Part shown: piece by piece, positions 1 to 64,000 of the stretch | How positions within the stretch are numbered: position 1 is the stretch's first letter | Layout of the letters: each line of letters begins with the position of its first letter | IMG/VR virus record: IMGVR_UViG_3300031519_004866 | DNA: 64,000 nucleotides | Direction: 5' to 3' (one strand) | Source: a virus | The notes under the pieces: model-generated | Database searches by the model: none | What the model saw: the letters and a program-made list of their open reading frames with translations, nothing else | What the model was told of the DNA's origin: nothing | Made by a program: the position numbers and the translations under genes

Positions 1-2
1 GG

Positions 3-374
3 ATCGAAATTAGCAGTAGATCCGTGGCTATATTCTTCGCCGTAATATGATAGGCTAGGTTCGTAATCTTTGTCGGCTGCGACAAGGATCGATTCTACCT
101 CGACTTTCTGAATTTCAACTTCACCAAGTTCGGGGCAGTCTACTTTCATCTTTCTTGACCAACGACCGTGTGCAATTAAAATCCAATCACCTGGTTCGTA
201 TTCGTCTTTGTTCGCAGGACCTTTAGCATAAACTCTTGCCCAACGAGCCTTAACACCATGTGCTTTACCATCATCATTTCCAATGATAATTCCACCTGAT
301 GTGGTTGTTTCCCCGAAGTGCATATCGTATACTAATACATTATCGTGGATTGGTTTAACTTTACCTTTAATCAT
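3..374 (-). CDS. groES: Co-chaperonin GroES (3' end runs off window)
   Basis: Not in ORF track; manual translation MIKGKVKPIHDNVLVYDMHFGETTTSGGIIIGNDDGK...GRWSRKMKV...VESILV has the GroES 'P..D.V.V' and 'T.SGII' mobile-loop motifs; SD AGGA upstream. Confidence 0.9.
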   Translation of the reverse strand, partial: MIKGKVKPIHDNVLVYDMHFGETTTSGGIIIGNDDGKAHGVKARWARVYAKGPANKDEYEPGDWILIAHGRWSRKMKVDCPELGEVEIQKVEVESILVAADKDYEPSLSYYGEEYSHGSTANFD

Positions 375-390
375 TTCTTATCCTAACTAA

Positions 391-612
391 TTATTTTTTG
401 CGACTAACAATTTCTTCTTTAATAGCCCTTGGATTTTGTTTGTAGTAGTCTGCTAATACTTCTTCTCTTGTACGAACAATTGCACCACCTGCGCCTAATT
501 CGTCACCGCGAGCATTTACTTTTGCATTTCCTACAGCAGGAGTTTCTTCATTTCTAAGATTTAACTTTTCCATGTCAACTTCCTTGCCTCTCATACTTTT
601 TACTAGTGCCAT
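391..612 (-). CDS. Hypothetical phage protein (73 aa)
   Basis: Co-oriented in operon, SD GGAG upstream, sits between DnaE fragment and groES. Confidence 0.8.
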   Translation of the reverse strand: MALVKSMRGKEVDMEKLNLRNEETPAVGNAKVNARGDELGAGGAIVRTREEVLADYYKQNPRAIKEEIVSRKK

Positions 613-623
613 AACTTATTCTC

Positions 624-1103
624 CTATGTTTTGGGTTCTTCTTTAAAAAACTCATTTAATGGTATATTGTATTTAATACTATCTATCTTATGGACCCCTA
701 GTAAGTGGAGTACATAACTAGCTACGCTACTACCTCTACCAACACCCCAAACAATATTGTGTTGTCTTAGTGTGTCTATTATATATACCATTTGTTTAAG
801 TAGTGGAAATAAATTTCTGTTTTCAAATTCTGTTAATTCAATTACTGCTCTTTGATATTGTTCTTCGTTCTGTGTCTTTGATAGTACAAAGTCAATGATA
901 TTCATGTCTCTATATTTTTGAGGCACGAACCAATTAGAATGATCGATATCAGTCTTAGGTAATGGGTAATCTAAGAATTCTTGAGAGATTCTGTTCTTGT
1001 AAACTGTAAGGTCATCGTTACATATACAGTTTTCTAAGATGTTAGGACCATATTTTACTATGCCCTTAATTAGTTGTTCAGTAGTATTTGTTTTAGTCCA
1101 CAT
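624..1103 (-). CDS. dnaE: Stand-alone fragment of DNA polymerase III alpha (DnaE) polymerase domain
   Basis: WGVGRGSSVASYVLHLLGVHKIDSIKYNIPLNEFF matches DnaE motif G.GRGS.AGSLVAY.L.IT.IDP..Y.LLFERF; only 159 aa, ends before catalytic PDxDxD. Confidence 0.8.
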   Translation of the reverse strand: MWTKTNTTEQLIKGIVKYGPNILENCICNDDLTVYKNRISQEFLDYPLPKTDIDHSNWFVPQKYRDMNIIDFVLSKTQNEEQYQRAVIELTEFENRNLFPLLKQMVYIIDTLRQHNIVWGVGRGSSVASYVLHLLGVHKIDSIKYNIPLNEFFKEEPKT

Positions 1104-1326
1104 TAATCAATTGATCCAAATCCTGGTCTTGTTCTTCAAATTTCATATTAATGGCTCTTTGTGAAAGCTCATTTCTATATATTATAACAAATGTTTGGAG
1201 TTGTGTCAATAGGTCTTGATTGCCAAAACGTGCGGCTAGGTAATATTTTTTGTTCAATTCAGACAGCTTTTGTTCAACATCAACTGTCTTCATCTCACTA
1301 AGATCTTTCTCTAATGGATGGAACAT
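1093..1326 (-). CDS. Hypothetical protein (77 aa, helical)
   Basis: TAATG coupling with upstream gene, overlaps downstream start. Confidence 0.75.
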   Translation of the reverse strand: MFHPLEKDLSEMKTVDVEQKLSELNKKYYLAARFGNQDLLTQLQTFVIIYRNELSQRAINMKFEEQDQDLDQLINVD

Positions 1327-1940
1327 TAGCTATAGATGCCCAAGTATTTCATAAAGATTGTTGTTTGGTCATGTCTCCAAACTTCAATAAACGTAGGATT
1401 AGTTGTTGATGATATTACAAGGCTTGCAGGAAAGTTAGCATCTTTCTTAATAACAGTACCACCAGTTGTTGTAAATGTAACAGCTCTATCACCTGCACCT
1501 GATGTGCGAAGTTCTAAAGTTATTTTACTTACGCCACCTTGGGTAGCAGTTTCTTCACCGTTTGCAGGATCACCTGCAAGATTAGTAAAGTTTAAGTTTA
1601 ACGCTGAAGATGCTGCAAGTATAAAGTAAGAACCAGTTTGAAAATCAATTTCAGTAACTGTTCCACCGACTAACGGCACAGTACCAAGATTATTAGTTTT
1701 TTCTCTATTGTTTAAAAATACAGATCTAGTAATTTGGTTTAACTGAAAGTCGTTAACATACGCACCACCACCTGGATTTGTTAATCTAGCAGTAGTATCT
1801 TCAAGTGCTTGTACTTCTGTTTTAGTAGTTTGCAAACTTGTTTTAATTGTATCAAAATTATCTCTAAATGTCTGAGTGTCGTTATCGGCACCAGCCACTG
1901 GAAAATTTTCATTAATGCTTAAATAATTTATATTGCTCAC
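1326..1940 (-). CDS. Putative virion structural protein
   Basis: Thr/Asn/Gly-rich, N-terminal 'DNDTQTFRDNFDTIK' reminiscent of fibre attachment helix; coupled to baseplate-like gene. Confidence 0.65.
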   Translation of the reverse strand: MSNINYLSINENFPVAGADNDTQTFRDNFDTIKTSLQTTKTEVQALEDTTARLTNPGGGAYVNDFQLNQITRSVFLNNREKTNNLGTVPLVGGTVTEIDFQTGSYFILAASSALNLNFTNLAGDPANGEETATQGGVSKITLELRTSGAGDRAVTFTTTGGTVIKKDANFPASLVISSTTNPTFIEVWRHDQTTIFMKYLGIYS

Positions 1941-4411
1941 GGTCTTTTCTCTCCACGTTGCGGGAATACAATGTATTTATCCTCAATTTGCCCATCAATT
2001 ATATCTACGATATAACGATCTGCTTCAAAGTTAATAGTCTTAAAATCAAAGCCATTTGCTTTAATTCTTGCTACTACTTTTTGAGACTTCCCTGGTTTAG
2101 TATAACATAACACTAGTGCTTTAGTAAACCCAAGTTCATATGTTGCGGTATCTTGGATACTTCTCATCCAAAGCGGTAAAAATCCTCGATCTCTTTCTCC
2201 TAATGTACGTATTCTCTTACGCATGTTATTTACTGAATTAGGAAAAATTCTTTGATGATCTGAGTCGCTAACTAGCGGAACATCACTATCAATAGTAATT
2301 GCGTCATAACTTACAATTATTTTACTATTAATGTTATCTTTTAGTTCTACTACCTGCGATATACTCTTACCATTTTTTTCTAAATCATCAACAAGATCCA
2401 CATATACTACTTCATATAATGTGTTATTAGTCAATGGGTCTTTTGCTATTGCTTGTTTAATATTACCAAACGTAAAACGTTTGTTGTAGTGATTCTGCCC
2501 CATAGCAGATACAAACATTTGTGCTGTTTTACTTTCAATCCCAGCAAACAGTAGTGCTTTTAGTTCACTTTGGATACCGTAATTTTGGTCTCCATATCGA
2601 TATATTTCTTCTGCTTTAAATATTGTAGAATCTGTAATAAAATTAAACCAATTTAATCTTTTCTGCTTAGACTGTAATGCTTTAACATATATGTTTGAAA
2701 ATACTTTTTGATTGTCAGCAACTACTTTAAGTTTAAATGTTCTTAAACTTTCAGCAAAATTTGCACCGTCTTGTGCTTTAACAGTGAATCTAAATTCTTT
2801 GTCAAAACTTGTAGTTGTTTGATCAAATGTTAAACTGAAATCTCTTGACAATGTTGATGAATCTTCGCCTGCACTATCTCGATCAAAGAATCTAGTTAAC
2901 CCCAACCCTTTATTATCCTGAAATTGTTTTACTTTTCCTTGAACTAACCCTGTAGGTAGAAATTCTAATCCAGGCGGAAGTGATCCACTCTCTAGTGTGT
3001 ACAGTAATCTTCCACCGTATAACAAACTTTTTGCTTCAACGTATATGTTGCTAGGATCATTAGGTTTAATAGTACCTCTATCACTAGGGGTAATCCATGA
3101 AATTGAACTTTCAATTTCACCAATGATGTCTACATTAAATGTTCTTTCAGCTGATGAAACTCCTAGTATCCAATAATTAGTGTCAGTTGGTAATTTATTA
3201 AGGTGTGCTTCAATACAAATATAAATTAGTCCATCAACTACAACAGCATCGTTAACGTTATAAGTACGCAAACTGCTCCAGTCGCCAGTGAGCACATAGT
3301 TAATTTTTGCAAGACTTACTGGAAAGTTTACAGCTCTCATTGTAAACTTATAATTTTCAGTAACAGCAGCTTGATAAGGAACAACGCCTGATAAGTCACC
3401 TGTTACTGTATCTAATGTTAGCCCCGGCGGCAATGTACTTGGAGTGCCATCTGGATTATTAGCAACTAAAAAATATGTAATAGTTCCTGACAGGGTTGGC
3501 GGATCGTATACATCTAATGGTAAAGTTAAAAAGTTGTTAGCTCTATACTTGCCTAAGTATGATGGAGTAATCCATAGTGGTTGTCTATCTCTACTAGAGT
3601 CTGCTTGAAACAAGTTTGTGTCAACTTGCATCAATGTGTTATCTGCTTGTAAAAATTCTTCAGTTACAACATATATTTTAAATGTTCTATGTACAGCATT
3701 TATACCGTCTGTAATTGCAACACTAAATGTATAACTTCTACTTAACTTATCAGGTATTCTACTACCTTCTGAAAAGTCATACCTTGTATTATCATAAAAG
3801 TATGTGTCAAATCCTGTTGAAGTATTTTTTGCAATGTCAAGCGGAACAGTATCAAACGAGTGTGTGTCGTATGCTCCTGATTCATTTGAGTTATATGCTA
3901 CTGCTTGAACTGGCTGTGTAAACCCAGAAATGTTACCGGTTTCGGACAGTAATAATCCAGGAGGTAATAATCCACTATTAGGAACAATATAGTATTTTAA
4001 AGTTTCCCCTGCAATTAAATCTTTATCAGTTGCTTCGAGTTGAAAGTTAACTTCTGAATCATCTAGTACAAAGTATGCATCGCCGTTACCAACATTTAAA
4101 TATCCAGCAGTTGTAATCCATTCTGGAAAGTCAGCACCATCAATAGACATACTAAATGTTCTATCCATACAGCCGTCTGTACCATCATTAGCTCTGATAA
4201 CAAACTTTGATTGTGTAACTTTTGTAACTTCGCCAGGTGCTCCTTTGATAACACCATCACGTAATATACAACCTATAGGAAGTTTACCTGCAATAATAGT
4301 GTATGAAATTGGTTGACCAGAGTCAGTAGACGCTTGAATAGGAATATTTACAGTAACTCTTTCTTCAAAAGTTCCTAAATCTCCTGCAGGCGTAATCCAA
4401 GTAATTGCCAT
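1937..4411 (-). CDS. Putative baseplate wedge protein with repeated Ig-like modules
   Basis: Repeats 'WITPAG.LG', 'G.LPPGL.L...G.ISG' typical of Ig-like/He_PIG modules; in structural operon. Confidence 0.7.
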   Translation of the reverse strand: MAITWITPAGDLGTFEERVTVNIPIQASTDSGQPISYTIIAGKLPIGCILRDGVIKGAPGEVTKVTQSKFVIRANDGTDGCMDRTFSMSIDGADFPEWITTAGYLNVGNGDAYFVLDDSEVNFQLEATDKDLIAGETLKYYIVPNSGLLPPGLLLSETGNISGFTQPVQAVAYNSNESGAYDTHSFDTVPLDIAKNTSTGFDTYFYDNTRYDFSEGSRIPDKLSRSYTFSVAITDGINAVHRTFKIYVVTEEFLQADNTLMQVDTNLFQADSSRDRQPLWITPSYLGKYRANNFLTLPLDVYDPPTLSGTITYFLVANNPDGTPSTLPPGLTLDTVTGDLSGVVPYQAAVTENYKFTMRAVNFPVSLAKINYVLTGDWSSLRTYNVNDAVVVDGLIYICIEAHLNKLPTDTNYWILGVSSAERTFNVDIIGEIESSISWITPSDRGTIKPNDPSNIYVEAKSLLYGGRLLYTLESGSLPPGLEFLPTGLVQGKVKQFQDNKGLGLTRFFDRDSAGEDSSTLSRDFSLTFDQTTTSFDKEFRFTVKAQDGANFAESLRTFKLKVVADNQKVFSNIYVKALQSKQKRLNWFNFITDSTIFKAEEIYRYGDQNYGIQSELKALLFAGIESKTAQMFVSAMGQNHYNKRFTFGNIKQAIAKDPLTNNTLYEVVYVDLVDDLEKNGKSISQVVELKDNINSKIIVSYDAITIDSDVPLVSDSDHQRIFPNSVNNMRKRIRTLGERDRGFLPLWMRSIQDTATYELGFTKALVLCYTKPGKSQKVVARIKANGFDFKTINFEADRYIVDIIDGQIEDKYIVFPQRGEKRP

Positions 4412-4425
4412 TTAGTTGTAACTCC

Positions 4426-5004
4426 CTATGACAATCCGCCGACATCTAAATTGATTCCCGAAGCGTATGTGAGTGTACCAAAATCAATATTAGAACCTTG
4501 TAGCGCCAATTGTATTGCGTTTTCAAAAAGACCTGACCCAACAGGCCCAAAGTCGTATGTTGTTAAGTACTCTGTAACAGGTATAATAGTTTTAAATTTT
4601 ATAGTACTGCCTACAGAAGTAACTTCAATGTCTTTAACACCGTTTTCTGATAGCGGAGCACTTGTGCCTTCAAAAGTTATTTGTTGATGCACATTAGCAT
4701 ACATGCTACCTGCATCAGTATCAATTCTAGTAAATGCATCTGGTGCTGTGCTTGAAACAACAATTGCTTCTTCACCTTGGTCTAGTTGCATTTTAGTTCC
4801 AGCCACTAATTTTCTAAATTCTAAATTAGCCCCAGTTTTTTGTCTAAAAACATTAACACCGTTTGCACCTTGGTTAGTTGCAGTTATTGTTAATTCTGTT
4901 TCTAGTGTTGAAAAGTTTGTGTTTACTTTTTGGAACGCAGTGCGTAAATCGTCACCAAGTCCGTCGTTTACAATGTTACCAATGTTAATTAAACTGATTG
5001 TCAT
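4426..5004 (-). CDS. Structural protein with T4 gp9/gp10-like N-terminal motif
   Basis: INIGNIVNDGLGDDLRTAFQKVNTNF resembles gp9/10 N-terminus. Confidence 0.7.
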   Translation of the reverse strand: MTISLINIGNIVNDGLGDDLRTAFQKVNTNFSTLETELTITATNQGANGVNVFRQKTGANLEFRKLVAGTKMQLDQGEEAIVVSSTAPDAFTRIDTDAGSMYANVHQQITFEGTSAPLSENGVKDIEVTSVGSTIKFKTIIPVTEYLTTYDFGPVGSGLFENAIQLALQGSNIDFGTLTYASGINLDVGGLS

Positions 5005-5014
5005 TTATACGCTC

Positions 5015-5353
5015 CTATAATCCTGCTATTCTTGATTTAAATGCTGCAAAGTCAGCACTTGCTGCTACTTCAGTTTTTAATGTTGCTAAACTTATGTAGC
5101 CTGTAATATCGCCAGTAACGGTTAAGTTACCGTCTACAGTAGTGTTTTGCGCAACTGTAATAGCACTTGAATCTGTTGTAGTCATTACACTACCTGCAAA
5201 CTCGAACGCACCTAAATTAAGTCCACCGCTATCTAATCCTAGCTCAGTATATAATTCTGTAAAGTTAGTATTAATCTTTTCAAACGCTGAGCGTATTGAG
5301 TCACCTGTTCTATCGTTTGCGGATGTTCCAATGTTTACTGTTAGTTTACTCAT
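5015..5353 (-). CDS. Short structural protein with gp9/gp10-like N-terminal motif
   Basis: VNIGTSANDRTGDSIRSAFEKINTNFTELY. Confidence 0.7.
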   Translation of the reverse strand: MSKLTVNIGTSANDRTGDSIRSAFEKINTNFTELYTELGLDSGGLNLGAFEFAGSVMTTTDSSAITVAQNTTVDGNLTVTGDITGYISLATLKTEVAASADFAAFKSRIAGL

Positions 5354-5366
5354 CTATCTATCCACC

Positions 5367-7319
5367 CTATACCAAGTTAACCCAAGCACTATCTTCATAG
5401 CCTTGAAATTTATTATCAGTGGAATTGTAAATAACCATTCCATTTACCGCAGCTAGTGCATTACGCTGTGTGGTAGTTAAACTGCTAAACTGTACAAAGC
5501 CTGTGCTAACTATGTTTCCTGCGTTAATTACTGGAGCAGTTAATTCGTTTTGTACACTAACATCACTGCTAAACACTGTCATTGGTGTAACAGTAATTGC
5601 ACTACTATCTGCACTGTCAATTAAGTTTGTAAATATGTTTCCAGTGTGTGTTCCAATAACATCGCCGTATATTTTATTTTCGACCGAGTCAATAATCTTA
5701 GTAGAGTCATCACCAAATACACTACCTTTTATATCGCCTGTATGATAACCTGTTGAGTTACCTGTTAAGTTACCTACAACATTACCTGTTACATCACCTG
5801 TTAATGAAGCAATCACTTTGTTATCAACTGCATCAATCATGAGCGTTGAATCGTCTGCAAATAAACTTCCTGTTACATCGCCTGTAATGCTACCAACAAA
5901 TTGATTTGAATATACAGTATTAAATGGACTTGAAACTGATCCAATTGTAGTACTAAGCCCTGATGGTAATATTGATGTAAGAACTATATCATTTCCAGAA
6001 GTTGCAATAGGAACACTATCAATGTATAACGGTCCTTGCGTATCTACTGGACCAACAATTTTCGACAACACCCCATCAATAAGTAATGCACTGTCATCAC
6101 CAAATACACTACCGTTAATATCAATTTCTTTGTTAACAGTAAATATTAACTTGTCATTGATAGTATCAGTAGTAATAGTAATTCCATACCCATTTTCAAA
6201 CGTTAAAATATCAGCAGTATTATCTGCTGCAATGTTTGTTTGTCCATCGACTGCAATTTGTTGGAATGTTGGTACAGCTGGCGCCGAGTTTGAAACAGTT
6301 GCAACACCTGTTGCACCATCTGTTGAAACTGTAATACCAAAACCTTGTTGTACTTCTAGTACACCTGTGTTAGTAAACTGTACTGCGCCAGTTGTTGTAC
6401 TAACTGTAACACCTTCTCCCGGTGTACGTCCTGTTGCTCTAGCTGGAATGTTAGTTGTATTTTGTGCAGATGTAACACCTGTGTTAGTAATAGTTACATT
6501 GCCTGTTGCAGAACTAACTGAAATACCTGTACTAGCAATAGATTGTGTTACACCAGCATTAATAAATGTAATGCTGTCTGCATCACTACCTGCAACTAGT
6601 TGAACTCCCGTTCCACCGTAAAACGATAGTGTATCGTTAGTGTGATCAGCTTCAACAATGTCGCCATCGTCTAAGTTAATGTATCTAAAATATCTTTTTT
6701 CAGGATCAATAATTAAATCGCCTGCAATTGTTGAACCAAAAGGTAAATCAACTTTTCCTGATTCTCCTTTAATACGAGCTGTTCCTAAATATAATCCGTT
6801 ATCTTCTTGTCCAGCTACTTGTAATGTTTCAGCAATGTGTGCTTGTTTCCATTTGTGTGTAGCATCGCCAAATACATAAGTTGCATCAGTTCCTGGCTTA
6901 ATTGAAGTTGTTAATGCTTCAAGGTTAAGAGCACTAAACTCTAACAACGGTTGCGCTAATCCACTACCGGTATATGCGCCAAATCCTGTGCCGTCGGTTG
7001 GAGTAGATATTCCTGCATCGCTAAACAATCCAAACGCGATATTTGAAGCAACATCAACAAAAAATGTTTGTCCATTAAGTTGAGTCATACCAGCAGCATT
7101 TGTAATTGTTACACGCTGCCCGTCAACTAATCCGTGTGCTGCTGAAGTTGTTACTATAACTGGACTTGCTTGAGTAGCAGAAATAATAGACTTTTGCTCT
7201 CCCCCTGCAAGTGTTGCACCAATGGTTACAAAGTTTGCATTAACTTCATCTAATGCTTTTCTAAAGCTATCCCAAACTAGTGGAGGATTACCAGGTTGTA
7301 TGTTTGAATTATACGCCAT
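5367..7319 (-). CDS. Tail fibre/spike-like protein with FCCH-like domain and GSVFGDDS repeats
   Basis: ISATQASPVIVTTSAAHGLVDGQRVTI module; three GS(V/L)F(G/A)DDS repeats; C-terminal 'RNALAAVNGMVIYNSTDNKFQGY...WVNL'. Confidence 0.75.
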   Translation of the reverse strand: MAYNSNIQPGNPPLVWDSFRKALDEVNANFVTIGATLAGGEQKSIISATQASPVIVTTSAAHGLVDGQRVTITNAAGMTQLNGQTFFVDVASNIAFGLFSDAGISTPTDGTGFGAYTGSGLAQPLLEFSALNLEALTTSIKPGTDATYVFGDATHKWKQAHIAETLQVAGQEDNGLYLGTARIKGESGKVDLPFGSTIAGDLIIDPEKRYFRYINLDDGDIVEADHTNDTLSFYGGTGVQLVAGSDADSITFINAGVTQSIASTGISVSSATGNVTITNTGVTSAQNTTNIPARATGRTPGEGVTVSTTTGAVQFTNTGVLEVQQGFGITVSTDGATGVATVSNSAPAVPTFQQIAVDGQTNIAADNTADILTFENGYGITITTDTINDKLIFTVNKEIDINGSVFGDDSALLIDGVLSKIVGPVDTQGPLYIDSVPIATSGNDIVLTSILPSGLSTTIGSVSSPFNTVYSNQFVGSITGDVTGSLFADDSTLMIDAVDNKVIASLTGDVTGNVVGNLTGNSTGYHTGDIKGSVFGDDSTKIIDSVENKIYGDVIGTHTGNIFTNLIDSADSSAITVTPMTVFSSDVSVQNELTAPVINAGNIVSTGFVQFSSLTTTQRNALAAVNGMVIYNSTDNKFQGYEDSAWVNLV

Positions 7320-10300
7320 TATGTTCTCCCTACCGCTACTTCAATGGTTCCAATATGATCGCTATCATATGTTTCTAATGCTTTACCAATGATAGTTCCT
7401 GCTCTAACATCACCATCGGCTGCAATTCCTACTCCGTGTATTGCTGCTGTCACTATCAAATCGCCTTTGTTAATTTTACCAACTACTCTAACTGGAATTC
7501 TGCCTTGTAATCCAACAAGGTTTTTAAGTCCAGGACATGCAGTATACATAACATATGCAGCTCTATCTGAAACAACGCCTGCTACTCTTGTATCAGCATA
7601 TCTATTAGATGTAGTAACTTCCTTGTCACCCCCAAATACTAACACTGTACCGACTTCGTATTCCTTGTCACCCTCGTAGTATTCAGCAAGGTCAGCAGCA
7701 TAAGTTGCTTCAAACCTTGATTCGCTTGGTGTTGTTCCTGTTAATGACCAACGTCCTGTAATTGTACCTGCTGTAGTATTACCACCAGTAGTTAACGCAG
7801 TAGTAAGTACTTGTGATGTTTCAATTGGAGCAAGTGAAACACCGCTTTGTGTTCTAAATCTGTGGTAATCGTTATCATAAAAGTTACGTTTATCAGATGC
7901 TAACGAACCTGTTTGTAAGTATAACCCACCACTACCGCTTGATCCTGTATAAAGTCTTGTGTAACTAGCAGTACCAGATGTACCATGCGCCATTGTTGTG
8001 TTGCCGCTGACTGTAAACGAATTTGTAGCGTTCCATATTCTTGCACTAGCATCTGCGTTACCGTCTCTTTGTATCAATGTACTTGAAGTTGAATTTGATG
8101 TTGCTTCAATTATGCTATAATCAACATCAGCAGTATTACTAGATCCACTAATTCTTCTTAAGAATCCTGTACTACTATATTGTGTTTTCTTAATAGCACC
8201 ACCGTCATCAACAATAGTAGTAAATGTTACATCGGCTGGTGTTGCAGGAGCAAGTGTGTTATTACCAATTACAGACTTAGCAGCAACATTTGTTAGTTTT
8301 GATTTTGGAATAGTACTGTTTGTAATAGTTACCCAACCGTCAGTAACAGTAAAGTATGTATTATCAAGTGCTACAATGCCTTTTTCTGCTTGTGTAATGC
8401 CAGTTGCATTTGCTCTTGTTTGGGCATTGGCCATAGCTAACTTACTTTGAGCAATCGCTGCTGATGCATTAATATCATTGTTTAAAATAACACCTGGTTG
8501 TATCTGTGCATCAATTGTACCAAGTGTTGAGTCTATGTCTAATGTAATATCACCAACTACTGTACTGTTAATAGCATCGTTACCGTTGCCAGTAAACACT
8601 AAAAGATCATTTGCTTTAAGGTTAGTAACTGTAAATTCTTGTAAGTTAGTAAATGTTAAACTTCTAAGGTTAACACCGTCTGTTGGTTGTGTAGGATCTG
8701 CAATATCAATAATCTTTTGATTACCTAGCGACATTGGAGACTTCATAGACAACGACCCGTCTAGAGCCATAAAGCCACCACTAATTGATGGTATTAAGTT
8801 AGCTTGTGTAATAGGAGCACCACTATGCGATGTACCTAGTCGTCTTTCCATATAAAGTCTTGTTGCGTTCTCTGTTGGAACAGTATCAACAGCGTTATCA
8901 GTAAATGCTGAGTCTGTTGAAAATTCACTAACTGGAACACCACGTTTAAATCCAATACCGTCCAAGTTACTCAAAGCAATAGCTGCTGAGAATGTAACCT
9001 GACCTGTACCTTGGTCAACTCTAAAGTATGGTCCAACGTTGAAGTTACCAAATTGGTCAGTGGTTACATAGAACACACGTCCCACTGTACGTTCATCAGT
9101 TTCAGTGTCAGGGTTAAATGCGTTAACCGGTGGTCCATAAATTTCTGTTGGATAGTTTGTATCAGCATATGAGCCAGTACCAATCTCAAGTAAATCGTGT
9201 GATGTAACACGAGTCAATGAAATCCTAATTGTTAGCTTACCTCTAGCACCAAGCGACCCTCTACGCACCGCTGATTTAATAGAGTATGTTGCTTCAAACT
9301 GTGTTAAGCTATCTACTAATGGACGGTCAAGTGTAAGTCTGCCCCATGGATTACCAGTTACAGTTTCATCTTCGTAGGTGTCAATTACATATATTTCACC
9401 GTTCCATACAAATGTACTACCTGCTACTCTTGATCTTTCTTGCGGTGCAACAGCAACAACTGCAAAACTACTATCTCCTACTGCCCCTGTTGGAACATGA
9501 TATGTATGTGTACCTGTTTGTGTGCCAGTTGTGTCAACTTGAACAGCGCCTGCTAGTGTTGGATATCCAACACTTACTGTAAATGTGTTTGAATCTAAAA
9601 CTGTGTGTACAAAGTAATGGTTACTTGTGTTTAACCCTGTTGGCAATGCGCCTGTGGTGTTAAGAGTAATTGGGTCACCTTGACTAAATCCGTGGCTGGA
9701 TTTTGTAATCACTCCTGGACTTGCAACCGACACTGTAAATGTCTGTGTTGTAGCAGCTTTTGCTTCACCTGGTTTGTAAACAGTTAAGTCAATGTAGTTA
9801 TAGTTTTCTCTAAGTGTTGTTCTAGTAAGACCTTCAATAATCGCACTATGCGTACCAGTACCAGTATTAGTAATTTCAACTGGCCCAGCTCCGTTAATAA
9901 TATTTGATATTTCAAAAGTTGTTGCAGTTAGATTTTCTTCTCTAATCCAATACGTTTCACCTGCAGTGATTCCTGCTGGTAATGTATTACTTGAACTAAA
10001 ACTTAGTCTATAGTTGTATAGTAGTTTGTGTGGAACAACTACTTTTAAATTAGGAGTTGCATCTGATAGTGTTACTGCACTACCGCCTGCAGATGTACTT
10101 AAAACAACGCTAGTATATGCTGGTACGTCGATAACATGGTATGTTGTACCGCCAGTTAATCCACCACCAGAGCCGTCTGGAACAATTGTATCTCCAACAA
10201 CTAATCCGTGATTCTGACTAAATGTTGCTACATTTCCGCTTGATGCAGTTGTTGATATAGTTGCTTTAAATGTAAACACACCAGGATTAGTAGCAGTAGC

Positions 10301-13300
10301 AGTAAATTCATAATTACCTCTACTATCTGTTTCTGACTCAAATTGTAACACACGATAAACATCAGTGTATTCTTGTAAAATCAAACCTGTGGATGGTCTT
10401 GTAGCAACGTTAACAAGTTCACCTGTTAACATAACCTGTGAGTTTGAACGTAATGACATCTTAGTGCCGTTTGGAATAACAGCAAATATTCCGTCAAAGT
10501 TACCAGTTGTGTCGCTGGTTAAGTTAAGTCTAACAACACCTGCAGGTAAGTCGGCAGTTGCAACCGATGTAACTGGGTATCTATAAATTAGGTTTCCGTG
10601 ATTAACTTCAAGTTCTGAATTGTTTAATGGTGTATAATCGTAACCACTAACAAACAAAAACAGTCCGCTTTGTACGTTTGCATACGATGCACTAGGGAAG
10701 TAACATTCAACTGATTGTGCTAGATCATGATACAATGTTGTTGGTGTCGGAACTTCTAATGGATCCGAGCCTTCAGCAACAAGTGCGTAGATACCATGCG
10801 CACTTGACCCACCAACGGATCTAATTTGCGCACCGTTAATTGACATATACGAAGCATAACAGTAATATGTAAACATAGATACTGCTTCTGTTAAACCACC
10901 GTTTGTTGCTAGTAGGCCGTAACCCATATCAGCAACTTGTGTAAAGTCGTTTGATAGCATTGATCTGTTACCAGGCATCAATACTTCATAAATTCTTTCG
11001 TGACTGTGTGTTCCAGACCCTGCTGTAGTTGTGTTAATGTCTACACCACCCGGCGTAGCACTAACTTGGAACGTGTTAGTAGTTATATTTGTACCAGATA
11101 CATAATAATCTTGCCCAACTACTAACGGCGAAGGTAGTGTTCCTGTTGTAGTAAATCTAACAACAGCACCTTCTTGTAGTCTGTGTGCTACTCTTGTAAA
11201 TGTTGCTGGACTTGCTTGTGAAATAGTTGTTACAACAGCACCAGCAGTTCTAGTAAAAGCAGTAGTTTCATCTAAAATAAATGATGCAGATGATCCGTTT
11301 TTATTGTATACAAAATCTCTAACATAGTTAATTCTAAAAACAGTGTCATCAACAATAAACGACGCAGGCAACTGCGGCAGTCTTTCTAATCCTGTAACTT
11401 CAATTCTTGTATTAGATGTTGATGAAGCGTGTTGAAACTGTAAGTTACCAGCAAAGCCGTCAACAAACATACCACCAGCAAATGTTTGCTTGTTAATAGA
11501 TTTACTAAATGATGCAGATTCTTGACAGTACGGTGACTTAGCAAGTATTTGTCCTTCTGGATCAAGCACCATCATAAAGCCGCCATGTCCTTGACCAGTA
11601 ACAGCTCTAATAATGTTAGCATCGTTCATTAAGAACACATCTAGTACATCATTTTCTTTTGGATAGTTAACTGAACCTGAACCGTCCATAACATCTTCAA
11701 TAGCATCAAATAATTCAGCAACTACTCCTTGTGAGCCAGTTTCTGCTATGAATGAAGTATCAATAATTTGTAGTGCAGTAGTAATTGTGCCAGGTAGTGC
11801 AACGTTGGTAAGAACATAGTCAATTGCTGTTTGGGCTCTTTCAAGACCTGCAATTGTTTGAGATAGCTGCGCACCAATAGCAACACGCCCACTCGCACTT
11901 TGATAATATTTTAAACCTGCGGAAATTGTTCTGTTATATCCACCATACTTTATATCAAAGATCATAGCGTCAACAACTAGTCCAACATCACGTTTACATA
12001 GTGCTTGATTATATGTAAATGATTGTGTAAACGGTGCAGTATTTGTAGCAATCTGCTGATTGATCCATTCAACAACTTCGTTTTGGATAAACGATTTGTT
12101 TAATTTAATAAGCGCCGCAGCCTTTGTACGTCCGCCGGCATTATCAATTTTAGGGTATACAGGTGCAGTTGAATCACTTAGATAATGATGACCGTATAAT
12201 TGTGTTGCAACAGTCAACCCGTCAACTACAGGGTCTCTTCTAAACTTCTGGAATGACCAAGGAGAACTCGATGTTCCTGGTCTTGGCTTAATTAATACTC
12301 GTCTAAATTCATCACCAATGATAGCAACGTTCTGCGGTACTTTAAGTGGATAGTTTTCTTGGTATATGCCACTTTCAATAAACAATGAAATTTGTACTTG
12401 GTTAGTAATGTCACCGTATGAAATAGCTTCGTCAATTAAGAATGTACCATACTTAATGTCAACATCAAATATTTCGTTGCCGTTACTATCTAATGCACCT
12501 GAGTGTGCTAGTATCTGTGCTAACGCTCCAGATGTTTCACCTCGTAAGTATAAACCTTCTCTAATGTCTCTAGTTCTAAATGCTACAGGAGTATCTGTTA
12601 ATACATCACCTGTGTAATCTGTACGATATCCGCCGGTTGCTAATAAGAATCTTGGTAAGTCAACTTCAACTGTTGGTACTGTTGTAAAGTTTGAACCTGC
12701 ATCTAAAATGTCAACACTAGTAATAATTCCGCCACTAATAACTGCATTACCAAACGATCCTACAGCCGGAAGTGGTGCGCTTACTCTTACTGATACTAAA
12801 CTATAACCACTACCACCAGCACTAATATCAACCCCATTGACTTTATATGTAATATCAAATGTAGCTCCAAGACCAAATGTACTATCGGAAGTAGTTACAA
12901 CTCCTACAGTTCCTGGTAATACTGTATAATCACCTTGTGCTACTAGTTGAAACGTTGTAATTGCACCTGGAGAAGTTGCTGTTGAAAGCACCTTAATAGT
13001 TGCACTTGTTCCTGTACCACCTGACAGTGTAATAATATCGCCTGCTTGATAGTTTGCCCCAGGAGCATTCATTGTAACTTTGTCAACACTCATTCTAGCA
13101 GTACCAGCAAATCCAGTACCTGAATCAGGTGAAGTATCAATTTGTGATAGTGTTACAATTCCTGAACCGTTATTGTAAGTAAGTTGTTTTTTGTATGGAC
13201 CAATATCGTCTAATGATTCTAAAACAATTTCTTCTGCACGTTTTAGAGCAGCTTCAATTGTTTTGTATGCATAAGCAAGAGCTCTACCTTGTAGTTCTTC

Positions 13301-13975
13301 ACTTACACCTACTCTTTCGTCTTGTCCTGATGTAGCAACATAAAGATTTACACTACTACCAAACGCTGCACCATCAACATATTGTTTTGTTGCAGCAATT
13401 AAGCCGTCATATAGCTCGTCATCTTCTGGCTCTGGGCTTCTGCTTAAAATTAACGGCCCTGTCATAGTACCAAACGCTACGTTTTGGTTGCCTGTAGCAG
13501 GGTCAATAGTACCAACACCTGCTCTTGAAATTTTAGTATCTGCGTATCCTTTAGAAGCAGCCTCATCTGAAGTTACCGGAGTATCTAAGCCTTGAATTCT
13601 GTAGGTGTTACCACCTGATTGTACTGAAAGGTTACCACCTAGTTGTGGTGAAGTATCGCCTGAAATTTCACTAAATTCAGTGGATATAATAATTTGGTTA
13701 GAGTTTGATATATCATCAACTGTGATGCCAAGACCAGCTGTAAGTTGCTTAAACTGTACTCCGTCAGTGGTTGGATTAACCGCTAATATTGCACCTTCTT
13801 GCCCTAAGAATGACTGTGGTGTATCATCAAGAGCAATAAATGTAAGTTTATCACCAAGTCCTAATGAGCTATACAGCTCTTTGAAGTTGTCATTTGTTTT
13901 ACGAAACGAATCTCTAATACTATCGCCGGTACCGTCGTTTCCAATACTACCAATATCTACAATTTTACGTGCCAT
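7319..13975 (-). CDS. Giant tail fibre/virion protein (2218 aa) with C-terminal peptidase G2-like chaperone domain
   Basis: gp9/10-like N-terminus (DIGSIGNDGTGDSIRDSFRKTNDNF), several HGxxxGD/TYYV modules, C-terminal ADLAEYY...GTVL...GRIPVRV.G.I.KGD...GTIIGKALE. Confidence 0.85.
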   Translation of the reverse strand: MARKIVDIGSIGNDGTGDSIRDSFRKTNDNFKELYSSLGLGDKLTFIALDDTPQSFLGQEGAILAVNPTTDGVQFKQLTAGLGITVDDISNSNQIIISTEFSEISGDTSPQLGGNLSVQSGGNTYRIQGLDTPVTSDEAASKGYADTKISRAGVGTIDPATGNQNVAFGTMTGPLILSRSPEPEDDELYDGLIAATKQYVDGAAFGSSVNLYVATSGQDERVGVSEELQGRALAYAYKTIEAALKRAEEIVLESLDDIGPYKKQLTYNNGSGIVTLSQIDTSPDSGTGFAGTARMSVDKVTMNAPGANYQAGDIITLSGGTGTSATIKVLSTATSPGAITTFQLVAQGDYTVLPGTVGVVTTSDSTFGLGATFDITYKVNGVDISAGGSGYSLVSVRVSAPLPAVGSFGNAVISGGIITSVDILDAGSNFTTVPTVEVDLPRFLLATGGYRTDYTGDVLTDTPVAFRTRDIREGLYLRGETSGALAQILAHSGALDSNGNEIFDVDIKYGTFLIDEAISYGDITNQVQISLFIESGIYQENYPLKVPQNVAIIGDEFRRVLIKPRPGTSSSPWSFQKFRRDPVVDGLTVATQLYGHHYLSDSTAPVYPKIDNAGGRTKAAALIKLNKSFIQNEVVEWINQQIATNTAPFTQSFTYNQALCKRDVGLVVDAMIFDIKYGGYNRTISAGLKYYQSASGRVAIGAQLSQTIAGLERAQTAIDYVLTNVALPGTITTALQIIDTSFIAETGSQGVVAELFDAIEDVMDGSGSVNYPKENDVLDVFLMNDANIIRAVTGQGHGGFMMVLDPEGQILAKSPYCQESASFSKSINKQTFAGGMFVDGFAGNLQFQHASSTSNTRIEVTGLERLPQLPASFIVDDTVFRINYVRDFVYNKNGSSASFILDETTAFTRTAGAVVTTISQASPATFTRVAHRLQEGAVVRFTTTGTLPSPLVVGQDYYVSGTNITTNTFQVSATPGGVDINTTTAGSGTHSHERIYEVLMPGNRSMLSNDFTQVADMGYGLLATNGGLTEAVSMFTYYCYASYMSINGAQIRSVGGSSAHGIYALVAEGSDPLEVPTPTTLYHDLAQSVECYFPSASYANVQSGLFLFVSGYDYTPLNNSELEVNHGNLIYRYPVTSVATADLPAGVVRLNLTSDTTGNFDGIFAVIPNGTKMSLRSNSQVMLTGELVNVATRPSTGLILQEYTDVYRVLQFESETDSRGNYEFTATATNPGVFTFKATISTTASSGNVATFSQNHGLVVGDTIVPDGSGGGLTGGTTYHVIDVPAYTSVVLSTSAGGSAVTLSDATPNLKVVVPHKLLYNYRLSFSSSNTLPAGITAGETYWIREENLTATTFEISNIINGAGPVEITNTGTGTHSAIIEGLTRTTLRENYNYIDLTVYKPGEAKAATTQTFTVSVASPGVITKSSHGFSQGDPITLNTTGALPTGLNTSNHYFVHTVLDSNTFTVSVGYPTLAGAVQVDTTGTQTGTHTYHVPTGAVGDSSFAVVAVAPQERSRVAGSTFVWNGEIYVIDTYEDETVTGNPWGRLTLDRPLVDSLTQFEATYSIKSAVRRGSLGARGKLTIRISLTRVTSHDLLEIGTGSYADTNYPTEIYGPPVNAFNPDTETDERTVGRVFYVTTDQFGNFNVGPYFRVDQGTGQVTFSAAIALSNLDGIGFKRGVPVSEFSTDSAFTDNAVDTVPTENATRLYMERRLGTSHSGAPITQANLIPSISGGFMALDGSLSMKSPMSLGNQKIIDIADPTQPTDGVNLRSLTFTNLQEFTVTNLKANDLLVFTGNGNDAINSTVVGDITLDIDSTLGTIDAQIQPGVILNNDINASAAIAQSKLAMANAQTRANATGITQAEKGIVALDNTYFTVTDGWVTITNSTIPKSKLTNVAAKSVIGNNTLAPATPADVTFTTIVDDGGAIKKTQYSSTGFLRRISGSSNTADVDYSIIEATSNSTSSTLIQRDGNADASARIWNATNSFTVSGNTTMAHGTSGTASYTRLYTGSSGSGGLYLQTGSLASDKRNFYDNDYHRFRTQSGVSLAPIETSQVLTTALTTGGNTTAGTITGRWSLTGTTPSESRFEATYAADLAEYYEGDKEYEVGTVLVFGGDKEVTTSNRYADTRVAGVVSDRAAYVMYTACPGLKNLVGLQGRIPVRVVGKINKGDLIVTAAIHGVGIAADGDVRAGTIIGKALETYDSDHIGTIEVAVGRT

Positions 13976-14006
13976 TTATAACCCCAATAAGTCTTTCATC
14001 TACATA

Positions 14007-14012
14007 TATTTA
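14007..14012 (-). promoter_or_regulatory. Putative late promoter (TAAATA) for structural operon
   Basis: GCTAAATA about 30 nt upstream of the 2218-aa gene start, in the only intergenic gap. Confidence 0.5.
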
Positions 14013-14044
14013 GCCAATAATTTTATAAGCCTAATGTAAAAGAG

Positions 14045-14050
14045 TAAATA
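14045..14050 (+). promoter_or_regulatory. Late-type promoter, leaderless (TAAATA-N5-ATG)
   Basis: TAAATA ataac ATG(14056), no SD. Confidence 0.65.
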
Positions 14051-14055
14051 ATAAC

Positions 14056-14343
14056 ATGTTCATAAAGACAGAAAGAATTAATACTCATTACACTCGGCAA
14101 AGCAAATTAGGCAATACTCACGAATATTGTCGAGCTAAAACCATTGTACATTTACAATGCGACAATTGTGATACTGTATTTACCAGAGACCTTAAGAAGA
14201 TTAATAGAACTAGATTAAGCAACAACTATTTTCATGTGTGTAGCAACTGTGATGCCAAAAGATTTGCACAACGAAAAGGTGTAGAGCAAAAGCAAATATG
14301 GGATCTTCCAATATCTCAAGACATCCCAATCTCTAAATTTTAA
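14056..14343 (+). CDS. Zn-ribbon hypothetical protein
   Basis: Two CxxC pairs (CDNC, CSNC). Confidence 0.75.
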   Translation: MFIKTERINTHYTRQSKLGNTHEYCRAKTIVHLQCDNCDTVFTRDLKKINRTRLSNNYFHVCSNCDAKRFAQRKGVEQKQIWDLPISQDIPISKF

Positions 14344-14395
14344 AATTATTTTTAACTAAATATACATGTGAGCGAAAATTATATGGAGAAACAAA

Positions 14396-14563
14396 ATGAA
14401 CCCTATTAATTGGATTAAAGATAGATTAGAAGAAAGAACATCATGGGACGGGACAATTTTAATTGCAGTCGGTGTGATAGTTTTAATAGCAGGACCATTT
14501 GCTAAAATAGCAGCATATGGCGCAATCGGTTATGGTGCATGGACAATTTGGAAAAAAGATTAG
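14396..14563 (+). CDS. Small membrane protein (55 aa), possibly holin-like
   Basis: Below ORF-track cutoff; MNPINWIKDRLEERTSWDGTILIAVGVIVLIAGPFAKIAAYGAIGYGAWTIWKKD; SD GGAG; TAAATA at 14357-14362. Confidence 0.75.
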   Translation: MNPINWIKDRLEERTSWDGTILIAVGVIVLIAGPFAKIAAYGAIGYGAWTIWKKD

Positions 14564-14877
14564 TCTCAATCACACAGTCAGCTATCGACCACATGTCGAC
14601 TCTGATCACTGAACAAGGCCAACCTGTCGTCCGACTTCAAGTCAAGGGCGGCGGGTGCGCCGGATTTCAATACGAATGGAAGATGGAAGATGCTGTTGAA
14701 GCGAATGACGAAGTTATTGACTTACCCAATGGCAAGTTTGCTATTGATGAGTTTAGTGTTATGTATGTCGCTGGCACTGAAGTTGATTTTGTTAAAGAAG
14801 TTTTTGGATCTCAACTTGTAATTAGAAATCCTAATGCAACATCAAGCTGCGGCTGCGGCGAGAGTTTTGCTGCCTAA
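14539..14877 (+). CDS. iscA: Fe-S cluster carrier IscA/ErpA/HesB family
   Basis: GGGCAGFQY and C-terminal CGCGESF; start uncertain (14539 or 14593). Confidence 0.92.
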   Translation: MDNLEKRLVSITQSAIDHMSTLITEQGQPVVRLQVKGGGCAGFQYEWKMEDAVEANDEVIDLPNGKFAIDEFSVMYVAGTEVDFVKEVFGSQLVIRNPNATSSCGCGESFAA

Positions 14878-15891
14878 GTAATGCTCATACAATTTAATAC
14901 TCGCTAAATTCTTACATTTACTTTCACACATAATATCTGCATAGTCTAAGAAACTTAATGCCCAGTCATTAACTTTATCATTAGGATAATAATCACTGTG
15001 CGCTCTTAGTTTACCTTTTTTGTAGCCTTGTTCTAATAGTACAGGCATATCAGGCATAGTGTCATGTGCAAAGCCTTCAGGCAAGTGTTCTGTTCTGCTG
15101 TAGCTGTAATGCATTGCAGGACGTACACCGCGCCAACTATCAACTATGCGTTTAAATCTATCATCGGTGGGTAAAATATATTCACCTTCTCTTGCCCAGT
15201 GATGGTGTATGTCGAGTACAAGTGCGCAGGTATTGGCAAGCTCAAGACTGTCTGCGATTCCCCATTTGTTTTCGTCGTTCTCGATCGTAATAGTGTTTCG
15301 CGCCTCTTGAGAAAGTCTGTTGTTGACTGCATGTTTAATACCGGCTGGACCTTGCCTGCCTGATATATGGACGTTGCACTTGAAGTCTTGGAATGTGCGT
15401 CCATAGCCCATCCAGCGGATGACATCGGTGTGATATTCAAATTCTTCTATGCTCCTCTCTACTATTTCCGGACTATCTGAAGCAAGGACTGTAAATTGGC
15501 CTGGGTGCATGGAGAGTCTAACATCGAGGGCTCTTGCTTGTTTGCCAACGTTTGCAAAGTTTTTCTCACAGTACGCAACAACATCCGGCTTGCGCCAAAA
15601 ATAAGACCACTCATGCTGAGTATACACAGGAAGTACATCACTACCAAGTCTAACCATTCGTAATTCATTTGGTAAACCTCCAACATATGTAATTAGGTTC
15701 ATGTACGATTGTACATTATGAACCATAATATCCCACAACCGTTCTTCAGCAACTTCACGGGTTTGTCTATTAAGCCACTGTACTGTTGTACTTTTTGTAT
15801 TTAGTGGCCGCTGAATTTCTTCTAATACTTTCTTAGTCTGTGTTTGGTCCGGGTGCATGTATTTACATGCGAAGCCTATACGTTTAATCAT
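14842..15891 (-). CDS. uvsE: UV damage endonuclease UvsE/UvdE
   Basis: RIGFAC, RLSMHPGQF.VL.S, NVHISG, TIENDE, LDIHHH, HSDY, MCESKCK motifs. Confidence 0.92.
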   Translation of the reverse strand: MIKRIGFACKYMHPDQTQTKKVLEEIQRPLNTKSTTVQWLNRQTREVAEERLWDIMVHNVQSYMNLITYVGGLPNELRMVRLGSDVLPVYTQHEWSYFWRKPDVVAYCEKNFANVGKQARALDVRLSMHPGQFTVLASDSPEIVERSIEEFEYHTDVIRWMGYGRTFQDFKCNVHISGRQGPAGIKHAVNNRLSQEARNTITIENDENKWGIADSLELANTCALVLDIHHHWAREGEYILPTDDRFKRIVDSWRGVRPAMHYSYSRTEHLPEGFAHDTMPDMPVLLEQGYKKGKLRAHSDYYPNDKVNDWALSFLDYADIMCESKCKNLASIKLYEHYLGSKTLAAAAA

Positions 15892-16588
15892 GTTGTTTTA
15901 ATAATTCCCAAGTGTGTTTCCAGTCTATTACAGTATAACACATTCCTAAATCATTGTCAATGATTTGTCGCTTTAAAGGATAGTCATTTCCTTCTTTGTG
16001 CATAGCATCACCAAAAAAGTGTAGTTCGTCATTAGAATCAAAGTCGCTTAATATTTGACTTTTATCATTGCCACGTGGTGCAATATCAATACCAGTTTCG
16101 CCACCTACAGTTGCTTGTAAATTTGGAAACAAATTATTGAATTCTGATGCAATTTTATTTCGTTCGTTGTGTTCGTTGTCGTAAATAGCATACAGTTTGC
16201 GTTCTTTCATTGTAGCATTACGCCCTACAATACTATAGTTTACCATACCTGTACGATTTTCAATATGTAATCCAGTGCGTAAAGGAAATGTACTTTCGAC
16301 TAACTTTCCATCTAAAAAAGACTTTTCTACTAACGGTAAAACCCAGTCTGAACTTCTAATATTCTTTCCAGCTTCCCAAACATCACTACCGCTACAATTG
16401 TAAACAGTATTAACATTTTCAACAATACTAGTACCAACTTGTTCTACAGTTTTAGGATAGTCACTGCCTGTAACAAGATGTACAGCGTTGTCGTATGTGA
16501 ACTCTAAAAACCAGCGTTGAAAATCAGCATTAATGCGCTGCCTGCTAGGTGTTAGTGTTCCGTCAACATCAAAAATAAATCGTTTCAT
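15884..16588 (-). CDS. HAD-superfamily phosphomannomutase-like enzyme
   Basis: FDVDGTLTP, VTGSD, GG.TGIDI.P.G.DK, FFGD...GNDYP motifs of HAD-type (eukaryote-like) PMM. Confidence 0.85.
   Translation of the reverse strand: MKRFIFDVDGTLTPSRQRINADFQRWFLEFTYDNAVHLVTGSDYPKTVEQVGTSIVENVNTVYNCSGSDVWEAGKNIRSSDWVLPLVEKSFLDGKLVESTFPLRTGLHIENRTGMVNYSIVGRNATMKERKLYAIYDNEHNERNKIASEFNNLFPNLQATVGGETGIDIAPRGNDKSQILSDFDSNDELHFFGDAMHKEGNDYPLKRQIIDNDLGMCYTVIDWKHTWELLKQHD
15932..15960 (-). promoter_or_regulatory. Sigma70-type promoter for uvsE (inside PMM 3' end)
   Basis: TTGACA-N17-TATACT with TG extension. Confidence 0.7.
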
Positions 16589-16707
16589 GGTTCAATTGTA
16601 TAAAATGGGTCCACATAAAATAACATAGTGTACACATCAGACCCGTATAAGATACAAAGTTCTGTTAAAAAAATTATAGCTAAGACTTTTAAAATATTGT
16701 TAAGCAT
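16585..16707 (-). CDS. Small hydrophobic protein (40 aa)
   Basis: MLNNILKVLAIIFLTELCILYGSDVYTMLFYVDPFYTIEP; SD AAGGA; ATGA coupling to PMM. Confidence 0.55.
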   Translation of the reverse strand: MLNNILKVLAIIFLTELCILYGSDVYTMLFYVDPFYTIEP

Positions 16708-16720
16708 AGTAGTTCCTTTT

Positions 16721-17545
16721 TTAAAGTTTAGATTTTGGATATTTCTTTTTGAAGTGCTTAAATAATTTCATTACTCTTTGTACTTTAGCAACTACGTTAT
16801 CTGTTTTAGCAAACTTGTGATGATTAGCAAACACAAATGCATCTTCAACTTCTCGTTCAATATCGCCGCCAGTGTCCACTGTTATTTCGTGTTCGTGTAA
16901 CATTGATCGACTAATTGGGATATACTGTGCTAATGGAGTGCCTGCTTTAACTAATGTCTCGCCTTCAAGTACATGCCAAAACAATTGCACAGGAATGGCA
17001 TGCATATACATTGGATCAATAATTCCGTAAGCAGCCGTAAATCTTGTTTCGTTGTTATACGAAACAGGCATCTGTAATAACAACATGTCATCACTAGCTT
17101 TTACTCTCCAAGGAGTTTCAACTTTAACTGCTGAATTATGATAGGGCTTATTTGTATTCTTAGTGTCATCTGGAATTAATGGTTCTGTCTGCCAAGGCGC
17201 ATGCCAATTAATATAGTACTCGTATCCTTGAATAGTGTAATTGCCACTATTAGGTTTTACAAAGTGAAATGGAACTTCCCAACCAAGGTTTTCAATATCA
17301 GGCCCTGTTTTAATAACAAAGTCTGCTGGCGCTCTAAGAACATATCCTGACTTCATCAACGGTTTGATACCGGGACAATTTTTAGATATTTGATTACCAC
17401 TTTCAGGGCGAACCCTTCTAGTTCCTACATCATTAAATTTACGGTCTGCATTACCTGCAGGCTCAATTGGATATAAGGTAGCAACGTTCTCATCTAGTGA
17501 GTAAAAACGTAACCAACTTTTCTTATTTCGTTTAAAGTTAAACAT
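16721..17545 (-). CDS. Hypothetical protein, possible dUTPase-like beta fold
   Basis: CPGI..LM.SGYVL.AP.DF and GIID...VKAGTPLAQYIP; similar pattern in 52286..53002. Confidence 0.6.
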   Translation of the reverse strand: MFNFKRNKKSWLRFYSLDENVATLYPIEPAGNADRKFNDVGTRRVRPESGNQISKNCPGIKPLMKSGYVLRAPADFVIKTGPDIENLGWEVPFHFVKPNSGNYTIQGYEYYINWHAPWQTEPLIPDDTKNTNKPYHNSAVKVETPWRVKASDDMLLLQMPVSYNNETRFTAAYGIIDPMYMHAIPVQLFWHVLEGETLVKAGTPLAQYIPISRSMLHEHEITVDTGGDIEREVEDAFVFANHHKFAKTDNVVAKVQRVMKLFKHFKKKYPKSKL

Positions 17546-17563
17546 AATATTATATTACTATCT

Positions 17564-18376
17564 TTATTGCCAGTTGTCAACTACAAAACTATCTTTTACT
17601 TGTGCTGGATTTGGATCTCCATGAAACACTGCAATTGAGCAATCTGAATGTGGTTTAATATCGTTTCTAATATCTCTAAAGTTTCGTTGTCCGTCACGCA
17701 TTGTTAATTCATCACGACTGCGTATTTCCCATTTGTAACTTTGTATCCATTCGTCAGGCCAAAATCTAAGTTCTTCCCTACACTGTTGCCAAATCCAATC
17801 TTGGTCACCGTGGAGTTTTTGAGCGTGAGCTGGATTTTCAATAAACCTTTGAAAGATTTTTTGTTGGGTTCTAGCATTCCATGCCATAACTGAACTGTTT
17901 AAATGTTTGTAACCAGGATGGAACTTTCTATTAAAATCTCTAATTCCTATAAAATCATCTAGCCACACATTACAAAATTTATCAATACTCTTGTGTACAA
18001 CAACATCAAGATCCATGTATAATATTCTACCTTCTAATGGTAATGACGGATCAAACATATGTACTTTGTGCCACCAACCTCGAGGATATCCTTTGTTTGG
18101 TATAACAATGTTGTTTACGCCTTCTATAGGTTTTGGATCATCAGTTAAGCAATTGAACGTGTATGGCACATGACAATGTCTTGCAATCATGTTGCGTAGT
18201 TTAATAACATATTCGTGTCCGTACTTGTTACCAAACCTAACACATAAAATGTTTGTTACTGGGCCATTGTCGTTTTGACGGAGTTTATCAGTATTTCTAA
18301 ACTCTTTTTCTAAACGCCTAGCTGCTTTTTGCGCTTTACGTTCTGCCTTAGTAAAGTTGTGGTTTTCTATAGCCAT
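17564..18376 (-). CDS. Glycosyltransferase (GT-A fold, GT8-like)
   Basis: LYMDLDVVV (DxD), NSSVM, GDQDWI, VFHG.PNP. Confidence 0.8.
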   Translation of the reverse strand: MAIENHNFTKAERKAQKAARRLEKEFRNTDKLRQNDNGPVTNILCVRFGNKYGHEYVIKLRNMIARHCHVPYTFNCLTDDPKPIEGVNNIVIPNKGYPRGWWHKVHMFDPSLPLEGRILYMDLDVVVHKSIDKFCNVWLDDFIGIRDFNRKFHPGYKHLNSSVMAWNARTQQKIFQRFIENPAHAQKLHGDQDWIWQQCREELRFWPDEWIQSYKWEIRSRDELTMRDGQRNFRDIRNDIKPHSDCSIAVFHGDPNPAQVKDSFVVDNWQ

Positions 18377-18379
18377 TCA

Positions 18380-19162
18380 TTAGCACTCAGCATGGCGGAC
18401 AATGCTGTCGACCACTGCTTCAAAATCTTTTAAATGTAATGCATTAGGTCCATCGCTAGGTGCGTTGTCTGGATCTTCGTGTACTTCTAAAAAGAAATTC
18501 CTAATACCCAAAGCACTTGCTGCCCGGCATAAGCCAGGAACGTAATCCCTATTGCCACCGCTACTGCTTCCGTTACCACCTGGTTTTTGTACAGAGTGGG
18601 TAACGTCGAATACGATATCAGCACTGATATTGTTAAGCATGTAATCCATACCAGTGAAATCAACGACCAAAGTATTATATCCAAAACTAGTTCCTCTTTC
18701 TGTAATCCAAACCTCTTTGGCACCTTCAGTTTTACTTAGTATATTTTCAATATCCCATGGTGCTAAGAATTGTCCTTTTTTAATATTAACAATTTTATCT
18801 GTAGCACATGCTGCCTGCACTAAATCTGTTTGTCGGCATAAGAACGCTGGAATCTGTAAAGCATCTACAGTGTCGTTAAATCCTTCTGTAATCCAATTGA
18901 TTTGTGGTACTGTATGCACGTCAGTGATTGTCTTTACAAGAAGTCTATCTTTGATAGTTTCAAAATCGTGTAGTGTAGCATTTAATCCAAGTCCACGCTG
19001 ACCGTTAATACTTGATCTATTTGCTTTATCAAAACTAGCTTTAAAGTAATATTCAATACCGTGCTTTTCACATACACGTTTACACTCTTCAGCAATTCTT
19101 AATGATTGCTTTAGTGATTCGTGCTGACACGGACCTGCTATAATTCTCATACCTTCCGTCAT
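18380..19162 (-). CDS. kdsA: KDO8P synthase
   Basis: IAGPCQ, KASFDKANRSS, TDVH, QIPAFLCRQTDL, NIKKGQFLAP, ERG.SFGY, DVTHSVQKPG, EVH.DP..A.SDG; start may be 19150. Confidence 0.96.
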   Translation of the reverse strand: MTEGMRIIAGPCQHESLKQSLRIAEECKRVCEKHGIEYYFKASFDKANRSSINGQRGLGLNATLHDFETIKDRLLVKTITDVHTVPQINWITEGFNDTVDALQIPAFLCRQTDLVQAACATDKIVNIKKGQFLAPWDIENILSKTEGAKEVWITERGTSFGYNTLVVDFTGMDYMLNNISADIVFDVTHSVQKPGGNGSSSGGNRDYVPGLCRAASALGIRNFFLEVHEDPDNAPSDGPNALHLKDFEAVVDSIVRHAEC

Positions 19163-19645
19163 TTAATCTTCCTTGTATGTTTCTCTGCGTGTATGATATG
19201 GTGTATAGATTGCACTGTTTGCACCGTGTTCTGCACACTCTGCCGACTCACACCAACAACGATTGTTAGTTGCTTCACGTATAAGTTTATCTGCAAATTG
19301 CCATGCATGTTCTGCAAACTTCTCTGCACCTACACCATCAAATACTCTAATCTCTGCTAAGCCTTTAGCTTCAAGATCCATAAATGTTTCCATGTGTGGA
19401 TCTTTAACATCAATTGCTGTTTTGTGATCGAAATGATCTTCTAACCAAGCCTTCAAAGGTTTTAATCCTCCAAAGTCAACTGCCCAGTTCTTATTGTCTA
19501 AATCACTGCAACCAAATACAAACTTAAATTGTAAGCTGTATCCGTGTAGTAAATGACAATGCGAATGATCAGCATTAGGTTGTCTAAACACAGCACTCAA
19601 CCCAATGTTGTGTCCGTATGTTTTTGTTGAAAAATATTGTCCCAT
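19163..19645 (-). CDS. queD: 6-pyruvoyl tetrahydropterin synthase / QueD family
   Basis: HC.LLHGY, VDFGGLK, FDH, AE.FA, E...N.A motifs. Confidence 0.88.
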   Translation of the reverse strand: MGQYFSTKTYGHNIGLSAVFRQPNADHSHCHLLHGYSLQFKFVFGCSDLDNKNWAVDFGGLKPLKAWLEDHFDHKTAIDVKDPHMETFMDLEAKGLAEIRVFDGVGAEKFAEHAWQFADKLIREATNNRCWCESAECAEHGANSAIYTPYHTRRETYKED

Positions 19646-19653
19646 AATTGTAA

Positions 19654-19692
19654 CTCCTATATATGGGCGGCAGAATTAGAAGGGTTGACGCC
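19654..19692 (-). ncRNA. Candidate cis-regulatory pseudoknot in queD 5' leader
   Basis: GGCGUCA/UGCCGCC stem (one U-C mismatch); loop CUUCUA complementary to SD UAGGAG. Confidence 0.4.
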
Positions 19693-19720
19693 AAGACCTT
19701 TTGTTAATATAATAATACTA

Positions 19721-19748
19721 ATTATACACGATCTTGTGCAGAAGTCAA
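19721..19748 (-). promoter_or_regulatory. Sigma70-type promoter for queD-kdsA-GT operon
   Basis: TTGACT-N16-TATAAT. Confidence 0.6.
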
Positions 19749-20353
19749 GATATTGATTTAAAAAATTGTTCAAAACGCACATTAGGCTTTTTCCACTGTG
19801 CTGGAAAGTCCCATTCGTGCATGTTTTTTATAATAAATTGTTTGTTAGGAAAGTGTTTAAAAATTAATCCAATTTGTCTAACCCAAAACGAAGGATCAAT
19901 TGGATGTGAATGTTCATCTGAATAGTTGTCTGTGCCTTTGTACAAGTTATTAACTTTCTCGTTTATTCCGTATAAATCAAATCCTAATAGAGTTATTTCG
20001 TCACTCTCTAAGTTTGCAGCAACTAACACTGCATACGGTCCACTGCCCCAGTTAATAGGTTGATTTTGTTTTTGTTCGTCGGTGTAAGGAAGTTCAGGCA
20101 CTGCATGAATACGTTTATCTTTTCTAACTTTACGAAAGTACTGATAGTTTTCTTCACGAACATATATCTTTGTGTCCGTTGTGTTCAACCCCTCAGTGGA
20201 TTCGTGTACCATGCGTCGATCACAACAGACAAGATGTTCAACCGTCATATCTCTATGTACAGCGTTACATCCTACTAATGTGTATTTTGGAAATAGTTGT
20301 GGTAAATCTAAGCCTTTTCGACTCTCTCCATTACCTAATACTAACGTTGGCAC
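19745..20353 (-). CDS. Rossmann-like protein resembling GT42/CstII sialyltransferase (or DUF115/MptE-like)
   Basis: LVLGNGESR...VGCN and WGSGPYAVLVAA...ITLLGFDLY parallel CstII IIAGNGPS...RCN and TSGVYM..A...IYLSGIDFY; GTG start. Confidence 0.55.
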   Translation of the reverse strand: MPTLVLGNGESRKGLDLPQLFPKYTLVGCNAVHRDMTVEHLVCCDRRMVHESTEGLNTTDTKIYVREENYQYFRKVRKDKRIHAVPELPYTDEQKQNQPINWGSGPYAVLVAANLESDEITLLGFDLYGINEKVNNLYKGTDNYSDEHSHPIDPSFWVRQIGLIFKHFPNKQFIIKNMHEWDFPAQWKKPNVRFEQFFKSIS

Positions 20354-20356
20354 AAG

Positions 20357-21166
20357 CTATCGAATTTCTCCAAATGGTGCCCATATACCTGGGTTACCTG
20401 CTTGGATACATACCCAACCAATGTATGATTTTTGTCTTGCTTTAGTGTTCCAACAAATATCACCTTGATTGTAATTTCCACCTTGCGGTGCTTCTGTGCC
20501 GTTAATGTGTAATGCGTTGTTAAATTTAATTGGACCTCTAACATGTAGGTCAACCTGTGCATCAGGATTTGAAACACCTACTGCTAACTTACCAGCAATT
20601 TTTGCATCGTTTGTAATTTTAACATTGCCACCTGCTTCTACAACAATTCTATCTTGATTATCAGTTTTGATGTGTAAAGCATGACTACCGTATGTACCAA
20701 GATATGCTTTTGATGCATCTTCTGCACCTAATACAATTTCAATACCATCTTCAGCAATACTAACTTGGCCATTTGGTTGATCAGTACCAATACCTAATCT
20801 ATCAGATCCAGCATCGTAGTAAACATACTGGTTAATAGACATCGAACCGTCTACAATCAACCCACGTAATCTACCTAATGTTTTAAGGTTACTTTCAGTA
20901 ACACTGCTACCTAGTGCGCTTTGTGTTAATACGTCAAGTCCACCTACTTTGAATCCTTTGTTTTTAGCAACGTCTACATTCTCAGTTGAAAAGATATTAT
21001 CCTCCATCAACACAAGTTGTTTAGTGTAGTCGCTGCCAGCCCAAAATATGCCTTTGCCGTTAACATCGGTTTTAAACATTACTGACTGATTTGTAGCCCA
21101 GCCACCATCGTTTGTGAGTGCTGATTCTAAGTCTAAGAGTGCTTGATTAAGTTTTGTCTGATCCAT
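20357..21166 (-). CDS. Hypothetical protein, probably virion-associated fibre-like
   Basis: Repeated R(L/I)GIGT/AVGVSNP fibre-type motifs, C-terminal W.C...G.PG.W; late-type promoter. Confidence 0.6.
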   Translation of the reverse strand: MDQTKLNQALLDLESALTNDGGWATNQSVMFKTDVNGKGIFWAGSDYTKQLVLMEDNIFSTENVDVAKNKGFKVGGLDVLTQSALGSSVTESNLKTLGRLRGLIVDGSMSINQYVYYDAGSDRLGIGTDQPNGQVSIAEDGIEIVLGAEDASKAYLGTYGSHALHIKTDNQDRIVVEAGGNVKITNDAKIAGKLAVGVSNPDAQVDLHVRGPIKFNNALHINGTEAPQGGNYNQGDICWNTKARQKSYIGWVCIQAGNPGIWAPFGEIR

Positions 21167-21171
21167 ACTAC

Positions 21172-21177
21172 TATTTA
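21172..21177 (-). promoter_or_regulatory. Late-type promoter, leaderless (TAAATA-N5-ATG)
   Basis: TAAATA gtagt ATG(21166), no SD. Confidence 0.65.
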
Positions 21178-21204
21178 TTCCTTTACGCAGAAAAGCTGTT
21201 TTCG

Positions 21205-22506
21205 CTATTGTACTTTCAATAATATTATATCATTATTTATGCGTCCGTTTAGCTTAATATCAACCGCTTTAATATCATCTAAGAACGTTCGCAGTTTAAC
21301 TTTACCGGATGTCTTAAACTCTTTAAGTTGTTCTTCAGGTTTACGTAAGGTCTTCTGAATACTTTCAGTTTCTTTAAACCCAGTAATAGTTGTACCTTTT
21401 ACACTAAGTCCACTACCTTCTCGACCTGCACCTAGCGGATCGATGATATCAGCAACATACTTGCCAATTTTACGTGTTTTAGTATTAAACACCCAAAGCT
21501 CGTTAGCTTTGATAATATCTTCTGGATTGATACTAGCTAATTGATACTTGTCATCAGTCTTAGCATATTTCATCTTAGCAACAAGTTTATCTGCACTGTA
21601 CACTTTACGCTTACGAGGCTTACGTGTTGCTTTACTAGATTCAATAATAACATCACATGCGCCTACTAGTCGATCTAATGCTGCAATAAACTTCTTAGCA
21701 TCAGCTTTGTTAACATGTGCATATGCTTCTTGCAATTGTGCTGCATGATCGTGATCCATTTCAGTTGCCTTCTTAGACAACTTAGTCGGTGAAACATATT
21801 CTTTCATTTCATCAAGTTCGGGCTGATACATCGATGCTATCATCCTTGCATGAGCTTGAGTAATTTTCATTACTGCAAAATGTCTTGCAAAGTCAAACTT
21901 CTTTGGATCAAACTTCTTTGGATCGTCACAAAAGTCGTCCAACCACAGGTCAAACTTTTCACACGCTGCAACAGACTGCTCTCGAATACGTTCTTGAATA
22001 GTAAGAACACGCACATTGCTTTTTGCTTTTTCTTCAGCTACCTTTTCTTCAATTTTGTCTTTGCCTTGTTCAATAGCATTATAGATTCTTTTTTCTAAAA
22101 ATTCAATTGATGATTTTAAATGCCCACTTGTACCAGCTAATGATAACCAATGTTCTGCTTCTACAGTACAATCCCTAGGTGCGCCAAGCATGTCCATCCT
22201 AGCAACAATAGCAGCCGTAACACTTAATGCTGATTTAGGAGCATTTTTTGCCCACTTAATCTGTTCTTCAGTATACGTACCTTGAGTTTTCATCCATTCG
22301 TAAACATACCCATACAAATCGTCAGGTTTGAAGTTTTCGTAGTACCAAGTTGAAGTGTGTCTACGAAACTTATGAACTTCTTCACCAGTCCATTCTTCGT
22401 ATCCTTCCCAACTAGGTTCCTTTAGCTTTGCTCCACGCATAATGCGAGGTGCCGAACGAACGGTTTTCTTTTTAGGTTTAGCTGCTGCTTTGTTAGCCCT
22501 GGCCAT
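21205..22506 (-). CDS. Hypothetical phage protein (433 aa, basic N-terminus)
   Basis: Long ORF, SD GGAG, own sigma70 promoter. Confidence 0.85.
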   Translation of the reverse strand: MARANKAAAKPKKKTVRSAPRIMRGAKLKEPSWEGYEEWTGEEVHKFRRHTSTWYYENFKPDDLYGYVYEWMKTQGTYTEEQIKWAKNAPKSALSVTAAIVARMDMLGAPRDCTVEAEHWLSLAGTSGHLKSSIEFLEKRIYNAIEQGKDKIEEKVAEEKAKSNVRVLTIQERIREQSVAACEKFDLWLDDFCDDPKKFDPKKFDFARHFAVMKITQAHARMIASMYQPELDEMKEYVSPTKLSKKATEMDHDHAAQLQEAYAHVNKADAKKFIAALDRLVGACDVIIESSKATRKPRKRKVYSADKLVAKMKYAKTDDKYQLASINPEDIIKANELWVFNTKTRKIGKYVADIIDPLGAGREGSGLSVKGTTITGFKETESIQKTLRKPEEQLKEFKTSGKVKLRTFLDDIKAVDIKLNGRINNDIILLKVQ

Positions 22507-22538
22507 TTTCTGCTCCTGTATATCCTGTAGAAAAATTA

Positions 22539-22567
22539 ACTATACGCTGATATATATCATTTGTCAA
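22539..22567 (-). promoter_or_regulatory. Sigma70-type early promoter
   Basis: TTGACA-N17-TATAGT upstream of 22506. Confidence 0.75.
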
Positions 22568-22581
22568 GAGATTTTTTCTCT

Positions 22582-23268
22582 TTACGATTTAATTGTGTCC
22601 ATCAACGGAAAGATTTCTGCGATTACTTTAGCACAAGCATGGGCAATTTCCATGTGTTCTTTTTGAGTGCCATTGGCTCCACGTAGGTCAATATAATGTA
22701 CCCAACTACGAATACTACCTTGCATATACAAACGTGACTTAGTTAAGCCTTCTGGCAAAACTTTACGAGCTTGTTCTTTAGCAATACCATTTTCAATTGC
22801 CCAGTCATATGCATCTTTTGCGGCATCAATTACTCTTTGTTGTTTATTTTTCCAAGTGCCTTGGAGAATAGCATGTCCATCACTTTCAGGATCTAAGTCA
22901 ACAGAGTTCTGCCTGTTCTTAGGATCTTGCAAACGTGCTTCACTTATTACAAACTGATCACCCATACTTGCTGGATCAGCATACCGTTGACTAAATTCTT
23001 GAAACGCAAAACTACGATGTCGAACAACCTGGTGTGCAATATCTCGAGTGGTATCAATTTCCAATGTGGCGTTAACCATTTCGAGTGGTGACCAATGTTG
23101 GTGTTTAATCAAATACTTAATTAAGCGTTCGCTAGTTTCCATATTGATTTGTGCTGTAGGATTTGAAACCTTTGCACAAAATGCAATAAGTTCCTGTAGA
23201 TCTGTTAAACCTTCTGCTTCAAAATCATCCGTTGCTTTTGAATAGCATACTAGACGTACTGCTGTCAT
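22582..23268 (-). CDS. thyX: FAD-dependent thymidylate synthase
   Basis: HWSPLE, RDIAHQVVRHRSFAFQEFSQRY, EQAR.VLP, LR....TQ.EH. Confidence 0.96.
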   Translation of the reverse strand: MTAVRLVCYSKATDDFEAEGLTDLQELIAFCAKVSNPTAQINMETSERLIKYLIKHQHWSPLEMVNATLEIDTTRDIAHQVVRHRSFAFQEFSQRYADPASMGDQFVISEARLQDPKNRQNSVDLDPESDGHAILQGTWKNKQQRVIDAAKDAYDWAIENGIAKEQARKVLPEGLTKSRLYMQGSIRSWVHYIDLRGANGTQKEHMEIAHACAKVIAEIFPLMDTIKS

Positions 23269-23290
23269 TTACTTTTCCTTTATGTGTAGA

Positions 23291-23317
23291 TAAAATGTAG
23301 GGCGCAAAGGCCCTACA
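23291..23317 (-). terminator. Rho-independent terminator after Hc1-like gene
   Basis: TGTAGGGC-ctttgc-GCCCTACA followed by TTTTAT on minus strand. Confidence 0.8.
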
Positions 23318-23330
23318 CGTTTATGGGTGG

Positions 23331-23525
23331 TTACTGTCCTAATGCTGTATCTTTCCGTGCATTTTTTGTGTCAGTAATTTCTTTTCTAATTTCTTTAGCT
23401 GCCTTAGTGATTTCTTGTAGTGCCTTGCGAGCTCTTGTACCAGCTGCGCCGTTGCCTGCTTCAAATTTTACGTTCTCTTCCAAAAACGCCTCAAAGTTTG
23501 TTTTGAGGTTTTCTAAATTACTCAT
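23331..23525 (-). CDS. Histone H1-like Hc1-family small DNA-binding protein (64 aa)
   Basis: F..GN.AAG.RARKALQEI.K.AKE.RKEI motif; start revised to 23525 (SD AAGGA). Confidence 0.75.
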   Translation of the reverse strand: MSNLENLKTNFEAFLEENVKFEAGNGAAGTRARKALQEITKAAKEIRKEITDTKNARKDTALGQ

Positions 23526-23570
23526 ACTATTTTTCCTTTTAAAATGCGGCATTCGTTTGCTGCATGTTCT

Positions 23571-23599
23571 ATTATATAAGCCTAGACTGTGTTTGTCAA
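23571..23599 (-). promoter_or_regulatory. Consensus sigma70 promoter for Hc1-like gene
   Basis: TTGACA-N17-TATAAT, perfect match. Confidence 0.85.
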
Positions 23600-23626
23600 G
23601 CATTAAAGTGGTTAAATACGTATATA

Positions 23627-24607
23627 ATGAATGATTTTACTTTAATACCGTTTCACAATATTGTTAAGTTTGGGCAAAAGACCATGCTTGACCAGCCATT
23701 GTTTAATGTTAGCTGGATATTAGGCCGCTTTTGTAATTACAGTTGTAGCTACTGTTGGCCGTATGCAAACACAAATGTACCGGATCATCAGGAGTTTGAA
23801 ATATATACTAATGCGCTTGATGAGATAAAACGTCAGGCTAGAGATAATGGCTTTACAGAATTCCACTTTAGCTTTAGTGGTGGTGAGCCTACTGCGTATA
23901 AGAAGTTTGGTGATTTAATAGAACACTATGCCAACGATGATGATGCTAAGTATCTAAGTTTGCATCTAACAACGAATTTAAGTCCAGGTAGTAAATGGTG
24001 GAACAGATTTATTGATGCTACACAGCATTTACACCGTCGAAGTATTACTGCAAGTTATCATGCAGAGTTTGCTAATGAACAAGAGTTTGGAGATAAATGT
24101 CTTCAGCTTATGAAAGGAGGAGTTTATGTTACGATCAATCAAGTTATGGTTCCTGAAATGTTTGAGGAACTTTACGAACGCCTGGAACGATTTGCCACCA
24201 GAGGTATCAATGTCACTCTCAAACCCCAATCTGACCCCACCGCATCTTTCGTTGTACATGGATACACTGAAGAACAAATCACAAGAATGCAAAGAGGATT
24301 CCCACAGCACTGGAAAGAAAAAGAAGTAATGCAAATGTACATGGAAGATGCCAAAGGCAACGACTATGGGTTGGACCAAGCTGAACGCATGAACGCTTTT
24401 GGATTTAATAAATTTAAAGATTGGACATGTAACGCAGGATATCAAAGCTGCATTATAAGCGGTGATACTGTCAAGAGAGCATATAGTTGTAGCGATAAAC
24501 CATTAGGTACGCTACAGGGCGGTTTTACGCTGTTTAAGACACCAACTAAATGTATTACCGATACATGTGTAAGTAGTGCAGACAGTAAGATACCAAAGGT
24601 AAAGTAA
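23627..24607 (+). CDS. Radical SAM protein 1 (C-terminal Twitch/SPASM-like)
   Basis: CNYSCSYC, SFSGGEPT, C-terminal C..G...C...C.....C; start revised from 23564; TAAATA at 23613-23618. Confidence 0.9.
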   Translation: MNDFTLIPFHNIVKFGQKTMLDQPLFNVSWILGRFCNYSCSYCWPYANTNVPDHQEFEIYTNALDEIKRQARDNGFTEFHFSFSGGEPTAYKKFGDLIEHYANDDDAKYLSLHLTTNLSPGSKWWNRFIDATQHLHRRSITASYHAEFANEQEFGDKCLQLMKGGVYVTINQVMVPEMFEELYERLERFATRGINVTLKPQSDPTASFVVHGYTEEQITRMQRGFPQHWKEKEVMQMYMEDAKGNDYGLDQAERMNAFGFNKFKDWTCNAGYQSCIISGDTVKRAYSCSDKPLGTLQGGFTLFKTPTKCITDTCVSSADSKIPKVK

Positions 24608-25209
24608 TGAAGATTGATATTCAAGATATAAAGTTTTGGATGGACGCTATTCGCAACAGCGAAGATAGAGACCGTACACTTGAAAGTTTTTGGGGAGGCC
24701 AGTTAAAATCAAAAACTTGGTTAATTGAAACTTTAGAAAAGTCTAATCATGTTGCCAATGCTGAAGTAGTTATATTTGGTGGATGGAATGGAGTGTTAGC
24801 TAACATGCTGTTTAATAGTAGCATAGGGTTTAAACATATTACAAGTGTAGACATTGATCCTGTATGCGAAACCGTTGCATTGACAATTAACAAACGTCAA
24901 GAAATGGAAGGACGTTTTATAGCAGTAACATCAGATATGTGTGATTACGAATATACAAATAAACCTTATTTTGTTATTAATACAAGTTGCGAACATATTA
25001 GTCAACAACAATATAATAAATGGTTAAGTAATGTTCCAGAAGGCTCGAAGATAATATTACAATCAAATAACTATTTTGACCTTGAAGAACATGTTAACTG
25101 TAGTGCATCATTAGAAGAATTTGCAAGAAAGTCTAAGTTAAAAGTATTACACTCAGCTGAATTAGAATTACCTAAGTACAAAAGATTTATGATTATAGGA
25201 AACCTTTAA
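24607..25209 (+). CDS. Class I SAM-dependent methyltransferase-like protein
   Basis: VIFGGWNG, SVDID, INTSCEH motifs; TAATG coupling. Confidence 0.7.
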   Translation: MKIDIQDIKFWMDAIRNSEDRDRTLESFWGGQLKSKTWLIETLEKSNHVANAEVVIFGGWNGVLANMLFNSSIGFKHITSVDIDPVCETVALTINKRQEMEGRFIAVTSDMCDYEYTNKPYFVINTSCEHISQQQYNKWLSNVPEGSKIILQSNNYFDLEEHVNCSASLEEFARKSKLKVLHSAELELPKYKRFMIIGNL

Positions 25210-26291
25210 TGTTTGACTTTAATGATCTAAAAACTATTCACATTGAGCTAACAACAAACTGTCAAGCAAAATGTCCAATGTGTTCAAGAAACATACACAG
25301 CGGAGTAGAAAATCCGCTATTACGAATAGTACAATGGACATTGGACGATTTTAAAACTATTATTAACAAAGAAGTACTAGACACAATTAACCGTGCGTAC
25401 TTCTGTGGTAACTTTGGCGATCCATTACTAAATGACAGTCTTATTGATATGTGCAGATATGTAAAGGACACCAGTCCTAAGACAGCAATAGGTATACATA
25501 CAAACGGTAGTTTAAGGAATGCAAAATGGTGGTCAGATCTAGCAAAAGCATTACCAGAAGACCATTGCGTTTACTTTGCTCTTGACGGACTAGAAGACAC
25601 TCATAAATTATATAGAGTTGGCACAGATTGGAATCGTATTATTGAAAATGCAAAAACATTTATTGCAGCCGGAGGCCGTGCTAACTGGACATATATCAAA
25701 TTCAAACACAACGAGCACCAAGTTGATAAATGTAGACAAATTGCAAAAGATTTAGGCTTCCAAGATTTCACAGTTAAAAACACATCAAGATTTTTAGTTG
25801 AGCCTAAGTATGATGTATGGGATAAAAATAAAATTCCACTGTATAGTTTAGAAGCACCATCTGATACCGAAACACACTTTTTACCTAAAGAAGTTATTGA
25901 CAATTATAAATCAGTTTTAGACGAAGCAGAAATAGATTGTCATGTACAACAAATAAAAGAAATATACATTGATGGTTCTAAAACAGTATTACCATGTTGT
26001 TGGTTAGCACAAACTCCAATGACTCATTATGATCCTGCACATGTTTGCGAAGATGTTATAGATATGTTAAGAGGACAATATAGTAAAATGATAAGTGACT
26101 TTGGCGGTATAAGCAATCTTGATGCAACTAAAGGAATAAAAAATATTATTGACTCTGACGTTTGGCAAAACATATGGAAAAAGAAATGGAATGAAGATAA
26201 AATGCTAATGTGTGCAAGAACATGTGGTAAGTTTAAAACATTTAATATCTCACAACCACAAGATCAATTTATTGAAAGAGAAATGTTATGA
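25209..26291 (+). CDS. Radical SAM protein 2 (C-terminal SPASM/Twitch)
   Basis: CQAKCPMC, FCGNFGDP, HTNG, FALDG, PCCW, C.RTC. Confidence 0.9.
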   Translation: MFDFNDLKTIHIELTTNCQAKCPMCSRNIHSGVENPLLRIVQWTLDDFKTIINKEVLDTINRAYFCGNFGDPLLNDSLIDMCRYVKDTSPKTAIGIHTNGSLRNAKWWSDLAKALPEDHCVYFALDGLEDTHKLYRVGTDWNRIIENAKTFIAAGGRANWTYIKFKHNEHQVDKCRQIAKDLGFQDFTVKNTSRFLVEPKYDVWDKNKIPLYSLEAPSDTETHFLPKEVIDNYKSVLDEAEIDCHVQQIKEIYIDGSKTVLPCCWLAQTPMTHYDPAHVCEDVIDMLRGQYSKMISDFGGISNLDATKGIKNIIDSDVWQNIWKKKWNEDKMLMCARTCGKFKTFNISQPQDQFIEREML

Positions 26292-27694
26292 CAGATTGGC
26301 ACTACGATAAAGAAGATACTAGATTAGGCAAGTTTCAAAGAGAGCTTGAATCTGTTTCTAGTAGTACGTTTTGTGTACTTCCGTGGATACACATGGCAAC
26401 TAGGCCTAACGGTGATATGCGCTTATGTTGTACTGCTAATGCTAGTGGAGCTGGAGACGATCACGAAGTTGGTCTTGTAAAAATGGAAGATGGCAAACCT
26501 GCAAACTTTGGCAAACATACTCCAATGGAAGCATGGAATAACGATTACATGAAAAGTGTACGTACAACTATGCTTAAAGGAGAGATCCCTGCAAGTTGTA
26601 AAGGATGTTTCAAAGAAGAGTCACAAGGCATTGTTAGCAAACGTATATGGGAAAGTGCAACATGGAAAAATGATGAAGGTATTGATATACCAGAACTTAT
26701 TGCACAAACACAAGAAGACGGAACCGTGCCTGAACAATTAAAATATCTGGATCTAAGATTAGGACATACATGCAATATTAAGTGTGTAATGTGTAGCCCG
26801 CATGATTCAAGTAAGTGGGTTGCGGACCATAAAAAACTTATTCCTGTACTACAAGACCCAGAAGTTAAAAGACAAATGCAATGGGATAAGAAACTTTTTA
26901 ACAACAAATGGCACGAAAAAGATGCTTTTTGGCAAGAACTCAATGCGCAAATACCTTACCTTAAACAAGTATATTTTGCTGGAGGAGAGCCGTTAATGAT
27001 CAAAGAGCATAAACGCTTTCTTAAAGAAATTATTACACAGGGCTATGCTGACAAAATTTTAGTAAGGTACAACTCCAATGGTTTGCTAGTTGACAACGAG
27101 TTAATTGATATATGGAGTAAGTTTAAGAAAGTTAAATTTGCAGTAAGTATCGACTCGTATAAAGAGCGTGACGAATACATTAGATTTCCAACTAACTTTA
27201 AACAAGTTGAAAGCACATTACATTTACTAGATAACACTCCCGACAACATTCATGTTAGCATTGCAACAGCAGTACAAATATTCAATATAAAAACTATACC
27301 CGAATTTATTAAATGGAAAGTTAATAGTAATTTTAAAAAGATGAATGTTGGTTTGATTGATGGACATATTATGGGAGGCGGCCTTTTAAATGCACACTTA
27401 GTACACATACCAACATTTTTAAATATTACAATACTGCCTGAAAAAGACAAGCAAGAAGTACGTGAAAAGTTCGCTGAACTAAAACAATGGTTATGGAATA
27501 ACTTTACACAAGACGATGAGTTTTGGAAACACAATCCTAAAGGTTGGCGCCAATGGGAAGGGTTACTAAAGCACATGGATAGTTGTGATAACAGTCATAT
27601 GTTACCTGGCTTTAAAGAGTATGTAAATAAATTAGATGCAATCCGTGGCTTGAATGCCGCATCAGTATTTCCGGAGTTATCACATTTACTATGA
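26288..27694 (+). CDS. Radical SAM protein 3 (N-terminal Twitch-like domain)
   Basis: N-terminal FCVLPW...RLCC...C.GC; CNIKCVMC; FAGGEP; YNSNG. Confidence 0.92.
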   Translation: MTDWHYDKEDTRLGKFQRELESVSSSTFCVLPWIHMATRPNGDMRLCCTANASGAGDDHEVGLVKMEDGKPANFGKHTPMEAWNNDYMKSVRTTMLKGEIPASCKGCFKEESQGIVSKRIWESATWKNDEGIDIPELIAQTQEDGTVPEQLKYLDLRLGHTCNIKCVMCSPHDSSKWVADHKKLIPVLQDPEVKRQMQWDKKLFNNKWHEKDAFWQELNAQIPYLKQVYFAGGEPLMIKEHKRFLKEIITQGYADKILVRYNSNGLLVDNELIDIWSKFKKVKFAVSIDSYKERDEYIRFPTNFKQVESTLHLLDNTPDNIHVSIATAVQIFNIKTIPEFIKWKVNSNFKKMNVGLIDGHIMGGGLLNAHLVHIPTFLNITILPEKDKQEVREKFAELKQWLWNNFTQDDEFWKHNPKGWRQWEGLLKHMDSCDNSHMLPGFKEYVNKLDAIRGLNAASVFPELSHLL

Positions 27695-28701
27695 CAGATA
27701 TTATTAAGATTGTTAATACTAGAGAAGAAGATTATATAGCAATTACATACTTCCCTACAGATATTTGTAATTTTGATTGCACGTATTGTTTTCCAGGAAG
27801 TCACCCATCTAAATATAGATACAGAAAAGACACAGACTTTGTCATTGACAACTTTAAAAAATTATTTGCTTTTTATAAATTAAAATTTAATAAATCTAAA
27901 ATATATTTTGAAATTGCCGGTGGCGGCGAACCAACACTATGGCCGGATTTATTAAAATTTTGCAAAGAAATTAAAAAAGTTCCAGACTTATCTATAGCAC
28001 TAGTATGCAACGGATCAAGAACACTTCGTTGGTGGGACACTATTATTCCCTATATTGACGAAGTTATGTTAAGTTACCATAACGAATTTACAAAAACAGA
28101 TCATTACATCAATGTAGCAGATTTGATTTGGGAGAATGGTAAGAAAGTAAATGCTATGGTATTAATGGATTATCCTAATTGGGATAAGTGTATCGATGCA
28201 ATTGAACAAATGAAACAAAGTAAATACAACTGGTTTATAAATGCAAAAGAAGTAGTAACTGCTCCAGGGCACGATGTAGAATCATATACTTTAGAACAAA
28301 AAGAATATTTAAAACAACCTATTAAGCGGTTGCCTGATTCAAGTTATATACTAAACAATCTACAAGATTATAGAATGGTCGAAAGTGTTGCAATACTTAA
28401 TAACGACAAAGTAGTTACAGCAGGTCCTAATTATTACTTAATAAACTCTATTAATAATTTTAAAGGATGGGCATGTAACGTAATATCTGAAAAAATAACT
28501 ATTTTTCCTTCTGGCAAAATAACAGGATCGTGTAATATAGACTTTGATTATGATTTAAATTTATACTCGACCACGTTAGAAAAAGACTTAAAACAAGTTA
28601 CATTACCTTATGTAACATGTACTATGAATTGTTGTGCTTGTCTAAGTGATAATCACATTACAAAATCAAAGCCAGCTATTATTCCTGCAGTACCTTTGTA
28701 A
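27691..28701 (+). CDS. Radical SAM protein 4
   Basis: CNFDCTYC, GGGEPT, CNGS, C-terminal Cys cluster. Confidence 0.9.
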   Translation: MTDIIKIVNTREEDYIAITYFPTDICNFDCTYCFPGSHPSKYRYRKDTDFVIDNFKKLFAFYKLKFNKSKIYFEIAGGGEPTLWPDLLKFCKEIKKVPDLSIALVCNGSRTLRWWDTIIPYIDEVMLSYHNEFTKTDHYINVADLIWENGKKVNAMVLMDYPNWDKCIDAIEQMKQSKYNWFINAKEVVTAPGHDVESYTLEQKEYLKQPIKRLPDSSYILNNLQDYRMVESVAILNNDKVVTAGPNYYLINSINNFKGWACNVISEKITIFPSGKITGSCNIDFDYDLNLYSTTLEKDLKQVTLPYVTCTMNCCACLSDNHITKSKPAIIPAVPL

Positions 28702-29602
28702 GAGGTATATCAGCAGCACACGTACACCATTTACGAGTACAAGTTATCCATTCTTCAGGCTGCTCAAAACTGCCATCATAGATGTTACCTATACTTCCAC
28801 CTACTCTACAAGTAGCACGATGTACATCGCCATCCCAATTAATCATTAGGCTTTCAATTCCTGCACTGCATTTCCAACCTTTAAATTGATTTAGGTGTTG
28901 TTTAATAACATCGTTGGCATGCATCTTAGTTGTGTCGTCAATAATTACATTAGGATTTACGGTAGACGTTCTGTCTAATATCCATTCTAAATCTTTACCT
29001 TCATATTTCAAATCATCAAACACATCATGGTCACCTTCTGTCCATCGTATTCGTCTTACAACATAAGGAATACAGTGTCCATCAAACATTGTAGCACACT
29101 CTTTTACTCTATCCATAAATTGATGATGTGCCATTAAGTTAACTTGAAATGGCTTTTGTGTATACGCACCTTCATTTAATTGAGAAAACAATAATACTGT
29201 TTCTGCGCATCGTCTCCAATTTTCAGTATCTTCTACGTGCAAACTAAACACAATGTGACTTACATTAAGATCGTTGTAGTACTCGGCTGTGCGGGTTCCG
29301 TTGGTAGTTACGTTAACCCACTCAAGCTGTTGACCTTGCATTGCATGATCAACTAGTTCTACAAACTGTGGATGAACACACGGCTCACCGCCTGTGAAAC
29401 TTACACGTATTGGCTTGCCAATTTCCCCTAGTGCATCAACTGCATCTAACAATACTTTAATATTTGTGTGTGGGCTAGTGTTGTCATGAATTGCTGCTGG
29501 GCAATAACTACAATCTAAGTTACAGCGTTTACCTAAATTCCATTCAACATGAACGCTATCTTGTCGATCATAACTAGAAGCTATTTTAAACATACGGCGC
29601 AA
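28679..29602 (-). CDS. Radical SAM protein 5
   Basis: CNLDCSYC, FTGGEP, TTNG, C.AG...C...C...C.C. Confidence 0.9.
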   Translation of the reverse strand: MRRMFKIASSYDRQDSVHVEWNLGKRCNLDCSYCPAAIHDNTSPHTNIKVLLDAVDALGEIGKPIRVSFTGGEPCVHPQFVELVDHAMQGQQLEWVNVTTNGTRTAEYYNDLNVSHIVFSLHVEDTENWRRCAETVLLFSQLNEGAYTQKPFQVNLMAHHQFMDRVKECATMFDGHCIPYVVRRIRWTEGDHDVFDDLKYEGKDLEWILDRTSTVNPNVIIDDTTKMHANDVIKQHLNQFKGWKCSAGIESLMINWDGDVHRATCRVGGSIGNIYDGSFEQPEEWITCTRKWCTCAADIPLTKVLQE

Positions 29603-30857
29603 ACTCTGGATTTATAACTTCAAACGGTCCTTGCTTACGACTTTTGTCTAAGTTACGATTAAAGTTAATACAGTCTTGCCATAACTCGTCGTGTAAATCG
29701 TCTGCTTGTAAGAAGTTAATATTATCCTGAATCTGCGTTAATGTAAAATCTTTAATTCTGCTATCACTTTTTACAAGTTTGTAATCTAAAACTTTTTCTT
29801 TCATTGCTTCTAGTTTATCAATTACTTGTAGTTTTAGTTCATTAGGAATAACCTGTGCTGATAACGCCTTAGGATATTGTACTCTATGACTGTAGAATAT
29901 AATTTCCATGTTCTCCATAAAGTACTCAATTACTTTATCAATTTGCATTATATTGTTTGACTGTACAGTAAATGCTCCAACAATTCTACTAACTGTAGGA
30001 ATTGTTTTCATAATTTTAATATTTTCTTCAATCTCAATAAACTTGCCATTGCCTCTAATGTATTCATAGATATCGTGTATACCGTCTATGCTTACATTAA
30101 CAGCAACACTTTTAAACTTAGGCCAATATTCGTGTACAGTTCGACCGCCCTTAATACCAAGTGTAGTTCCGTTAGTAGCATACTTTAATTCAATGTTCTC
30201 TCCATACGGTGCTAACATATCTAAAATTTTATAATGTTGAGGATCCATTAATGGTTCGCCGCCTGCAAACTCTACTCGTCTAAAGTAGGGCAATAGTTTC
30301 TTAAAACTACTCCACCAATTATCTGTATCTTCAAATGCATCAATATATTGACCTGGCTTTTTAACCAGTGCATTAACTGTTGGAATGAGAAAGTTATTTT
30401 CTTTTTTGTAAAATTCTGTAACTTGATCCCAGTCTTTCCATTGTGTGCTATCTAACGGGTTACACATACGACATTTAAGATTACATAAGTTGTTTAACTT
30501 TACTTCCATTGTAGGTATTTCAAATGGCATTGAATAATCATCTTCTAAGGCGTCTAATGCATTAGGATATAAATTAATCCTAGCTTCTGGTATAACACCT
30601 TCTATATGTCGCTGACGTAAACTTTGAACTCCTTGGTCTTCTAACCTAAAACAAGGTGCGCATACTTCAGGTCGTTCGTCATTCATTACCTGCCGGCGTA
30701 CCTCTTTAATCTTGTCTCCGTTCCAAATTTCTTCTAGTGTGTTATCTTTGATATCGCCAATAGGAGCACTGCGGCAACAAATCTTAATTGCGCCATCTTC
30801 TCTAGTTGCTAATCCTGTAAAAGGATGCATACAAAAAGTTTTACTGTTGCATGGCAT
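29586..30857 (-). CDS. Radical SAM protein 6 (N-terminal Twitch-like domain)
   Basis: FCMHPF...ICC...C..C; CNLKCRMC; FAGGEP; start revised to 30857 (SD GGAG). Confidence 0.92.
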   Translation of the reverse strand: MPCNSKTFCMHPFTGLATREDGAIKICCRSAPIGDIKDNTLEEIWNGDKIKEVRRQVMNDERPEVCAPCFRLEDQGVQSLRQRHIEGVIPEARINLYPNALDALEDDYSMPFEIPTMEVKLNNLCNLKCRMCNPLDSTQWKDWDQVTEFYKKENNFLIPTVNALVKKPGQYIDAFEDTDNWWSSFKKLLPYFRRVEFAGGEPLMDPQHYKILDMLAPYGENIELKYATNGTTLGIKGGRTVHEYWPKFKSVAVNVSIDGIHDIYEYIRGNGKFIEIEENIKIMKTIPTVSRIVGAFTVQSNNIMQIDKVIEYFMENMEIIFYSHRVQYPKALSAQVIPNELKLQVIDKLEAMKEKVLDYKLVKSDSRIKDFTLTQIQDNINFLQADDLHDELWQDCINFNRNLDKSRKQGPFEVINPEFAPYV

Positions 30858-31581
30858 TGGTAACTCCCCATTGTCTTTCTTGGCACCAAAAACATTTTTT
30901 ACATGTTGGAACATATTGTCCTGGCTTGTATGTTGCGTAGTCTAATCCTTTAAACACTTCCGGATATTGCTCATTATCACCTTCGCAACTTCTTGTTATA
31001 TTGAGTAACTCGGCAATATCATATTTTATAAATTGCCCAATAATCCAATCTTTTCTAGTTTCTATAAATGGGTGACAAACTGTAACTCCCATATGTAACA
31101 TTATAGCATCTATTGATGGTGTTTGTCTATCATTTAATGCACCTTCTAACTCTACATCGGGGTTTAATGTTACTCCTGCAAACCATGCATCTAACTTTTC
31201 CTTGTGTGCTAGATACTCATTAAACGATCGTAAAATAATTCTGTTTCCAGATTTCATTTTACCATTTTCGTCTTTGATCATAGTTGTGTGTGGTTCTTCT
31301 AGATCGGGTGGTATAAAGTTTGTGTGTCTTATAAATTCAAGTTCTGGAAATTTAGCAATAAACCAATCAAACACTTCAGCTGAAATGTGTTCTTGCCATG
31401 GCCTTGTTTTCCAACAGCGTATCTGTGTACTAATATGTACCCTGCAATTTACAGGTAAATTTTTACATACCAAATATGTTAATAATGCACTGTCTGCGCC
31501 ACCGCTAAGGCTTATGCCAATATTTCTCCATTTTGGATCAATGGGGAAATCTACATGATCTATTTTAATCCACTTACGCAT
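30841..31581 (-). CDS. QueC-like PP-loop ATPase
   Basis: SLSGGADSALL PP-loop; TRSC...CKKCFWC.ER zinc motif; start revised to 31581. Confidence 0.75.
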   Translation of the reverse strand: MRKWIKIDHVDFPIDPKWRNIGISLSGGADSALLTYLVCKNLPVNCRVHISTQIRCWKTRPWQEHISAEVFDWFIAKFPELEFIRHTNFIPPDLEEPHTTMIKDENGKMKSGNRIILRSFNEYLAHKEKLDAWFAGVTLNPDVELEGALNDRQTPSIDAIMLHMGVTVCHPFIETRKDWIIGQFIKYDIAELLNITRSCEGDNEQYPEVFKGLDYATYKPGQYVPTCKKCFWCQERQWGVTNAMQQ

Positions 31582-31586
31582 GATAA

Positions 31587-31630
31587 TATTTACCAAGTTC
31601 TGTACGCAGTTAATACAGTTCCGGTAAATA
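31587..31630. promoter_or_regulatory. Back-to-back leaderless late-type promoters
   Basis: Minus TAAATA(31587-92) ttatc ATG(31581); plus TAAATA(31625-30) ttagt ATG(31636). Confidence 0.7.
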
Positions 31631-31635
31631 TTAGT

Positions 31636-32298
31636 ATGCTAGAAAAAACAACATACACAGTCCCCTTGGAAATGCTTAGTTTGGTTGATGTTAACGAGCT
31701 TAACGGCAAAACTTCAATTAACAAGCCAACTGGAAATTTCTTTTACGATCCGTGGATTATATCTGCTGATTATAGAGACACTGTATGGCATAAAATTTTA
31801 CAAACACTAGATTGCTCTAATATTGGTGAAGCACGAGTTATAGTTTTAAATTCTCCAAGCTGCTATACCAAACATGCAGACATTGACGATCGCTGGCATT
31901 TAAATATATTTGGCGATCAAGGATATCTAATTGATCTTGACACTGAAATAATGCACAAAACAGAACAAGATGGCATTTGGTACAAAATGGATGCTGGTGT
32001 TATGCATACTGCTATAAGTGTTGGCGAGCATAAAAGAGTCCAACTAATTGTAAGAGAACTTTTAGAACGTAACAAATTAGTTGACCCAGTAAAAGTATGG
32101 ATATCATTAGTAGGTAACAATCCAAGATACGTGTTTGATAACACACTAAGTCCTTGGCTTAACAAAATACATAAACAAAAACTAATGTCAAATTTTGAAG
32201 CAGGCAGCACTATGGTTAAATTTGATATTGAAAAAGAATTACTTGCAGAACTTAACAAAGTGAAGCCAGTGCAATTTACAATAGGAATATATGAATGA
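31636..32298 (+). CDS. 2OG-Fe(II)/Asp-Asn beta-hydroxylase-like oxygenase
   Basis: HADID..H...HTA...R facial triad pattern; start revised from 31555. Confidence 0.75.
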   Translation: MLEKTTYTVPLEMLSLVDVNELNGKTSINKPTGNFFYDPWIISADYRDTVWHKILQTLDCSNIGEARVIVLNSPSCYTKHADIDDRWHLNIFGDQGYLIDLDTEIMHKTEQDGIWYKMDAGVMHTAISVGEHKRVQLIVRELLERNKLVDPVKVWISLVGNNPRYVFDNTLSPWLNKIHKQKLMSNFEAGSTMVKFDIEKELLAELNKVKPVQFTIGIYE

Positions 32299-33209
32299 AA
32301 ATACTAATGACAGGAAGTTCCGGTTTTATCGGACAACACTTAACTGCTAGATTAAAAGATCACAACGTACATCACATGGTAAGTGACCTTCGAGATCATA
32401 AAGCAGTCACTGACGAAGTAATAGCTGTTAAGCCTGACATCATTGTACATCTAGCAGCACGTACAGAAGTTGAACAAAGTTTTTATGAACAGATTACTTT
32501 CAGTGAGATTAATTACGTTGGTACTGTTAATTTAATTGAAGCAGCAGCAAAAGTTAAAAATTTAAAAAACTTTGTATTTGCTAGTACTATGGAAGTTTAT
32601 GGGTGGCAACCTATTAGTGACGAAGTTGAAAAACATACTATACCAGATAACTTTGTAGCCTTTGATGAAAATACACAACCTAATCCAAATGCTCCATATG
32701 CAGTTGCTAAGTACGGATGTGAAAAATATTTAGAATACGCACATCGTTGTTTGGATCTTCCGTTTACTGCATTTAGACAAACTAACTGCTATGGTAGAAA
32801 AGACAACGACTATTTTGTAACGGAACAAATTATTAGCCAGATGCTAGTTAGTGATGAATGTAACTTAGGGTACGCAGAGCCATATCGTAATTTTATACAT
32901 GTAACTGATATGCTAGATGCATGGCAAACTGTAATAGAAAACCCGGACAAATGCAATGACGGAATGATATTTACAATTGGTCCTGACAACCCTATCAAGA
33001 TCAAAGACTACGCAGAACTAATTGCAAAGAAGATTGGGTTTACAGGTAAGATTAACTGGAACACAAAACTTTTCCGTGCAGGAGAAATTTATTGGTTAAA
33101 CAGTAACAACACCTTAATTACTGAACGATTAGGATGGGAACCTAAAGTTAGCCTAGACGAAGGTCTAGATAAAACAATTGACTATTGGAGAAGTAAACTT
33201 GAAGGATAA
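32295..33209 (+). CDS. NAD-dependent nucleotide-sugar epimerase/dehydratase
   Basis: TGSSGFIG, HLAA, STMEVYG, YAVAK (YxxxK), R.F.HV.D. Confidence 0.92.
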   Translation: MKILMTGSSGFIGQHLTARLKDHNVHHMVSDLRDHKAVTDEVIAVKPDIIVHLAARTEVEQSFYEQITFSEINYVGTVNLIEAAAKVKNLKNFVFASTMEVYGWQPISDEVEKHTIPDNFVAFDENTQPNPNAPYAVAKYGCEKYLEYAHRCLDLPFTAFRQTNCYGRKDNDYFVTEQIISQMLVSDECNLGYAEPYRNFIHVTDMLDAWQTVIENPDKCNDGMIFTIGPDNPIKIKDYAELIAKKIGFTGKINWNTKLFRAGEIYWLNSNNTLITERLGWEPKVSLDEGLDKTIDYWRSKLEG

Positions 33210-33891
33210 TTGGAAACCATATCTTAAGTTTGATCCAGTTGGGTGGCCGTGTATGGCTCAACAAACTTATGAACCACTTGTAAGCGAAGACGGCACAACG
33301 TTTTGTAAAAACTATGATGTTGATAGCGAATATCAAAAGATGGAAGGTAAAGACCGTCCTCTATACACCAAAGAAGTTGTTGATTGGTTTTTTCAAAACG
33401 AACTAACATATCTTGAACTTTTTAAAGACAAACCGTATGCTCCGGAAGTTAAAGACATTGATTACAAAAATCAAAAGATTTATCTCAAATGGTACGGTAA
33501 AAGTTGTAATCAAGTAATATACGATAAACAAAGCGAAGGCTGGCCAGAGTATATGTGGCGCCAACAAATTAGAGATATTATAGTTGATCAGTATGATGAA
33601 GGTATCTATAAACTAACAATGTATCCACATTGTCATTACATAGACAATCACAGACAGATGAGAGCTATCGACTGGTATGGGTGTGTTCCTATTGACGACC
33701 CATATATTGAATTAAAATACATGGATGGTATTATACATGATACAGCACAATTTAGATTAGATGAAACAGGTGCACCTATTGACGATAAAGTAAATTTAGA
33801 AATTATGTTTAAGCGTAGTTTGAGTACACATGTGTTATGGGGAGATGAAAACATGAGTTACATACACAAGGAAATATTTGGAGATGGCTAA
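33178..33891 (+). CDS. Protein-kinase-like fold protein A
   Basis: F.NE..YL...P.V..ID...IYL.W pattern and AIDWYG (DFG-like); paralog of 38158..38853; likely TTG start at 33199. Confidence 0.5.
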   Translation: MTIGEVNLKDNWKPYLKFDPVGWPCMAQQTYEPLVSEDGTTFCKNYDVDSEYQKMEGKDRPLYTKEVVDWFFQNELTYLELFKDKPYAPEVKDIDYKNQKIYLKWYGKSCNQVIYDKQSEGWPEYMWRQQIRDIIVDQYDEGIYKLTMYPHCHYIDNHRQMRAIDWYGCVPIDDPYIELKYMDGIIHDTAQFRLDETGAPIDDKVNLEIMFKRSLSTHVLWGDENMSYIHKEIFGDG

Positions 33892-34462
33892 ACTAGTTGG
33901 ACTTACAGAAAATATAATCGACTGGGATCCTATTGTTGATCTTTGTGCCAACTGCACAACAGGCGATTACAATTCTGTTAAAACAGTTGTTGATCGTTCA
34001 GAAGGCAACTGGAGAGAAAATCCTGAATTACTAGGATCGTATCATGACGTTATCGATACTTGGGATAACGCAGGTTACAATTTAGATGAAATCGAATGGT
34101 GGGATTATTATCCAGGAGACCATTTTGATATTGATATACAAAACAAGTTTGCAAAAATTATAGATGCAGAACCGTTAAGAGTGTTTGTTAGCGATGTTAG
34201 ACCAGGCACAAATGTTCCATATCATTGGGATGTAGAAGATAAAGAAGAAGAATGGTTAGCACTTGGCGAACTTAAACGTTGGGTATGTTTTATGGATAAG
34301 CCACGATGGGGTAATGTGTTAATACTAGAAGACCAAGCATTTCATAATGTAGCTCAAGGCGAGATATGGGAATGGGATAGTTATCGTAGTCATCATGCTG
34401 GAACAAGCTGTGGTATACATCACCAATACTTGTTTCATTTTTTAGGAAGGCCAAACAAATGA
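33884..34462 (+). CDS. 2OG-Fe(II) oxygenase-like protein
   Basis: PG...PYHWD ... W.W......HHAG. Confidence 0.75.
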   Translation: MAKLVGLTENIIDWDPIVDLCANCTTGDYNSVKTVVDRSEGNWRENPELLGSYHDVIDTWDNAGYNLDEIEWWDYYPGDHFDIDIQNKFAKIIDAEPLRVFVSDVRPGTNVPYHWDVEDKEEEWLALGELKRWVCFMDKPRWGNVLILEDQAFHNVAQGEIWEWDSYRSHHAGTSCGIHHQYLFHFLGRPNK

Positions 34463-34986
34463 AAAACTTAGGCGTATGTGATACAATAGATTGGAACAAC
34501 GTTATTGCACAATGTGCTAGTGTTGATCCTGAGTTTGTAGGTCCAAGCCACAAACGTGGAGATACAATACCTGGACTAGATCCTATACTAGATATGTGGG
34601 AACAAGCAGGATATAAAACTGTACACGAAGGTGGCACAGCAGGATGGGATATGTTTATGCCCGGCAAGCAATTTGATCAAAGTGTAGCAGATGCATGGAA
34701 TGAATTTTATGGATTAAAGTGTGAAAACATTTGGATAAGCAGAGTATGGCCCGGACGGTTTGCTCCTATACATTGGGACGTACACGATGACGAAGTTAAC
34801 TTGCCCGACTGCCCAAGATATCATAGCCATATAGGAGAACCGCAATGGGGCCACATTTTTATTGCAGATGAAGAAATATTTTATAACCAGCCACAAGGTA
34901 CAACTTGGGAATGGACTGATAGAAAGATATGGCACGCCGGAACTAATTGCGGGTTAGTGCCTAAGTATATATGGAACGCATGGTAA
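34459..34986 (+). CDS. 2OG-Fe(II) oxygenase-like protein
   Basis: PG.FAPIHWD ... WHAG.N; tandem paralog of previous gene. Confidence 0.75.
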   Translation: MKNLGVCDTIDWNNVIAQCASVDPEFVGPSHKRGDTIPGLDPILDMWEQAGYKTVHEGGTAGWDMFMPGKQFDQSVADAWNEFYGLKCENIWISRVWPGRFAPIHWDVHDDEVNLPDCPRYHSHIGEPQWGHIFIADEEIFYNQPQGTTWEWTDRKIWHAGTNCGLVPKYIWNAW

Positions 34987-35585
34987 TGGAAAATATTTTA
35001 TATTTAGATCATCCATGGATCATGGTTTACAAAGATGTGTTAGACGATGAAACTTGTGATAAGTTTGTTAAAAAGTATGACGAGTTAGGAATGAATCCAA
35101 ACGCAGGATTAGAATCTAGAGAACAAACATACGGACAGATTACAGAAGAAGTAGAACAGCGCAGTATTAGTTGGGACACTTCACCTGAAGATAGACAGTT
35201 TTTTAGAGATAAAATTTGCGAAGTATTAAAGATACCTGACAGCCATATTGAAGCTGGTGACATTTATAGATATGATACTGGGCAGTACTTTGGCCTACAT
35301 CATGACTTTCCGTACACACCTGAAGATATTGCGTACTATGCCAAAGGCGGCGATAGAAAAGCAACTGCAATCTTTTGGTTGAATGACGGATACGATGGTG
35401 GAGAATGCAAGTTTCCTGAATTAGCCGTTAGTGTTGTACCTATGAAAGGCGGCATGATGTATTTTGAATACGACTACGATGATGAAATAATCAATAAAAT
35501 GACAATACACGAAGGCATGCCAATTACCAAAGGCGCAAAATGGATAGCAGCTTTCTTTATTGCCAACGGTCCGAGGGTAGAATGA
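34986..35585 (+). CDS. Prolyl-4-hydroxylase-like 2OG-Fe(II) oxygenase
   Basis: Y..GQYFGLHHD, R.AT..FWLN....GGE..FP, HEG.P...G.KW; start revised to 34986 (TAATG). Confidence 0.88.
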   Translation: MENILYLDHPWIMVYKDVLDDETCDKFVKKYDELGMNPNAGLESREQTYGQITEEVEQRSISWDTSPEDRQFFRDKICEVLKIPDSHIEAGDIYRYDTGQYFGLHHDFPYTPEDIAYYAKGGDRKATAIFWLNDGYDGGECKFPELAVSVVPMKGGMMYFEYDYDDEIINKMTIHEGMPITKGAKWIAAFFIANGPRVE

Positions 35586-36040
35586 AAGTTGTAGTATTAG
35601 GCGGATCAAAAGGTTTAGGGCAACTCCTTTCAGCATATTTCAAACTTAAAAATTCTGATGTAAAAGAGTTTAGTAAAAACAGTTCGTTTGATGAAGTAAT
35701 TGCAGTTGCTAAAACTTGTGATGTTTTTGTTTGTAACGCTTACGCAGACGGCATGCAAATAAACTATATAGAAACACTAAAAGACTATAACATCAAAATT
35801 ATAGTAAGTGGTAGTATTGCAGCAGACTCTCCTGATCCTAATATGCCTGTGTATAGTCTAGACAAAAAGAACCTGCGTGAAAGAGTAATTGAATTATCAC
35901 AATCTCGTAATACATGTAAAGCAAGTATACTGTTATTAACACTAACAGGAACAGCAGTAAAAGAATATCAAACAATACACAATACATTAGACTATTGGCT
36001 GGAAAATGACACAATTAACGAAATTAGGTTTACAATATAA
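35582..36040 (+). CDS. Short SDR-like oxidoreductase
   Basis: VVVLGGSKGLG, D.F.CNA, Y..DK; start revised to 35582. Confidence 0.7.
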   Translation: MKVVVLGGSKGLGQLLSAYFKLKNSDVKEFSKNSSFDEVIAVAKTCDVFVCNAYADGMQINYIETLKDYNIKIIVSGSIAADSPDPNMPVYSLDKKNLRERVIELSQSRNTCKASILLLTLTGTAVKEYQTIHNTLDYWLENDTINEIRFTI

Positions 36041-36643
36041 ATGACTAAAAAAATAGTAATCACAGGACACACTAGCGGTATTGGTAAAGCAATTTTTGAT
36101 AAGTTTAGCGAACGCTACAGAAGCCATGAGATTATAGGTATGAGTCGTAGCAACGGATACGACATTGAAAAAGATTTTGATAAAGTTGTAGATGAATCCG
36201 TCGGTGCAGAAATTTTTATTAACAATGCTTATAGAGATCAGCAGCAACTAAAATTATTTAATGCACTCAAAGACAAAGTAGATATGATGGTTGTTATGGG
36301 CAGTGTAAGTAGACTTTACCCTGAACTTATTCCCACAGACTATGTACAAGATAAACAAGCTCTTGCAGAAGCATGCCGCTTAGAAAGTATTAATCCTAAT
36401 GGTATTCCTGTGTTGCATTTAGACTTAGGCTTTCTCGAAGGAACTACAGTAAGTGGAGATGATCCTGCAGAATTTTTAAGTGACTCTACTACTCCTTTAG
36501 AAGATGTAGTAGATACTATTATCTTTTGGGCAGGCAAGCCTACTATTAGACAAGTTGAATTTCGTTGGAAGCTGACAGATCATCTACGTGCAGAACTAGA
36601 GCGTATTAATCCTAACTTAGACCCATCTCGGATACAGTTCTAA
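36041..36643 (+). CDS. SDR-like oxidoreductase
   Basis: ITGHTSGIG, FINNA, Y...K. Confidence 0.78.
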   Translation: MTKKIVITGHTSGIGKAIFDKFSERYRSHEIIGMSRSNGYDIEKDFDKVVDESVGAEIFINNAYRDQQQLKLFNALKDKVDMMVVMGSVSRLYPELIPTDYVQDKQALAEACRLESINPNGIPVLHLDLGFLEGTTVSGDDPAEFLSDSTTPLEDVVDTIIFWAGKPTIRQVEFRWKLTDHLRAELERINPNLDPSRIQF

Positions 36644-37174
36644 ATTTTCATAAAACTTTTCAGGATGTATTTCCCACACAGTTTGATCAGTGTGTCTGTA
36701 ATGCACTTCTTTTACTTTACTAACAATACCTATCTTTGCTAGTGTAGGAAAGTAATAACTGTGAACAAGTCGTTGACTTGCTTCTTTACTAGCATTTGAA
36801 GTAGCAAACACTCTACCTTTATCCCCAACCCATTTTAAACATTGCGGAAGTAAAAATTGATCAGTTAAGTTTTGATGTTGTGCTACAAGACGTTTGGGTG
36901 TAATAAGGCCTTTGTCTTTACGTGCTTCTGCAAAGGTGCATACACGAGTTAGTATACGATAGCCTCCTGGAACAACATCGTCAAATGAATGTGCAGCAAC
37001 ACTACCTATAGCTTGTCCATCTTTATATAATATCCATGCTTCCCACTCACGCTCACTGCGAAAGCAGTCAATCATTGCTGCCTGACTACTGTTATTTTTA
37101 AATCCTCTACGCTCTGCTTCTGCATAAAAGTTAGATAAGTCTAACAGGTCGTTCCACTTAGATAGCTTGTACAT
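36617..37174 (-). CDS. Putative GNAT-like acetyltransferase
   Basis: ILY.DG.AIG.VA...YRILTR pattern; weak motif-level call. Confidence 0.45.
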   Translation of the reverse strand: MYKLSKWNDLLDLSNFYAEAERRGFKNNSSQAAMIDCFRSEREWEAWILYKDGQAIGSVAAHSFDDVVPGGYRILTRVCTFAEARKDKGLITPKRLVAQHQNLTDQFLLPQCLKWVGDKGRVFATSNASKEASQRLVHSYYFPTLAKIGIVSKVKEVHYRHTDQTVWEIHPEKFYENLELYPRWV

Positions 37175-38168
37175 TTATTTTTCTTTTGTTAGGCAACACC
37201 ATCTCCGGTGTTTTAGTAAAGTCGTCGCCGTTCTTAGGACACATTTGACATTGTTTAACAGATCTATATTTGTCTAAGTTAAACTGTGCTACTTCCTCGT
37301 CTGTACAAGTTTCTAAATCCAACGGCTTGTACTCTAAATACATTTGCCAATCAGGGTCATCTAAACTATTATGATGTGATAAGAATCTATGTAGTGTTCC
37401 TAGTGAGCCACACTTCCATAGCTTCTTGTCGTGCATATATGTACACCATGGACTACAACACCCTCTTTTATACGATGAAGTGGGATCACCTTCGTTATAT
37501 GGTTTAGGCTTTCCAAACTCATCAATATAATGATGTTTTTGAAATGTGCCGTATTGTTTGTAGTATAGACCGTGCTGTTCTTTTAAGAAAAACAAATCAT
37601 GTTCTAACCCACCGTTTATATCTTCGTGTGTAACACTTAACAGGTCCAGCCAACCTTGAAACAAAGGATCTTGCTTTTCATTCTTAAAGTCAAATATTTT
37701 GTAAAACCAATCTACAGGATCTAACTGAGGATATTGAATTCTTTCTTGAACTTCAATTGCTGCCTGCCTAACTTTATTTGATAATTTTTTATCTTCAAAC
37801 TGTGCAAAGTGATCACTAACAATTAGTAATACCTTGTATTTTTCAATTAACTCTACGCACCATTCTCTATTCTTTGATAATAATGCTCCATTAGTAGGAC
37901 ACATAATAACTGTATCAGGTGCAATAGACCTAATGTATTTTGCTAGTTCAATAATCCTGTCCATGTATAAAAGAGGCTCGCCACCTAGCAGTGTATAGTT
38001 TTCAATTTCAAACTTTTCACTTGCAAGTCTTATGCCTTCTTTGATATTTTCTAAATCTTTGTCATACTCGCCCTTTCTAAATATATCGCTACGTACATCA
38101 CATTGTGAACAGGTAAGGTTACACATGTTTCCATAGAACACATCAAGTATTTTTAATTTAGGCTGCAT
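37158..38168 (-). CDS. Radical SAM protein 7
   Basis: CNLTCSQC, LLGGEPLL, TNG, C-terminal CC...C...WKC...C.MCP. Confidence 0.9.
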   Translation of the reverse strand: MQPKLKILDVFYGNMCNLTCSQCDVRSDIFRKGEYDKDLENIKEGIRLASEKFEIENYTLLGGEPLLYMDRIIELAKYIRSIAPDTVIMCPTNGALLSKNREWCVELIEKYKVLLIVSDHFAQFEDKKLSNKVRQAAIEVQERIQYPQLDPVDWFYKIFDFKNEKQDPLFQGWLDLLSVTHEDINGGLEHDLFFLKEQHGLYYKQYGTFQKHHYIDEFGKPKPYNEGDPTSSYKRGCCSPWCTYMHDKKLWKCGSLGTLHRFLSHHNSLDDPDWQMYLEYKPLDLETCTDEEVAQFNLDKYRSVKQCQMCPKNGDDFTKTPEMVLPNKRKINVQAI

Positions 38169-38853
38169 ATATTTGTTTTGCCTTTTCCATTACATCGTCA
38201 CGAAAGTTAGTTTTAAAACTTTCAAACGCCAGCTGTTGTATAGCATTATGATTAGTAGGTGCATCGACATCAATGCCCATTGTTTCCATTTTAGGAAATA
38301 AGTCTGCTTGTCTATCTTCACTGATATGACTCATTACACTACGTAAGCTAATATTAACATCATTATTATCATATGTAAAGAAGTAATTCATACTTTTTAG
38401 TTTACCGTCTACAATAAAATAACTGCTAGGGTGCATACTGTATTTGTATAATCCTAAGTCTTTGTGTGCTTGAATAATTTCTAACATTTGTATGTCCCAG
38501 TCTGGTAGTACAGATGTATAATCATTTGTATTACAGCCCGCTAATTCCCACATGTCTGGTCCGTCAATTTCTAAATATATTTTACGCCATTCGTAATCTA
38601 CAGTATATGCAGGTATGTGCTGAGGATACTCTTTACGCATTATACTAAGGAATTTTATTTCACGTTCAAACTTTTCATCCATTAAATTAGGATCAACTAC
38701 TTGATTGTGTCCTTTGTGATAGTCAGTATCATTGTAGTACCATTGACAAAACTGTTTCTTGTTATTGTCAACAAGACTGGTGTATATTAAGTTATTGCGG
38801 CAAAGGCCTTTTCCGGGAACGTTGTTGTAGTAATATTCAAAGTTAGTGTTCAT
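38158..38853 (-). CDS. Protein-kinase-like fold protein B
   Basis: F.REI.FL...P.Y.VDY...KIYL, YKYSMHPSSY; paralog of 33178..33891. Confidence 0.5.
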   Translation of the reverse strand: MNTNFEYYYNNVPGKGLCRNNLIYTSLVDNNKKQFCQWYYNDTDYHKGHNQVVDPNLMDEKFEREIKFLSIMRKEYPQHIPAYTVDYEWRKIYLEIDGPDMWELAGCNTNDYTSVLPDWDIQMLEIIQAHKDLGLYKYSMHPSSYFIVDGKLKSMNYFFTYDNNDVNISLRSVMSHISEDRQADLFPKMETMGIDVDAPTNHNAIQQLAFESFKTNFRDDVMEKAKQIYAA

Positions 38854-38858
38854 GCTGT

Positions 38859-38874
38859 TATTTAACGATAAGTA
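38859..38874. promoter_or_regulatory. Back-to-back leaderless late-type promoters in a 26-bp gap
   Basis: Minus TAAATA(38859-64) acagc ATG(38853); plus TAAGTA(38869-74) ttact ATG(38880). Confidence 0.7.
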
Positions 38875-38879
38875 TTACT

Positions 38880-39695
38880 ATGATTAGAGGAATTGGCGGC
38901 AAGCCTTATATTAACTTAGACCCATACTTAGACATCACAGGTTTCAAAAATTTGCATCCGGAGATTGCTAAAGGATTTGCATTAGCAAGAGATTATGCTA
39001 AAGAAGGCACCTGGATGGCCCCTGGTTTTGATTGGAAAGATTCTAGTTACATACTAGATTGGAAACCAATTTATAAAGCCATGGAAGAATACGAAGCATT
39101 GCCTGATGACGATCCTATTAAAGTACAAGGACAACTAATACTTCCTAAAGATTTTGGCGACTACAAACAGCGTAATATTTTTACTCGCTATCTTAAAGCT
39201 ACTATGGGAGCAAATGATCCTTACATTTATTACTTTTTATGGAACGAAGGAGATTGGAATGAGCGTAATGCAGAAAGACAATTAACTGAAGAGTCAAAGT
39301 ATTTTCCGGGTGTAGTTAACTGGGTGCAAAGTATGCAAAATGAAGGTATTATTGATCGTATTGGTAGAGTTATATTTTTCCATTGCGACCATAATGGCAA
39401 AGCATTTGAACACAGAGACTTGGACGCTAATAATGGAGTACACGATGATAAGCAATACAGTCCGCACAATAATGAATTCATACATATACGCTATCGCACA
39501 AAGAGAGGATTTTATATTTGGGATCCCGAGAGTGAAAACAAACAGTACCTCAACTGCAACGCAGCATTTTGGAACGACCAAGATTGGCATGGCGGTGAAA
39601 GTTCTAAAGAAGTAGAATACGGCTTACGTATTGATTGCAAATTTTCAAATGCATTTCGCAAACAGCTAGGTATTGACACACTGGATCATTATTAA
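38880..39695 (+). CDS. 2OG-Fe(II)/cupin oxygenase-like protein
   Basis: EHRD ... WHGG ... R.D. Confidence 0.6.
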   Translation: MIRGIGGKPYINLDPYLDITGFKNLHPEIAKGFALARDYAKEGTWMAPGFDWKDSSYILDWKPIYKAMEEYEALPDDDPIKVQGQLILPKDFGDYKQRNIFTRYLKATMGANDPYIYYFLWNEGDWNERNAERQLTEESKYFPGVVNWVQSMQNEGIIDRIGRVIFFHCDHNGKAFEHRDLDANNGVHDDKQYSPHNNEFIHIRYRTKRGFYIWDPESENKQYLNCNAAFWNDQDWHGGESSKEVEYGLRIDCKFSNAFRKQLGIDTLDHY

Positions 39696-39697
39696 AT

Positions 39698-40198
39698 ATG
39701 GATTGGGTAGGTAACTTTAATAACACACTAGCTCCTGAAATAAATGATCTTGTAATGATCTCAACTGGTCAAGCTCGACCTGGTGATTGGGAACCTATTA
39801 ATGCTGTTGAAGAAGATCTTTGGAAACAAGGCCAAGAAACATTTAACTTTGATAAAGTAATGTGGTATGTATATGAACAGCAAGACTTACAAATTGATCT
39901 AAAGTTTCCTTGGACAACTGGAAACTGTCATTGGTGGATCACTAAACTACTACCTGGGCAAATGATGCCTATGCATACAGATCCACACACTCACGATGAT
40001 GGCACATGCAAACGATATTGGGTACCTTTACAAGATTATATTCCTGGGCATGTTTTTATATACAATGATGTAATGGTATCAGATTACAAAAGAGGTGATG
40101 TGTTTCAATACTCACATTCGCAAGACGAACACGGTGCAGCAAATCTTTCTTTTGTACCAAGGATAGTGCTACAAGTTACTGAGTACACCAATCATTAA
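39698..40198 (+). CDS. 2OG-Fe(II) oxygenase-like protein
   Basis: PGQMMPMHTD ... HGAAN....R. Confidence 0.78.
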   Translation: MDWVGNFNNTLAPEINDLVMISTGQARPGDWEPINAVEEDLWKQGQETFNFDKVMWYVYEQQDLQIDLKFPWTTGNCHWWITKLLPGQMMPMHTDPHTHDDGTCKRYWVPLQDYIPGHVFIYNDVMVSDYKRGDVFQYSHSQDEHGAANLSFVPRIVLQVTEYTNH

Positions 40199-41414
40199 TA
40201 TGCCAAGTAGGGCATTTAAATTCATCAATATTATATACAAGAATATCTTTTGCAGTCCCATATAAGTTATAAGGTGTAAACGCTTCTGAAGTTCTTGAGC
40301 TAAAGTTTATTTGTGCGTCTGGCATTTCTTGCTTTAAATAATTGATTAAATGGTTCTCTTTTTGCAGTTTATACTTAATGTTGTATAGTGTATTAGTGCC
40401 TTCATAGCAAAAAATGTTGCTTATGTTGTACAATGTATACTTTATGTAACGTTTTTCCAGGTAATCACATATATTAACATGCTCTCCTAGTAAATCCCAT
40501 TTAACAAATTTGTATGTTACGTTAGGCAAACGTTCAACATTTTCTTTCCAGTAAGCTAAACTGCTTTCATTGTAATCATAAAGTACAACAGTTACAGGCT
40601 TAGTTTTGTGTATCCATGATTTATACATTTCACCACTTGCTGGAGCAACTACTTGTCTTAGATTTTCGTAAATCCTATTATGATGTTCAGTGTGATCTGT
40701 ATGTATATGCTCGGTCCTGCAAAAATTATCTTTGTAATATACATACTCCAACTGCTTGTAAAAGTCAGTAGGACTTTCAGGATAAAGATGTTTTTTATTG
40801 TTTCTAATATCTTCAGGAAATGCTTTAACATGAAACCCTTTTTTTAATGCAACACTAATAATATTCCATCCGTGACATTTATGATTGTATTTGGTGTTTC
40901 CAGACGGCGTATCTAGTTTAATCCAATGAGGAGTATAGCTGTCATGAAAGTTATTAGTTGAACGTTGTACTGCTAGTTGTGTGTGCTGCTCACCAAGTTG
41001 CTGTTGTCCAATTTTTGGACACCCTAGGTCTTTATAGTTTGTTAGGTTAACCAAAAAACACTGTTGGTGCAGTTCGTAATATGCATCGCCTCTATCCAAA
41101 ATATGCCCTTTAACTAGATAGTCAGGTTGGCATTCTTTGAGCAGCGCATCTATTGCTGTTGTGCCATTAGTAAATTCAGTACCCGTAGACAGCATACAAG
41201 CGTGTTTAAAGCGTTTCATTGCTTCCTGTAGTAGTAAGTCCCCACTTGTGCCTTGCAGCACTGTATAGCCCTTAGAGAAGAGGTTCTGTAGTGTAAAGTC
41301 AGCTTGGTTCTTAGTAAGCTCTTTGATCCACGGATCAGTTATTTTGGTAGTTGTATCCAAAATACAAAATACTAGTTCGTTGTCGCCATTAGGATTATAT
41401 TCAACTATGTTCAT
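40176..41414 (-). CDS. Hypothetical protein (412 aa)
   Basis: Long coupled ORF; GHILDR...YELH.QCF motif; no family recognised. Confidence 0.8.
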   Translation of the reverse strand: MNIVEYNPNGDNELVFCILDTTTKITDPWIKELTKNQADFTLQNLFSKGYTVLQGTSGDLLLQEAMKRFKHACMLSTGTEFTNGTTAIDALLKECQPDYLVKGHILDRGDAYYELHQQCFLVNLTNYKDLGCPKIGQQQLGEQHTQLAVQRSTNNFHDSYTPHWIKLDTPSGNTKYNHKCHGWNIISVALKKGFHVKAFPEDIRNNKKHLYPESPTDFYKQLEYVYYKDNFCRTEHIHTDHTEHHNRIYENLRQVVAPASGEMYKSWIHKTKPVTVVLYDYNESSLAYWKENVERLPNVTYKFVKWDLLGEHVNICDYLEKRYIKYTLYNISNIFCYEGTNTLYNIKYKLQKENHLINYLKQEMPDAQINFSSRTSEAFTPYNLYGTAKDILVYNIDEFKCPTWHINDWCTQ

Positions 41415-42132
41415 GCTGTTTTCGATAACTCCTTGCTACAAGCTCTGCAAAATCTTTTTTACTCTTTCCTGGAATGCCATGCGATATTAAATGTATCCTT
41501 GATTGATTAGATGGATTAATAACACTATGATAATTTCTAATGTTTATAATAAATGCTTTGCCTTCTTCAAAGGGAACACAGCCATATCCTTCGAGAGTCA
41601 TTACACAATCCTTAGGGTGTATAATTGCTATGTTAATAGGAACCCCAAACTCTAATATATCTAAGTTATCTTCTCCAGGTAATTTACCAGGTGCGTCACT
41701 ATGTGGGCTAATATAACCTTTTGGCTCTATCTGCATAAGTCGTATTCTTCGATAAGTTTCATATGGAAACTGTTGCCAAAAACTTTTTATACTTGGGGTG
41801 GATTCACTTAGCGTAGTCCATTTGTAAGGAACATCTTCTTCACGCTCATACCCATAATTTGTCCATGCACCTGTCTTGTCAACATCGATGCCATGAATGC
41901 AGGCACTATTCCAGCCTGGGTGATCATTTCCTCTATGGTTATAGAATCTAGCATGTTGCACATCTAACTTCCATGAGTCTATAGGAATATCAATGTCTAA
42001 TTCTAGCCAACCAAAGGCGGCCTCGTTTAACAACCAATGTGCTAGTTCTACATCATTGCTGCAATTGGCAGGTGCCGCAGGCATTTTCCATGTACAATTT
42101 TTATTCTTTTCGTAGAAATTTACAGCATTCAT
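41401..42132 (-). CDS. Asp/Asn beta-hydroxylase-like 2OG-Fe(II) oxygenase
   Basis: R.RLM..EP.GYI.PHSD ... HSV.N.S...RIH. Confidence 0.82.
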   Translation of the reverse strand: MNAVNFYEKNKNCTWKMPAAPANCSNDVELAHWLLNEAAFGWLELDIDIPIDSWKLDVQHARFYNHRGNDHPGWNSACIHGIDVDKTGAWTNYGYEREEDVPYKWTTLSESTPSIKSFWQQFPYETYRRIRLMQIEPKGYISPHSDAPGKLPGEDNLDILEFGVPINIAIIHPKDCVMTLEGYGCVPFEEGKAFIINIRNYHSVINPSNQSRIHLISHGIPGKSKKDFAELVARSYRKQHEHS

Positions 42133-42137
42133 ATAGT

Positions 42138-42166
42138 TACTTATGTGCGTAGTTAACTTATAAATA
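42138..42166. promoter_or_regulatory. Back-to-back leaderless late-type promoters
   Basis: Minus TAAGTA(42138-43) actat ATG(42132); plus exact T4 late box TATAAATA(42159-66) gtaat ATG(42172). Confidence 0.75.
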
Positions 42167-42171
42167 GTAAT

Positions 42172-43140
42172 ATGGATAATAGATTAAGCCTGCCTGATAA
42201 TGAATTCGGCCAAGCAGCAGTATGCATTATCATAAACAATACTTGTAATCTTACATGTAATGAATGTGGTACATTGCAAAATTATAACTTTGCAGGAGTA
42301 ATGTCTTGGAAGGAAGAAAAGCATCTTTATGAAGAATGGGCTAAGAAAGCAAACTTCCCAGATATTGACATACTAGGAGGAGAGCCATATCTTAATCCTG
42401 AACTACTAGATTGGGCGTTAGGTATTAAAACCCTATGGCCAGAGAGCCGAGTGAGTGTTGTAACTAACGGAACACTATTAGGATTGAAAAAGAATGTCGA
42501 AGCAACTCGTACATTTTTAGAAGCAGGTGTGTGTTTAAATTTATCAGGCCATGCTCAAAAAGATGTTCCTAAATTTAAAATGTTCATTGATAAAATTCTA
42601 GAACCATTCGGCGACAGAGCTCAAAGGATAAATCCAGATTATGATGATCCACACGGAATTGAACATCTAGATATGTGGCAGATTGATGGACAGTATGCTA
42701 TTGGACACACTCTTGTAGATAAGATGTTTCCTAATTATATAAAAGAAGTAAAAGATAACACAATAATTTTAGATGATGGCGATAGAGAAAAGAGCCACGA
42801 TGCGTGTATATACGGACAACACTGTCATACGCTACAACGAGGCAAACTATTTAAATGTCCTCTAGTGTTAAACTATGACGAATTAAAAACACAAACATAC
42901 TACGAAGAAAGAGCATATCCATTATTAGAAGATTATAAAGCGTTAACAGTGGATCAAGACAAAGAAACAATGCAAGACTTTTTTAACAATATAGGAAAGT
43001 CAATTCCAGCATGTTCTTTGTGTGCTATGCATAAAAAACCAGATCCAAAAAAACTTTCAGTTGATGTAAAATTTGATAAAAACAGAAAGAAAGCATTCAA
43101 AGGAGTAGATCTTGTCAAAGTTAAAAATCTCACATCTTGA
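42172..43140 (+). CDS. Radical SAM protein 8
   Basis: CNLTCNEC, ILGGEP, TNG, C...C..L..G.LFKC, C.LC. Confidence 0.9.
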   Translation: MDNRLSLPDNEFGQAAVCIIINNTCNLTCNECGTLQNYNFAGVMSWKEEKHLYEEWAKKANFPDIDILGGEPYLNPELLDWALGIKTLWPESRVSVVTNGTLLGLKKNVEATRTFLEAGVCLNLSGHAQKDVPKFKMFIDKILEPFGDRAQRINPDYDDPHGIEHLDMWQIDGQYAIGHTLVDKMFPNYIKEVKDNTIILDDGDREKSHDACIYGQHCHTLQRGKLFKCPLVLNYDELKTQTYYEERAYPLLEDYKALTVDQDKETMQDFFNNIGKSIPACSLCAMHKKPDPKKLSVDVKFDKNRKKAFKGVDLVKVKNLTS

Positions 43141-43948
43141 GTGGCACGTAGCTCACTCATGTAATCTTACATGTGTAGGGTGTGGGCATTTTAGTAATCA
43201 TAGACATACAGGTATAGTAAAATATGACGAATTAGAATCTTGGTACAAGAGTTGGGCTCATAGACTTGATCCGAAAACAATTGACATACTAGGAGGAGAG
43301 CCTCTACTAAACAAAGACATTTATAACATTCTTTTCTTAACAAGAAAGTATTGGCCAGACTGTGAAAATTTAAATTTACAAACTAATGGCTTTTTGCTTT
43401 ACAAGTATCCTGACTTACCTAAAGTGCTAGAAGAAACTAATATATCTATTAGCCTTAGTAAGCACAGTACTAAAGAAGCATATATGAAAAAGTTTACGCC
43501 TGCAGAAGAATTACTATTACAATGGAAAAAAGATTATAATATTAAAGCAGAAGTTTCCCCATGCCATACATATTGGTTTGAAATATATAAAGGGTATGGA
43601 AACAACATGATGCCCTATGAAGATAATGATGCACAGAAAAGTTGGGATAATTGTATTACCGGACAAGATTGTTTCCAACTACTAGATAACGAAATATACA
43701 AATGTTCGCCACTAGCATATCTTCCGTTTCAAAAGAAATTATACAACTTATCTCCTAAGTGGGATCCCTATTTAAAGTATAAGCCAATAACAGCAGATTG
43801 CACAGATCAAGATCTAGCAGAGTTTTTTGCTAGAGGATGTGAAAGTTTTTGCTCAATGTGTCCTACTAATCCAAAGCGTATGGATCAACAAGGTGATCCA
43901 ACAACACCAAGATCACACTACGAAAACATAAAAATTCAACAGGTATAA
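43112..43948 (+). CDS. Radical SAM protein 9
   Basis: CNLTCVGC, ILGGEPLL, TNG, C...C.QL....YKC, C.MCP; tandem paralog of protein 8. Confidence 0.9.
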   Translation: MSKLKISHLEWHVAHSCNLTCVGCGHFSNHRHTGIVKYDELESWYKSWAHRLDPKTIDILGGEPLLNKDIYNILFLTRKYWPDCENLNLQTNGFLLYKYPDLPKVLEETNISISLSKHSTKEAYMKKFTPAEELLLQWKKDYNIKAEVSPCHTYWFEIYKGYGNNMMPYEDNDAQKSWDNCITGQDCFQLLDNEIYKCSPLAYLPFQKKLYNLSPKWDPYLKYKPITADCTDQDLAEFFARGCESFCSMCPTNPKRMDQQGDPTTPRSHYENIKIQQV

Positions 43949-43949
43949 T

Positions 43950-44885
43950 ATGCAAAAGTTTCCATACGATAAAAAACATTTACCATTTGGACATTCAGGA
44001 GCAGTCCTCGATCAAGAAGTAATGAACTTTTTGAACATGATACCTCTTAGATTCACAGAACACATGTATGATGTAAATGTAACTGAAGAATATTTAGAAA
44101 GATATCATGCTTGGATTAGAATGTCAGCTCTAAATTTAATAGCAGGGCTAGATGATTTTCCTTACAAATGTTACTCTCATGGTACTACTGAATCATTTGA
44201 TAAGTTTTACATGAAGCACAAAGATAGAAGATTTAGATGCTTTAGAGGTGAATATCTATATCATCAGTTAGCATGGCGTGATAAATTTAATTGGTTGTAT
44301 GCCGATGATGATTGCTTAGATGCTAATGACGCACTAGTTATTAGTTTACCTTTTAGTAATACAGGAAACAAACACAAGTTACACGAAGCAGCATTAAATG
44401 AATGCGATAGACTAGGTATACCTGTTTTACTTGACTGTTGTTACTTTGGTATATCGTCTGCTATAGAATTTAATTTTAAGCATGAATGTATAACTGATAT
44501 TGTTTTTAGTTTATCAAAAACATTTCCAGTAGCACATGCAAGAATAGGTATGCGTTTAAGCAAATACGATGACGATGATACTTTGTTTGTTTATAACAAA
44601 AACAGTTACGTGAATAGACTAGGTGCTTATATAGGTTTACAGTTAATGGAAAATTACAGTCCTGACTTTATCTACAAAAAGTATAAATCACAACAATTAG
44701 AATTTTGTAAACATCTGGATGTTGAGCCTAGCAGTACTGTGTTGTTTGGTATTGCGCCTCAAGATAAGTATGTTGAATACAATAGAGGCAGCGGCAGTCC
44801 TGATGCTGAACTAAACAGGCTTAGTTTTCATAAATTTTTATCTATGTCAGTTGAGGAGTTTGCACAGTGCATAAAGCAAGAGTAG
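43950..44885 (+). CDS. PLP-dependent fold-type I enzyme (aminotransferase-like)
   Basis: SLPFS, LDCCY, FSLSKTF.....RIG (PLP lysine). Confidence 0.78.
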   Translation: MQKFPYDKKHLPFGHSGAVLDQEVMNFLNMIPLRFTEHMYDVNVTEEYLERYHAWIRMSALNLIAGLDDFPYKCYSHGTTESFDKFYMKHKDRRFRCFRGEYLYHQLAWRDKFNWLYADDDCLDANDALVISLPFSNTGNKHKLHEAALNECDRLGIPVLLDCCYFGISSAIEFNFKHECITDIVFSLSKTFPVAHARIGMRLSKYDDDDTLFVYNKNSYVNRLGAYIGLQLMENYSPDFIYKKYKSQQLEFCKHLDVEPSSTVLFGIAPQDKYVEYNRGSGSPDAELNRLSFHKFLSMSVEEFAQCIKQE

Positions 44886-46054
44886 TTAATATTGAATGGA
44901 CTGCTGATAATAACAGATGGAATCTTGATAAAACGGTATTCAGCGAATTAAAACTAAAGTGGATATTCAAAGAATTTAAACAAGCAGCCAAAGACGGATG
45001 TAATACTGTTATTGCAGTAATGATGATCGATGGTGTTCTAAACCCAGAGCCAGATATTTGGCCAGGTGAAGTTGCTAGAATGAAAGAACGTTGTACAAAA
45101 CTAGGAATAGAAAAACTAGTGTTTGTTTCGGGTCATGGCGGTTACGAATATATAGTACCTTTAGCATTTGATAAAATATATGCTATTGATTACACACTCC
45201 AATTTACTTATAAGTCTTACGAAGATAGAATTACCAAAAACAAACTAACTGAATATAATCCACATGCAGATAAATTTCTATTTCTTGGCGGCGTGCCATC
45301 GAGGATGAATCGTATAGGATTGCTTTACAAGTATTATAAACTTGGAATGTTAGACTACAATGCTATTTGGACATTCTTTGTTCCATGGACAGAAAGTGAA
45401 CGCAAAGTGTGCAAGGATTTAATGCACATGTTAACAGACGAAGATCTAACCAAGTTTTACAATTTTGCCAAAAGAAGAATAGGCGATGAGTACGAACATG
45501 CTAAACAGTTTTTTGCAGATAACACAAGTGACTGGCATGATGTTGGAGAAACTGATTGGGCTAGAGCACCTGCACTGATTAACAGTAGTATATTTCCAGA
45601 AACGTGTTTAAGCATTATTAGTGAAGGTCCTAACTATTGGGATCACAATGCAAACAATTCTTTTGTAACAGAAAAGTTTTGGAGAGCAGCATTTCACAAA
45701 CATCCGTTCTTGTTTGCGGGCGACTTAGATCAATTTAAATATATGGAAACTCTTGGGTTCCGAACCTTTGCAGAATATATGACTATACCAGAGTATGCAT
45801 ACCTTGAAACAGAGGAGCAACGTCTTGATGCAATTGTAACCAATACAGCAGACTTTTTAAAACTTCAGAAGCCACAAAAATTAATTGATGATATAGAACA
45901 CAACTATCAATTAGCAAAGCGTTATGTTGATAAGCAACATTTACTTCTTGATCATCTAGTTGATCATTATGGGGCACCAAGAAATGAAGTAAATTATTAT
46001 CTTAATCAAACAGGATATACTAATCTAGTACAGAGGCCGCCATCGTATGAGTAA
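44867..46054 (+). CDS. Putative glycosyltransferase (GT-B, GT10-like C-terminus)
   Basis: FLFLGG...R, SIISEG, FVTEK.W, PF...G....L..LGF.TF. Confidence 0.5.
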   Translation: MHKARVVNIEWTADNNRWNLDKTVFSELKLKWIFKEFKQAAKDGCNTVIAVMMIDGVLNPEPDIWPGEVARMKERCTKLGIEKLVFVSGHGGYEYIVPLAFDKIYAIDYTLQFTYKSYEDRITKNKLTEYNPHADKFLFLGGVPSRMNRIGLLYKYYKLGMLDYNAIWTFFVPWTESERKVCKDLMHMLTDEDLTKFYNFAKRRIGDEYEHAKQFFADNTSDWHDVGETDWARAPALINSSIFPETCLSIISEGPNYWDHNANNSFVTEKFWRAAFHKHPFLFAGDLDQFKYMETLGFRTFAEYMTIPEYAYLETEEQRLDAIVTNTADFLKLQKPQKLIDDIEHNYQLAKRYVDKQHLLLDHLVDHYGAPRNEVNYYLNQTGYTNLVQRPPSYE

Positions 46055-46961
46055 ATGTGCAGCATTTTATAAGCATACTAATGTGCGTAGCGGAAATAGA
46101 ATATTTCCTTGTTGTCGCTATAAAGAACCTATAGCTGTGTTCGACGGTAATTTAAACAGGGTACTTGACTTACCAGAGATGCAAAAGTTAAGAGAAACAC
46201 CTGTTGAAGATAACCCTAATTGTGCAAAATGTGTACACGAAGAGTCGTTAGGAAAAAACAGTTTGCGTGAACGCTTTAATGCTGAGTATAACACACAAGA
46301 AGTAAAATTAGAATATTTAGAAATAGGGTTTGATAATATTTGTAATGCAGCCTGTGATGGGTGTTATCCAGAGTTTAGCAGCGAGTGGGGTAAGATACTA
46401 GACCCAAACAAAAAGAATCATATTGTAAGCAGTGACGAAATAACTTCTATTCCAGATACTGTAACAAAGATATTATTCTTAGGAGGCGAACCATTAATGA
46501 CTAACAGACACAGACGCCTATTAGAAATGGTAACCGACCTAAGTAACATGACAGTAATATACAACACCAATGGTACATTTATGTTAGACAAAGAAACTAT
46601 AATACAACTTGAAAAATGTAAAAGTGTTGAATTTATTCTAAGTCTTGATGGCTATGGTGAGCTAAATGAGCGTGTAAGAAAAAACTGTAAATGGAGTAAG
46701 ATAGAACGCTTTATTGATCAAGTAAAGATATGTGGTTATAAATTAAGTGTAAACACTGTACTCCACAAAAATAACTATCACGGACTTGTTGATTTAGAAA
46801 ACTATATTAACAGTTTAAAAGATGTTGAATGGTCAGTAAACATACTTACATTCCCTCAAACATTAGATGTTAATACGGTTGAAAATAAACAAGCAGTAAT
46901 AGATAGTATAGTGAAAACAAATATAGCAAACAAGGAAGCACTTATTAAACATGTTACATGA
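46047..46961 (+). CDS. Radical SAM protein 10 (N-terminal Twitch-like domain)
   Basis: C....PCC...C.KC then CNAACDGC, FLGGEP, YNTNG, SLDG. Confidence 0.9.
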   Translation: MSKCAAFYKHTNVRSGNRIFPCCRYKEPIAVFDGNLNRVLDLPEMQKLRETPVEDNPNCAKCVHEESLGKNSLRERFNAEYNTQEVKLEYLEIGFDNICNAACDGCYPEFSSEWGKILDPNKKNHIVSSDEITSIPDTVTKILFLGGEPLMTNRHRRLLEMVTDLSNMTVIYNTNGTFMLDKETIIQLEKCKSVEFILSLDGYGELNERVRKNCKWSKIERFIDQVKICGYKLSVNTVLHKNNYHGLVDLENYINSLKDVEWSVNILTFPQTLDVNTVENKQAVIDSIVKTNIANKEALIKHVT

Positions 46962-47502
46962 TATTAGATTATACGCTGACTATGACAAGTTTTTACAAGT
47001 AGTAGAAGCAGCAAAGACTGCTATACCAAATAAGTTTTGTATTGTAGAACATCTAGTTAATGTAACAGAATATGATGACAGCCCTGACTTGACAGATATA
47101 CACCCAAAAGATAGAAATAACGTAGACTTCCGTGTCTGTATATTTTATCCAGACAAAGATAATACAATACCAAGACTAAAACCTGTGTGCGATATACTTG
47201 AAAATATGCAAGGAGTTGAACGTGCTGCAATTATCAACATAGGTCCTAAGTCTATTATGCCAAAGCACATTGATGATATGGAAAGACCTTTATACGAAGA
47301 AACTCCATTCTATAATGTGTTTACAGGTTTTCAAATTCCACAAGGAGATTTAGGTGTTAAAGTTGGAGAAGATTTAGCAGACGTTAGCAACCCGATAGTT
47401 TTTAATGCACAAATACCACACGAAGCATGGAATCAAACTTCGCAAGACTGGTTATCTTTACTGATATATATTAATAACGATACATTTAAAAAGGAACAAT
47501 AA
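46951..47502 (+). CDS. Asp/Asn beta-hydroxylase-like oxygenase
   Basis: P.S.MPKHID ... F....PHEAWN. Confidence 0.72.
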   Translation: MLHDIRLYADYDKFLQVVEAAKTAIPNKFCIVEHLVNVTEYDDSPDLTDIHPKDRNNVDFRVCIFYPDKDNTIPRLKPVCDILENMQGVERAAIINIGPKSIMPKHIDDMERPLYEETPFYNVFTGFQIPQGDLGVKVGEDLADVSNPIVFNAQIPHEAWNQTSQDWLSLLIYINNDTFKKEQ

Positions 47503-48554
47503 TGAAAGTATCTACTCACAACCATTGGGATCCCTTAGAAGAGATAGTAGTTGGAATAGCTGACCATGCTAGAGTACCAACTGTAGATCGTAGCACTATG
47601 AGCATGAGCTACACTAATCATCCTATGGATTTGATTAAACCTTTAGAGGGTGAATATCCTAAATGGCTTATTGATGAAGCAAATGAAGATCTACAAGGGT
47701 TAAGTGATGTACTATCTAAAGCAGGTATAAAAGTACACAGACCTATTCCAATTGATCACAGCAAAGAATTTAGTACTCCTGAATGGAAAACTACAGGATG
47801 GTATACATGGTGTCCTAGAGATTTACTATTGCCTATGGATAACTTAGTTATTGAAACTCCTAGTGCTTGTCGTGCAAGACAGTACGAAACTAGAGCATAC
47901 AGAGATATTATGTTAGAAGCAATTGCCGACGGTGTTGAATGGATTGCTGCGCCTAAACCAACCCTACCGGATGAAGGCTATCAGTTTGATGACATTGAGG
48001 GTAAACCCAGTTTGTTAAATCTAGAGCCTATCTTTGATGCACCTAACTGTGTACGTCTGGGCAAAGACATATTGTTTCAAATTAGCAACACAGGAAACCA
48101 TTGGGGATTAAAATGGTTGCAAAATGTACTAGAGCACAGAGGGTATCGTATACACCCTGCAGAACACATTTATAGTTACGGACACTTTGACAGCACAATA
48201 GTACCTCTACGTCCTGGATTAGTATTATTAAACAGTTCAAGAGTAACCGCAGAAAACTGTCCTAAAGTATTTGAGAAATGGGATAAAATTTGGTTTGATG
48301 ATTGTGTTGCCCAAGGCAGCAAAATTCCAGGAGGAGTTGCACCATGCAGTCCTTACATTGGTATGAACATTTTAAGTATTGATCATAATACAGTTGTTGT
48401 AGACGATACGCAAGAACCTCTAATGCGTGAGTTAGACAAGCACGGTATTACTAGTGTACCTGTACGCTTTAGACATGCTATGACTTTAAGTGGTGGGTTG
48501 CATTGTGCAACACTTGATTTAAAACGTAAAGGCGTATTGGAGGATTATACATAA
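47502..48554 (+). CDS. L-arginine amidinotransferase (StrB1/GAT family)
   Basis: HN.WDPLEE, CPRD, FDA, HFDST..PLRPG, GG.HC.T catalytic Cys/His/Asp. Confidence 0.92.
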   Translation: MKVSTHNHWDPLEEIVVGIADHARVPTVDRSTMSMSYTNHPMDLIKPLEGEYPKWLIDEANEDLQGLSDVLSKAGIKVHRPIPIDHSKEFSTPEWKTTGWYTWCPRDLLLPMDNLVIETPSACRARQYETRAYRDIMLEAIADGVEWIAAPKPTLPDEGYQFDDIEGKPSLLNLEPIFDAPNCVRLGKDILFQISNTGNHWGLKWLQNVLEHRGYRIHPAEHIYSYGHFDSTIVPLRPGLVLLNSSRVTAENCPKVFEKWDKIWFDDCVAQGSKIPGGVAPCSPYIGMNILSIDHNTVVVDDTQEPLMRELDKHGITSVPVRFRHAMTLSGGLHCATLDLKRKGVLEDYT

Positions 48555-49048
48555 TGTTAAAGTATTGGGGCAATGTAACTGACTTCTGGAAAGAAGATTT
48601 ACAGAATTACACATGGCCTGAGTCTGTAAGTACAGGACAGAACGAAAATTTTCATGATGCTTACTTTGATGAATCTAATAATTTAATGCAAGGGTTTGAT
48701 GGGCAATTGCCAACCTGCTGTGATAGATTCTTTAAAGAACTATACATTGAAAAAAAAGAAATTAGCAGCATAAGTTGGACACAAATTAAACCGTCAGGGA
48801 CTATTCCTGTACATGCAGATAAATTTTTTAAACTTAGAACAAAACATAATTTAGATATTGATGATTGTGTAAGATATCTTATATTTTTAGAAGATTGGAC
48901 GTTAGGTCATATGGTTGAGTTTGAGCAACAACCAGTTACTAAATGGAAAAAAGGTGATGTATGGACATTTACACACGACGATTTACACTGTGCTGGAAAT
49001 GCCAGTAACCATAACTTTAACACATGCCAAGTAAACACGAGGAAATAA
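48554..49048 (+). CDS. 2OG-Fe(II) oxygenase-like protein
   Basis: P.GTIPVHAD, R.LIFL.DW..GH, HCAGN. Confidence 0.78.
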   Translation: MLKYWGNVTDFWKEDLQNYTWPESVSTGQNENFHDAYFDESNNLMQGFDGQLPTCCDRFFKELYIEKKEISSISWTQIKPSGTIPVHADKFFKLRTKHNLDIDDCVRYLIFLEDWTLGHMVEFEQQPVTKWKKGDVWTFTHDDLHCAGNASNHNFNTCQVNTRK

Positions 49049-50175
49049 TGGAACTAACTTCTCTACAAAAAGAATGGAATAACTGTACACTTGAGTACGA
49101 TCTAGAAAGATTTAATTGGCCTGCATGGGCTTTAAGTGTTGTACAAGAAGTAGCGCCAACTGTTACTAAATTAGAAACACTACACGAAGTGCTATCTCCT
49201 AAAGAGATTGTAACAGTTAGTAAGCATGTACAGAATGCGTGTAGCCGTAAAGACTTTATGGAACGCTTTGATGCGTTTGTTGCTGAATACATTCCGCAGC
49301 GTATTGACGGTAAACGATTTATGATACAGCGCCAAGGAACATTGCGTGTTGTTATTCCAAATCAAGCAAAAGTAGGCAGACGTTTGCAGTTTCATCAGGG
49401 CATTTTTGTAGGCAACGGTAGAGGTTGTAGAACTATATGGACACCGTTCACTGAAGCTCGTGGCACTAATACAATGTGGATGGTTGACCTAGAAAACAGC
49501 CGCCGTATTACTAAAGACTTTGTTACAGAAAAATGGAGTCTCGAACGTATGGAAGATGAATGTTTAAAGGTTGCGTTTCCTGTTACTCTTAAACCAGGAC
49601 AAAGTCATTTATTTTTCCAAGAAATGTTACACGGCAATGTCAACAACGAAGAAGGATATACTCGTGTTAGCATGGATATGCGTATCTTAATTGAAGGTGA
49701 AGAATACGGACGCAGACATCCAGGAGGCTTTATGCGATTGCCTGGCGATCATGAAGTAGCAGAACTAGGAGACTATTCCGGCAAGAGTGCAATTACATAT
49801 GCAGGATGGGCTAGTGATTTTTCTAGGAATGTTACACTACCTATGCAAAGAGCAATTATTGATCAGTACTGCGAAAGAACAAATATACAATACACTAGTT
49901 ATGAATTTGAGAATGATCATTGTGATTGGCAGCCAAGTTTAGAATATTTTATTAAACAACAACCTGATGTGATTGTTCTTAACAGTATGTACAGCCTTAC
50001 TGATGATGCAGAGCGCAGAACAGAATTATTAAATTTAGCATTAAGATTAGGTGTAGAGTTGCATTTTGCAAACGAATTGACAGTTCTTAAAACACAAGAT
50101 GATTTAGATAAAATTGAAACCTATCTCAATTTTGCAGTAGAAAAATTAGAACCTTATGTTTGGGAATTAGTGTAA
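49048..50175 (+). CDS. StrG-like 2OG-Fe(II) oxygenase fused to a resolvase-like / 'sporadic carbohydrate cluster' domain
   Basis: FHQG...IWTP...HGN..N....TRVSMD.R N-domain; C-domain Q...I..YC...Y...E...S.Y.L......G.ELHFA.E; start revised to 49048 (TAATG). Confidence 0.6.
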   Translation: MELTSLQKEWNNCTLEYDLERFNWPAWALSVVQEVAPTVTKLETLHEVLSPKEIVTVSKHVQNACSRKDFMERFDAFVAEYIPQRIDGKRFMIQRQGTLRVVIPNQAKVGRRLQFHQGIFVGNGRGCRTIWTPFTEARGTNTMWMVDLENSRRITKDFVTEKWSLERMEDECLKVAFPVTLKPGQSHLFFQEMLHGNVNNEEGYTRVSMDMRILIEGEEYGRRHPGGFMRLPGDHEVAELGDYSGKSAITYAGWASDFSRNVTLPMQRAIIDQYCERTNIQYTSYEFENDHCDWQPSLEYFIKQQPDVIVLNSMYSLTDDAERRTELLNLALRLGVELHFANELTVLKTQDDLDKIETYLNFAVEKLEPYVWELV

Positions 50176-51645
50176 GTTAACCCAAGTGCTACCAGCATAC
50201 GCCTGTATCTTACTATCAGTAGTATTATAAATCATTTGACCGTTTACTGCTGTAAGAGCATTACGTTCTGTAGTGGACAAAGATTTAAGCTGTGCTGGTC
50301 CACCAAATACTGTTTCTTGTTTTGAGTTAAATGTAACTGCTGTTTGTAGGGCACCTGCTGCATCTGCTGTTTGTACTTTATATCTACCTGGAACTTGGTT
50401 AGCTGCAATAGCACCATCTGCTTCAGCGTCGACAACCACTGCTACACCAATTGATGATTCAGCTCCTGTGCCGTAGCCCATATAAGCAATTCTAAAGATA
50501 CCGTCGCCATTTTGAATAGCTGCTGGACTTGCTTTTGTACCACGTGTTTTAACAACCTGTTGTGCCGGTGCATCTGCGCCAGTGTTGTAGGCTTTGAATG
50601 TGAATAGATCGTAATTATCTTCACCGTCACCTTCTGTTTCAAGGAATAAACCGCCAGCTGCAAGATCACTGTTAATAATAATATTAGAAGTAGTTACACT
50701 GTCGTTAACAACATTACCTTGTACTGTACCGCTTGTTGAATCAATAATAGCAGAGCTATCATCACCAAAAACACTACCTCTTAAATCACCGTAGATATTA
50801 GCTGCAACAATTTTTCTGTCAATGGCATCAACCATAACTGAACTATCATCACCATACAAACTACCTCTGAAATCACCAACAACTTGGTTTGCAGTTACCG
50901 TATTAAAGATACCACTGTTAGTAGATGTATTAATAATAAGACTTGAATCGTCACCAATAATATTTGCATTAACGTTTGCACCTGGCTCAGCAACACCACC
51001 TAGTGTTAAACCGCCTACAGTTGATCCTGCAGGTAATTCAATTGCTCCGCCATTGTTTGCCATCTTTGCGCCACCAATCCATACACCGTCACCGGCATAT
51101 ACATTGGCAAATGTTGTTCCTGGTGCACCAACGTTACGTGTATTAGTAGCATCTGGAATTACGTTATCTTTAATAGTGCCGTTTAAGTTAATTGCACTGT
51201 CTACTGCATTAATAAGAATAGAAGAATCGTCACCAAATACTGAACCTGTATAGTCTGCTACAATTTTACCTGTAACAGTTAAGTTGCCACCAATTGTGCT
51301 GTTTCCAGCAATATCCAATCCACCACTGCCAGTAATGTTATATGAATTTAAATCTAAATTTTGTAGTAATTGAGGTGGGCTAACTGTTGCGCTGATAGTG
51401 TTTGCGCCATCGTTGTAAGCAAATGTAATTCCTGTATTGGGGCCTGCTACTAGCATGTTCCCAACTGCATCTTGTGCATCTTCTGCATTAAAACCTGTTA
51501 CTGGCTCTAGCGCATTTAATAATGTTGTACCGTCTCCGACGTACAATTTGGCCTGATCTGTAATCCAAATAAGCTCTCCTGCCTGTGGTGCAGTGGCTAG
51601 CGTTTGGCGTTCAGCGTCGGTCCCTCTTCGAATTTGTAGTGGCAT
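50167..51645 (-). CDS. Tail fibre-like protein with Mtd-type N-terminus and GSVFGDDS repeats
   Basis: MPLQIRRGT...GEL....D...LYVGDG; four G..GDDSS repeats; C-terminus paralogous to 5367..7319; TAAATA at 51687-51692. Confidence 0.78.
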   Translation of the reverse strand: MPLQIRRGTDAERQTLATAPQAGELIWITDQAKLYVGDGTTLLNALEPVTGFNAEDAQDAVGNMLVAGPNTGITFAYNDGANTISATVSPPQLLQNLDLNSYNITGSGGLDIAGNSTIGGNLTVTGKIVADYTGSVFGDDSSILINAVDSAINLNGTIKDNVIPDATNTRNVGAPGTTFANVYAGDGVWIGGAKMANNGGAIELPAGSTVGGLTLGGVAEPGANVNANIIGDDSSLIINTSTNSGIFNTVTANQVVGDFRGSLYGDDSSVMVDAIDRKIVAANIYGDLRGSVFGDDSSAIIDSTSGTVQGNVVNDSVTTSNIIINSDLAAGGLFLETEGDGEDNYDLFTFKAYNTGADAPAQQVVKTRGTKASPAAIQNGDGIFRIAYMGYGTGAESSIGVAVVVDAEADGAIAANQVPGRYKVQTADAAGALQTAVTFNSKQETVFGGPAQLKSLSTTERNALTAVNGQMIYNTTDSKIQAYAGSTWVNLH

Positions 51646-51720
51646 ATTTTTTTAAACTCCTGGCAGTATTCGTTTCTTATACGTAGTATTTATGCCTAGT
51701 CACACTTTGTAGCATATTTC

Positions 51721-52293
51721 CTAAGATAATATTTCAACGTCTGCAGCTATTATATATCTATATTTATCACTTTGCGGCATTGCTGGTCTATGCCAGTAAT
51801 GGCTTGGGTATACTAACCAACTGTAATCAGCTGGTTTTACAAAGAATTTACCTTCCTTTTCAGGCCCGTTAGGTGCAAATTCAGTTCCGCAGTAATCTTT
51901 GTTTTCAACGTTATCAGGAATTTCTAAATACATAATGCCGCTCATACTTTGTGGCTGCGGTTTGTGTTGATGATGGTGCCATAGCTTTTCTCTATCTTCT
52001 GCACCTGCTGTATTAGTTTTAAAACTCCATGCCTGCATATTACCTACTTTAACTTCTTTATCAAAGTACATGAAAATACTAAACAAGAAGCTCATACGGT
52101 ACTTTAACCATAAAGGTTCTGGCCTAGCAAATATGTTTTCTTTAGTTTGAAATTTAGGAGAGTTTTCCCAATAGTTGCCGCTGTCAATGATGCTGTTAAC
52201 AATTTGAATAGCGTTTTGATTATCTTCTGCTGTTATAGTAGAACTAAAATCAAACTTTTTAAACGTTGAATTAGAATCAATTAAATTATCCAT
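51721..52293 (-). CDS. Putative 2OG-Fe(II) oxygenase
   Basis: WHHH...SGI.YL, .YPS..WHRP, R...A.D. Confidence 0.7.
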   Translation of the reverse strand: MDNLIDSNSTFKKFDFSSTITAEDNQNAIQIVNSIIDSGNYWENSPKFQTKENIFARPEPLWLKYRMSFLFSIFMYFDKEVKVGNMQAWSFKTNTAGAEDREKLWHHHQHKPQPQSMSGIMYLEIPDNVENKDYCGTEFAPNGPEKEGKFFVKPADYSWLVYPSHYWHRPAMPQSDKYRYIIAADVEILS

Positions 52294-53002
52294 CTACAAG
52301 ATTCTCTTTAATTTGTTTTAAAACAAGTTGTTTCATCCGTGTTTCTTTAAACCTTGCATACCTATTTGCCAAAGGTACCCACGAGTCCCAAGATGTTGAT
52401 GTACTACATGCAACCGAATAACGCTTTAGCTCGTCATTCATTTTAAATCTAATAAACTCAATAGGTTTCTCTGTACCAAATCCAAAGTAGCATAACGGTT
52501 CATCTTCTTTAATTGTAAACTTTTTAAGACCTGGATCTAGCATGAACTCTACATTAACTGCCCTAAACCACTTGCCAATATCGTACCTAGCAGGTACCAT
52601 AGTTGCAGTCTTCTGCCATAGACTGTTATTAAACCACGGAGCAGTAAGAGTACAGTCTAAGCTATCAGCATCAGTAAAGAACACATAACGCAACCCATAT
52701 TCTAATAGGATTTGATCATGCAAGTTAGGTTGTCGAACAACATTTGCAAACACACCTTGACGTGTAGTTGGCGGTATCATCTGTCCATTGTTATCAAACT
52801 CGAACGTTGATGTAAGAGGGTTCTTAAATTCTAGTGTATTTTTTGCTAAATGTTTAAAGGCAGGGCAATAGAACATACTGTCATACTTGTTGACATCTGT
52901 TTTTTGTTTATATGATTTATCAAAAACACTGATTGGATCTGCATACAACATGTTCCAATCAATACTAGTGTGTTCGTAATCGGGTGCCCAATAAACCTTC
53001 AT
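52286..53002 (-). CDS. Hypothetical protein, possible dUTPase-like beta fold
   Basis: CPAF...F..P and D...W.R.VN..F...IK.DEPL pattern similar to 16721..17545. Confidence 0.6.
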   Translation of the reverse strand: MKVYWAPDYEHTSIDWNMLYADPISVFDKSYKQKTDVNKYDSMFYCPAFKHLAKNTLEFKNPLTSTFEFDNNGQMIPPTTRQGVFANVVRQPNLHDQILLEYGLRYVFFTDADSLDCTLTAPWFNNSLWQKTATMVPARYDIGKWFRAVNVEFMLDPGLKKFTIKEDEPLCYFGFGTEKPIEFIRFKMNDELKRYSVACSTSTSWDSWVPLANRYARFKETRMKQLVLKQIKENLVDG

Positions 53003-53454
53003 GCTAATTCTTCTTTATCGTTACCTATCCAGTTAGCTACATCATCACCGTAATTACGAATAAAGTTTCCGTTCTTAACTTTCATTGCAACTGCGCCGCC
53101 ACCCGATCTAATATACTGCCGGCCTCCGTCAATCATTTTATCGCCTACAACTTTGTAGTCGTGGTGTGACTGACTGTAATAGTATTTACCGTCAACTTCA
53201 ATCATACCAAACTCAAGTTCTTCTATTTTATCAGCATTAGTGATCATCATACAGTCACGTATCGAATCCCAATATAAACCAAAATACCTATTACCAAAGT
53301 CAGGGTGAGGCTCGGCCCTGTAAAAAATGTCACAAGGAACGTCACTAGCATTGAGATCGCTAGTGCATACATATCGTATTTCACATCCGTCTTTTCGTCC
53401 ATAGAGTTCTTCTACCTTTGCTGTATCAAATAATGGCTCGTGTTTGATGTTCAC
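52999..53454 (-). CDS. Hypothetical phage protein
   Basis: YSQSHHDY...IDGGR.YIR; coupled ORF. Confidence 0.75.
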   Translation of the reverse strand: MNIKHEPLFDTAKVEELYGRKDGCEIRYVCTSDLNASDVPCDIFYRAEPHPDFGNRYFGLYWDSIRDCMMITNADKIEELEFGMIEVDGKYYYSQSHHDYKVVGDKMIDGGRQYIRSGGGAVAMKVKNGNFIRNYGDDVANWIGNDKEELA

Positions 53455-53985
53455 TTACATTAATCCTTCTTGTCCTAATAGTTCAACATTTTCATCTGTT
53501 AGCGGAATTTCAGTCTTGACCATTAATTCAAAGATCTCTTCTTCAAGTGCTTGTCGACTCATTGTAAGACTGCCAACTTCTGCTTTAGCTTGTTTAATTT
53601 GTTCTAATGATACAACACCTGTACTTACGCTTCCATCTACTTCGTCTAAATAGCCTTTGAGCGCATCAGGGTCTGTTAGCGGAATTGCATCTGCAATCTG
53701 TTTTACCTGTGCAATCCTATTATCAACAAACCCAATCTTAGCTTGTGCAGTAGTAATACCACTACCTGCCATAGCTTGTGAAACTAGTGCTGCAATATTG
53801 TAATAGGTTTGAAGTAGACGTTGTCTACGCTCGTCAGTTTTAAAAAGTGTTTCGTTAGCACTTTCAAGTGTTTTAATAATATCATCGTCTTTCTTAACTT
53901 CGTGTGAAAAGTTAAGGTGTACAGAATCAATATGTCGCTTAATACTATTCTGTAAATGTGTTGCTTTGCGAATGCTCAGTTCCAT
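53455..53985 (-). CDS. Hypothetical coiled-coil protein
   Basis: Start revised to 53985 (SD GGAGG). Confidence 0.75.
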   Translation of the reverse strand: MELSIRKATHLQNSIKRHIDSVHLNFSHEVKKDDDIIKTLESANETLFKTDERRQRLLQTYYNIAALVSQAMAGSGITTAQAKIGFVDNRIAQVKQIADAIPLTDPDALKGYLDEVDGSVSTGVVSLEQIKQAKAEVGSLTMSRQALEEEIFELMVKTEIPLTDENVELLGQEGLM

Positions 53986-54268
53986 AATTATCCTCCTCGT
54001 TAATTGCTGCAATTAGTTCTTCTTCAGCATTGTTTACAAGACCATTATAATGATCTTCGGTATACATACCAAGTGCAATTTCTTTTATTGCAATTGTTGT
54101 AACTTTTTGGCCAGGATGAATTTCTACCCTAGGTGCAGATCCTTGCTGAAGTTCTCGAGCTCTTTTTGATGCCATCAAGCACAACAAATGTTGATTATCT
54201 ACAGCATCGTGTGCTGCCTGATGTAGTGTATATGCTTCACGTTGTTTTTGGTCTGCTACAGTAGCCAT
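53945..54268 (-). CDS. rpoZ: RNA polymerase omega subunit homolog
   Basis: N...L..MASKRAREL..G..P.V......K.TTIA..EIA.G matches RpoZ core (E. coli NRFDLVLVAARRARQMQ.GG..P.V...NDKTTVIALREIEEG). Confidence 0.8.
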   Translation of the reverse strand: MATVADQKQREAYTLHQAAHDAVDNQHLLCLMASKRARELQQGSAPRVEIHPGQKVTTIAIKEIALGMYTEDHYNGLVNNAEEELIAAINEEDNYGTEHSQSNTFTE

Positions 54269-54299
54269 AATTTAATTCCTTTATATTTGTTACAATATC

Positions 54300-54328
54300 A
54301 TTGTAGCACGTTTTAAACAGTATGTCAA
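54300..54328 (-). promoter_or_regulatory. Sigma70 early promoter for rpoZ homolog
   Basis: TTGACA-N17-TACAAT with TG extension. Confidence 0.8.
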
Positions 54329-54332
54329 CATA

Positions 54333-54944
54333 TCATTTAGCAATAAGTTTAGCATCCCATGCCAAAATAGTTCTACAACCTTGACCGCTCCATGGATACA
54401 CTGTGTGCGGTATGTAACTTGGAAAAATAATCATTTTTAATGGCTGCGGTTTAAATCGCCATTGATCAGTAAACACAAAATGTGCTGGATTTCTAATTAC
54501 TGGTAATCTAAATTCAATATTTGCATCGCTTGGCCTAGCGTTTTCTTCTAGTAACGGTATGTCAATATAAATGTTACCACTAATGTGTGCTTCATGACTG
54601 TGAAGTGCTTGGTAGTCCCCGCTTTCTTGTTTAATAGTCCATGCTGAAATTAATACAGGATCATATCCATATAAGTCACCAACGCCACTAGTTTTAATAA
54701 TGTTAGCAATATACTCTTTACAGCGATTCTCAACAAAGTCTTTTAGGTGTGTAGTATTCAACCCAAGTTCGTTTGGTAACAACTGTATTTGTTGCCCACC
54801 TCTAATGCTAATCTCAGGATTGCCTTCATCGTTCTTTTCGCTGTGTTCGTGAGCAGCATCTGTTAGTGCTTTTAGTTGTGAATAATCTCCTGACGGAACA
54901 TCGTCAACTGCCATCACTGTTGGATTAAAATATGCAAACTTCAT
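54333..54944 (-). CDS. Putative 2OG-Fe(II) oxygenase (TIGR02466-like)
   Basis: SAW..KQ..GDYQ.LHSH...SG.IY, IFPS.I.H.V.P, R...AW. Confidence 0.75.
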   Translation of the reverse strand: MKFAYFNPTVMAVDDVPSGDYSQLKALTDAAHEHSEKNDEGNPEISIRGGQQIQLLPNELGLNTTHLKDFVENRCKEYIANIIKTSGVGDLYGYDPVLISAWTIKQESGDYQALHSHEAHISGNIYIDIPLLEENARPSDANIEFRLPVIRNPAHFVFTDQWRFKPQPLKMIIFPSYIPHTVYPWSGQGCRTILAWDAKLIAK

Positions 54945-55543
54945 TATACATTTAACCTTGTTAGAGTTTGACCGTTAATTTGACCTTTGACAAACGTGTT
55001 AAAACTTAGTGTAATTCTAGGTGTTGTTCCTGTGTACGACTGTACCAAGTGTTCCATGCTAGAAGGAAAAATTAGCATTGTACCAACTGTCGGTTCAACT
55101 GACCAACTTTTACTGTTCCACAAGTTTGGTTCTGTGATTTCAAACTCTAGTGTGTCGTATGCACCTGTAATGAAGCTAGTATGTCCGCCTTGCTCTGCGT
55201 CACCACTAAGGAATACAATTGCAGAAAGTACTGAGTTAGGATGCCAATGTCTATGATGTGTTTGATTAGTTTCTGTTTTATTAAACCAAGACTCTGTAAT
55301 GTAAATTTCTGTTACAGGGTCAACATGCATAACGTCATAAAAGTAATCGTGTATACCTTTCATACATTCTTCTTTAAGTTTCTTAAAGTTATCATCATCT
55401 AGCACTGTTTGACTAGTACTAATGTTGTTATGATAGTTAGGCACCCATTCAATTTTGCTTATGTCTGTACCTTCTAAATCTACTGTGGTACGTATAACTG
55501 TTTTAGCAAACAGTGGATATACTTCTAAGTTTTCGTTGTTCAT
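54944..55543 (-). CDS. Putative 2OG-Fe(II) oxygenase (TIGR02466-like)
   Basis: SW.N......HH.H.HPNS.LS...FL, IFPS...H.V, R.TLSFN. Confidence 0.82.
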   Translation of the reverse strand: MNNENLEVYPLFAKTVIRTTVDLEGTDISKIEWVPNYHNNISTSQTVLDDDNFKKLKEECMKGIHDYFYDVMHVDPVTEIYITESWFNKTETNQTHHRHWHPNSVLSAIVFLSGDAEQGGHTSFITGAYDTLEFEITEPNLWNSKSWSVEPTVGTMLIFPSSMEHLVQSYTGTTPRITLSFNTFVKGQINGQTLTRLNV

Positions 55544-56184
55544 GTTCTTTCCTTTGGTATCATTATCCTGTCTATGTTTCTTTCGCAGATATCTACAACT
55601 ACATAATCTAATTTGTTTTCTAGATAGTCGATAGCATAATGTTGTTGCTGAAAGCGAAGTGCTTCGTCAGGCGCAGCTTCGCAAATAATTAGTGGTCTGT
55701 ATTTCTCAATAGTTTTTAACGCTCCTTGGATGATATCATATTCAAAGCCATCAGTGTCTATTTTAATGTAGTCAATATTAGGAAGATTAAAACTATCTAA
55801 CGTATAAGTTTTAAGTTCGCTTTGGCCAAATGTTGTATCTAATCTTGGGTACTTGTTTTTAGTATTTCCTAGACAACATGTAAAGTGCGTAACTTTTTCT
55901 TGACTTACATTTCTAGGAAATAGTTTACGCTTACGAGGATCAAAACAAAATACATGTTCAAAGTCTTCTTGTAGATAACGAGTAAATTCACCATCTCTAC
56001 AACCAATGTCAACTGCATTGCGTCTTGAGTGTATGTGTGGAACACTCTTAACCCAAGTTAATTTACAATGATGATTAGGAAACTCTTGAATGCCATCCGT
56101 GCTATGAAAGAAATCTTTATCATACCATGACGGATCATAGATGTACTGTTCTGGTAAAAATTCTGTTATAGATACTGGGTACAT
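55540..56184 (-). CDS. FkbM-family methyltransferase
   Basis: VDIGCRDG, TLDSF.L..IDYIKID.DGFEY..I.GA; start revised to 56184 (longer start overlaps tRNA). Confidence 0.8.
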   Translation of the reverse strand: MYPVSITEFLPEQYIYDPSWYDKDFFHSTDGIQEFPNHHCKLTWVKSVPHIHSRRNAVDIGCRDGEFTRYLQEDFEHVFCFDPRKRKLFPRNVSQEKVTHFTCCLGNTKNKYPRLDTTFGQSELKTYTLDSFNLPNIDYIKIDTDGFEYDIIQGALKTIEKYRPLIICEAAPDEALRFQQQHYAIDYLENKLDYVVVDICERNIDRIMIPKERT

Positions 56185-56202
56185 TATAATCCTTTTATTA
56201 TA

Positions 56203-56278
56203 TGGTGCCGGCAGCAAGATTCGAACTCGCGACCTATGGTTTACAAAACCATTGCTCTACCAACTGAGCTATGCCGGC
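56203..56278 (-). tRNA. trnT: tRNA-Thr(UGU), CCA encoded
   Basis: GCCGGCA TAGCTCAGTTGGTAGAGCA ATGGT TT-TGT-AA ACCAT AGGTC GCGAG TTCGAAT CTTGC TGCCGGC A CCA, 76 nt cloverleaf; TAAATA 7 nt upstream. Confidence 0.95.
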
Positions 56279-56958
56279 GTCTTGTTATTTAACTCCCATG
56301 CTGTTACATCAGCAGGAGAATTGATTTCTATTCCGTTAAAGTCCACACAACTGCAACCTATATCCCAGCCTGCTTTAAGCCAACGTAACTGTTCTAGTTT
56401 TTCAACCTGTTCTTCTTGTGTAACTTCCATGCCTTTATAGAATAATAACGGATTGCGTTTGTATCCGTAAATACCTAAATGCCAATGTCCGTATCCAGTT
56501 AGTCCTCTACCAAACCACAGAGCTTTGTCACCAGCACGTACCATCTTAACTGAGTTAGGATCGTCTTGCATTGCTTTAGGCATTTCTGCGTATACTGTGC
56601 TTATTTGATAATACTTGAGCCATTCTACACAACGTTCAATCATTTGTAGTGTTACATCAGGCATATCGCCTTGTACATTAATAAATTGATCGTACTCATT
56701 AAAGAAGTCGTTTTGTACTGCGCCTGCAACACGTTCTGTGCCGTTGTCGTAATCTTTTTCATCAATCCAGCAGTTATCCGGGCCAAACAAATTAAAGATA
56801 CGCATGTCATCTGTTAGTACATATGTTGGTATCTTAGACGCAACACAAGCGTCATACACACGTTTAATCATAGGAACTCCATCTAACATAGCAAGAGGCT
56901 TTCCAGGGAAACGTGTGCTACCGTAACGTGCAGGTATTAGAATAGCAGTGTTAGGCAT
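56269..56958 (-). CDS. kdsB: CMP-KDO synthetase
   Basis: IPARYGSTRFPGKPLA, NGTER, INVQGD.P, VK.V, H.GIYGY, E...EKLEQLR.L, I.S.ADV; start 56958 (SD AGGTGA). Confidence 0.93.
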   Translation of the reverse strand: MPNTAILIPARYGSTRFPGKPLAMLDGVPMIKRVYDACVASKIPTYVLTDDMRIFNLFGPDNCWIDEKDYDNGTERVAGAVQNDFFNEYDQFINVQGDMPDVTLQMIERCVEWLKYYQISTVYAEMPKAMQDDPNSVKMVRAGDKALWFGRGLTGYGHWHLGIYGYKRNPLLFYKGMEVTQEEQVEKLEQLRWLKAGWDIGCSCVDFNGIEINSPADVTAWELNNKTPA

Positions 56959-57229
56959 TAACTTCACCTACTGTAACTACATTATCCCAACGAAAGCTGC
57001 GCCAGCCTTTTGCATTGATATCCCAAACAATTTGTACTTCTGGATTAATAGCTCTTATTTTCTTTAGTGATGCTGGGTCTTGCTTAGTTGCAGCAGGAAC
57101 AACACCTTCTTTAAGTGTACAAGTCATTACTCGTTTGTCACCATTAATCTTAGTAAATGTTACTACAACTTCTTCTTTTAAAAGTTTAGGAACTGTTTGT
57201 TCTTTTAGTTCTTTAGCTTGGTCTTTCAT
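56951..57229 (-). CDS. SH3-like WYL/DUF2693-type phage protein
   Basis: V.FTK.NG..R.M.CT ... VWD....GWRSF. Confidence 0.72.
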   Translation of the reverse strand: MKDQAKELKEQTVPKLLKEEVVVTFTKINGDKRVMTCTLKEGVVPAATKQDPASLKKIRAINPEVQIVWDINAKGWRSFRWDNVVTVGEVNA

Positions 57230-57239
57230 AAGTTCTCCT

Positions 57240-57407
57240 CTACCATAACCCTATAGTTTTTCCGTTTCCAATAATAATGAAAAAGCAGGTTACGATGTGT
57301 ATGATCCACCAAAAGGTTCGTACCACCGCAACCATGTCAGCTTGACTATCAGTCTCGCCTACTTTTTCACCCAGACTTTTAGCCCAGATTCTCCACACCT
57401 TCTTCAT
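57240..57407 (-). CDS. Small membrane protein (55 aa)
   Basis: MKKVWRIWAKSLGEKVGETDSQADMVAVVRTFWWIIHIVTCFFIIIGNGKTIGLW; ATGA coupling to HD gene. Confidence 0.75.
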   Translation of the reverse strand: MKKVWRIWAKSLGEKVGETDSQADMVAVVRTFWWIIHIVTCFFIIIGNGKTIGLW

Positions 57408-57928
57408 ACATCTCCTGTGATGTACTTGTTAACAATATCAAATGCTTTTGCTCTGAGACTTGCATCTCCTTTGTCCATAACATCTAACAATAATTTCTTT
57501 TCTTGCATAAACACTTTGGCAAAGCTAGGATCATGTTTGATGATACTAGATGAGTTAGCAATTAAATCGGCGTACTTGATAGTCTGCGCATCAGCAGAAG
57601 CAGCAGCAGAGTGATCTCTATCTTTTGCTTTTCTTACAGCTCTATTACCGTCTTCTGGTGTAGAGATATCTGTAAGATCTGATACAAGTGCAGCAACCTT
57701 TTCGCCAAATGCTTCTGTAATAAGCTCGATGCTTGTAGGAGTATCCTCAACTACATCGTGCAATACAGCAGCCATTAACATTTCAGTCGAGTGGGGAACA
57801 GTCCGTACAATACCCATAACTTCTAATGGGTGACCGATGTACGGAGCACCAGTGTACTTGCGCTTTTGCCCTGTGTGAGCAACAGTAGCAAGATGAATAG
57901 CTCTGTCTAATGGGCGCATAATGCTCAT
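57404..57928 (-). CDS. RelA/SpoT-type HD hydrolase (small alarmone hydrolase, Mesh1-like)
   Basis: AH.GQ.RK....PY..HP..V, AAVLHDVVEDT, V..LTD, IK.AD...N. Confidence 0.88.
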   Translation of the reverse strand: MSIMRPLDRAIHLATVAHTGQKRKYTGAPYIGHPLEVMGIVRTVPHSTEMLMAAVLHDVVEDTPTSIELITEAFGEKVAALVSDLTDISTPEDGNRAVRKAKDRDHSAAASADAQTIKYADLIANSSSIIKHDPSFAKVFMQEKKLLLDVMDKGDASLRAKAFDIVNKYITGDV

Positions 57929-57960
57929 ATCATACTCCTGTTCTGTTTGTTTATACTATG

Positions 57961-57989
57961 ATTATACAATCTATCAACTAGAATGTCAA
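57961..57989 (-). promoter_or_regulatory. Consensus sigma70 early promoter for HD hydrolase operon
   Basis: TTGACA-N17-TATAAT, perfect match. Confidence 0.85.
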
Positions 57990-58222
57990 GCAAATTTTAA
58001 TAAAAAAATCATCTTTTCTTGGTCTGTTGAGAACTCAGCTGTGAGTTTGTATATATGGCCGTACGAGTAATCGTCAGCATTTCTTGTCCACTTTATTCTA
58101 GCGTTGTCCATGCAATATTTGCCAGCGGGTGTTTGCTGCCATTCGAATATTGCTGATTGAGCATAAAGATCTGGATCTTCAACATCGCCCATTTTGAATT
58201 CATGTACAAGTGTGCCAGCCAT
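57986..58222 (-). CDS. Hypothetical phage protein
   Basis: F.M.DVEDP.LYA...I.EW; TAATG coupling. Confidence 0.72.
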   Translation of the reverse strand: MAGTLVHEFKMGDVEDPDLYAQSAIFEWQQTPAGKYCMDNARIKWTRNADDYSYGHIYKLTAEFSTDQEKMIFLLKFA

Positions 58223-58509
58223 TAATCACCAGTAAAGTCGAAGTCTTCTCCTTCGGGTCCATATTGATTCATTAAGATGTGTTTACCAATTTCAAACAAC
58301 CCAACGCCGCCGGCAATATCACCAACGCTGGTCCAAATAACAGCATTACCTGATTGATCTAAACTTGCGCCAACAAATTCGATAATTTCACCGTCTTTAA
58401 CTCGTTTGCGTAGTGAGTCAACTATCTCCAATCGACTTTTAATATCGTCACTAAGCTCTTCTTGACTGTTGTTGAAACTAACAACTTTCATATCTACTTC
58501 CTTATCCAT
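58222..58509 (-). CDS. Hypothetical phage protein
   Basis: Coupled ORF with SD. Confidence 0.72.
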   Translation of the reverse strand: MDKEVDMKVVSFNNSQEELSDDIKSRLEIVDSLRKRVKDGEIIEFVGASLDQSGNAVIWTSVGDIAGGVGLFEIGKHILMNQYGPEGEDFDFTGD

Positions 58510-58524
58510 GTAGCAAATTCCTTC

Positions 58525-59082
58525 TTATAGGATATGATCCGCAATTTTAAGTTTGATCAGATCTTTTGCGGTGTAATACTGATCACTTGGGCTATCAAAA
58601 TATTCTTTAACTTTTGCTAAACTATATCCTGTAGCGTCTCTTAGAATGTGTAAACTACGATACTCGCAGTTATTATTTTCAATCATAGCTGACTTCATGT
58701 CGTGCAACTTTGATTCTATATGATCTGAGTGTTGATGATTCATAATACCTGTGTTCTTACCAATGTATCTATGTCCTTGTTCACCACTTGCAAATATTAA
58801 AAACCCTGCACTCATAACAGCACCAACACCGTATGTTGCAATGTTATGCCTACTTTGTTTCATAATATCAATAAGTGCAAATGCTTCATATACTTCGCCA
58901 CCATAGGTGTTAATATACAGTTTTAGAGTACGTTTTGGTTTAATCTTTAAGTTTGCACTTAGTATCCATTTGATTGCTGGTGCTACTGTTTCAGCACTAA
59001 TGTCTCCGTTGAGATAGAAAATATCGTTGTCTACTAGACTTTTGTCTATAGCGTCTGATGCTGTCCAGTTGTCATATTGCAT
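58525..59082 (-). CDS. clpP: ClpP-like protease subunit
   Basis: LYINT.GG.V, MSAG (Ser), M.HQ (His), D..Y.A (Asp); TAAATA at 59112-59117. Confidence 0.88.
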   Translation of the reverse strand: MQYDNWTASDAIDKSLVDNDIFYLNGDISAETVAPAIKWILSANLKIKPKRTLKLYINTYGGEVYEAFALIDIMKQSRHNIATYGVGAVMSAGFLIFASGEQGHRYIGKNTGIMNHQHSDHIESKLHDMKSAMIENNNCEYRSLHILRDATGYSLAKVKEYFDSPSDQYYTAKDLIKLKIADHIL

Positions 59083-59119
59083 AAAGTGTTACCTTTAAAT
59101 TAATGTACGCATATTTAGT

Positions 59120-59323
59120 TTAGATTTTAATACCAGCTTGTTCATTATGATCACTGCCATATTTTAGTCCAAAAAGTGTTGCATCTCTTGAGTTTTTAAA
59201 ATACCATGTACCGCTTCTATTATAAAACTTAGACTCACAGTTTTCTAAGCACCAACACAGCTTTTCATTAGTGTCAGTTGATTTTACTATACTCCAGTCT
59301 TTTATTATAGTATGTAGGTCCAT
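59120..59323 (-). CDS. Hypothetical protein (67 aa)
   Basis: W..ENC ... WYF...DA..F.L.Y; own promoter. Confidence 0.7.
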   Translation of the reverse strand: MDLHTIIKDWSIVKSTDTNEKLCWCLENCESKFYNRSGTWYFKNSRDATLFGLKYGSDHNEQAGIKI

Positions 59324-59329
59324 TGTTTT

Positions 59330-59358
59330 ATTGTAGCATAGTTGCTAATTGATGTCAA
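59330..59358 (-). promoter_or_regulatory. Sigma70 promoter, leaderless geometry
   Basis: TTGACA-N17-TACAAT, then 6 nt, then ATG(59323). Confidence 0.72.
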
Positions 59359-59406
59359 GTTATATTATGCTATAAAAATGCTAAATACGTATGGAGCGTA
59401 GAAATT

Positions 59407-59685
59407 ATGGACTTTTTAACAATTGTTAGTGAAGTAGGTTTTCCAATTGCAGGTGCCCTTGCAGCCGGATTCTTTGTGTTTTTAACACTGAAATTTATAT
59501 TGGCGGGCGTAACTGATAGTGTAAAAACACTAAAAGGTATTATTGGATCACTTGACAATCGTGTTCAAACTATGAACAATGATTTGGTTAAAATAGATGC
59601 TCTATTAAGTTATGCACTAGGCGTGAAACCAAACATAGATCGAATAGCAGCAAACGAAGGTAAGGAGGATGCTCGACGTGATTAA
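59407..59685 (+). CDS. Small membrane protein, GFPI motif (paralog A)
   Basis: VGFPIAGA...FF.F TM helix then coiled coil; SD GGAG; TAAATA at 59382-59387. Confidence 0.75.
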   Translation: MDFLTIVSEVGFPIAGALAAGFFVFLTLKFILAGVTDSVKTLKGIIGSLDNRVQTMNNDLVKIDALLSYALGVKPNIDRIAANEGKEDARRD

Positions 59686-59872
59686 GATAACGCTGAACGG
59701 TAAAGAATTTGAAGTTGAAGCAAATAGTGTTTCACAAGGAATAAAACTTATTCGTGAACAACAAGAATCTAATAAACTAGGATTCAGTAATGTACAAGAA
59801 ATGAAATGGGCAAAAGCAAATGGATTTGCTGATAAAGCTGCATGGTGGGCAGCAGAACAACTAAAAGGATAA
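59669..59872 (+). CDS. Hypothetical protein
   Basis: Coupled ORF, SD GGAGG. Confidence 0.65.
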   Translation: MLDVIKITLNGKEFEVEANSVSQGIKLIREQQESNKLGFSNVQEMKWAKANGFADKAAWWAAEQLKG

Positions 59873-59878
59873 TACACT

Positions 59879-60094
59879 ATGATGTGGGTTGATTACACTA
59901 TTAATAGCATACCCGGCGGCAACGGCTTTAAGGTAGAAGGTGACACGCCAACTGAAGTAATGGACAAAGGCTTGTACAAACCAGGTGACGTGTTCGTTGT
60001 AAACGAAAATGGCTGGCTAGTTAAGTCAGATGAACTAGCTGTAATGATAATGAAACACAAGGCGAAAACAGATGAAGAAAAACTTTCCCAATAA
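59879..60094 (+). CDS. Hypothetical phage protein
   Basis: MMWVDY.I ... LYKPGDVF.V...GWL. Confidence 0.7.
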   Translation: MMWVDYTINSIPGGNGFKVEGDTPTEVMDKGLYKPGDVFVVNENGWLVKSDELAVMIMKHKAKTDEEKLSQ

Positions 60095-60233
60095 TACAGA
60101 TTTCTATAAAAGTCAAAATGCATCAACACAAGCATATTTAGATAGAACACCAATTTGGCATGATAGAGATGTGTTACTTGTAGCAATTGGAAGTGCATTA
60201 ATAGGCTTCATTGCAGGCATAATAATTTTATGA
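60072..60233 (+). CDS. Small C-terminally anchored protein (53 aa)
   Basis: MKKNFPNNTDFYKSQNASTQAYLDRTPIWHDRDVLLVAIGSALIGFIAGIIIL; ATGA coupling to 60230. Confidence 0.65.
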   Translation: MKKNFPNNTDFYKSQNASTQAYLDRTPIWHDRDVLLVAIGSALIGFIAGIIIL

Positions 60234-60556
60234 ATCTAGACTTAGTAACAGCTATTAAGGACTTTGGTTTTCCTATCATAGCCGCAATGGGTATGGGATA
60301 TTTTATCTATTTTATATGGAAATGGGTAACTGAAACTATCGATCCTGTTATTGGTGAAACTATGGGTACACTAATACGACTTGTTGATCGTGTGCGTATG
60401 TTAGATAACGACATGATACGCCTAAACAGTAAATTAAGTATGGTATTAGAACATCGTGCTAAATTAGATCCAGTTGCTCAAGAAGAGCTTGATGATCTAG
60501 TGTCTAAGTATCAAAGCCTTAGCGAGCAATTTGATAGCACCGGAAAGGAAAAGTAG
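60230..60556 (+). CDS. Small membrane protein, GFPI motif (paralog B)
   Basis: FGFPIIAA.GMGYFIYF, R...LDND..R. Confidence 0.75.
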   Translation: MNLDLVTAIKDFGFPIIAAMGMGYFIYFIWKWVTETIDPVIGETMGTLIRLVDRVRMLDNDMIRLNSKLSMVLEHRAKLDPVAQEELDDLVSKYQSLSEQFDSTGKEK

Positions 60557-60934
60557 TTGGAACTTGTTCTACTTTCATTACTATTAATAAAGCACACTAT
60601 AGTTGACCTTGCACTACAGTATTACCTAAAGGGTCAACAAAAACTACAGTGGTTAAATCCTAAAGCACATATTCACTATGCACAACACGGTATAGGCACA
60701 CTAATTGTTACAGTTCCTCTTACTGGGGATTTGTTGGTTTCTGCATTAGTTTCGCTTTTAGACTATCTAATTCATTGGCACGTTGATTGGGCAAAGCATC
60801 ATTGGATTGCTCGACACGGTTGGAGCTCTGCTGATAGTGGTTATTGGTGGGCTGCTGCGATTGATCAGGCTCTGCATTACTTAACTTACTGCGCAATCGT
60901 ATTGTTACTTGCAAGTCATGTATACGTCTTCTAA
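60557..60934 (+). CDS. DUF3307-like membrane protein
   Basis: KH...D..LQ, H...HG.GT, H...D..K, DQ.LH His pattern; TTG start. Confidence 0.75.
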   Translation: MELVLLSLLLIKHTIVDLALQYYLKGQQKLQWLNPKAHIHYAQHGIGTLIVTVPLTGDLLVSALVSLLDYLIHWHVDWAKHHWIARHGWSSADSGYWWAAAIDQALHYLTYCAIVLLLASHVYVF

Positions 60935-60972
60935 TATTAATAACTTTATCATCTAAACTTAACTGCTTAAAA

Positions 60973-63024
60973 TTACTTGGTCGTTGCAATGAAAACTCCA
61001 TTCCAATCTTCAGGTAAGTCTTGTGTCTTTTGGAATTCACAACGTTCTATCCACATTGTATAATAGCCTTCTAATTGACCACTAAAGTGTCTTTTTAGTT
61101 TTTCACAAATCCAAATTGCTTCATCAAACTTTTGAGCTCTATATGCTTCATACATACGCTGGTGCATGTTTTGGCTTTTATATTCAGCTTTTGTGCCTTT
61201 AACGTCTAGCACTGTCCATATCCCAATGCCTACAGTTTTTCCTTTAACTGCTAGGTCGTCTATCTTTAAGTAGAAGAAGTCGTCTTTAGTAGTTTGGTAT
61301 GTCGCATCTCCAACAAGTAATACACATCCGTACTCTTTACATTTGCTTTCAATACGAGCGGCTGTACTAACTGCATCTCCGAGGACATCATAACTGTGTC
61401 GGGCTGTTGAACCCATCTCGCCAAGATAGCCAAGACCAGTATTAATGCCAGCCCCCATACCCACTGGGGGTCTTCCTTCTTTGGTAATCTTATCATTAAA
61501 TATCTCCACTGCTTTTAACATATCCAATCCACATTGTACCGCCGTTCTAGGATGATGTGGATCTTCAATTGGTGCATTGTGTATGTGCATACTTGCGTCA
61601 CCAATATACTTAATAACCATACCGTCTGCATCTAGTATGGGCTGTGTAATAGCGTCCATGTAGCCATTCATAATTTTAGTTAGGCCTTTTACATCATCAC
61701 CAAATGATTCACCTAGTGGAGTAAAGCCTCTTAGGTCTGAGAAACAAATTGAAACTTCTTTCTTCATACCGTCTTTGATTAGTTCAGGATTTTCTTGTAG
61801 TAGTCTTACTACTGTTGGTGATGCATATCCAGCGAACTGTTTCTTAATTGCTTGTTTTTGGAAATACTCGTTTACAAATCGGTTAAACACTGCATGAAAG
61901 CCAACAAATGTACTTACTAGTAGTACCCAACTAACGTCCCATAGCTGTAACTGCCCTTTAAACAGCGTGTAAGCACCGTACAAGCACGTTGCATATATCA
62001 CAAGTAGCAATGCTCCAACTACATAATACGGTGCAAAAACAGCAGCAATTATAAGAATAACACCAATTGCAATAGATGCAATGTACTCTACAAATGTAGC
62101 ATAATCAAAACGTACAATGTTATCTCCACTAATAATAGTTTGGAGAGCTGTTGCTCCTGCAACATGACTATACATTTCTCCTTTTGGAGTACCAATCACA
62201 CCTCCTAGTCCTTCTGCTGTTATACCAATAATAACAGTTTTTCCTGCTAGACTAGAGTAGTCTTCATTTGCAGCACTAAGTGTGCTAAACTCTTTATTCC
62301 AACGCAACCAAATTCTAGCATTTGGGTCTGTTTTAATAGTTGCATACGCAGGAACTCGTAACGCAATAATTCCGCCTGGTCCTGTTTTAACTTGATAACT
62401 AGGATCTCCAACAGCAACTCTAATAGTTTCTAATGCAATTGCAGGATATACTTCTTCTCCTACTCTCATCAACAATGGCATACGTCTTACAACACCATCG
62501 ATCTCTGGAGCAGTATTAATAACACCAACACCAGCAGCAACATCGCCTAACTCAGGTATAGGTCCAAGCATGCCTGGCCACTCAAATAACCAAGGAAACG
62601 GATCTCCTATTTTAGCAACACCTCTTGGCACTGCATTTTTGTTTGTTTGAGTTGTTCCTACTTGTGCAATAACAACACCGTTGTCTTTAAGTGCAAAAAC
62701 TAAATCGTTGTCGCCTTGCAATCTATCTGACTCAGAAAACAGTATTGGCATTACAATAATACCAGCGCCTGCTTCTCGCAATTTGTAAATAATATCTGCT
62801 AGTACATCACGCTTCCAAGGCCACTGTCCGTATTGCTGTATAGACGCTTCGTCTATTTCTAGTATTGCAACATCTTGAGATTGTTCTGGAGTGTCGTACT
62901 GTTGTATAAGATCAAATGACTTCAGTCGCATTGTTTCTTTAACAAAAGGATCATTAAATCCTAAAATGCTAATAACAGCCAATGTAATTACTGCTGTGAA
63001 CCAATGTGTAATATATTTGCCCAT
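60973..63024 (-). CDS. CHASE2-domain class III adenylate/guanylate cyclase
   Basis: IDE.SI..YGQWPW.R, D.DGVVRR, three TM helices, FSDLRGFT, KYIGDA, G.GINTG, YDVLGD.V..AAR.ES. Confidence 0.92.
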   Translation of the reverse strand: MGKYITHWFTAVITLAVISILGFNDPFVKETMRLKSFDLIQQYDTPEQSQDVAILEIDEASIQQYGQWPWKRDVLADIIYKLREAGAGIIVMPILFSESDRLQGDNDLVFALKDNGVVIAQVGTTQTNKNAVPRGVAKIGDPFPWLFEWPGMLGPIPELGDVAAGVGVINTAPEIDGVVRRMPLLMRVGEEVYPAIALETIRVAVGDPSYQVKTGPGGIIALRVPAYATIKTDPNARIWLRWNKEFSTLSAANEDYSSLAGKTVIIGITAEGLGGVIGTPKGEMYSHVAGATALQTIISGDNIVRFDYATFVEYIASIAIGVILIIAAVFAPYYVVGALLLVIYATCLYGAYTLFKGQLQLWDVSWVLLVSTFVGFHAVFNRFVNEYFQKQAIKKQFAGYASPTVVRLLQENPELIKDGMKKEVSICFSDLRGFTPLGESFGDDVKGLTKIMNGYMDAITQPILDADGMVIKYIGDASMHIHNAPIEDPHHPRTAVQCGLDMLKAVEIFNDKITKEGRPPVGMGAGINTGLGYLGEMGSTARHSYDVLGDAVSTAARIESKCKEYGCVLLVGDATYQTTKDDFFYLKIDDLAVKGKTVGIGIWTVLDVKGTKAEYKSQNMHQRMYEAYRAQKFDEAIWICEKLKRHFSGQLEGYYTMWIERCEFQKTQDLPEDWNGVFIATTK

Positions 63025-63028
63025 ACTG

Positions 63029-63034
63029 TATTTA
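63029..63034 (-). promoter_or_regulatory. Late-type promoter, near-leaderless (TAAATA-N4-ATG)
   Basis: TAAATA cagt ATG(63024), no SD. Confidence 0.55.
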
Positions 63035-63253
63035 TTAATGATCGTACACGTTAGGACCGTCTTGTACTTTTACAGGCTTACAATATGCTGTAAGTCTATG
63101 TTCTTCTGGTACTAGATAACTGTGGTCATAGTTTCCGTACTGTCTTGGTATACGTACAGCATAATATTGGCAAACATCAATGCTTCTAAAGTACATAGGA
63201 CTAGGTTGTTGCTTGCCTGCTATTAATACTACTAACATAAATGCATGTATCAA
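63035..63253 (-). CDS. Hypothetical small protein
   Basis: M.F.SI..C.YYA ... AYC.P; Cys pair. Confidence 0.7.
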   Translation of the reverse strand: MIHAFMLVVLIAGKQQPSPMYFRSIDVCQYYAVRIPRQYGNYDHSYLVPEEHRLTAYCKPVKVQDGPNVYDH

Positions 63254-63736
63254 TTATATCATTCCTTTTGCTTTTGCTATAAAATACACAATGCCAAACA
63301 GTATTGCACAACCTGCTAACATTAGTGCAATAATTGCTACTCCGTTTACAAATGCTTGTCTAGCTTCTGCTGCTGCATATACTTGTTTCTGTCGGTCAGC
63401 ACGTATCTTACGTTGCATCTCTTTTAGTTCGTCCCAGGTGCCAAAGCCAAAACGCATGTTTAGCATTTGCTGTAGTTCTAGTTGCATCTCCAGAACTTTC
63501 TTTTCATGGATTAATAGATTCAGTGCTTCTTCTTCGACTGACCCTGCAGCCAAAAGTTTTCTGAATATAGGAGGGTTCTTTTGCATCTCCTTTCCTTTAC
63601 GGAAGTCAGATACTGCACTGTACCATTTGCCCATTTGCCCCATGCAGTTTTCAAAATCTTGACCTGCGTGTACAAATTTCTTAATCGTATTAAATGCCGT
63701 GGTGGCTGCTGCTACTGCTGTAAACGGATCTATCAT
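63254..63736 (-). CDS. Hypothetical membrane protein
   Basis: MIDP.TA.A.AT.AF..IK; C-terminal TM helix; SD GGAG. Confidence 0.78.
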   Translation of the reverse strand: MIDPFTAVAAATTAFNTIKKFVHAGQDFENCMGQMGKWYSAVSDFRKGKEMQKNPPIFRKLLAAGSVEEEALNLLIHEKKVLEMQLELQQMLNMRFGFGTWDELKEMQRKIRADRQKQVYAAAEARQAFVNGVAIIALMLAGCAILFGIVYFIAKAKGMI

Positions 63737-63765
63737 TGTCGCTCCTTCCGTCTGTTCAGCTGTAT

Positions 63766-63900
63766 TTATGTGTTTCTTTTAGGTTTGGGGGATCTCTTCT
63801 TGCTACGTTTTTTAATTATCTGTAGTGTTGATAAATGTTTATCTTCTTCGTGCTGACGCAATAACTTTTCTATATGTTTTTGAAATTCTTTGTCAGTCAT
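63766..63900 (-). CDS. Small basic protein (44 aa)
   Basis: MTDKEFQKHIEKLLRQHEEDKHLSTLQIIKKRSKKRSPKPKRNT, starts right after upstream stop. Confidence 0.5.
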   Translation of the reverse strand: MTDKEFQKHIEKLLRQHEEDKHLSTLQIIKKRSKKRSPKPKRNT

Positions 63901-63999
63901 TTAGTATTGAGTAACAGTAACCGCACATCCACCTAATGTAACACAACTTCCAGTTAGACTGTAAGTTTGTGCATTTGCTGAATTTTGTGTAGTTGATAT
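63901..63999 (-). CDS. C-terminus of a possible curlin-repeat-like protein (partial)
   Basis: ...ISTTQNSANAQTYSLTGSCVTLGGCAVTVTQY-stop; 5' part outside window. Confidence 0.45.
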   Translation of the reverse strand: MSTTQNSANAQTYSLTGSCVTLGGCAVTVTQY

Positions 64000-64000
64000 A

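Follow-up and report, generated by a model that had tools for sequence, protein, structure and literature searches.

The small H-type pseudoknot of the preQ1-I riboswitch, known from examples such as B. subtilis queC, T. tengcongensis and E. coli and divided into types I-III (Rfam RF00522), is characterised by AC/UC plus a specificity cytosine, by G5 and by an A-rich L3 (PMC11625349). The specificity cytosine is preceded by A or U and stands directly 5' of the P1 3' strand, and a G-C pair closes P1 (PMC11625349). In preQ1-I the 3' strand of P2 holds part of the Shine-Dalgarno sequence (SD) or feeds a terminator, and the ligand turns expression off. Replacing the specificity cytosine by U alters which ligand preQ1-I prefers. 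SAM-II and SAM-V riboswitches, the latter from marine bacteria and metagenomes, are H-type pseudoknots roughly 50 nt in length and act on translation; both are OFF switches in which the SD is buried in a triplex, and methionine/SAM genes lie downstream. The Vibrio vulnificus add adenine riboswitch is a translational ON switch: as long as no ligand is bound, the ribosome-binding region is paired to the 3' strand of one of the aptamer helices, and the ligand frees the start. A pseudoknot in the mRNA leader of phage T4 gene 32 is bound by the gene's own protein product, resulting in translational control.

The leader described here lies on the minus strand of a 64-kb stretch of viral DNA, the whole of which is called the window in the following. 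The 39 nt quoted in a preliminary description of this DNA are present at 19692-19654 of the minus strand, and the leader RNA reads, in 5'-3' direction from 19703, CAAAAGGUCUUGGCGUCAACCCUUCUAAUUCUGCCGCCCAUAUAUAGGAGUUACAAUUAUGGG. It precedes a 160-aa ORF (19645-19163, minus strand) that codes for a QueD-like protein. The promoter proposed earlier, TTGACT/TATAAT followed by a leader of roughly 70 nt, agrees with hexamers that match at 11 of 12 positions and with a leader of about 69 nt. TTGACT overlaps the TGA stop codon (19747-19745) of a 202-aa ORF upstream, and promoter-like sites are found in the region without enrichment (5 observed, 4.5 expected). From the promoter a transcription start near 19714 is predicted. 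Contigs from four RNA libraries of three studies span the QueD-like ORF, some of them without mismatch to the window, which is weak evidence of transcription because DNA carry-over is possible. None of the contigs from these four runs covers 19718-19771 and one covers 19664-19717; this gap would fit a start near 19714, yet contigs do not show RNA ends and the gap proves nothing. A 41-codon ORF (19657-19782, minus strand) was considered as a leader peptide and rejected, as its start lies upstream of the promoter within the preceding gene. On the opposite strand, 19685-19713 (plus) reads as a promoter-like TTGACG-17-TATAAT (11 of 12 positions), the TTGACG being the complement of the P2 5' strand introduced below; this overlap with the motif is probably a coincidence.

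Two helices, P1 and P2, form an H-type pseudoknot in the leader, and the SD lies outside the knot. The elements of the leader are the following, in the order of transcription.

19743-19748, minus strand: -35 hexamer TTGACT, separated from the -10 hexamer by a 16-nt spacer
19721-19726, minus strand: -10 hexamer TATAAT; similar hexamers lie at a like distance 5' of the motif in related loci
19697-19700, minus strand: P1 5' strand AAGG, paired with 19683-19680 as judged by covariation
19693-19696, minus strand: L1 UCUU, with the second-position C19695 invariant in the family
19686-19692, minus strand: P2 5' strand GGCG-U-CA, with U19688 as conserved mismatch partner
19684-19685, minus strand: L2 AC, with C19684 invariant and immediately 5' of the P1 3' strand
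19680-19683, minus strand: P1 3' strand CCUU, with the closing pair G19697-C19683
19673-19679, minus strand: L3 CUAAUUC, 7 nt in the compact subtype
19666-19672, minus strand: P2 3' strand UG-C-CGCC, with C19670 as mismatch partner and the last two C also part of the start-codon hairpin
19662-19667, minus strand: 5' arm CCCAUA of the sequestering hairpin, sharing 19667-19666 with P2
19654-19658, minus strand: Shine-Dalgarno sequence AGGAG, in the loop of the sequestering hairpin
19641-19646, minus strand: 3' arm UAUGGG of the sequestering hairpin, including the start codon 19645-19643

Folding of the window leader by itself is uninformative: its minimum free energy is -9.7 kcal/mol (z = +0.94), which 168 of 200 shuffles equal or beat, and the single-sequence fold puts P2 in a shifted register. 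With a stability no better than that of shuffled sequences the window alone proves nothing, and support for the structure is therefore comparative. The motif has a length of about 47-54 nt and comes in two subtypes. The larger, main subtype reads AGAGG-AC-U(n)-NNNNN-U-C-R-N-C-CCUCU-NUAAAYAYUC-Y-G-C-NNNNN, the compact subtype, to which the window belongs, NAGG-NC-UU-RGCG-U-C-A-W-C-CCUN-CUAAUUC-U-G-C-CGCY. P1 occurs as AGAGG/CCUCU, AGUGG/CCACU and AGACG/CGUCU in the main subtype and as AAGG/CCUU, GAGG/CCUC and UAGG/CCUA in the compact one. L3 has 10 nt (NUAAAYAYUC) in the main subtype and 7 nt in the compact subtype, where the short P1 goes along with the short L3, as is expected of a loop spanning P1. 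P2 has 7 bp with a central U19688.C19670 mismatch that is conserved across the family. The helix GGCGUCA (19692-19686)/UGCCGCC (19672-19666) with its U-C mismatch had been drawn in the preliminary description as P1; it is conserved and covaries, and it corresponds to P2 of the knot. The unpaired positions, namely the L1 C, the L2 C, the U.C mismatch and the L3 adenines, are strictly conserved; in leaders L081-L200 this invariance of the core is imposed in part by the search pattern, and it is also seen in the protein-anchored set. We propose a junction pocket made up of C19684, the G19697-C19683 pair, the U19688.C19670 mismatch and the A/U-rich L3.

Alignment with MAFFT alone misaligned the P1 5' strands, and a covariance-model alignment was used instead. 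The model was built from 51 main-subtype leaders, with P2 as the sole annotated helix and the compact subtype left out. It found the window site as the single meaningful match in 64 kb (18.6 bits, E 0.049), aligned as expected, and in a search of the window plus 99 loci it gave one match each in 99 of the 100 sources. The covariation among homologous leaders on which the preliminary description had made its proposal depend is present: over 99 sequences the covariation score is 0.583 compared to 0.164 for shuffles (0 of 500 reach the observed value) and at most 0.15 for slid partners, and standard pairs fill 94.8% of the P1 and P2 cells compared to 71.9% in shuffles, controls that overstate significance since the leader sequences are related. 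Each of the five pairs of the outer P2 shows 4-6 pair types in the 99 sequences; the inner purine-pyrimidine pair of P2 is A-U in 65 and G-C in 34 cases, and one P1 pair is A-U in 62 and U-A in 36 cases, both with zero mispairs. These counts are not circular because P1 is absent from the model and the P1 5' strand and the outer P2 are absent from the search pattern. Among 66 unique leaders of the compact subtype the P2 outer pair is G-C (50), A-U (15) or G.U (1). The fourth P1 pair varies more (A-U 33, G-C 6, U-A 2, mismatch in 25 of the 66), giving a P1 of 3-4 bp. Judged by this comparison of sequences, the pseudoknot is real, strongly conserved, uncatalogued and restricted to phages, and the window carries its compact subtype.

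Relatives of the QueD-like protein are encoded by 570 IMG/VR stretches. Among the 80 loci retained, a conserved island set in differing flanks is common to most leaders, and the motif was found in about 82% of the 78 protein-anchored loci that could be judged. About 300 IMG/VR instances were fetched, essentially all of them 20-50 nt upstream of one QueD-like (PTPS-fold) family. A DNA pattern for the main subtype matched at least 120 viral contigs; among the matches listed, all have the complementary P1 5' strand, and the downstream ORFs (119/119) fall into one QueD-like BLAST cluster. The pattern for the compact subtype matched at least 116 contigs; a QueD-like ORF lies at most 80 nt away in 114 of the matches listed, the other two being a contig edge and a chance match. 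Three phage genomes of 216-382 kb contain one copy each of the motif. Viral contigs from marine, brine and lake sources carry it by the hundreds, and the window recurs in near-identical form in metagenomes (seawater, marine and brine) from at least 13 studies. Among 50,697 phage records, blastn with 2.1 kb gave no match, and the proteins of cultured phages nearest to the QueD-like protein share at most 54% identity with it. We also searched one genome each of 185,579 prokaryote species with exact patterns that take in the larger part of the main subtype: the AGAGG-type pattern had no match in these genomes and the AGUGG-type pattern had two. Both matches (L202 and L203) are contigs of 5-6 kb with phage synteny that were binned into Bacteroidota MAGs, one assigned to an uncultured Bacteroidetes and one to Crocinitomicaceae; at most they give a weak host hint, and they may be a binning artefact.

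The 3' strand of P2 is common to the knot and to a hairpin that encloses the start codon, and the two folds are therefore mutually exclusive. In the window the overlap amounts to 2 nt only (C19667 and C19666). The hairpin, from C19667-G19641 through A19662-U19646, has a predicted energy of -6.7 kcal/mol, near balance with P2 alone (-5.2 kcal/mol) and P1 (about -0.7 kcal/mol). When the 3' part only of 129 unique leaders was folded, 4 nt or more of the P2 3' strand were paired with the ribosome-binding window in 118, and the AUG or the SD was paired in 115 of the 129; about 10% of leaders are without a clear sequestering helix. All 65 leaders of the compact subtype have a paired AUG, and in 64 of the 65 the platform excludes the aptamer fold. 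The hairpin partner varies along with P2, as in AAGUCAUC/GAUGACUU, GUGUCAUC/GAUGGCA and GCCGU/AUGGC, and further matched partners are CACUCC/GGAGU, UCCU/AGGA and CCCUC/GAGG; the leaders' own platform duplexes have a mean of -8.06 kcal/mol, compared to -6.16 kcal/mol when partners are swapped between P2 classes. A subgroup of the main subtype (for example leaders L186, L131, L098 and L129) stands out by its lengthened platform, in which an additional conserved stretch, CAUCAAACUUGCUAC...GGAGACUAGAGAUGGC, forms a nested hairpin within the start-codon helix. Because the knot and the start-codon hairpin exclude each other, whatever stabilises the knot is expected to free the AUG, and an ON switch is predicted. 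The preliminary description had assumed the reverse, an OFF logic with a sequestered SD, and this part is not supported, as the P2 3' strand competes with the start-codon hairpin.

The gene behind the leader is followed by two genes on the same strand.

19163-19645, minus strand: QueD-like/PTPS-fold gene, 160 aa, with an HGY motif (Pfam PTPS 47 bits; PHROG 2389)
18380-19162, minus strand: KdsA, 3-deoxy-8-phosphooctulonate synthase (333.9 bits, cut-off 242)
17564-18376, minus strand: GT8-like glycosyltransferase, which accompanies the QueD-like gene downstream more constantly than any other gene (128 of 200 loci)

The name queD given to the gene before can be kept in part. It is supported by the PTPS fold and by the match to PHROG 2389, 'QueD-like 6-pyruvoyl-tetrahydropterin synthase', but the protein reaches only 31 bits with the QueD equivalog TIGR03367 (cut-off 89.25), carries HGY, and belongs to a family found in large phages that lack DpdA/TGT and QueC. 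HGY replaces the HGH of the Cx3HGH zinc motif in 197 of 200 relatives. An HGH-type paralog is present at three motif-bearing loci, and one locus has HGH and HGY in tandem: there (L181, 2112-3001, plus strand) a single motif is followed by an HGH-type gene (141 aa), an HGY-type gene (162 aa) and a glycosyltransferase gene, which hints that the two paralogs may work together. The KdsA gene starts at the base right after the QueD-like stop codon, and KdsA is found between the QueD-like gene and the glycosyltransferase in 16 of 200 loci (the window and 15 others). A PDB sequence search with the GT8-like neighbour gave no match. At some loci a QueE-like radical-SAM gene and a phosphoribosyltransferase gene are also present. 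Further genes of the surroundings were recorded as well. A HAD-IIB hydrolase (15884-16588, minus strand) lies in the same operon behind the QueD-like gene. A UvsE-like UV damage endonuclease (14842-15891, minus strand; TIGR00629 112.9 bits, just below cut-off) keeps synteny with the QueD-like gene at 102 loci. Radical-SAM PHROG matches were obtained for ORFs 23564-24607, 25209-26291 and 26288-27694 (plus strand) and 29586-30914 (minus strand), all within 8 kb and adjoining ThyX (22582-23268, minus strand). The window also holds a tail-fibre-like ORF of 2218 aa (7319-13975, minus strand; PHROG 9851) and a tRNA-Thr (TGT) at 56203-56278 (minus strand), and in some motif-bearing genomes of jumbo size ClpP and a HIT protein are encoded near the QueD-like gene.

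GTP cyclohydrolase I (FolE) is present in all of five large motif-bearing phage genomes (records of L071, L074, L101, L139 and L130, 216-382 kb), and TGT/DpdA and QueC are absent from all five. This combination points to a pathway that starts from GTP and differs from the DpdA route known for modifying DNA with 7-deazaguanines. Such a route weakens preQ1 as the ligand, and pterin or 7-deazapurine intermediates stay candidates. A tblastn search of the 64-kb window with QueE, QueC, FolE and DpdA of Acinetobacter phage HD01 had the QueD-like gene as its sole match, which does not show absence of the other genes because the window is only part of a genome.

In several respects the phage motif is like a preQ1-I riboswitch: it is a small H-type pseudoknot in which P1 and P2 both covary, the C before the P1 3' strand is invariant and is preceded by U (41), A (28) or C (20), the G-C pair closing P1 is invariant (in the window G19697-C19683, next to A19685 and C19684), an A/U-rich L3 runs alongside P1, and a QueD-type gene is linked. 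The first L1 base, a conserved U (U6) in preQ1-I, is however A in 64, U in 20 and C in 4 phage leaders (U19696 in the window). Compared to the A-run of preQ1-I, L3 of the main subtype, NUAAAYAYUC, has three invariant A, and L3 of the window, CUAAUUC, has only AA. P2 comprises 2-4 bp in preQ1-I and 7 bp with an invariant U.C mismatch in the phage motif, whose L2 is 2 nt long. Unlike in preQ1-I, the SD is situated at least 8 nt downstream, outside the knot, the predicted direction is ON, and the motif is found in phages only. The earlier statement that the sequence does not match the preQ1-I/II/III consensus agrees with these differences and with a cmscan against Rfam 15 that was empty at the motif: no family was found there, including in slices of 81-96 nt, at E values up to 10, and weak matches (Teg49, snoRNAs, RAGATH-8) were rejected as chance. 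With RF00522 there was no match at E up to 10 in 19635-19715 of the window, in 4415-4510 of L085 or in 18 kb of eight further loci; in five motif-bearing phage genomes, scanned with a positive control that was detected, it scored at most 17.3 bits, below the gathering score of 39, and none of these hits lay at the motif. The motif thus appears to resemble a purine-type pseudoknot riboswitch but, on sequence and predicted structure, to fall outside preQ1-I. Our literature searches brought up no description of a riboswitch for preQ0, pterin, neopterin or 7-deazaguanine, of a 'preQ1-IV' or of a motif in phage queD leaders. With SAM-II and SAM-V the motif shares size, topology and level of control, but it has no Rfam match and a context of QueD-like, KdsA and glycosyltransferase genes. 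The predicted wiring of the phage leader, with the 3' strand of the aptamer pairing with the ribosome-binding region, is the same as in the add riboswitch, which differs in being a three-way junction with a validated ligand, the phage motif being a pseudoknot and a riboswitch candidate. T4 gene 32 offers the likeness of a pseudoknot in the 5' leader of a phage mRNA; the conserved loop bases and the competing hairpin of the QueD-like leader differ from it and look like those of a metabolite switch.

We consider it probable that the leader pseudoknot acts in cis as the sensor through which a translational ON riboswitch governs the QueD-like gene. The proposal of a translational riboswitch candidate stands insofar as a conserved H-type pseudoknot with riboswitch hallmarks lies in the leader of a QueD-like gene. 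The leader combines what is generally looked for in a riboswitch candidate, namely a covarying aptamer, a fixed place in the leader before related genes and a platform that excludes the aptamer fold. Without a stabilising factor the 3' end of P2 would pair with the start region, CCCAUA (19667-19662) with UAUGGG (19646-19641), and block initiation. A bound ligand would lock P2, so that the hairpin loses two G-C pairs and the AUG becomes accessible. If the KdsA gene is controlled as well, this would presumably be by translational coupling with the QueD-like gene. We infer the ON direction as well as the nature of the trigger, which is presumably a small molecule; as our best guess, it presents a guanine-like face and belongs to the route GTP - dihydroneopterin triphosphate - 7-deazapurine. 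Biosynthetic enzymes are not usually switched on by ligands related to their pathway, which counts against a riboswitch.

The tie to one gene family would fit autoregulation by the encoded protein equally well. In an operator of this kind the QueD-like protein or a phage translational regulator would recognise the pseudoknot and the hairpin would tune autogenous control; a protein-binding operator was named as an option in the preliminary description too. It is suggested by the occurrence of the motif once per genome and before one gene family only, and the conserved loop nucleotides could be protein contacts. We nevertheless regard it as unlikely, since genes of two different paralog types, HGY and HGH, follow the motif, and we know of no T-fold pterin enzyme that acts as an RNA binder. 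The pocket, moreover, mirrors that of a purine-type riboswitch, with an invariant C, a G-C closing pair and an A/U-rich L3 (PMC11625349). The same likeness raises the question of a very divergent, true preQ1-I member that binds preQ1 or preQ0. H-type topology, an AGAGG/CCUCU P1, N-C before the P1 3' strand, the G-C closing pair, an L3 starting with WUAAA and a QueD-like gene downstream would all suit such a member, which is made quite improbable by the low RF00522 scores (at most 17.3 bits where 39 are needed), by the 7-bp mismatched P2, the 2-nt L2 and a first L1 base that is mostly A, by the predicted ON wiring and by large phage genomes that lack QueC and TGT, so that preQ0 or preQ1 is not the evident product.

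It is very unlikely that the structure is independent of a ligand and merely sets a fixed translation level, stabilises the mRNA 5' end or serves as a thermometer: short helices and near-equal energies are what such an element might show, but the strict conservation of the unpaired L1 C, the L2 C, the U.C mismatch and the L3 adenines exceeds the needs of stability. Hardly any credence is left for the OFF pseudoknot of the preliminary description, in which the loop CUUCUA pairs with UAGGAG and sequesters the SD. The window sequence does allow the six pairs (-3.7 kcal/mol), and the GAGG/CCUC variants would keep the helix; it is however not conserved, and the segment pairs with AAGG (19700-19697) instead. 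The SD stays constant while the segment alternates between CCUCU, CCACU and CGUCU, by which the duplex with the SD drops from -4.7 to -1.9 (CCACU) or -1.6 (CGUCU) kcal/mol, and variants with CCUA or CCUUA break the SD helix but are compensated in P1. Because the upstream strand compensates every change and the SD does not, the partner of CCUU is AAGG at 19700-19697, beyond the coordinates given in the preliminary description.

Within the preferred riboswitch reading, we put forward tentatively, as quite possible if short of probable, that the motif represents a new phage-confined riboswitch class, in which a knot of preQ1-I shape, its P2 long and mismatched and its wiring inverted, responds to an intermediate of the phage's own GTP-cyclohydrolase route and activates a divergent T-fold enzyme. 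The sensed intermediate could be dihydroneopterin triphosphate or a 7-deazapurine other than preQ1, in host phages without the known DpdA DNA-modification system. To our knowledge few riboswitch classes are known in phages and none is known to be confined to them. With about 47-54 nt the motif is small enough for direct biochemistry. The identity of the ligand would name a metabolite that the phage monitors in infection and would provide a handle on the FolE+/DpdA-/QueC- pathway. If true, the proposed switch would show that a preQ1-I-like scaffold can be rewired from OFF to ON.

Follow-up and report, generated by a model that had tools for sequence, protein, structure and literature searches.

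The stretch of viral DNA analysed here (64,000 nucleotides, hereafter the window) carries a stand-alone gene for a candidate member of the sialyltransferase superfamily, set among genes for sugar and deazaguanine-type enzymes with a KdsB-like gene farther along (Table 1). The reading frame of 202 codons runs from a GTG at 20353 to a TGA at 19745-19747 on the minus strand, and the GTG is taken as the right start because the alternative ATG at 20248 would drop the GNGESR N-terminus, which is kept by all homologues. The stop codon of the neighbouring fibre-like gene lies 3 nt before this start, and a late-promoter-like sequence, AATAAATA, stands 5 nt before the ATG of the fibre-like gene; the two genes are apparently co-transcribed late. 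On the other side the 202-aa gene adjoins a QueD-like gene, as the sequence-only reading had noted, and 79 of the 80 related loci have a PTPS-family gene next to it. Since the queD run (queD-kdsA-GT8-like) is headed by a promoter of its own, the 202-aa gene is probably transcribed separately from queD. The PMM-like gene belongs to the same run as queD, kdsA and the GT8-like gene. The QueD of the window shares ~50% identity with its counterparts in phages that have QueC or QueF-like neighbours; in relatives, no canonical TGT was found on the phage contig, and the search for QueC gave partial PP-loop matches only. The window also encodes ~10 radical-SAM enzymes, oxygenases, an FkbM methyltransferase and an SDR 4,6-dehydratase/epimerase that is weakly LegB-like.

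Table 1. Genes, promoter and conserved residues at and around the locus; related loci number 80.
Feature	Position	Strand	Remarks
HAD-IIB phosphomannomutase-like (PMM-like)	15884..16588	-	present in 23/80 related loci
274-aa ORF of the kdsA run	16721..17545		no PDB sequence match; predicted model pLDDT 32
GT8-like glycosyltransferase	17564..18376	-	DxD motif; present in 76/80 related loci
KdsA, 3-deoxy-8-phosphooctulonate (Kdo-8-P) synthase	18380..19162	-	NCBIfam equivalog
QueD-type 6-carboxytetrahydropterin synthase-like	19163..19645	-	Cx3HG motif
Sigma-70-like promoter	19721..19748	-	TTGACT-16-TATAAT, 11/12 matches; overlaps stop codon of the 202-aa gene
Candidate sialyltransferase-superfamily gene (GT42/Maf/DUF115-like)	19745..20353	-	202 aa, stand-alone
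Fibre-like or virion-protein-like gene	20357..21166	-	269 aa; adjoins the 202-aa gene in 80/80 related loci
KdsB-like CMP-Kdo synthetase (cytidylyltransferase)	56269..56958	-	adjoins FkbM-type methyltransferase
Conserved residues, 202-aa protein	G7-N8-G9-x-S11-R12, C29-N30, D45, (W102-G103-)S104-G105, G124-x-D126-x-Y128, N135-N136-x-Y138-K139, Y144, W157		

The 202-aa gene is under strong purifying selection (dN/dS ~0.13) and its product is hydrophilic, without an anchor and near-neutral (pI 6.7). The family comprises 698 representatives at 50% clustering, and related sequences occur on at least 577 IMG/VR viral contigs. It is confined to T4-like phages that are large, uncultured and of marine or freshwater origin. 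The family is essentially virus-specific: a search of 185,579 species genomes for cellular homologues returned six matches, all of them on MAG contigs whose genes are ordered as in a phage (one such contig, of 335 kb, is probably a whole phage genome), and a search of the ESM Atlas returned viral clusters only, none carrying names. Longer or fused relatives were searched for and none was found; one relative, P0151, has two domains in tandem. In a set of 87 diverse members, little or no variation is seen at N8, G9, R12, N30, D45, G105, G124, D126, N135, N136 and Y138.

Four motif parallels with CstII, drawn by eye in the sequence-only reading, were reproduced by HMMER alignment (family versus CstII: GNGeSR/GNGPSL, GCNa/RCNQ, wgSGp-A/ITSGVYM and GfDlY/GIDFYQ). 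All four motifs (GNGxS, CN, [ST]SG and GxD[FL]Y) align with PmST as well as with CstII and are near-invariant in the 87 members. A profile of 33 close homologues found CstII at E 2.2e-5, and a profile of the 87 diverse homologues found three solved GT42 enzymes, CstII at 5.3e-9, PmST at 3e-7 and Cst-I at 6e-7. The AF2 model of the protein, a single domain with a pLDDT of 92.4, matches the fold of CstII (Z 11.4, rmsd 3.8 A, 184-185 of 202 residues), of Cst-I (Z 10.9, 181 residues) and of eukaryotic GT29 enzymes (Z 7.6-8.4). The earlier description of the protein as sialyltransferase-like is therefore borne out by profile and by fold, but its label as GT42 is not. The score against PF06002 (CST-I) is 12.8 bits for a cut-off of 25 (E 0.085), and only 4 of the 87 members match that family at E<=0.01. 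Moreover, the catalytic base of CstII, His188, has no counterpart: the CstII 'IGHS' aligns with 'vDPS' in the family, and no invariant His follows GFDLY in either the 33 or the 87 sequences.

The best structural match of the AF2 model is the Maf flagellin glycosyltransferase 5mu5 (Z 12.8, 168 residues). The window protein itself has no match to PF01973 at E<=1; among its relatives, P0151 passes the threshold (49.9 bits versus 34.6), P0041 and P0023 are sub-threshold, and 4 of the 87 members match this 'MptE-like' family at E<=0.01. When the family was aligned by hhalign to a bona fide PF01973 protein (Prob 84%, E 7.8e-6), D45 fell on the conserved Asp of that protein. Maf requires E324, D415 and a Ser (Maf_flag10 domain), and a weak alignment of P0041 to 5mu5 (E 0.88) places the Asp of GFDL (D126) on Maf D415, S104 on T396 and Y138-K139 on Y-R. 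The residue spacing is also similar, 62 and 23 for D272-S334-D357 in CbMaf and 59 and 22 for D45-S104-D126 in the family. An Asp thus appears at both positions of the essential acidic residues of Maf; these would be D45 and D126, and S104 would be the Maf Ser. By these alignments and the model, the protein is not a member of GT42 and is at least as Maf/DUF115-like as it is GT42-like. As it lies below both Pfam thresholds and the catalytic His of CstII is missing, the comparisons indicate that it is a new phage-specific family inside the sialyltransferase/DUF115 superfamily, and it is probably a soluble, minimal (~200 aa) glycosyltransferase of the GT42 or Maf-DUF115 type.

The genes for a possible donor are found in the same window. 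KdsA passes the NCBIfam equivalog cut-offs (334 and 323 bits) and is, on this sequence evidence, bona fide. The product of the distant cytidylyltransferase gene best matches KdsB models (E 2e-46, compared with 4e-4 for PseF) yet stays below the KdsB cut-offs, and is a probable KdsB; an orthologue, 58% identical, lies directly after kdsA in a 335-kb relative (G006:C57, PBPT01000016.1), and in another related locus (L011) KdsB is found between PTPS and KdsA. Among the ~58 window ORFs scanned with Pfam there were no genes of NeuB, NeuA or NeuC type and no PseI/LegI-type synthase; apart from the KdsB-like gene, none for a CMP-sugar synthetase of CTP_transf_3 type was found. The previous statement that the window encodes KdsA and KdsB and no Neu5Ac enzymes thus holds for the ORFs scanned, with KdsB as probable. 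Because KdsA is bona fide, KdsB probable and a sialic-acid synthase was not found, CMP-Kdo appears to be the sole CMP-activated ulosonic acid for which synthesis genes are visible in the window.

The link between the 202-aa family and Kdo is one of gene context, and it is loose. At 66 of the 80 related loci no more than 2 kb separates kdsA from the 202-aa gene, and adjacency across these loci is mostly the shared synteny of one clade; at about a dozen related loci, in records that are 4-21% complete, the PTPS and GT8-like genes have no kdsA between them. The complete pelagiphage genomes HTVC008M and Mosig contain a family member and neither kdsA nor kdsB, which host-supplied CMP-Kdo could explain. 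Conversely, the phage S-SCSM2R and the uncultured LR756500 have kdsAB and no family member, and in the 335-kb relative kdsAB is 240 kb distant from the family gene. Co-occurrence of the candidate transferase with Kdo genes is thus not strict in either direction. A conserved third gene beside kdsAB was sought as a rival Kdo transferase by all-against-all BLASTP of S-SCSM2R, LR756500, the 335-kb relative and the window, and none emerged; the Pfam neighbours of kdsAB in LR756500 are SIS, methyltransferase, pyruvyl-transferase and GT2 only.

With KdsA and a KdsB-like product encoded in the window, and no further synthase of an ulosonic acid seen there, it is reasonable to propose that the protein transfers Kdo. 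The sequence-only proposal of such an enzyme is supported in part, by homology and by these genes; the association of the family with Kdo genes is not strict. Distant members of the family likewise have sugar enzymes as neighbours, a carbamoyltransferase in HTVC008M and, in locus L088, a fusion of HAD and an NTP-transferase. We thus consider a CMP-ulosonic-acid (Kdo) transferase to be the best explanation of the 202-aa protein, and give it slightly less than an even chance. The protein retains the nucleotide-sugar-binding core of the CMP-sialic-acid enzymes (the GNGxS loop, CN, SG and GxDxY); it would take a CMP-activated ulosonic acid and transfer it to an acceptor hydroxyl. D45 or D126 would take over the part that a His plays as base in CstII, and the conserved NNxYKGTxNY loop may form a lid over the phosphate and the carboxylate. 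In the window phage the donor would most likely be CMP-Kdo, made by the phage KdsA and KdsB together with host enzymes. As for the acceptor, we lean slightly towards a virion protein modified at Ser/Thr, for which the fibre-like protein is a candidate, over a sugar of the host LPS or capsule. It is tempting to go further and to speculate that the phage uses a minimal Maf-like enzyme to O-glycosylate a protein of its own fibre or virion, adding Kdo, or a modified form of it, derived from the phage KdsA/KdsB, a more specific proposal that we hold to be rather unlikely in its entirety.

A glycosyltransferase of the same superfamily could use another donor, either a nonulosonic acid of the host (pseudaminic or legionaminic) or some unusual sugar from the large radical-SAM/oxygenase/dehydratase cluster of the phage. 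This is a minority possibility in our estimation, and several observations speak for it: Maf enzymes are promiscuous in their donor, family members occur in the complete phage genomes that lack kdsA and kdsB, and the homologue in locus L088 lies beside the fusion of HAD and an NTP-transferase (sugar-1-P nucleotidyltransferase) rather than Kdo genes. The ~10 radical-SAM enzymes, the SDR dehydratase/epimerase, the oxygenases and the FkbM methyltransferase of the window point the same way. However, no NeuB, PseI or LegI-type synthase and no second CTP_transf_3-type synthetase was found in the window, and KdsA lies close to the 202-aa gene in most relatives. With another donor, the Kdo genes would serve some other purpose, for example boosting host LPS synthesis. 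The sequence-only reading had itself offered a pterin kinase of MptE type as its alternative, given the position next to queD. Such an MptE/TPK-like pyrophosphokinase would transfer the pyrophosphate of ATP to a hydroxymethyl or hydroxyethyl group of a pterin or another small molecule, and we regard it as improbable. The structural comparison proposed at that time returned both candidates: in addition to CstII, the model matches M. jannaschii HPPK (MptE; MJ1634, 8sd5) with Z 10.1-10.3 and rmsd 2.8-2.9 A over 134-135 residues, and thiamin pyrophosphokinases with Z 7-8.7. The fold match is therefore real, two conserved Asp residues would fit Mg-ATP chemistry as well, a PTPS-family neighbour is nearly constant and FolE is found in relatives. 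Yet MptE covers about two thirds of the model and CstII ~90%, and solved MptE has no sequence match at E<=10 with either family profile, whereas GT42 is reached at 5e-9. The matches of some members to the 'MptE-like' PF01973, with P0151 above its cut-off, are uninformative on kinase activity because the same Pfam family holds the Maf glycosyltransferases. The pterin-kinase alternative is further weakened because the neighbouring PTPS resembles the QueD of the deazaguanine pathway, in its identity to phage QueD and its Cx3HG motif, and has a strong promoter of its own. None of the QueD phages among the 30 of 108 matches listed is one of the three family-carrying records, distant family members have no PTPS nearby, and neither FolP nor FolB was found among the scanned window ORFs. 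A coupling of a PTPS-III enzyme to folate next to ThyX, with the PTPS supplying 6-hydroxymethyl-dihydropterin to an MptE-like kinase, was also considered; it was rejected for the same identity to QueD and the same promoter.

Two further readings are far less probable than these. The protein might modify DNA, by adding a sugar to a hypermodified phage base or by pyrophosphorylating a hydroxymethyl base, which we judge very unlikely: the 202-aa gene does lie among genes of DNA metabolism (ThyX, QueD and UvdE), and between gp59 and gp32 in pelagiphages, but position is weak evidence here because T4-like genomes are known to be plastic at the gp59-gp32 slot. In addition, the protein is near-neutral, and we know of no precedent for a sialyltransferase-superfamily fold acting on DNA. 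There is similarly little chance, in our view, that the protein is a non-catalytic or regulatory one that keeps only the fold, as does SteA. The SteA cell-division regulators match the model with Z 9.4-9.8 and the CstII catalytic His is missing; nevertheless, pocket-type motifs that are invariant or nearly so in 87 diverse members, together with strong purifying selection, argue against such a loss of activity.

No phage Kdo or ulosonic-acid transferase is described in the literature that we searched. If the favoured Kdo-transferase reading is true, whether by virion decoration or by Kdo rewriting of host surface glycans, it bears on the phage-host recognition, grazing and stickiness of abundant aquatic jumbo phages. 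Kdo on the phage's own virion protein would mark the first case of a bacteriophage particle decorated with an ulosonic acid (a 'sialylation-like' modification), and a minimal Maf-like enzyme would be the smallest known of its class, with an Asp instead of a His as base. The sialyltransferase/Maf fold could also be conveniently studied in minimal form in an abundant family of ~200 aa. Should the protein be a pyrophosphokinase instead, it marks an unknown small-molecule pathway in these phages.

Several known systems provide a framework for comparison. Archaeal MptE (MJ1634, 8sd5) and the thiamin pyrophosphokinases share with the phage protein a common Rossmann-like core and a similar size, and a pterin-family gene stands beside the phage protein too; the phage neighbour differs from the MptE pathway in being QueD-type and not a producer of 6-hydroxymethyl-dihydropterin, and folate or methanopterin genes are absent. 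On the side of the donor, kdsA and kdsB in a phage were first reported for a cyanophage in December 2025, with no transferase proposed (PMC12801897). The KdsA proteins of this Synechococcus phage, S-SCSM2R (PMC12801897), and of the uncultured LR756500 are ~40% identical to that of the window and their KdsB proteins 28-36%; kdsA and kdsB are adjacent in both, unlike in the window, and LR756500 adds a SIS-domain KdsD-like gene; for neither phage has a Kdo transferase been put forward.

The enzymes of CAZy GT42 (CstII, Cst-I and PmST) resemble the phage protein in their single Rossmann-like GT-A-variant fold and in the GNGxS, CN, [ST]SG and GxD[FL]Y motifs, which in CstII bind CMP-Neu5Ac. The phage protein is ~60-90 residues shorter and without the C-terminal membrane-association region, its lid is replaced by the family-specific NNxYKGTxNY loop, its family is viral only, and its donor would be Kdo rather than Neu5Ac. 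A sialyltransferase fold has been linked to Kdo in plants, where RCKT1 (GT29) is a putative CMP-Kdo transferase of rhamnogalacturonan-II (PMC11288761); this is a eukaryotic Golgi enzyme with sialyl motifs, related to the phage protein by distant fold similarity (GT29 structures, Z ~8). Maf (M. magneticum 5mu5, and the enzymes of C. botulinum and G. kaustophilus) is a protein of 400-650 aa with flanking domains for the recognition of flagellin, on which it acts, whereas the phage protein is a bare catalytic domain and involves no flagellin. Like the enzyme proposed here, Maf O-glycosylates a structural protein and can use CMP-Kdo, the Kdo being transferred to Ser/Thr (bioRxiv 10.1101/2020.06.03.131540).

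The 202-aa ORF is a real gene. A homologous-protein search recovered 465 relatives of about 200 aa each at E<=1e-3, an exhaustive phmmer search returned 698 cluster representatives, and relatives are encoded on at least 577 viral contigs of IMG/VR; dN/dS, measured against 75-78% identical orthologues, is about 0.13. The product is hydrophilic (GRAVY -0.63, pI 6.7) and has no membrane anchor. A search of 185,579 species genomes found six loci and no more, every one on a MAG contig with the same phage gene order. Among cultured phages, the closest with a family member are HTVC008M and Mosig, Pelagibacter myophages of the Kyanoviridae (31-34% identity). Taken together, the viral hits, the phage-like MAG contigs and the cultured carriers therefore confine the family to large aquatic T4-like phages. 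For relatives of 83-110 kb, estimated by CheckV to be 23-31% complete, genomes of about 350 kb are implied. The family duplicates readily (tandem paralogues at locus L089, two or three copies in HTVC008M, and P0151, a fused two-domain form of 435 aa).

An AlphaFold2 model built from the alignment of 33 close homologues (profile A1) was confident (pLDDT 92.4, pTM 0.90). It matched the Maf flagellin glycosyltransferase 5mu5 (Z 12.8, rmsd 3.7 A, 168 residues aligned), CstII (Z 11.2-11.4, 3.6-3.8 A, 176-185 of 202 residues), Cst-I (Z 10.9, 4.0 A, 181 residues), the M. jannaschii HPPK/MptE 8sd5 (Z 10.1-10.3, 2.8-2.9 A, 134-135 residues), SteA (Z 9.4-9.8, 3.7-3.9 A, 142-145 residues), thiamin pyrophosphokinases (Z 7-8.7) and eukaryotic GT29 (Z 7.4-8.4). 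Because the search recovers the entire superfamily, the fold alone cannot tell a transferase from a pyrophosphokinase. The sequence-only reading had weighed CstII against MptE: the CstII fold is matched, and more fully, but so is MptE, over about 67% of the model against about 83-91% for the transferases. Among the structural matches, sequence search also retrieves the GT42 enzymes only. The motif parallels with CstII noticed earlier hold, as HMMER profiles align the same motifs (family/CstII: GNGeSR/GNGPSL, GCNa/RCNQ, wgSGp/ITSGV, GfDlY/GIDFY), with E 2.2e-5 for A1 against CstII and, for profile A2 from 87 diverse homologues, 5.3e-9 (CstII), 3e-7 (PmST) and 6e-7 (Cst-I). N8, G9, R12, G105 and G124 are invariant in the 87 members, and G7, S11, C29, N30, D45, D126, N135, N136, Y138, Y144 and W157 are kept in at least 90% of them.

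Eighty related viral loci share a conserved order, namely ThyX, a 433-aa ORF, the fibre-like gene (80/80), the target, PTPS (79/80), KdsA (66/80), a GT8-like gene (76/80), in some a PMM-like gene (23/80), and UvdE; KdsB lies within 10 kb in 10 of the 80. This order largely reflects synteny of one clade and dissolves with greater distance: the HTVC008M and Mosig copies sit in the gp59-gp32 interval, one adjoined by a carbamoyltransferase, the L089 pair follows ClpP, and at locus L088 a HAD/nucleotidyltransferase fusion adjoins the family copy, two genes after it, replacing QueD, KdsA and the GT8-like gene. Contig PBPT01000016.1 (335,231 bp), one of the six MAG loci and binned in a 'Candidatus Neomarinimicrobiota' MAG, is probably the complete or nearly complete genome of a related jumbo phage that was wrongly binned as cellular; its gene order runs from the 433-aa ORF through the fibre-like gene, target, QueD and GT8-like gene to UvdE, and it also encodes kdsA-kdsB and FolE. 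Its kdsAB segment is duplicated in contig G006:C77. The 274-aa ORF in the kdsA run of the window (phrog_7084; 13/80 related loci only) has no Pfam or PDB match and an AF2 model pLDDT of 32.

The adjoining PTPS and the matched fold could favour an MptE-like pterin kinase, the alternative raised earlier, and FolE is encoded in relatives. This neighbour is QueD-type, however: direct reading finds the Cx3HG motif, and it is about 46-54% identical to the QueD proteins of, among others, BcepGomr, Acinetobacter HD01, Sphingomonas MMDA13 and the Rhizobium RHEph phages; in several of these, QueC or QueF-like genes adjoin QueD. The three records with the target family include none of the QueD phages among the 30 listed of 108 with a match. 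The target starts 3 nt past the stop of the fibre-like gene, and AATAAATA lies 5 nt before the ATG of the latter, a pattern recurring at seven window gene starts (TAAATA at 5 nt, or in one case 4 nt, upstream of the ATG), while a strong sigma-70-like promoter (TTGACT-16-TATAAT) overlapping the target stop codon heads queD-kdsA-GT8. Packing, element and separate promoter thus suggest that the target is a late gene, transcribed together with a structural gene and outside the queD unit. The TAAATA placement suggests leaderless late transcripts, with a modest enrichment (7 against at most 5 for permuted motifs); TATAAATA, the canonical late box of T4, is found only once in 64 kb, about 9 being expected.

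We favour a Kdo transferase, on homology to CMP-ulosonic-acid enzymes, on Kdo being the sole ulosonic acid that the phage visibly makes, and on precedent: Maf enzymes transfer Kdo from CMP-Kdo (bioRxiv 10.1101/2020.06.03.131540), and the plant GT29 RCKT1 is a putative CMP-Kdo transferase (PMC11288761). The window KdsA exceeds two NCBIfam equivalog cut-offs, and NeuB/NeuA/NeuC-type enzymes are, as first read, absent among about 58 ORFs scanned. KdsB is assigned less firmly, KdsB models being the best (E 2e-46 against 4e-4 for PseF) but the score falling below their cut-offs; its orthologue in the 335-kb relative is 58% identical and immediately follows kdsA, this pair lying 240 kb from the target homologue. 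Against the Kdo reading, KdsA and KdsB were not found in the complete genomes of HTVC008M and Mosig, and the family was not found in two phages that have kdsAB, S-SCSM2R and the 462-kb LR756500. The sialyltransferase-like observation is confirmed and its interpretation as a Kdo transferase partly supported. LR756500.1 has a fuller Kdo cassette (SIS-domain KdsD-like, KdsB, KdsA), followed by a methyltransferase, a polysaccharide pyruvyl transferase and a GT2. The window KdsB-like gene is followed directly downstream by a methyltransferase of the FkbM family and two 2OG-Fe(II) oxygenases, and with these genes a methylated or hydroxylated Kdo is conceivable.

The mechanism that we propose starts from what the data show: the fold, the pocket motifs and their conservation, a KdsA and a KdsB encoded in the window, and the gene packing. 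CMP-Kdo would be bound via the GNGxSR loop, C29-N30, S104-G105, D126 and Y128, the NNxYKGTxNY loop would act as a lid, and D45 or D126 would activate the acceptor hydroxyl. We lean slightly towards a Ser/Thr of a virion protein as acceptor, considering that the residues are Maf-like, that no membrane-association segment is present and that the gene is apparently co-transcribed late with the fibre-like gene; remodelling of host LPS or capsule is a slightly less likely alternative.

Elsewhere in the window, nine radical-SAM ORFs, two with SPASM domains, are intermixed with oxygenases of the 2OG-Fe(II) and Asp/Asn-hydroxylase-like types and with an SDR dehydratase/epimerase, a tailoring cluster unusually dense for a phage.

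Coordinates of features in the window and in related sequences
Sequence	Feature	Position	Strand	Remark
Window	Target ORF	19745-20353	-	GTG start, TGA stop
Window	Fibre-like gene	20357-21166	-	
Window	QueD-type PTPS	19163-19645	-	
Window	KdsA	18380-19162	-	
Window	274-aa ORF	16721-17545	-	
Window	UvdE UV endonuclease	14842-15891	-	
Window	KdsB-like	56269-56958	-	
Window	FkbM methyltransferase / 2OG-Fe(II) oxygenase stretch	55540-56184 and 54333-55543	-	
Window	Tailoring cluster	23564-47000		
Window	TAAATA gene starts	14056, 21166, 31581, 31636, 38853, 42172, 63024		
Window	DnaE NTPase-domain fragment	624-1103	-	159 aa
Window	HD_4 (alarmone-hydrolase-like) protein	57404-57928	-	
Window	ClpP protease	58525-59082	-	
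Window	CHASE2 sensor + adenylate/guanylate cyclase catalytic domain	60973-63024	-	phage-encoded fusion, 683 aa
L088	HAD_2 phosphatase/mutase + sugar-1-phosphate nucleotidyltransferase	9030-10406	+	458 aa
L089	Tandem paralogues	7899-9240		
HTVC008M (L082)	Family copies	752-1309 and 4180-4983		
LR756500.1 (L115)	Kdo cassette	121000-141000		

The target protein scores 12.8 bits against Pfam CST-I (cut-off 25) and has no PF01973 match in the Pfam scan; sub-threshold matches of family members spread over both, and one tandem-domain relative exceeds the PF01973 cut-off. His188 is the catalytic residue of CstII; its position is aligned with Pro/Asp ('vDPS') in the family, whose alignments hold no invariant His downstream of GFDLY. 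By hhalign, A2 and a bona fide PF01973 protein gave Prob 84% and E 7.8e-6, D45 pairing with its conserved Asp, and in a weak alignment of family member P0041 with 5mu5 the GFDL Asp coincides exactly with D415 of Maf, S104 pairs with T396, and Y138-K139 with Y-R. Judged from these alignments, the conserved acidic residues look Maf-like rather than CstII-like. Since neither Pfam cut-off is reached, His188 has no counterpart and the acidic residues appear Maf-like, we file the target as a new phage-specific family within the sialyltransferase/DUF115 superfamily, neither GT42 nor Maf proper. Maf proteins have flanking domains, whereas the target is without them, and searches for longer relatives found no longer forms of the family. 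Maf activity requires E324, D415 and a Ser (CbMaf D272, S334, D357); the CbMaf residues are spaced by 62 and 23 positions, and D45, S104 and D126 of the target similarly by 59 and 22.

Follow-up and report, generated by a model that had tools for sequence, protein, structure and literature searches.

A Conserved Island of Radical SAM, Oxygenase and Glycosyltransferase-Fold Genes Beside the Fibre Genes of a Marine T4-Like Phage

Extent, Conservation and Genomic Setting

The window analysed, a 64,000-nucleotide stretch of DNA, derives from an uncultured, widespread marine T4-like phage. It carries a block of 32 genes extending over about 27 kbp (positions 23,627–50,175), which begins with an ATG at 23,627, in frame with a longer open reading frame from 23,564, and ends with a stop codon at 50,175. 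The block is gap-free except for divergent promoter regions of 26–54 bp. Genes are referred to below by their coordinates and lie on the plus strand unless marked (−). A sequence-only reading of this DNA had described about 30 contiguous genes, and its coordinates and gene content were correct. It had also claimed that NRPS or PKS genes, transporters and a precursor-peptide ORF were absent, and none of these was found in the island: all of its proteins are soluble, with no membrane protein among them (maximum 19-residue hydropathy below 1.6 in each), and no space is left for a separate precursor ORF. Nor was a sugar nucleotidyltransferase found inside the island.

Both halves of the island are syntenic across many IMG/VR contigs, with module synteny kept in 30–40 viral contigs and the radical SAM core present in about 80. 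All measurable island genes show dN/dS values of 0.03–0.2, and the island is under strong purifying selection. These ratios, and synteny in dozens of viral contigs, support the earlier view of a coherent, selected biosynthetic system rather than a random assortment of genes. One conserved protein (36,617–37,174, −), with 47–85% identity in 24 loci, yielded no match in family-model searches with its own sequence or those of its homologues.

Relative to phage Melnitz, the island is an insertion in a region rich in fibre genes, with kdsA, kdsB and PMM genes at its flanks; the neighbouring genes encode a KdsA-type protein, PMM, a cytidylyltransferase, an FkbM methyltransferase and more 2OG oxygenases. 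Fibre genes occur on both sides, and the island closes, as had been reported, at a gene for a tail-fibre-like protein carrying GDDSS repeats (50,167–51,645, −; Mtd_N 7.3e-07). Homologous islands in other lineages likewise end at fibre genes (Mtd_N/PTL_trimer).

Radical SAM Enzymes and the Four-Gene Core

Exactly ten genes, the number claimed earlier, exceed the Pfam Radical_SAM gathering score (23564, 25209, 26288, 27691, 28679−, 29586−, 37158−, 42172, 43112 and 46047), each with an intact CxxxCxxC motif, and three of them are of the N-terminal-twitch type. Radical SAM A (23,627–24,607; Pfam Radical_SAM 4.5e-12; CNYSCSYC) is C-terminally Cys-rich and has Bdellovibrionales homologues that are 48% identical. 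Its conserved partner (24,607–25,209), present in 80 of 80 loci, is a class I methyltransferase-fold protein, as judged from its motifs and from homologues that match Methyltransf_25 (4.2e-4) and Spermine_synth. Radical SAM B (25,209–26,291; Pfam 3.1e-08; CQAKCPMC) and N-terminal-twitch radical SAM 1 (26,288–27,694) complete the core; the latter, with 278 viral relatives, scores 397.8 bits against NCBIfam NF033640 (cut-off 170 bits).

The remaining members are radical SAM C (27,691–28,701; Pfam 1.7e-12), which varies among relatives and is missing from loci L005 and L011, radical SAM D (28,679–29,602, −; Pfam 6.5e-13), N-terminal-twitch radical SAM 2 (29,586–30,914, −; NF033640 319.7 bits), radical SAM E (37,158–38,168, −; Radical_SAM 4.4e-11, Fer4_12 1.5e-09), the paralogues F and G (42,172–43,140 and 43,112–43,948; Radical_SAM matches) and a short N-terminal-twitch radical SAM 3 (46,047–46,961), which falls below the NF033640 cut-off with 164.8 bits.

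Genes resembling the four core genes also occur on a 2.2-Mb Bdellovibrionales chromosome, where they adjoin the ribosomal-protein/secY/adk operon and no glycosyltransferase lies closer than 10 kb. In cultured bacteria, the neighbourhoods of distant N-twitch homologues are unrelated to glycans, and some members of the family are fused to TPR repeats while a Hoeflea homologue adjoins TPR proteins; the TPR fusions hint at protein substrates.

Oxygenase-Like Proteins

The ten oxygenases counted earlier correspond to about ten Fe(II) oxygenase-like proteins, but only four have family-model support. These are a prolyl-hydroxylase-type 2OG-Fe(II) oxygenase (34,971–35,585; 2OG-FeII_Oxy_3 3e-11), an Asp/Arg beta-hydroxylase-family oxygenase (41,401–42,132, −; Asp_Arg_Hydrox 1.5e-06), a weak Asp/Arg hydroxylase-like protein (46,951–47,502; Asp_Arg_Hydrox 2.9e-4; 21.2 bits, cut-off 22.6) and a "sporadic carbohydrate cluster" 2OG oxygenase fused to an LIC12192-family domain (49,024–50,175; TIGR04324 1.5e-21 and TIGR04323 1.8e-10, both below curated cut-offs).

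The other six lack a family model. Four are small cupins (33,878–34,462, 34,459–34,986, 39,698–40,198 and 48,554–49,048), mutual paralogues with an invariant HxD...H motif (P-x-H-x-D...H) and a modest profile-profile match to the Asp_Arg_Hydrox family (hhalign, E 6.5e-4). The last two are putative oxygenases by motif: a cupin-like protein (31,636–32,298) with invariant H80, D82 and H124 in the alignment and a weak hhalign match, and a protein with invariant H178, R179, D180 and H237 (38,880–39,695) for which no PDB match was found.

Amidinotransferase and Associated Enzymes

The amidinotransferase noticed earlier is strongly confirmed. The protein (47,502–48,554) matches the L-arginine amidinotransferase StrB1 over its full length (PDB 1bwd, E 1.4e-95) and is much closer to this streptomycin enzyme than to glycine amidinotransferases (about 1e-58). 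The contexts of its catalytic Cys, His and Asp are conserved and its dN/dS is 0.03.

Two claimed SDRs differ in strength, an NDP-sugar 4,6-dehydratase/epimerase-type enzyme (32,295–33,209) being strongly matched (GDP_Man_Dehyd 2.1e-38, Epimerase 1.2e-37, LegB and RmlB models about 1e-31) and a short SDR-like Rossmann protein (36,041–36,643) weakly so, with family members that match adh_short, Epimerase and KR. A fold-type I PLP aminotransferase-like protein (43,950–44,885) agrees with the PLP enzyme proposed earlier: its family carries an invariant SLSK, three homologues match Aminotran_1_2 (best 5.9e-5), and a weak match to AspAT was found in the PDB. The supposed kinases are two paralogous protein-kinase-like fold proteins (33,178–33,891 and 38,158–38,853, −), whose family profile weakly matches PDB kinases (E 1.3e-4). 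For the protein described as QueC-like (30,841–31,581, −), the PP-loop motif SGGADS, a C-terminal CxxCxxC and weak homologue matches to QueC (0.0024) and ATP_bind_3 (0.023) are consistent with a PP-loop ATP pyrophosphatase-like protein, but neither the NCBIfam QueC models nor the PDB gave a match.

Glycosyltransferase-Fold Proteins

Two proteins are predicted glycosyltransferases by fold, at middling Z-scores. The first (44,867–46,054; AF2 pLDDT 90) is GT-B-like, the best 50 VIA matches all being GT-B enzymes (Z 8.2–11.3), and its gene occurs in 40 of 43 amidinotransferase loci. The second (40,176–41,414, −; AF2 pLDDT 92) is a predicted fusion of a GT-A/nucleotide-diphospho-sugar transferase domain and a class I methyltransferase-fold domain, based on VIA (residues 9–228, Z 8–9.4; residues 225–390, Z 7.7–8.4), Foldseek (LARGE1, 8e-6, and also the LH3 GT domain) and a viral library. 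The GT-B fold of the former and the GT-A–methyltransferase fusion in the latter are new, and they would therefore place sugar-transfer enzymes within the island. Because of them the earlier statement that no scaffold synthase is present needs qualifying: it is right for NRPS and PKS. A small protein (35,540–36,040) shows a weak GT1-like match (Glycos_transf_1 0.0017, below cut-off).

Promoter-Like Motifs

The motif TAA[A/G]TA lies exactly 5 nt upstream of the ATG at six of six divergent unit starts, and TAAATA occurs 8 nt upstream of the ATG at 23,627. In the 54-bp divergent region (31,582–31,635) TAAATA precedes both ATGs, while the 26-bp region (38,854–38,879) carries TAAATA and TAAGTA, one for each ATG. 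The third, a 39-bp region (42,133–42,171), contains the only exact copy of TATAAATA in the whole window, where about nine would be expected; this copy coincides with one of the motif sites just described. The same motif and spacing recur upstream of a fibre-like structural gene at 21,166. The late-type promoters proposed earlier are thus partly supported: a late-type promoter-like motif does precede every transcription unit, and the island may well be expressed late, with the timing read from a short motif. In two studies, contigs from RNA libraries tile both the island and the fibre gene, which is weak evidence.

Earlier Notices and a Cultured Relative

The system had been called undescribed, but such islands were noted by Timms 2010, Nishimura 2017, Zaragoza-Solas 2020 and in the S-SCSM2R study of 2025, none being characterised (PMC2853527, PMC5332604, PMC7029224, PMC12801897). 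In the cultured cyanophage S-SCSM2R, amidinotransferase, radical SAM and 2OG genes are embedded in a neighbourhood with five genes annotated as glycosyltransferases and one for a DegT-like PLP enzyme, and a second amidinotransferase gene directly adjoins kdsA and kdsB, with 2OG oxygenase genes also abutting. Purified virion preparations contained the amidinotransferase encoded beside kdsA/kdsB, along with a hydroxylase from a nearby gene (PMC12801897).

Possible Functions

Our preferred but tentative explanation is a late-expressed, cytoplasmic system that would build an unusual sugar or a short glycan, tailor it and transfer it to an acceptor, with virion proteins favoured. Activated sugars could be supplied by the host and by phage genes flanking the island (KdsA-type synthase, CMP-sugar-type cytidylyltransferase and PMM), to be oxidised or rearranged by the SDRs, the radical SAM enzymes and the Fe(II) oxygenases. 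The PLP enzyme might then transaminate a keto group, and the resulting amine, possibly once the kinase-like proteins have phosphorylated the compound, could become a guanidino group at the expense of arginine. Methyl groups would be added, and the GT-A and GT-B enzymes would attach the finished product, most likely a heavily edited, possibly guanidino-bearing sugar.

Thus, of the earlier interpretation, the coherent system, the late-type motifs and the sugar theme stand; its claim of novelty does not, its scaffold claim needs the qualification given above and its virion target is tentative. The sugar theme is best supported, by the NDP-sugar SDR, the "sporadic carbohydrate cluster" domains, the GT-A and GT-B folds, the flanking kdsA, kdsB and PMM genes and S-SCSM2R; it cannot yet be carried over to the radical SAM core, since that core occurs in Bdellovibrionales without a glycosyltransferase. 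What favours virion proteins, above all fibres, as acceptor is that the promoters are of late type, that no membrane or export component is present and that such islands repeatedly lie next to fibre genes.

It is unlikely, though worth weighing, that the same chemistry serves the host envelope, with modified Kdo-like or other activated sugars entering the LPS inner core or capsule and altering the cell surface late, which might, for instance, keep progeny from sticking to debris or shut out competing phages. Among the enzymes of the LPS core are kinases resembling protein kinases (KdkA, WaaP), GT-B transferases for Kdo, and Fe(II)/2OG hydroxylases that act on Kdo and lipid A and belong to the Asp/Arg-hydroxylase family (LpxO). 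The kdsA-type and cytidylyltransferase genes flanking the island, and their counterparts in S-SCSM2R, fit this reading, and a role in modifying the host surface was suggested for these clusters by Zaragoza-Solas et al. (PMC7029224). Nevertheless, the island lacks a membrane-associated transferase, flippase and polymerase, no island protein specifically matches any LPS-core enzyme model, and late expression would leave little time for envelope turnover.

Similarly unlikely is direct, RiPP-like modification of a phage (virion) or host protein by the core and hydroxylases, through epimerisation, cross-links, C-methylation or hydroxylation, with glycosylation of hydroxylated residues secondary. 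The best scores of the radical SAM enzymes are to models of the twitch/SPASM type, a group that includes many peptide maturases, and the TPR associations, the prolyl- and Asp/Arg-hydroxylase-type oxygenases, the similarity of the GT-A fusion to the GT domain of the collagen lysyl hydroxylase LH3 and the GT-free Bdellovibrionales core all point this way. Against this, there is no precursor peptide, the adjacent fibre lacks collagen-like repeats or other obvious repeat targets, and the island's NDP-sugar SDR, its amidinotransferase and its PLP enzyme belong to small-molecule chemistry.

Less probable again is a diffusible guanidino aminocyclitol, aminoglycoside-like compound or other metabolite produced while the phage infects, with the host or competitors as its target. 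The closeness of the amidinotransferase to StrB1 fits this; BtrN is a twitch enzyme, and the kinase-like and aminotransferase-like proteins together with the twitch radical SAM proteins fit a logic of oxidation, transamination, phosphorylation and amidination. The S-SCSM2R authors labelled the analogous genes "antibiotic synthesis genes" (PMC12801897). Yet the searches detected among the island proteins no inositol-phosphate synthase, no inositol dehydrogenase and no DegT/StsC-type aminotransferase, the island has no exporter or self-resistance gene, and release only at lysis would bring no obvious benefit.

Post-replicative DNA hypermodification before packaging is very improbable: the GT-B protein does have the alpha- and beta-glucosyltransferases of T4 among its best structural matches (Z 10.5, with many ties), but the island lies among fibre genes behind late-type motifs, and neither a hydroxymethylase nor a DNA-binding domain was detected. 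Thymidine hypermodification pathways do include kinase, PLP and radical SAM enzymes, and Campylobacter phages with analogous modules carry modified guanine; in this genome, DNA modification would already be provided for by what we take to be a dpdA/folE/queE/DpdL-like cluster located elsewhere, next to genes for replication, and thyX belongs to the backbone, since Melnitz carries it without the island.

Identity of the phage and surroundings of the insertion

For the adenylate-cyclase-like gene at 60973–63024, the counterpart in Methylophilales phage Melnitz shows 69% identity and the one in Pelagibacter phage HTVC008M 48%, and the backbone order from thyX through the curli region to the cyclase is common to the window and Melnitz. 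Together these features mark the source of the DNA as an uncultured T4-like myophage from the sea that belongs to the Melnitz/pelagimyophage group. The interval from thyX to the cyclase extends over about 37 kb in the window versus about 6 kb in Melnitz, and the block at 23627–50175 is an insertion relative to the latter. Its 32 genes follow one another from the ATG at 23627 to the stop codon at 50175 and overlap or abut at their ends; non-coding sequence is confined to three divergent gaps, 54, 26 and 39 bp long. No membrane segment was detected in any island protein, and a search of 50,697 phage records yielded no close or near-identical DNA match to the island. In phages of this kind, which occur in many marine metagenomes, the island makes up about 15–20% of the genome.

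Fibre or baseplate genes flank the island on both sides. Upstream are encoded a 2218-aa fibre-like protein with gp9/10-N and Peptidase_G2 domains, an Ig-domain protein, PMM, a glycosyltransferase-like PHROG member, a KdsA-type synthase, QueD and a fibre-like protein; downstream are an Mtd_N fibre, further 2OG oxygenases, an FkbM methyltransferase and a CMP-sugar-type cytidylyltransferase. Homologous islands of other lineages likewise end at Mtd_N/PTL_trimer fibre genes. No collagen-like Gly-X-Y repeats were found in the fibre and neighbouring structural proteins. The 2218-aa protein (7319–13975, minus strand), probably a fibre or spike of giant size, resembles T4 gp9/10 at its N-terminus and weakly matches Peptidase_G2, an intramolecular chaperone, at its C-terminus.

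Radical SAM enzymes and the four-gene core

The sequence-only reading counted ten radical SAM genes, and this number proved exact. All ten products score above the gathering threshold of Pfam Radical_SAM PF04055 (33.9–49.6 bits against a cut-off of 29.5) and carry the CxxxCxxC motif. Two of them, named here like other island genes by their start coordinate, with a trailing minus sign for the minus strand, exceed the curated cut-off of 170 bits for N-terminal-twitch radical SAM proteins (NCBIfam NF033640), 26288 with 397.8 bits and 29586- with 319.7 bits, while 46047, just under it at 164.8 bits, is a probable further member. The family comprises 1,162 clusters at 50% identity (E 1e-30 or better) and our search for a characterised member found none. 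Long proteins of the family consist of radical SAM units fused in tandem, in some cases together with TPR repeats, and no sugar-enzyme fusion partner was found, the partners being tandem radical SAM units and TPR repeats only. In the metagenomic proteins P0209 and P0265 (1,100 aa) two N-terminal-twitch radical SAM units are linked via TPR repeats, and P0170, P0174 and P0191 are double or triple radical SAM fusions.

Four genes at the start of the island, 23564 (a longer ORF in frame with the ATG at 23627), 24607, 25209 and 26288, form a core cassette that recurs in Bdellovibrionales MAGs with 31–48% identity. On a 2.2-Mb Bdellovibrionales chromosome the core adjoins the ribosomal-protein/secY/adk operon and no glycosyltransferase was found within 10 kb of it. 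The exact site, between adk and an enoyl-CoA hydratase gene and right after the ribosomal-protein/secY operon, neighbours a Pnkp/Hen1 RNA-repair pair, with no phage genes nearby. On another contig six radical SAM genes are joined by genes for a large Asp/Arg hydroxylase and for a member of the fatty-acid-desaturase family, and cultured Hoeflea and Reichenbachiella have distant single N-terminal-twitch homologues in unrelated contexts. Given these cellular contexts and the fusion data, the core is able to act without sugar transferases; its substrate may be a protein or another compound, and the core and the sugar-transfer part of the island are separable.

Predicted sugar-transfer folds

Genes 44867 and 40176 belong to virus-only families that lack sequence annotation, and their structures were predicted from deep alignments. 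The model of 44867 (pLDDT 90) shows a two-Rossmann-domain GT-B fold, and its 50 closest structural neighbours are, without exception, GT-B enzymes (Z 8.2–11.3, 240–285 residues aligned); its Foldseek matches are weak (E 0.007 or worse) and no sequence family match was found. For 40176 (pLDDT 92) the model combines a GT-A/nucleotide-diphospho-sugar transferase domain with a class I methyltransferase-fold domain. The N-terminal domain matches the GT-A fold with Z 8–9.4, a fold common to glycosyltransferases and nucleotidyltransferases alike, with LARGE1 as a Foldseek match (8e-6). Single-sequence PDB searches with both proteins returned nothing, and their look-alikes in the ESM Atlas are unnamed virus-only clusters. 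These predicted folds suggest that the island holds enzymes able to assemble or attach sugars. The earlier view that it lacks a scaffold synthase thus holds for NRPS and PKS only, since a GT-B fold and a probable GT-A domain are present.

Virus-encoded glycosylation of virion proteins is known from mycobacteriophages of the Che8 type, where capsid and tail are modified, and from chlorovirus PBCV-1 with its A64R protein, and it employs soluble cytoplasmic GT-A enzymes. PBCV-1 A64R and a Che8 glycosyltransferase are among the structural neighbours of 40176, a similarity at fold level only, and neither system is known to have radical SAM, amidinotransferase or oxygenase expansions.

Amidinotransferase, candidate oxygenases and other predicted tailoring enzymes

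The predicted amidinotransferase, 47502, was borne out by a full-length match to StrB1 of the streptomycin pathway (PDB 1bwd, E 1.4e-95 over residues 3–349), with the contexts of the catalytic Cys, His and Asp retained (HCATLD, FDSTIVPL, CPRD). Its similarity to StrB1 exceeds that to AGAT, SxtG or HsvA, by a wide margin in the case of the glycine amidinotransferases, which merely hints that the acceptor may be an inosamine phosphate. Gene 32295 encodes an SDR of the NDP-sugar dehydratase/epimerase type, and 49024 is a fusion of two 'sporadic carbohydrate cluster' domains.

The remaining families were examined by scanning homologues one by one against models. In this way support was obtained for a short SDR in 36041 and for a methyltransferase fold in 24607, and the proposed PLP enzyme also gained support, in that the 43950 family, with an invariant SLSK, resembles class I/II aminotransferases; a single-sequence PDB search with 43950 returned nothing and the profile gave weak aminotransferase matches only. 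The kinases survive in weaker form, as a protein-kinase-like pair, 33178 and 38158. For the 'QueC-like' 30841- the PP-loop motif SGGADS stands, whereas the protein itself has no NCBIfam or Pfam match, just two of its homologues match Pfam QueC (at 0.0024) and the family profile found no relative in the PDB. An assignment as QueC (7-cyano-7-deazaguanine synthase) was rejected on the curated model.

Of the ten candidate oxygenases claimed initially, four have a family-model match, 34971 and 41401- above the cut-off, and 46951 and 49024 significant yet below the curated cut-offs; four have a profile–profile match and two the motif alone. The profile–profile cases are small cupin paralogues with an invariant HxD...H, the triad being in register at a modest hhalign E of 6.5e-4. 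For the families of 31636 and 38880, hhalign against the hydroxylase family gave a probability of about 2%, too low to be used, which leaves the motif only, and the 38880 profile found nothing meaningful in the PDB.

Promoter-like motifs and inferred timing

A single copy of TATAAATA, the late box of T4 type, is present in the 64 kb versus about nine copies expected, and every one of 100 shuffled sequences contained at least one. The sole copy lies at 42159–42166, 5 nt before the ATG at 42172. Such strong depletion is as expected of a motif that serves as a late promoter and is selected against elsewhere. The promoter-like hexamer TAA[A/G]TA is found exactly 5 nt before the ATG at all six starts flanking the three divergent gaps and 8 nt upstream of 23627, and the fibre-like structural gene that ends at 21166 has it upstream at the same 5-nt spacing. 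Window-wide, TAA[AG]TA-N4-7-ATG is not enriched (15 observed, 14.2 expected), so the argument for late-type promoters, as had been proposed from the sequence, is positional and confined to unit starts. Scans of the window for sigma-70 promoters and terminators gave background levels. From the motif positions we infer that transcription of the island is late and near-leaderless.

At 31581, 31636, 38853, 38880, 42132, 42172 and 21166 the hexamer, 5 nt from the start codon, leaves no space for a Shine-Dalgarno sequence, which suggests leaderless or near-leaderless late mRNAs.

Selection, distribution and possible expression

The 26288-type gene has 278 relatives in IMG/VR. The first seven island genes occur together in most of the 80 loci compared, and the second half, from 40176 to 49024, is syntenic in 30–40 further contigs, including some of 145–364 kb. 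Across loci a stable core is accompanied by cassettes that are gained and lost. Pairwise comparison of relatives 78–97% identical yielded dN/dS values of 0.03–0.2 in every measurable gene and, with the conserved synteny, these values speak against relaxed selection or random assortment, one part of what the sequence-only reading had named as refuting its proposal.

At least 14 studies, with 17 runs of marine, seawater or brine origin, contain near-identical DNA. In three metatranscriptome libraries from two studies, short contigs cover the greater part of the island and the fibre gene; they leave 48.85–50.1 kb uncovered, which is not evidence of silence, and the evidence for expression is weak because RNA libraries can hold DNA.

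Comparable phage modules

Islands of this kind are already documented, though uncharacterised. The host recognition cluster (HRC) of pelagimyophages and cyanomyophages is likewise a big island, hypervariable and set amid tail-fibre genes, in T4-like phages of the sea, and was reported to include radical SAM cassettes as well as glycosyltransferases (Zaragoza-Solas et al. 2020, PMC7029224). The window shows the corresponding features, namely kinship with Melnitz and HTVC008M, fibre and baseplate genes on both sides and mosaic cassettes. That study does not analyse the radical SAM cassettes, the amidinotransferase or a product gene by gene, whereas the cassettes, the four-gene core and the glycosyltransferase folds are defined here.

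Synechococcus phage S-SCSM2R shares an amidinotransferase (35.5% identical), radical SAM, 2OG oxygenases and a PLP enzyme with the island (ORF301–310 and ORF264–269, PMC12801897). There, the amidinotransferase, radical SAM, 2OG oxygenases and a DegT-like enzyme sit among five annotated glycosyltransferases. A second amidinotransferase of this phage directly adjoins kdsA and kdsB, and purified virion preparations contained both this protein and a neighbouring hydroxylase (PMC12801897). Its module has one radical SAM enzyme and five Pfam-recognisable glycosyltransferases, whereas this island has ten of the former and glycosyltransferases visible by fold only. In the T4-related Campylobacter myophages CP220 and CPt10, radical SAM and amidinotransferase genes were described as an 'interchangeable module' with no role given (Timms et al. 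2010, PMC2853527). As in the island, radical SAM genes (five) cluster around one amidinotransferase, although the latter is just 23–30% identical to 47502, host and habitat differ, and neither fibre adjacency nor an oxygenase expansion is reported. In 2017, 12 radical SAM genes were pointed out in an environmental genome of T4-like type (PMC5332604). None of these papers assigns a product.

Interpretation

Our tentative reading, quite possibly correct, is that the island encodes a soluble, late pathway for building and tailoring a sugar. The sugar would be oxidised, then transaminated and perhaps next phosphorylated, after which amidination would follow; it would also be methylated, and the finished sugar would be transferred to an acceptor. 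Timing, solubility and fibre linkage favour virion proteins as that acceptor.

The same sugar chemistry may be directed at the host envelope via Kdo-type sugars, which we consider unlikely. Direct, RiPP-like modification of proteins, for which the radical SAM enzymes would serve as maturases, is unlikely in like degree; no separate small ORF or precursor peptide gene lies beside them and no intergenic space exceeds 54 bp, unlike what a RiPP cluster would show.

A diffusible guanidino metabolite is distinctly improbable. The S-SCSM2R authors gave such genes the putative label 'antibiotic synthesis' (PMC12801897) and, as in the streptidine branch of streptomycin biosynthesis, the island has an amidinotransferase that aligns end to end with StrB1, together with kinase-like and aminotransferase-like partners. 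Against an aminocyclitol pathway, Pfam and NCBIfam scans of all island proteins detected no inositol-phosphate synthase, inositol dehydrogenase or DegT/StsC-type aminotransferase, and the context is a phage fibre region with predicted glycosyltransferases. Hypermodification of DNA is highly improbable.

Extending the preferred reading of a sugar pathway, abundant marine myophages in aerobic surface-ocean hosts would use an oxygen-sensitive radical SAM battery, including the conserved four-gene core shared with predatory Bdellovibrionales, to make a guanidino-bearing hypermodified sugar and attach it to their own tail fibres or capsid, as a new class of virion glycan tuning host recognition or shielding the particle; we regard this as doubtful. 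What is new here is a well-resolved marine example, the fold-level identification of two predicted transferases, and the separability of core and sugar transfer. Such widespread islands are under strong purifying selection yet have no assigned product; identifying it would reveal new radical SAM chemistry on sugars or proteins, could explain part of the host range in phages of the most abundant ocean bacteria, and would settle whether phage 'antibiotic synthesis genes' are glycan-decoration genes. Cultured carriers are at hand in S-SCSM2R and CP220/CPt10.

Additional observations

A 356-kb NCBI contig carries a related, larger island in which TauD-family oxygenases and a gene of the fatty-acid-desaturase family lie among radical SAM genes, seven of them at least, and it also ends at a fibre-type gene. 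Just ahead of the island studied here, the region at 23331–23525 (minus strand) and 23571–23599 includes a minus-strand gene for a basic, helix-rich protein of 64 aa, with a perfect TTGACA-17-TATAAT promoter (12/12) ahead of it and a terminator-like hairpin after it. The overlapping plus-strand ORF at 23323–23634, hydrophobic and conserved in few loci, looks spurious. Further downstream are genes for ClpP and for an HD_4 protein, a hydrolase of RelA/SpoT type (57404–57928, 58525–59082 and about 53945–54328), and at the homologous position a related locus, L129, has an RNA polymerase omega-like gene (RNA_pol_Rpb6). Finally, the sole match of the 159-aa ORF at 624–1103 (minus strand) is to the NTPase domain found in the alpha subunit of bacterial DNA polymerase III (E 5.9e-09), a fragment that is odd for a T4-like phage.
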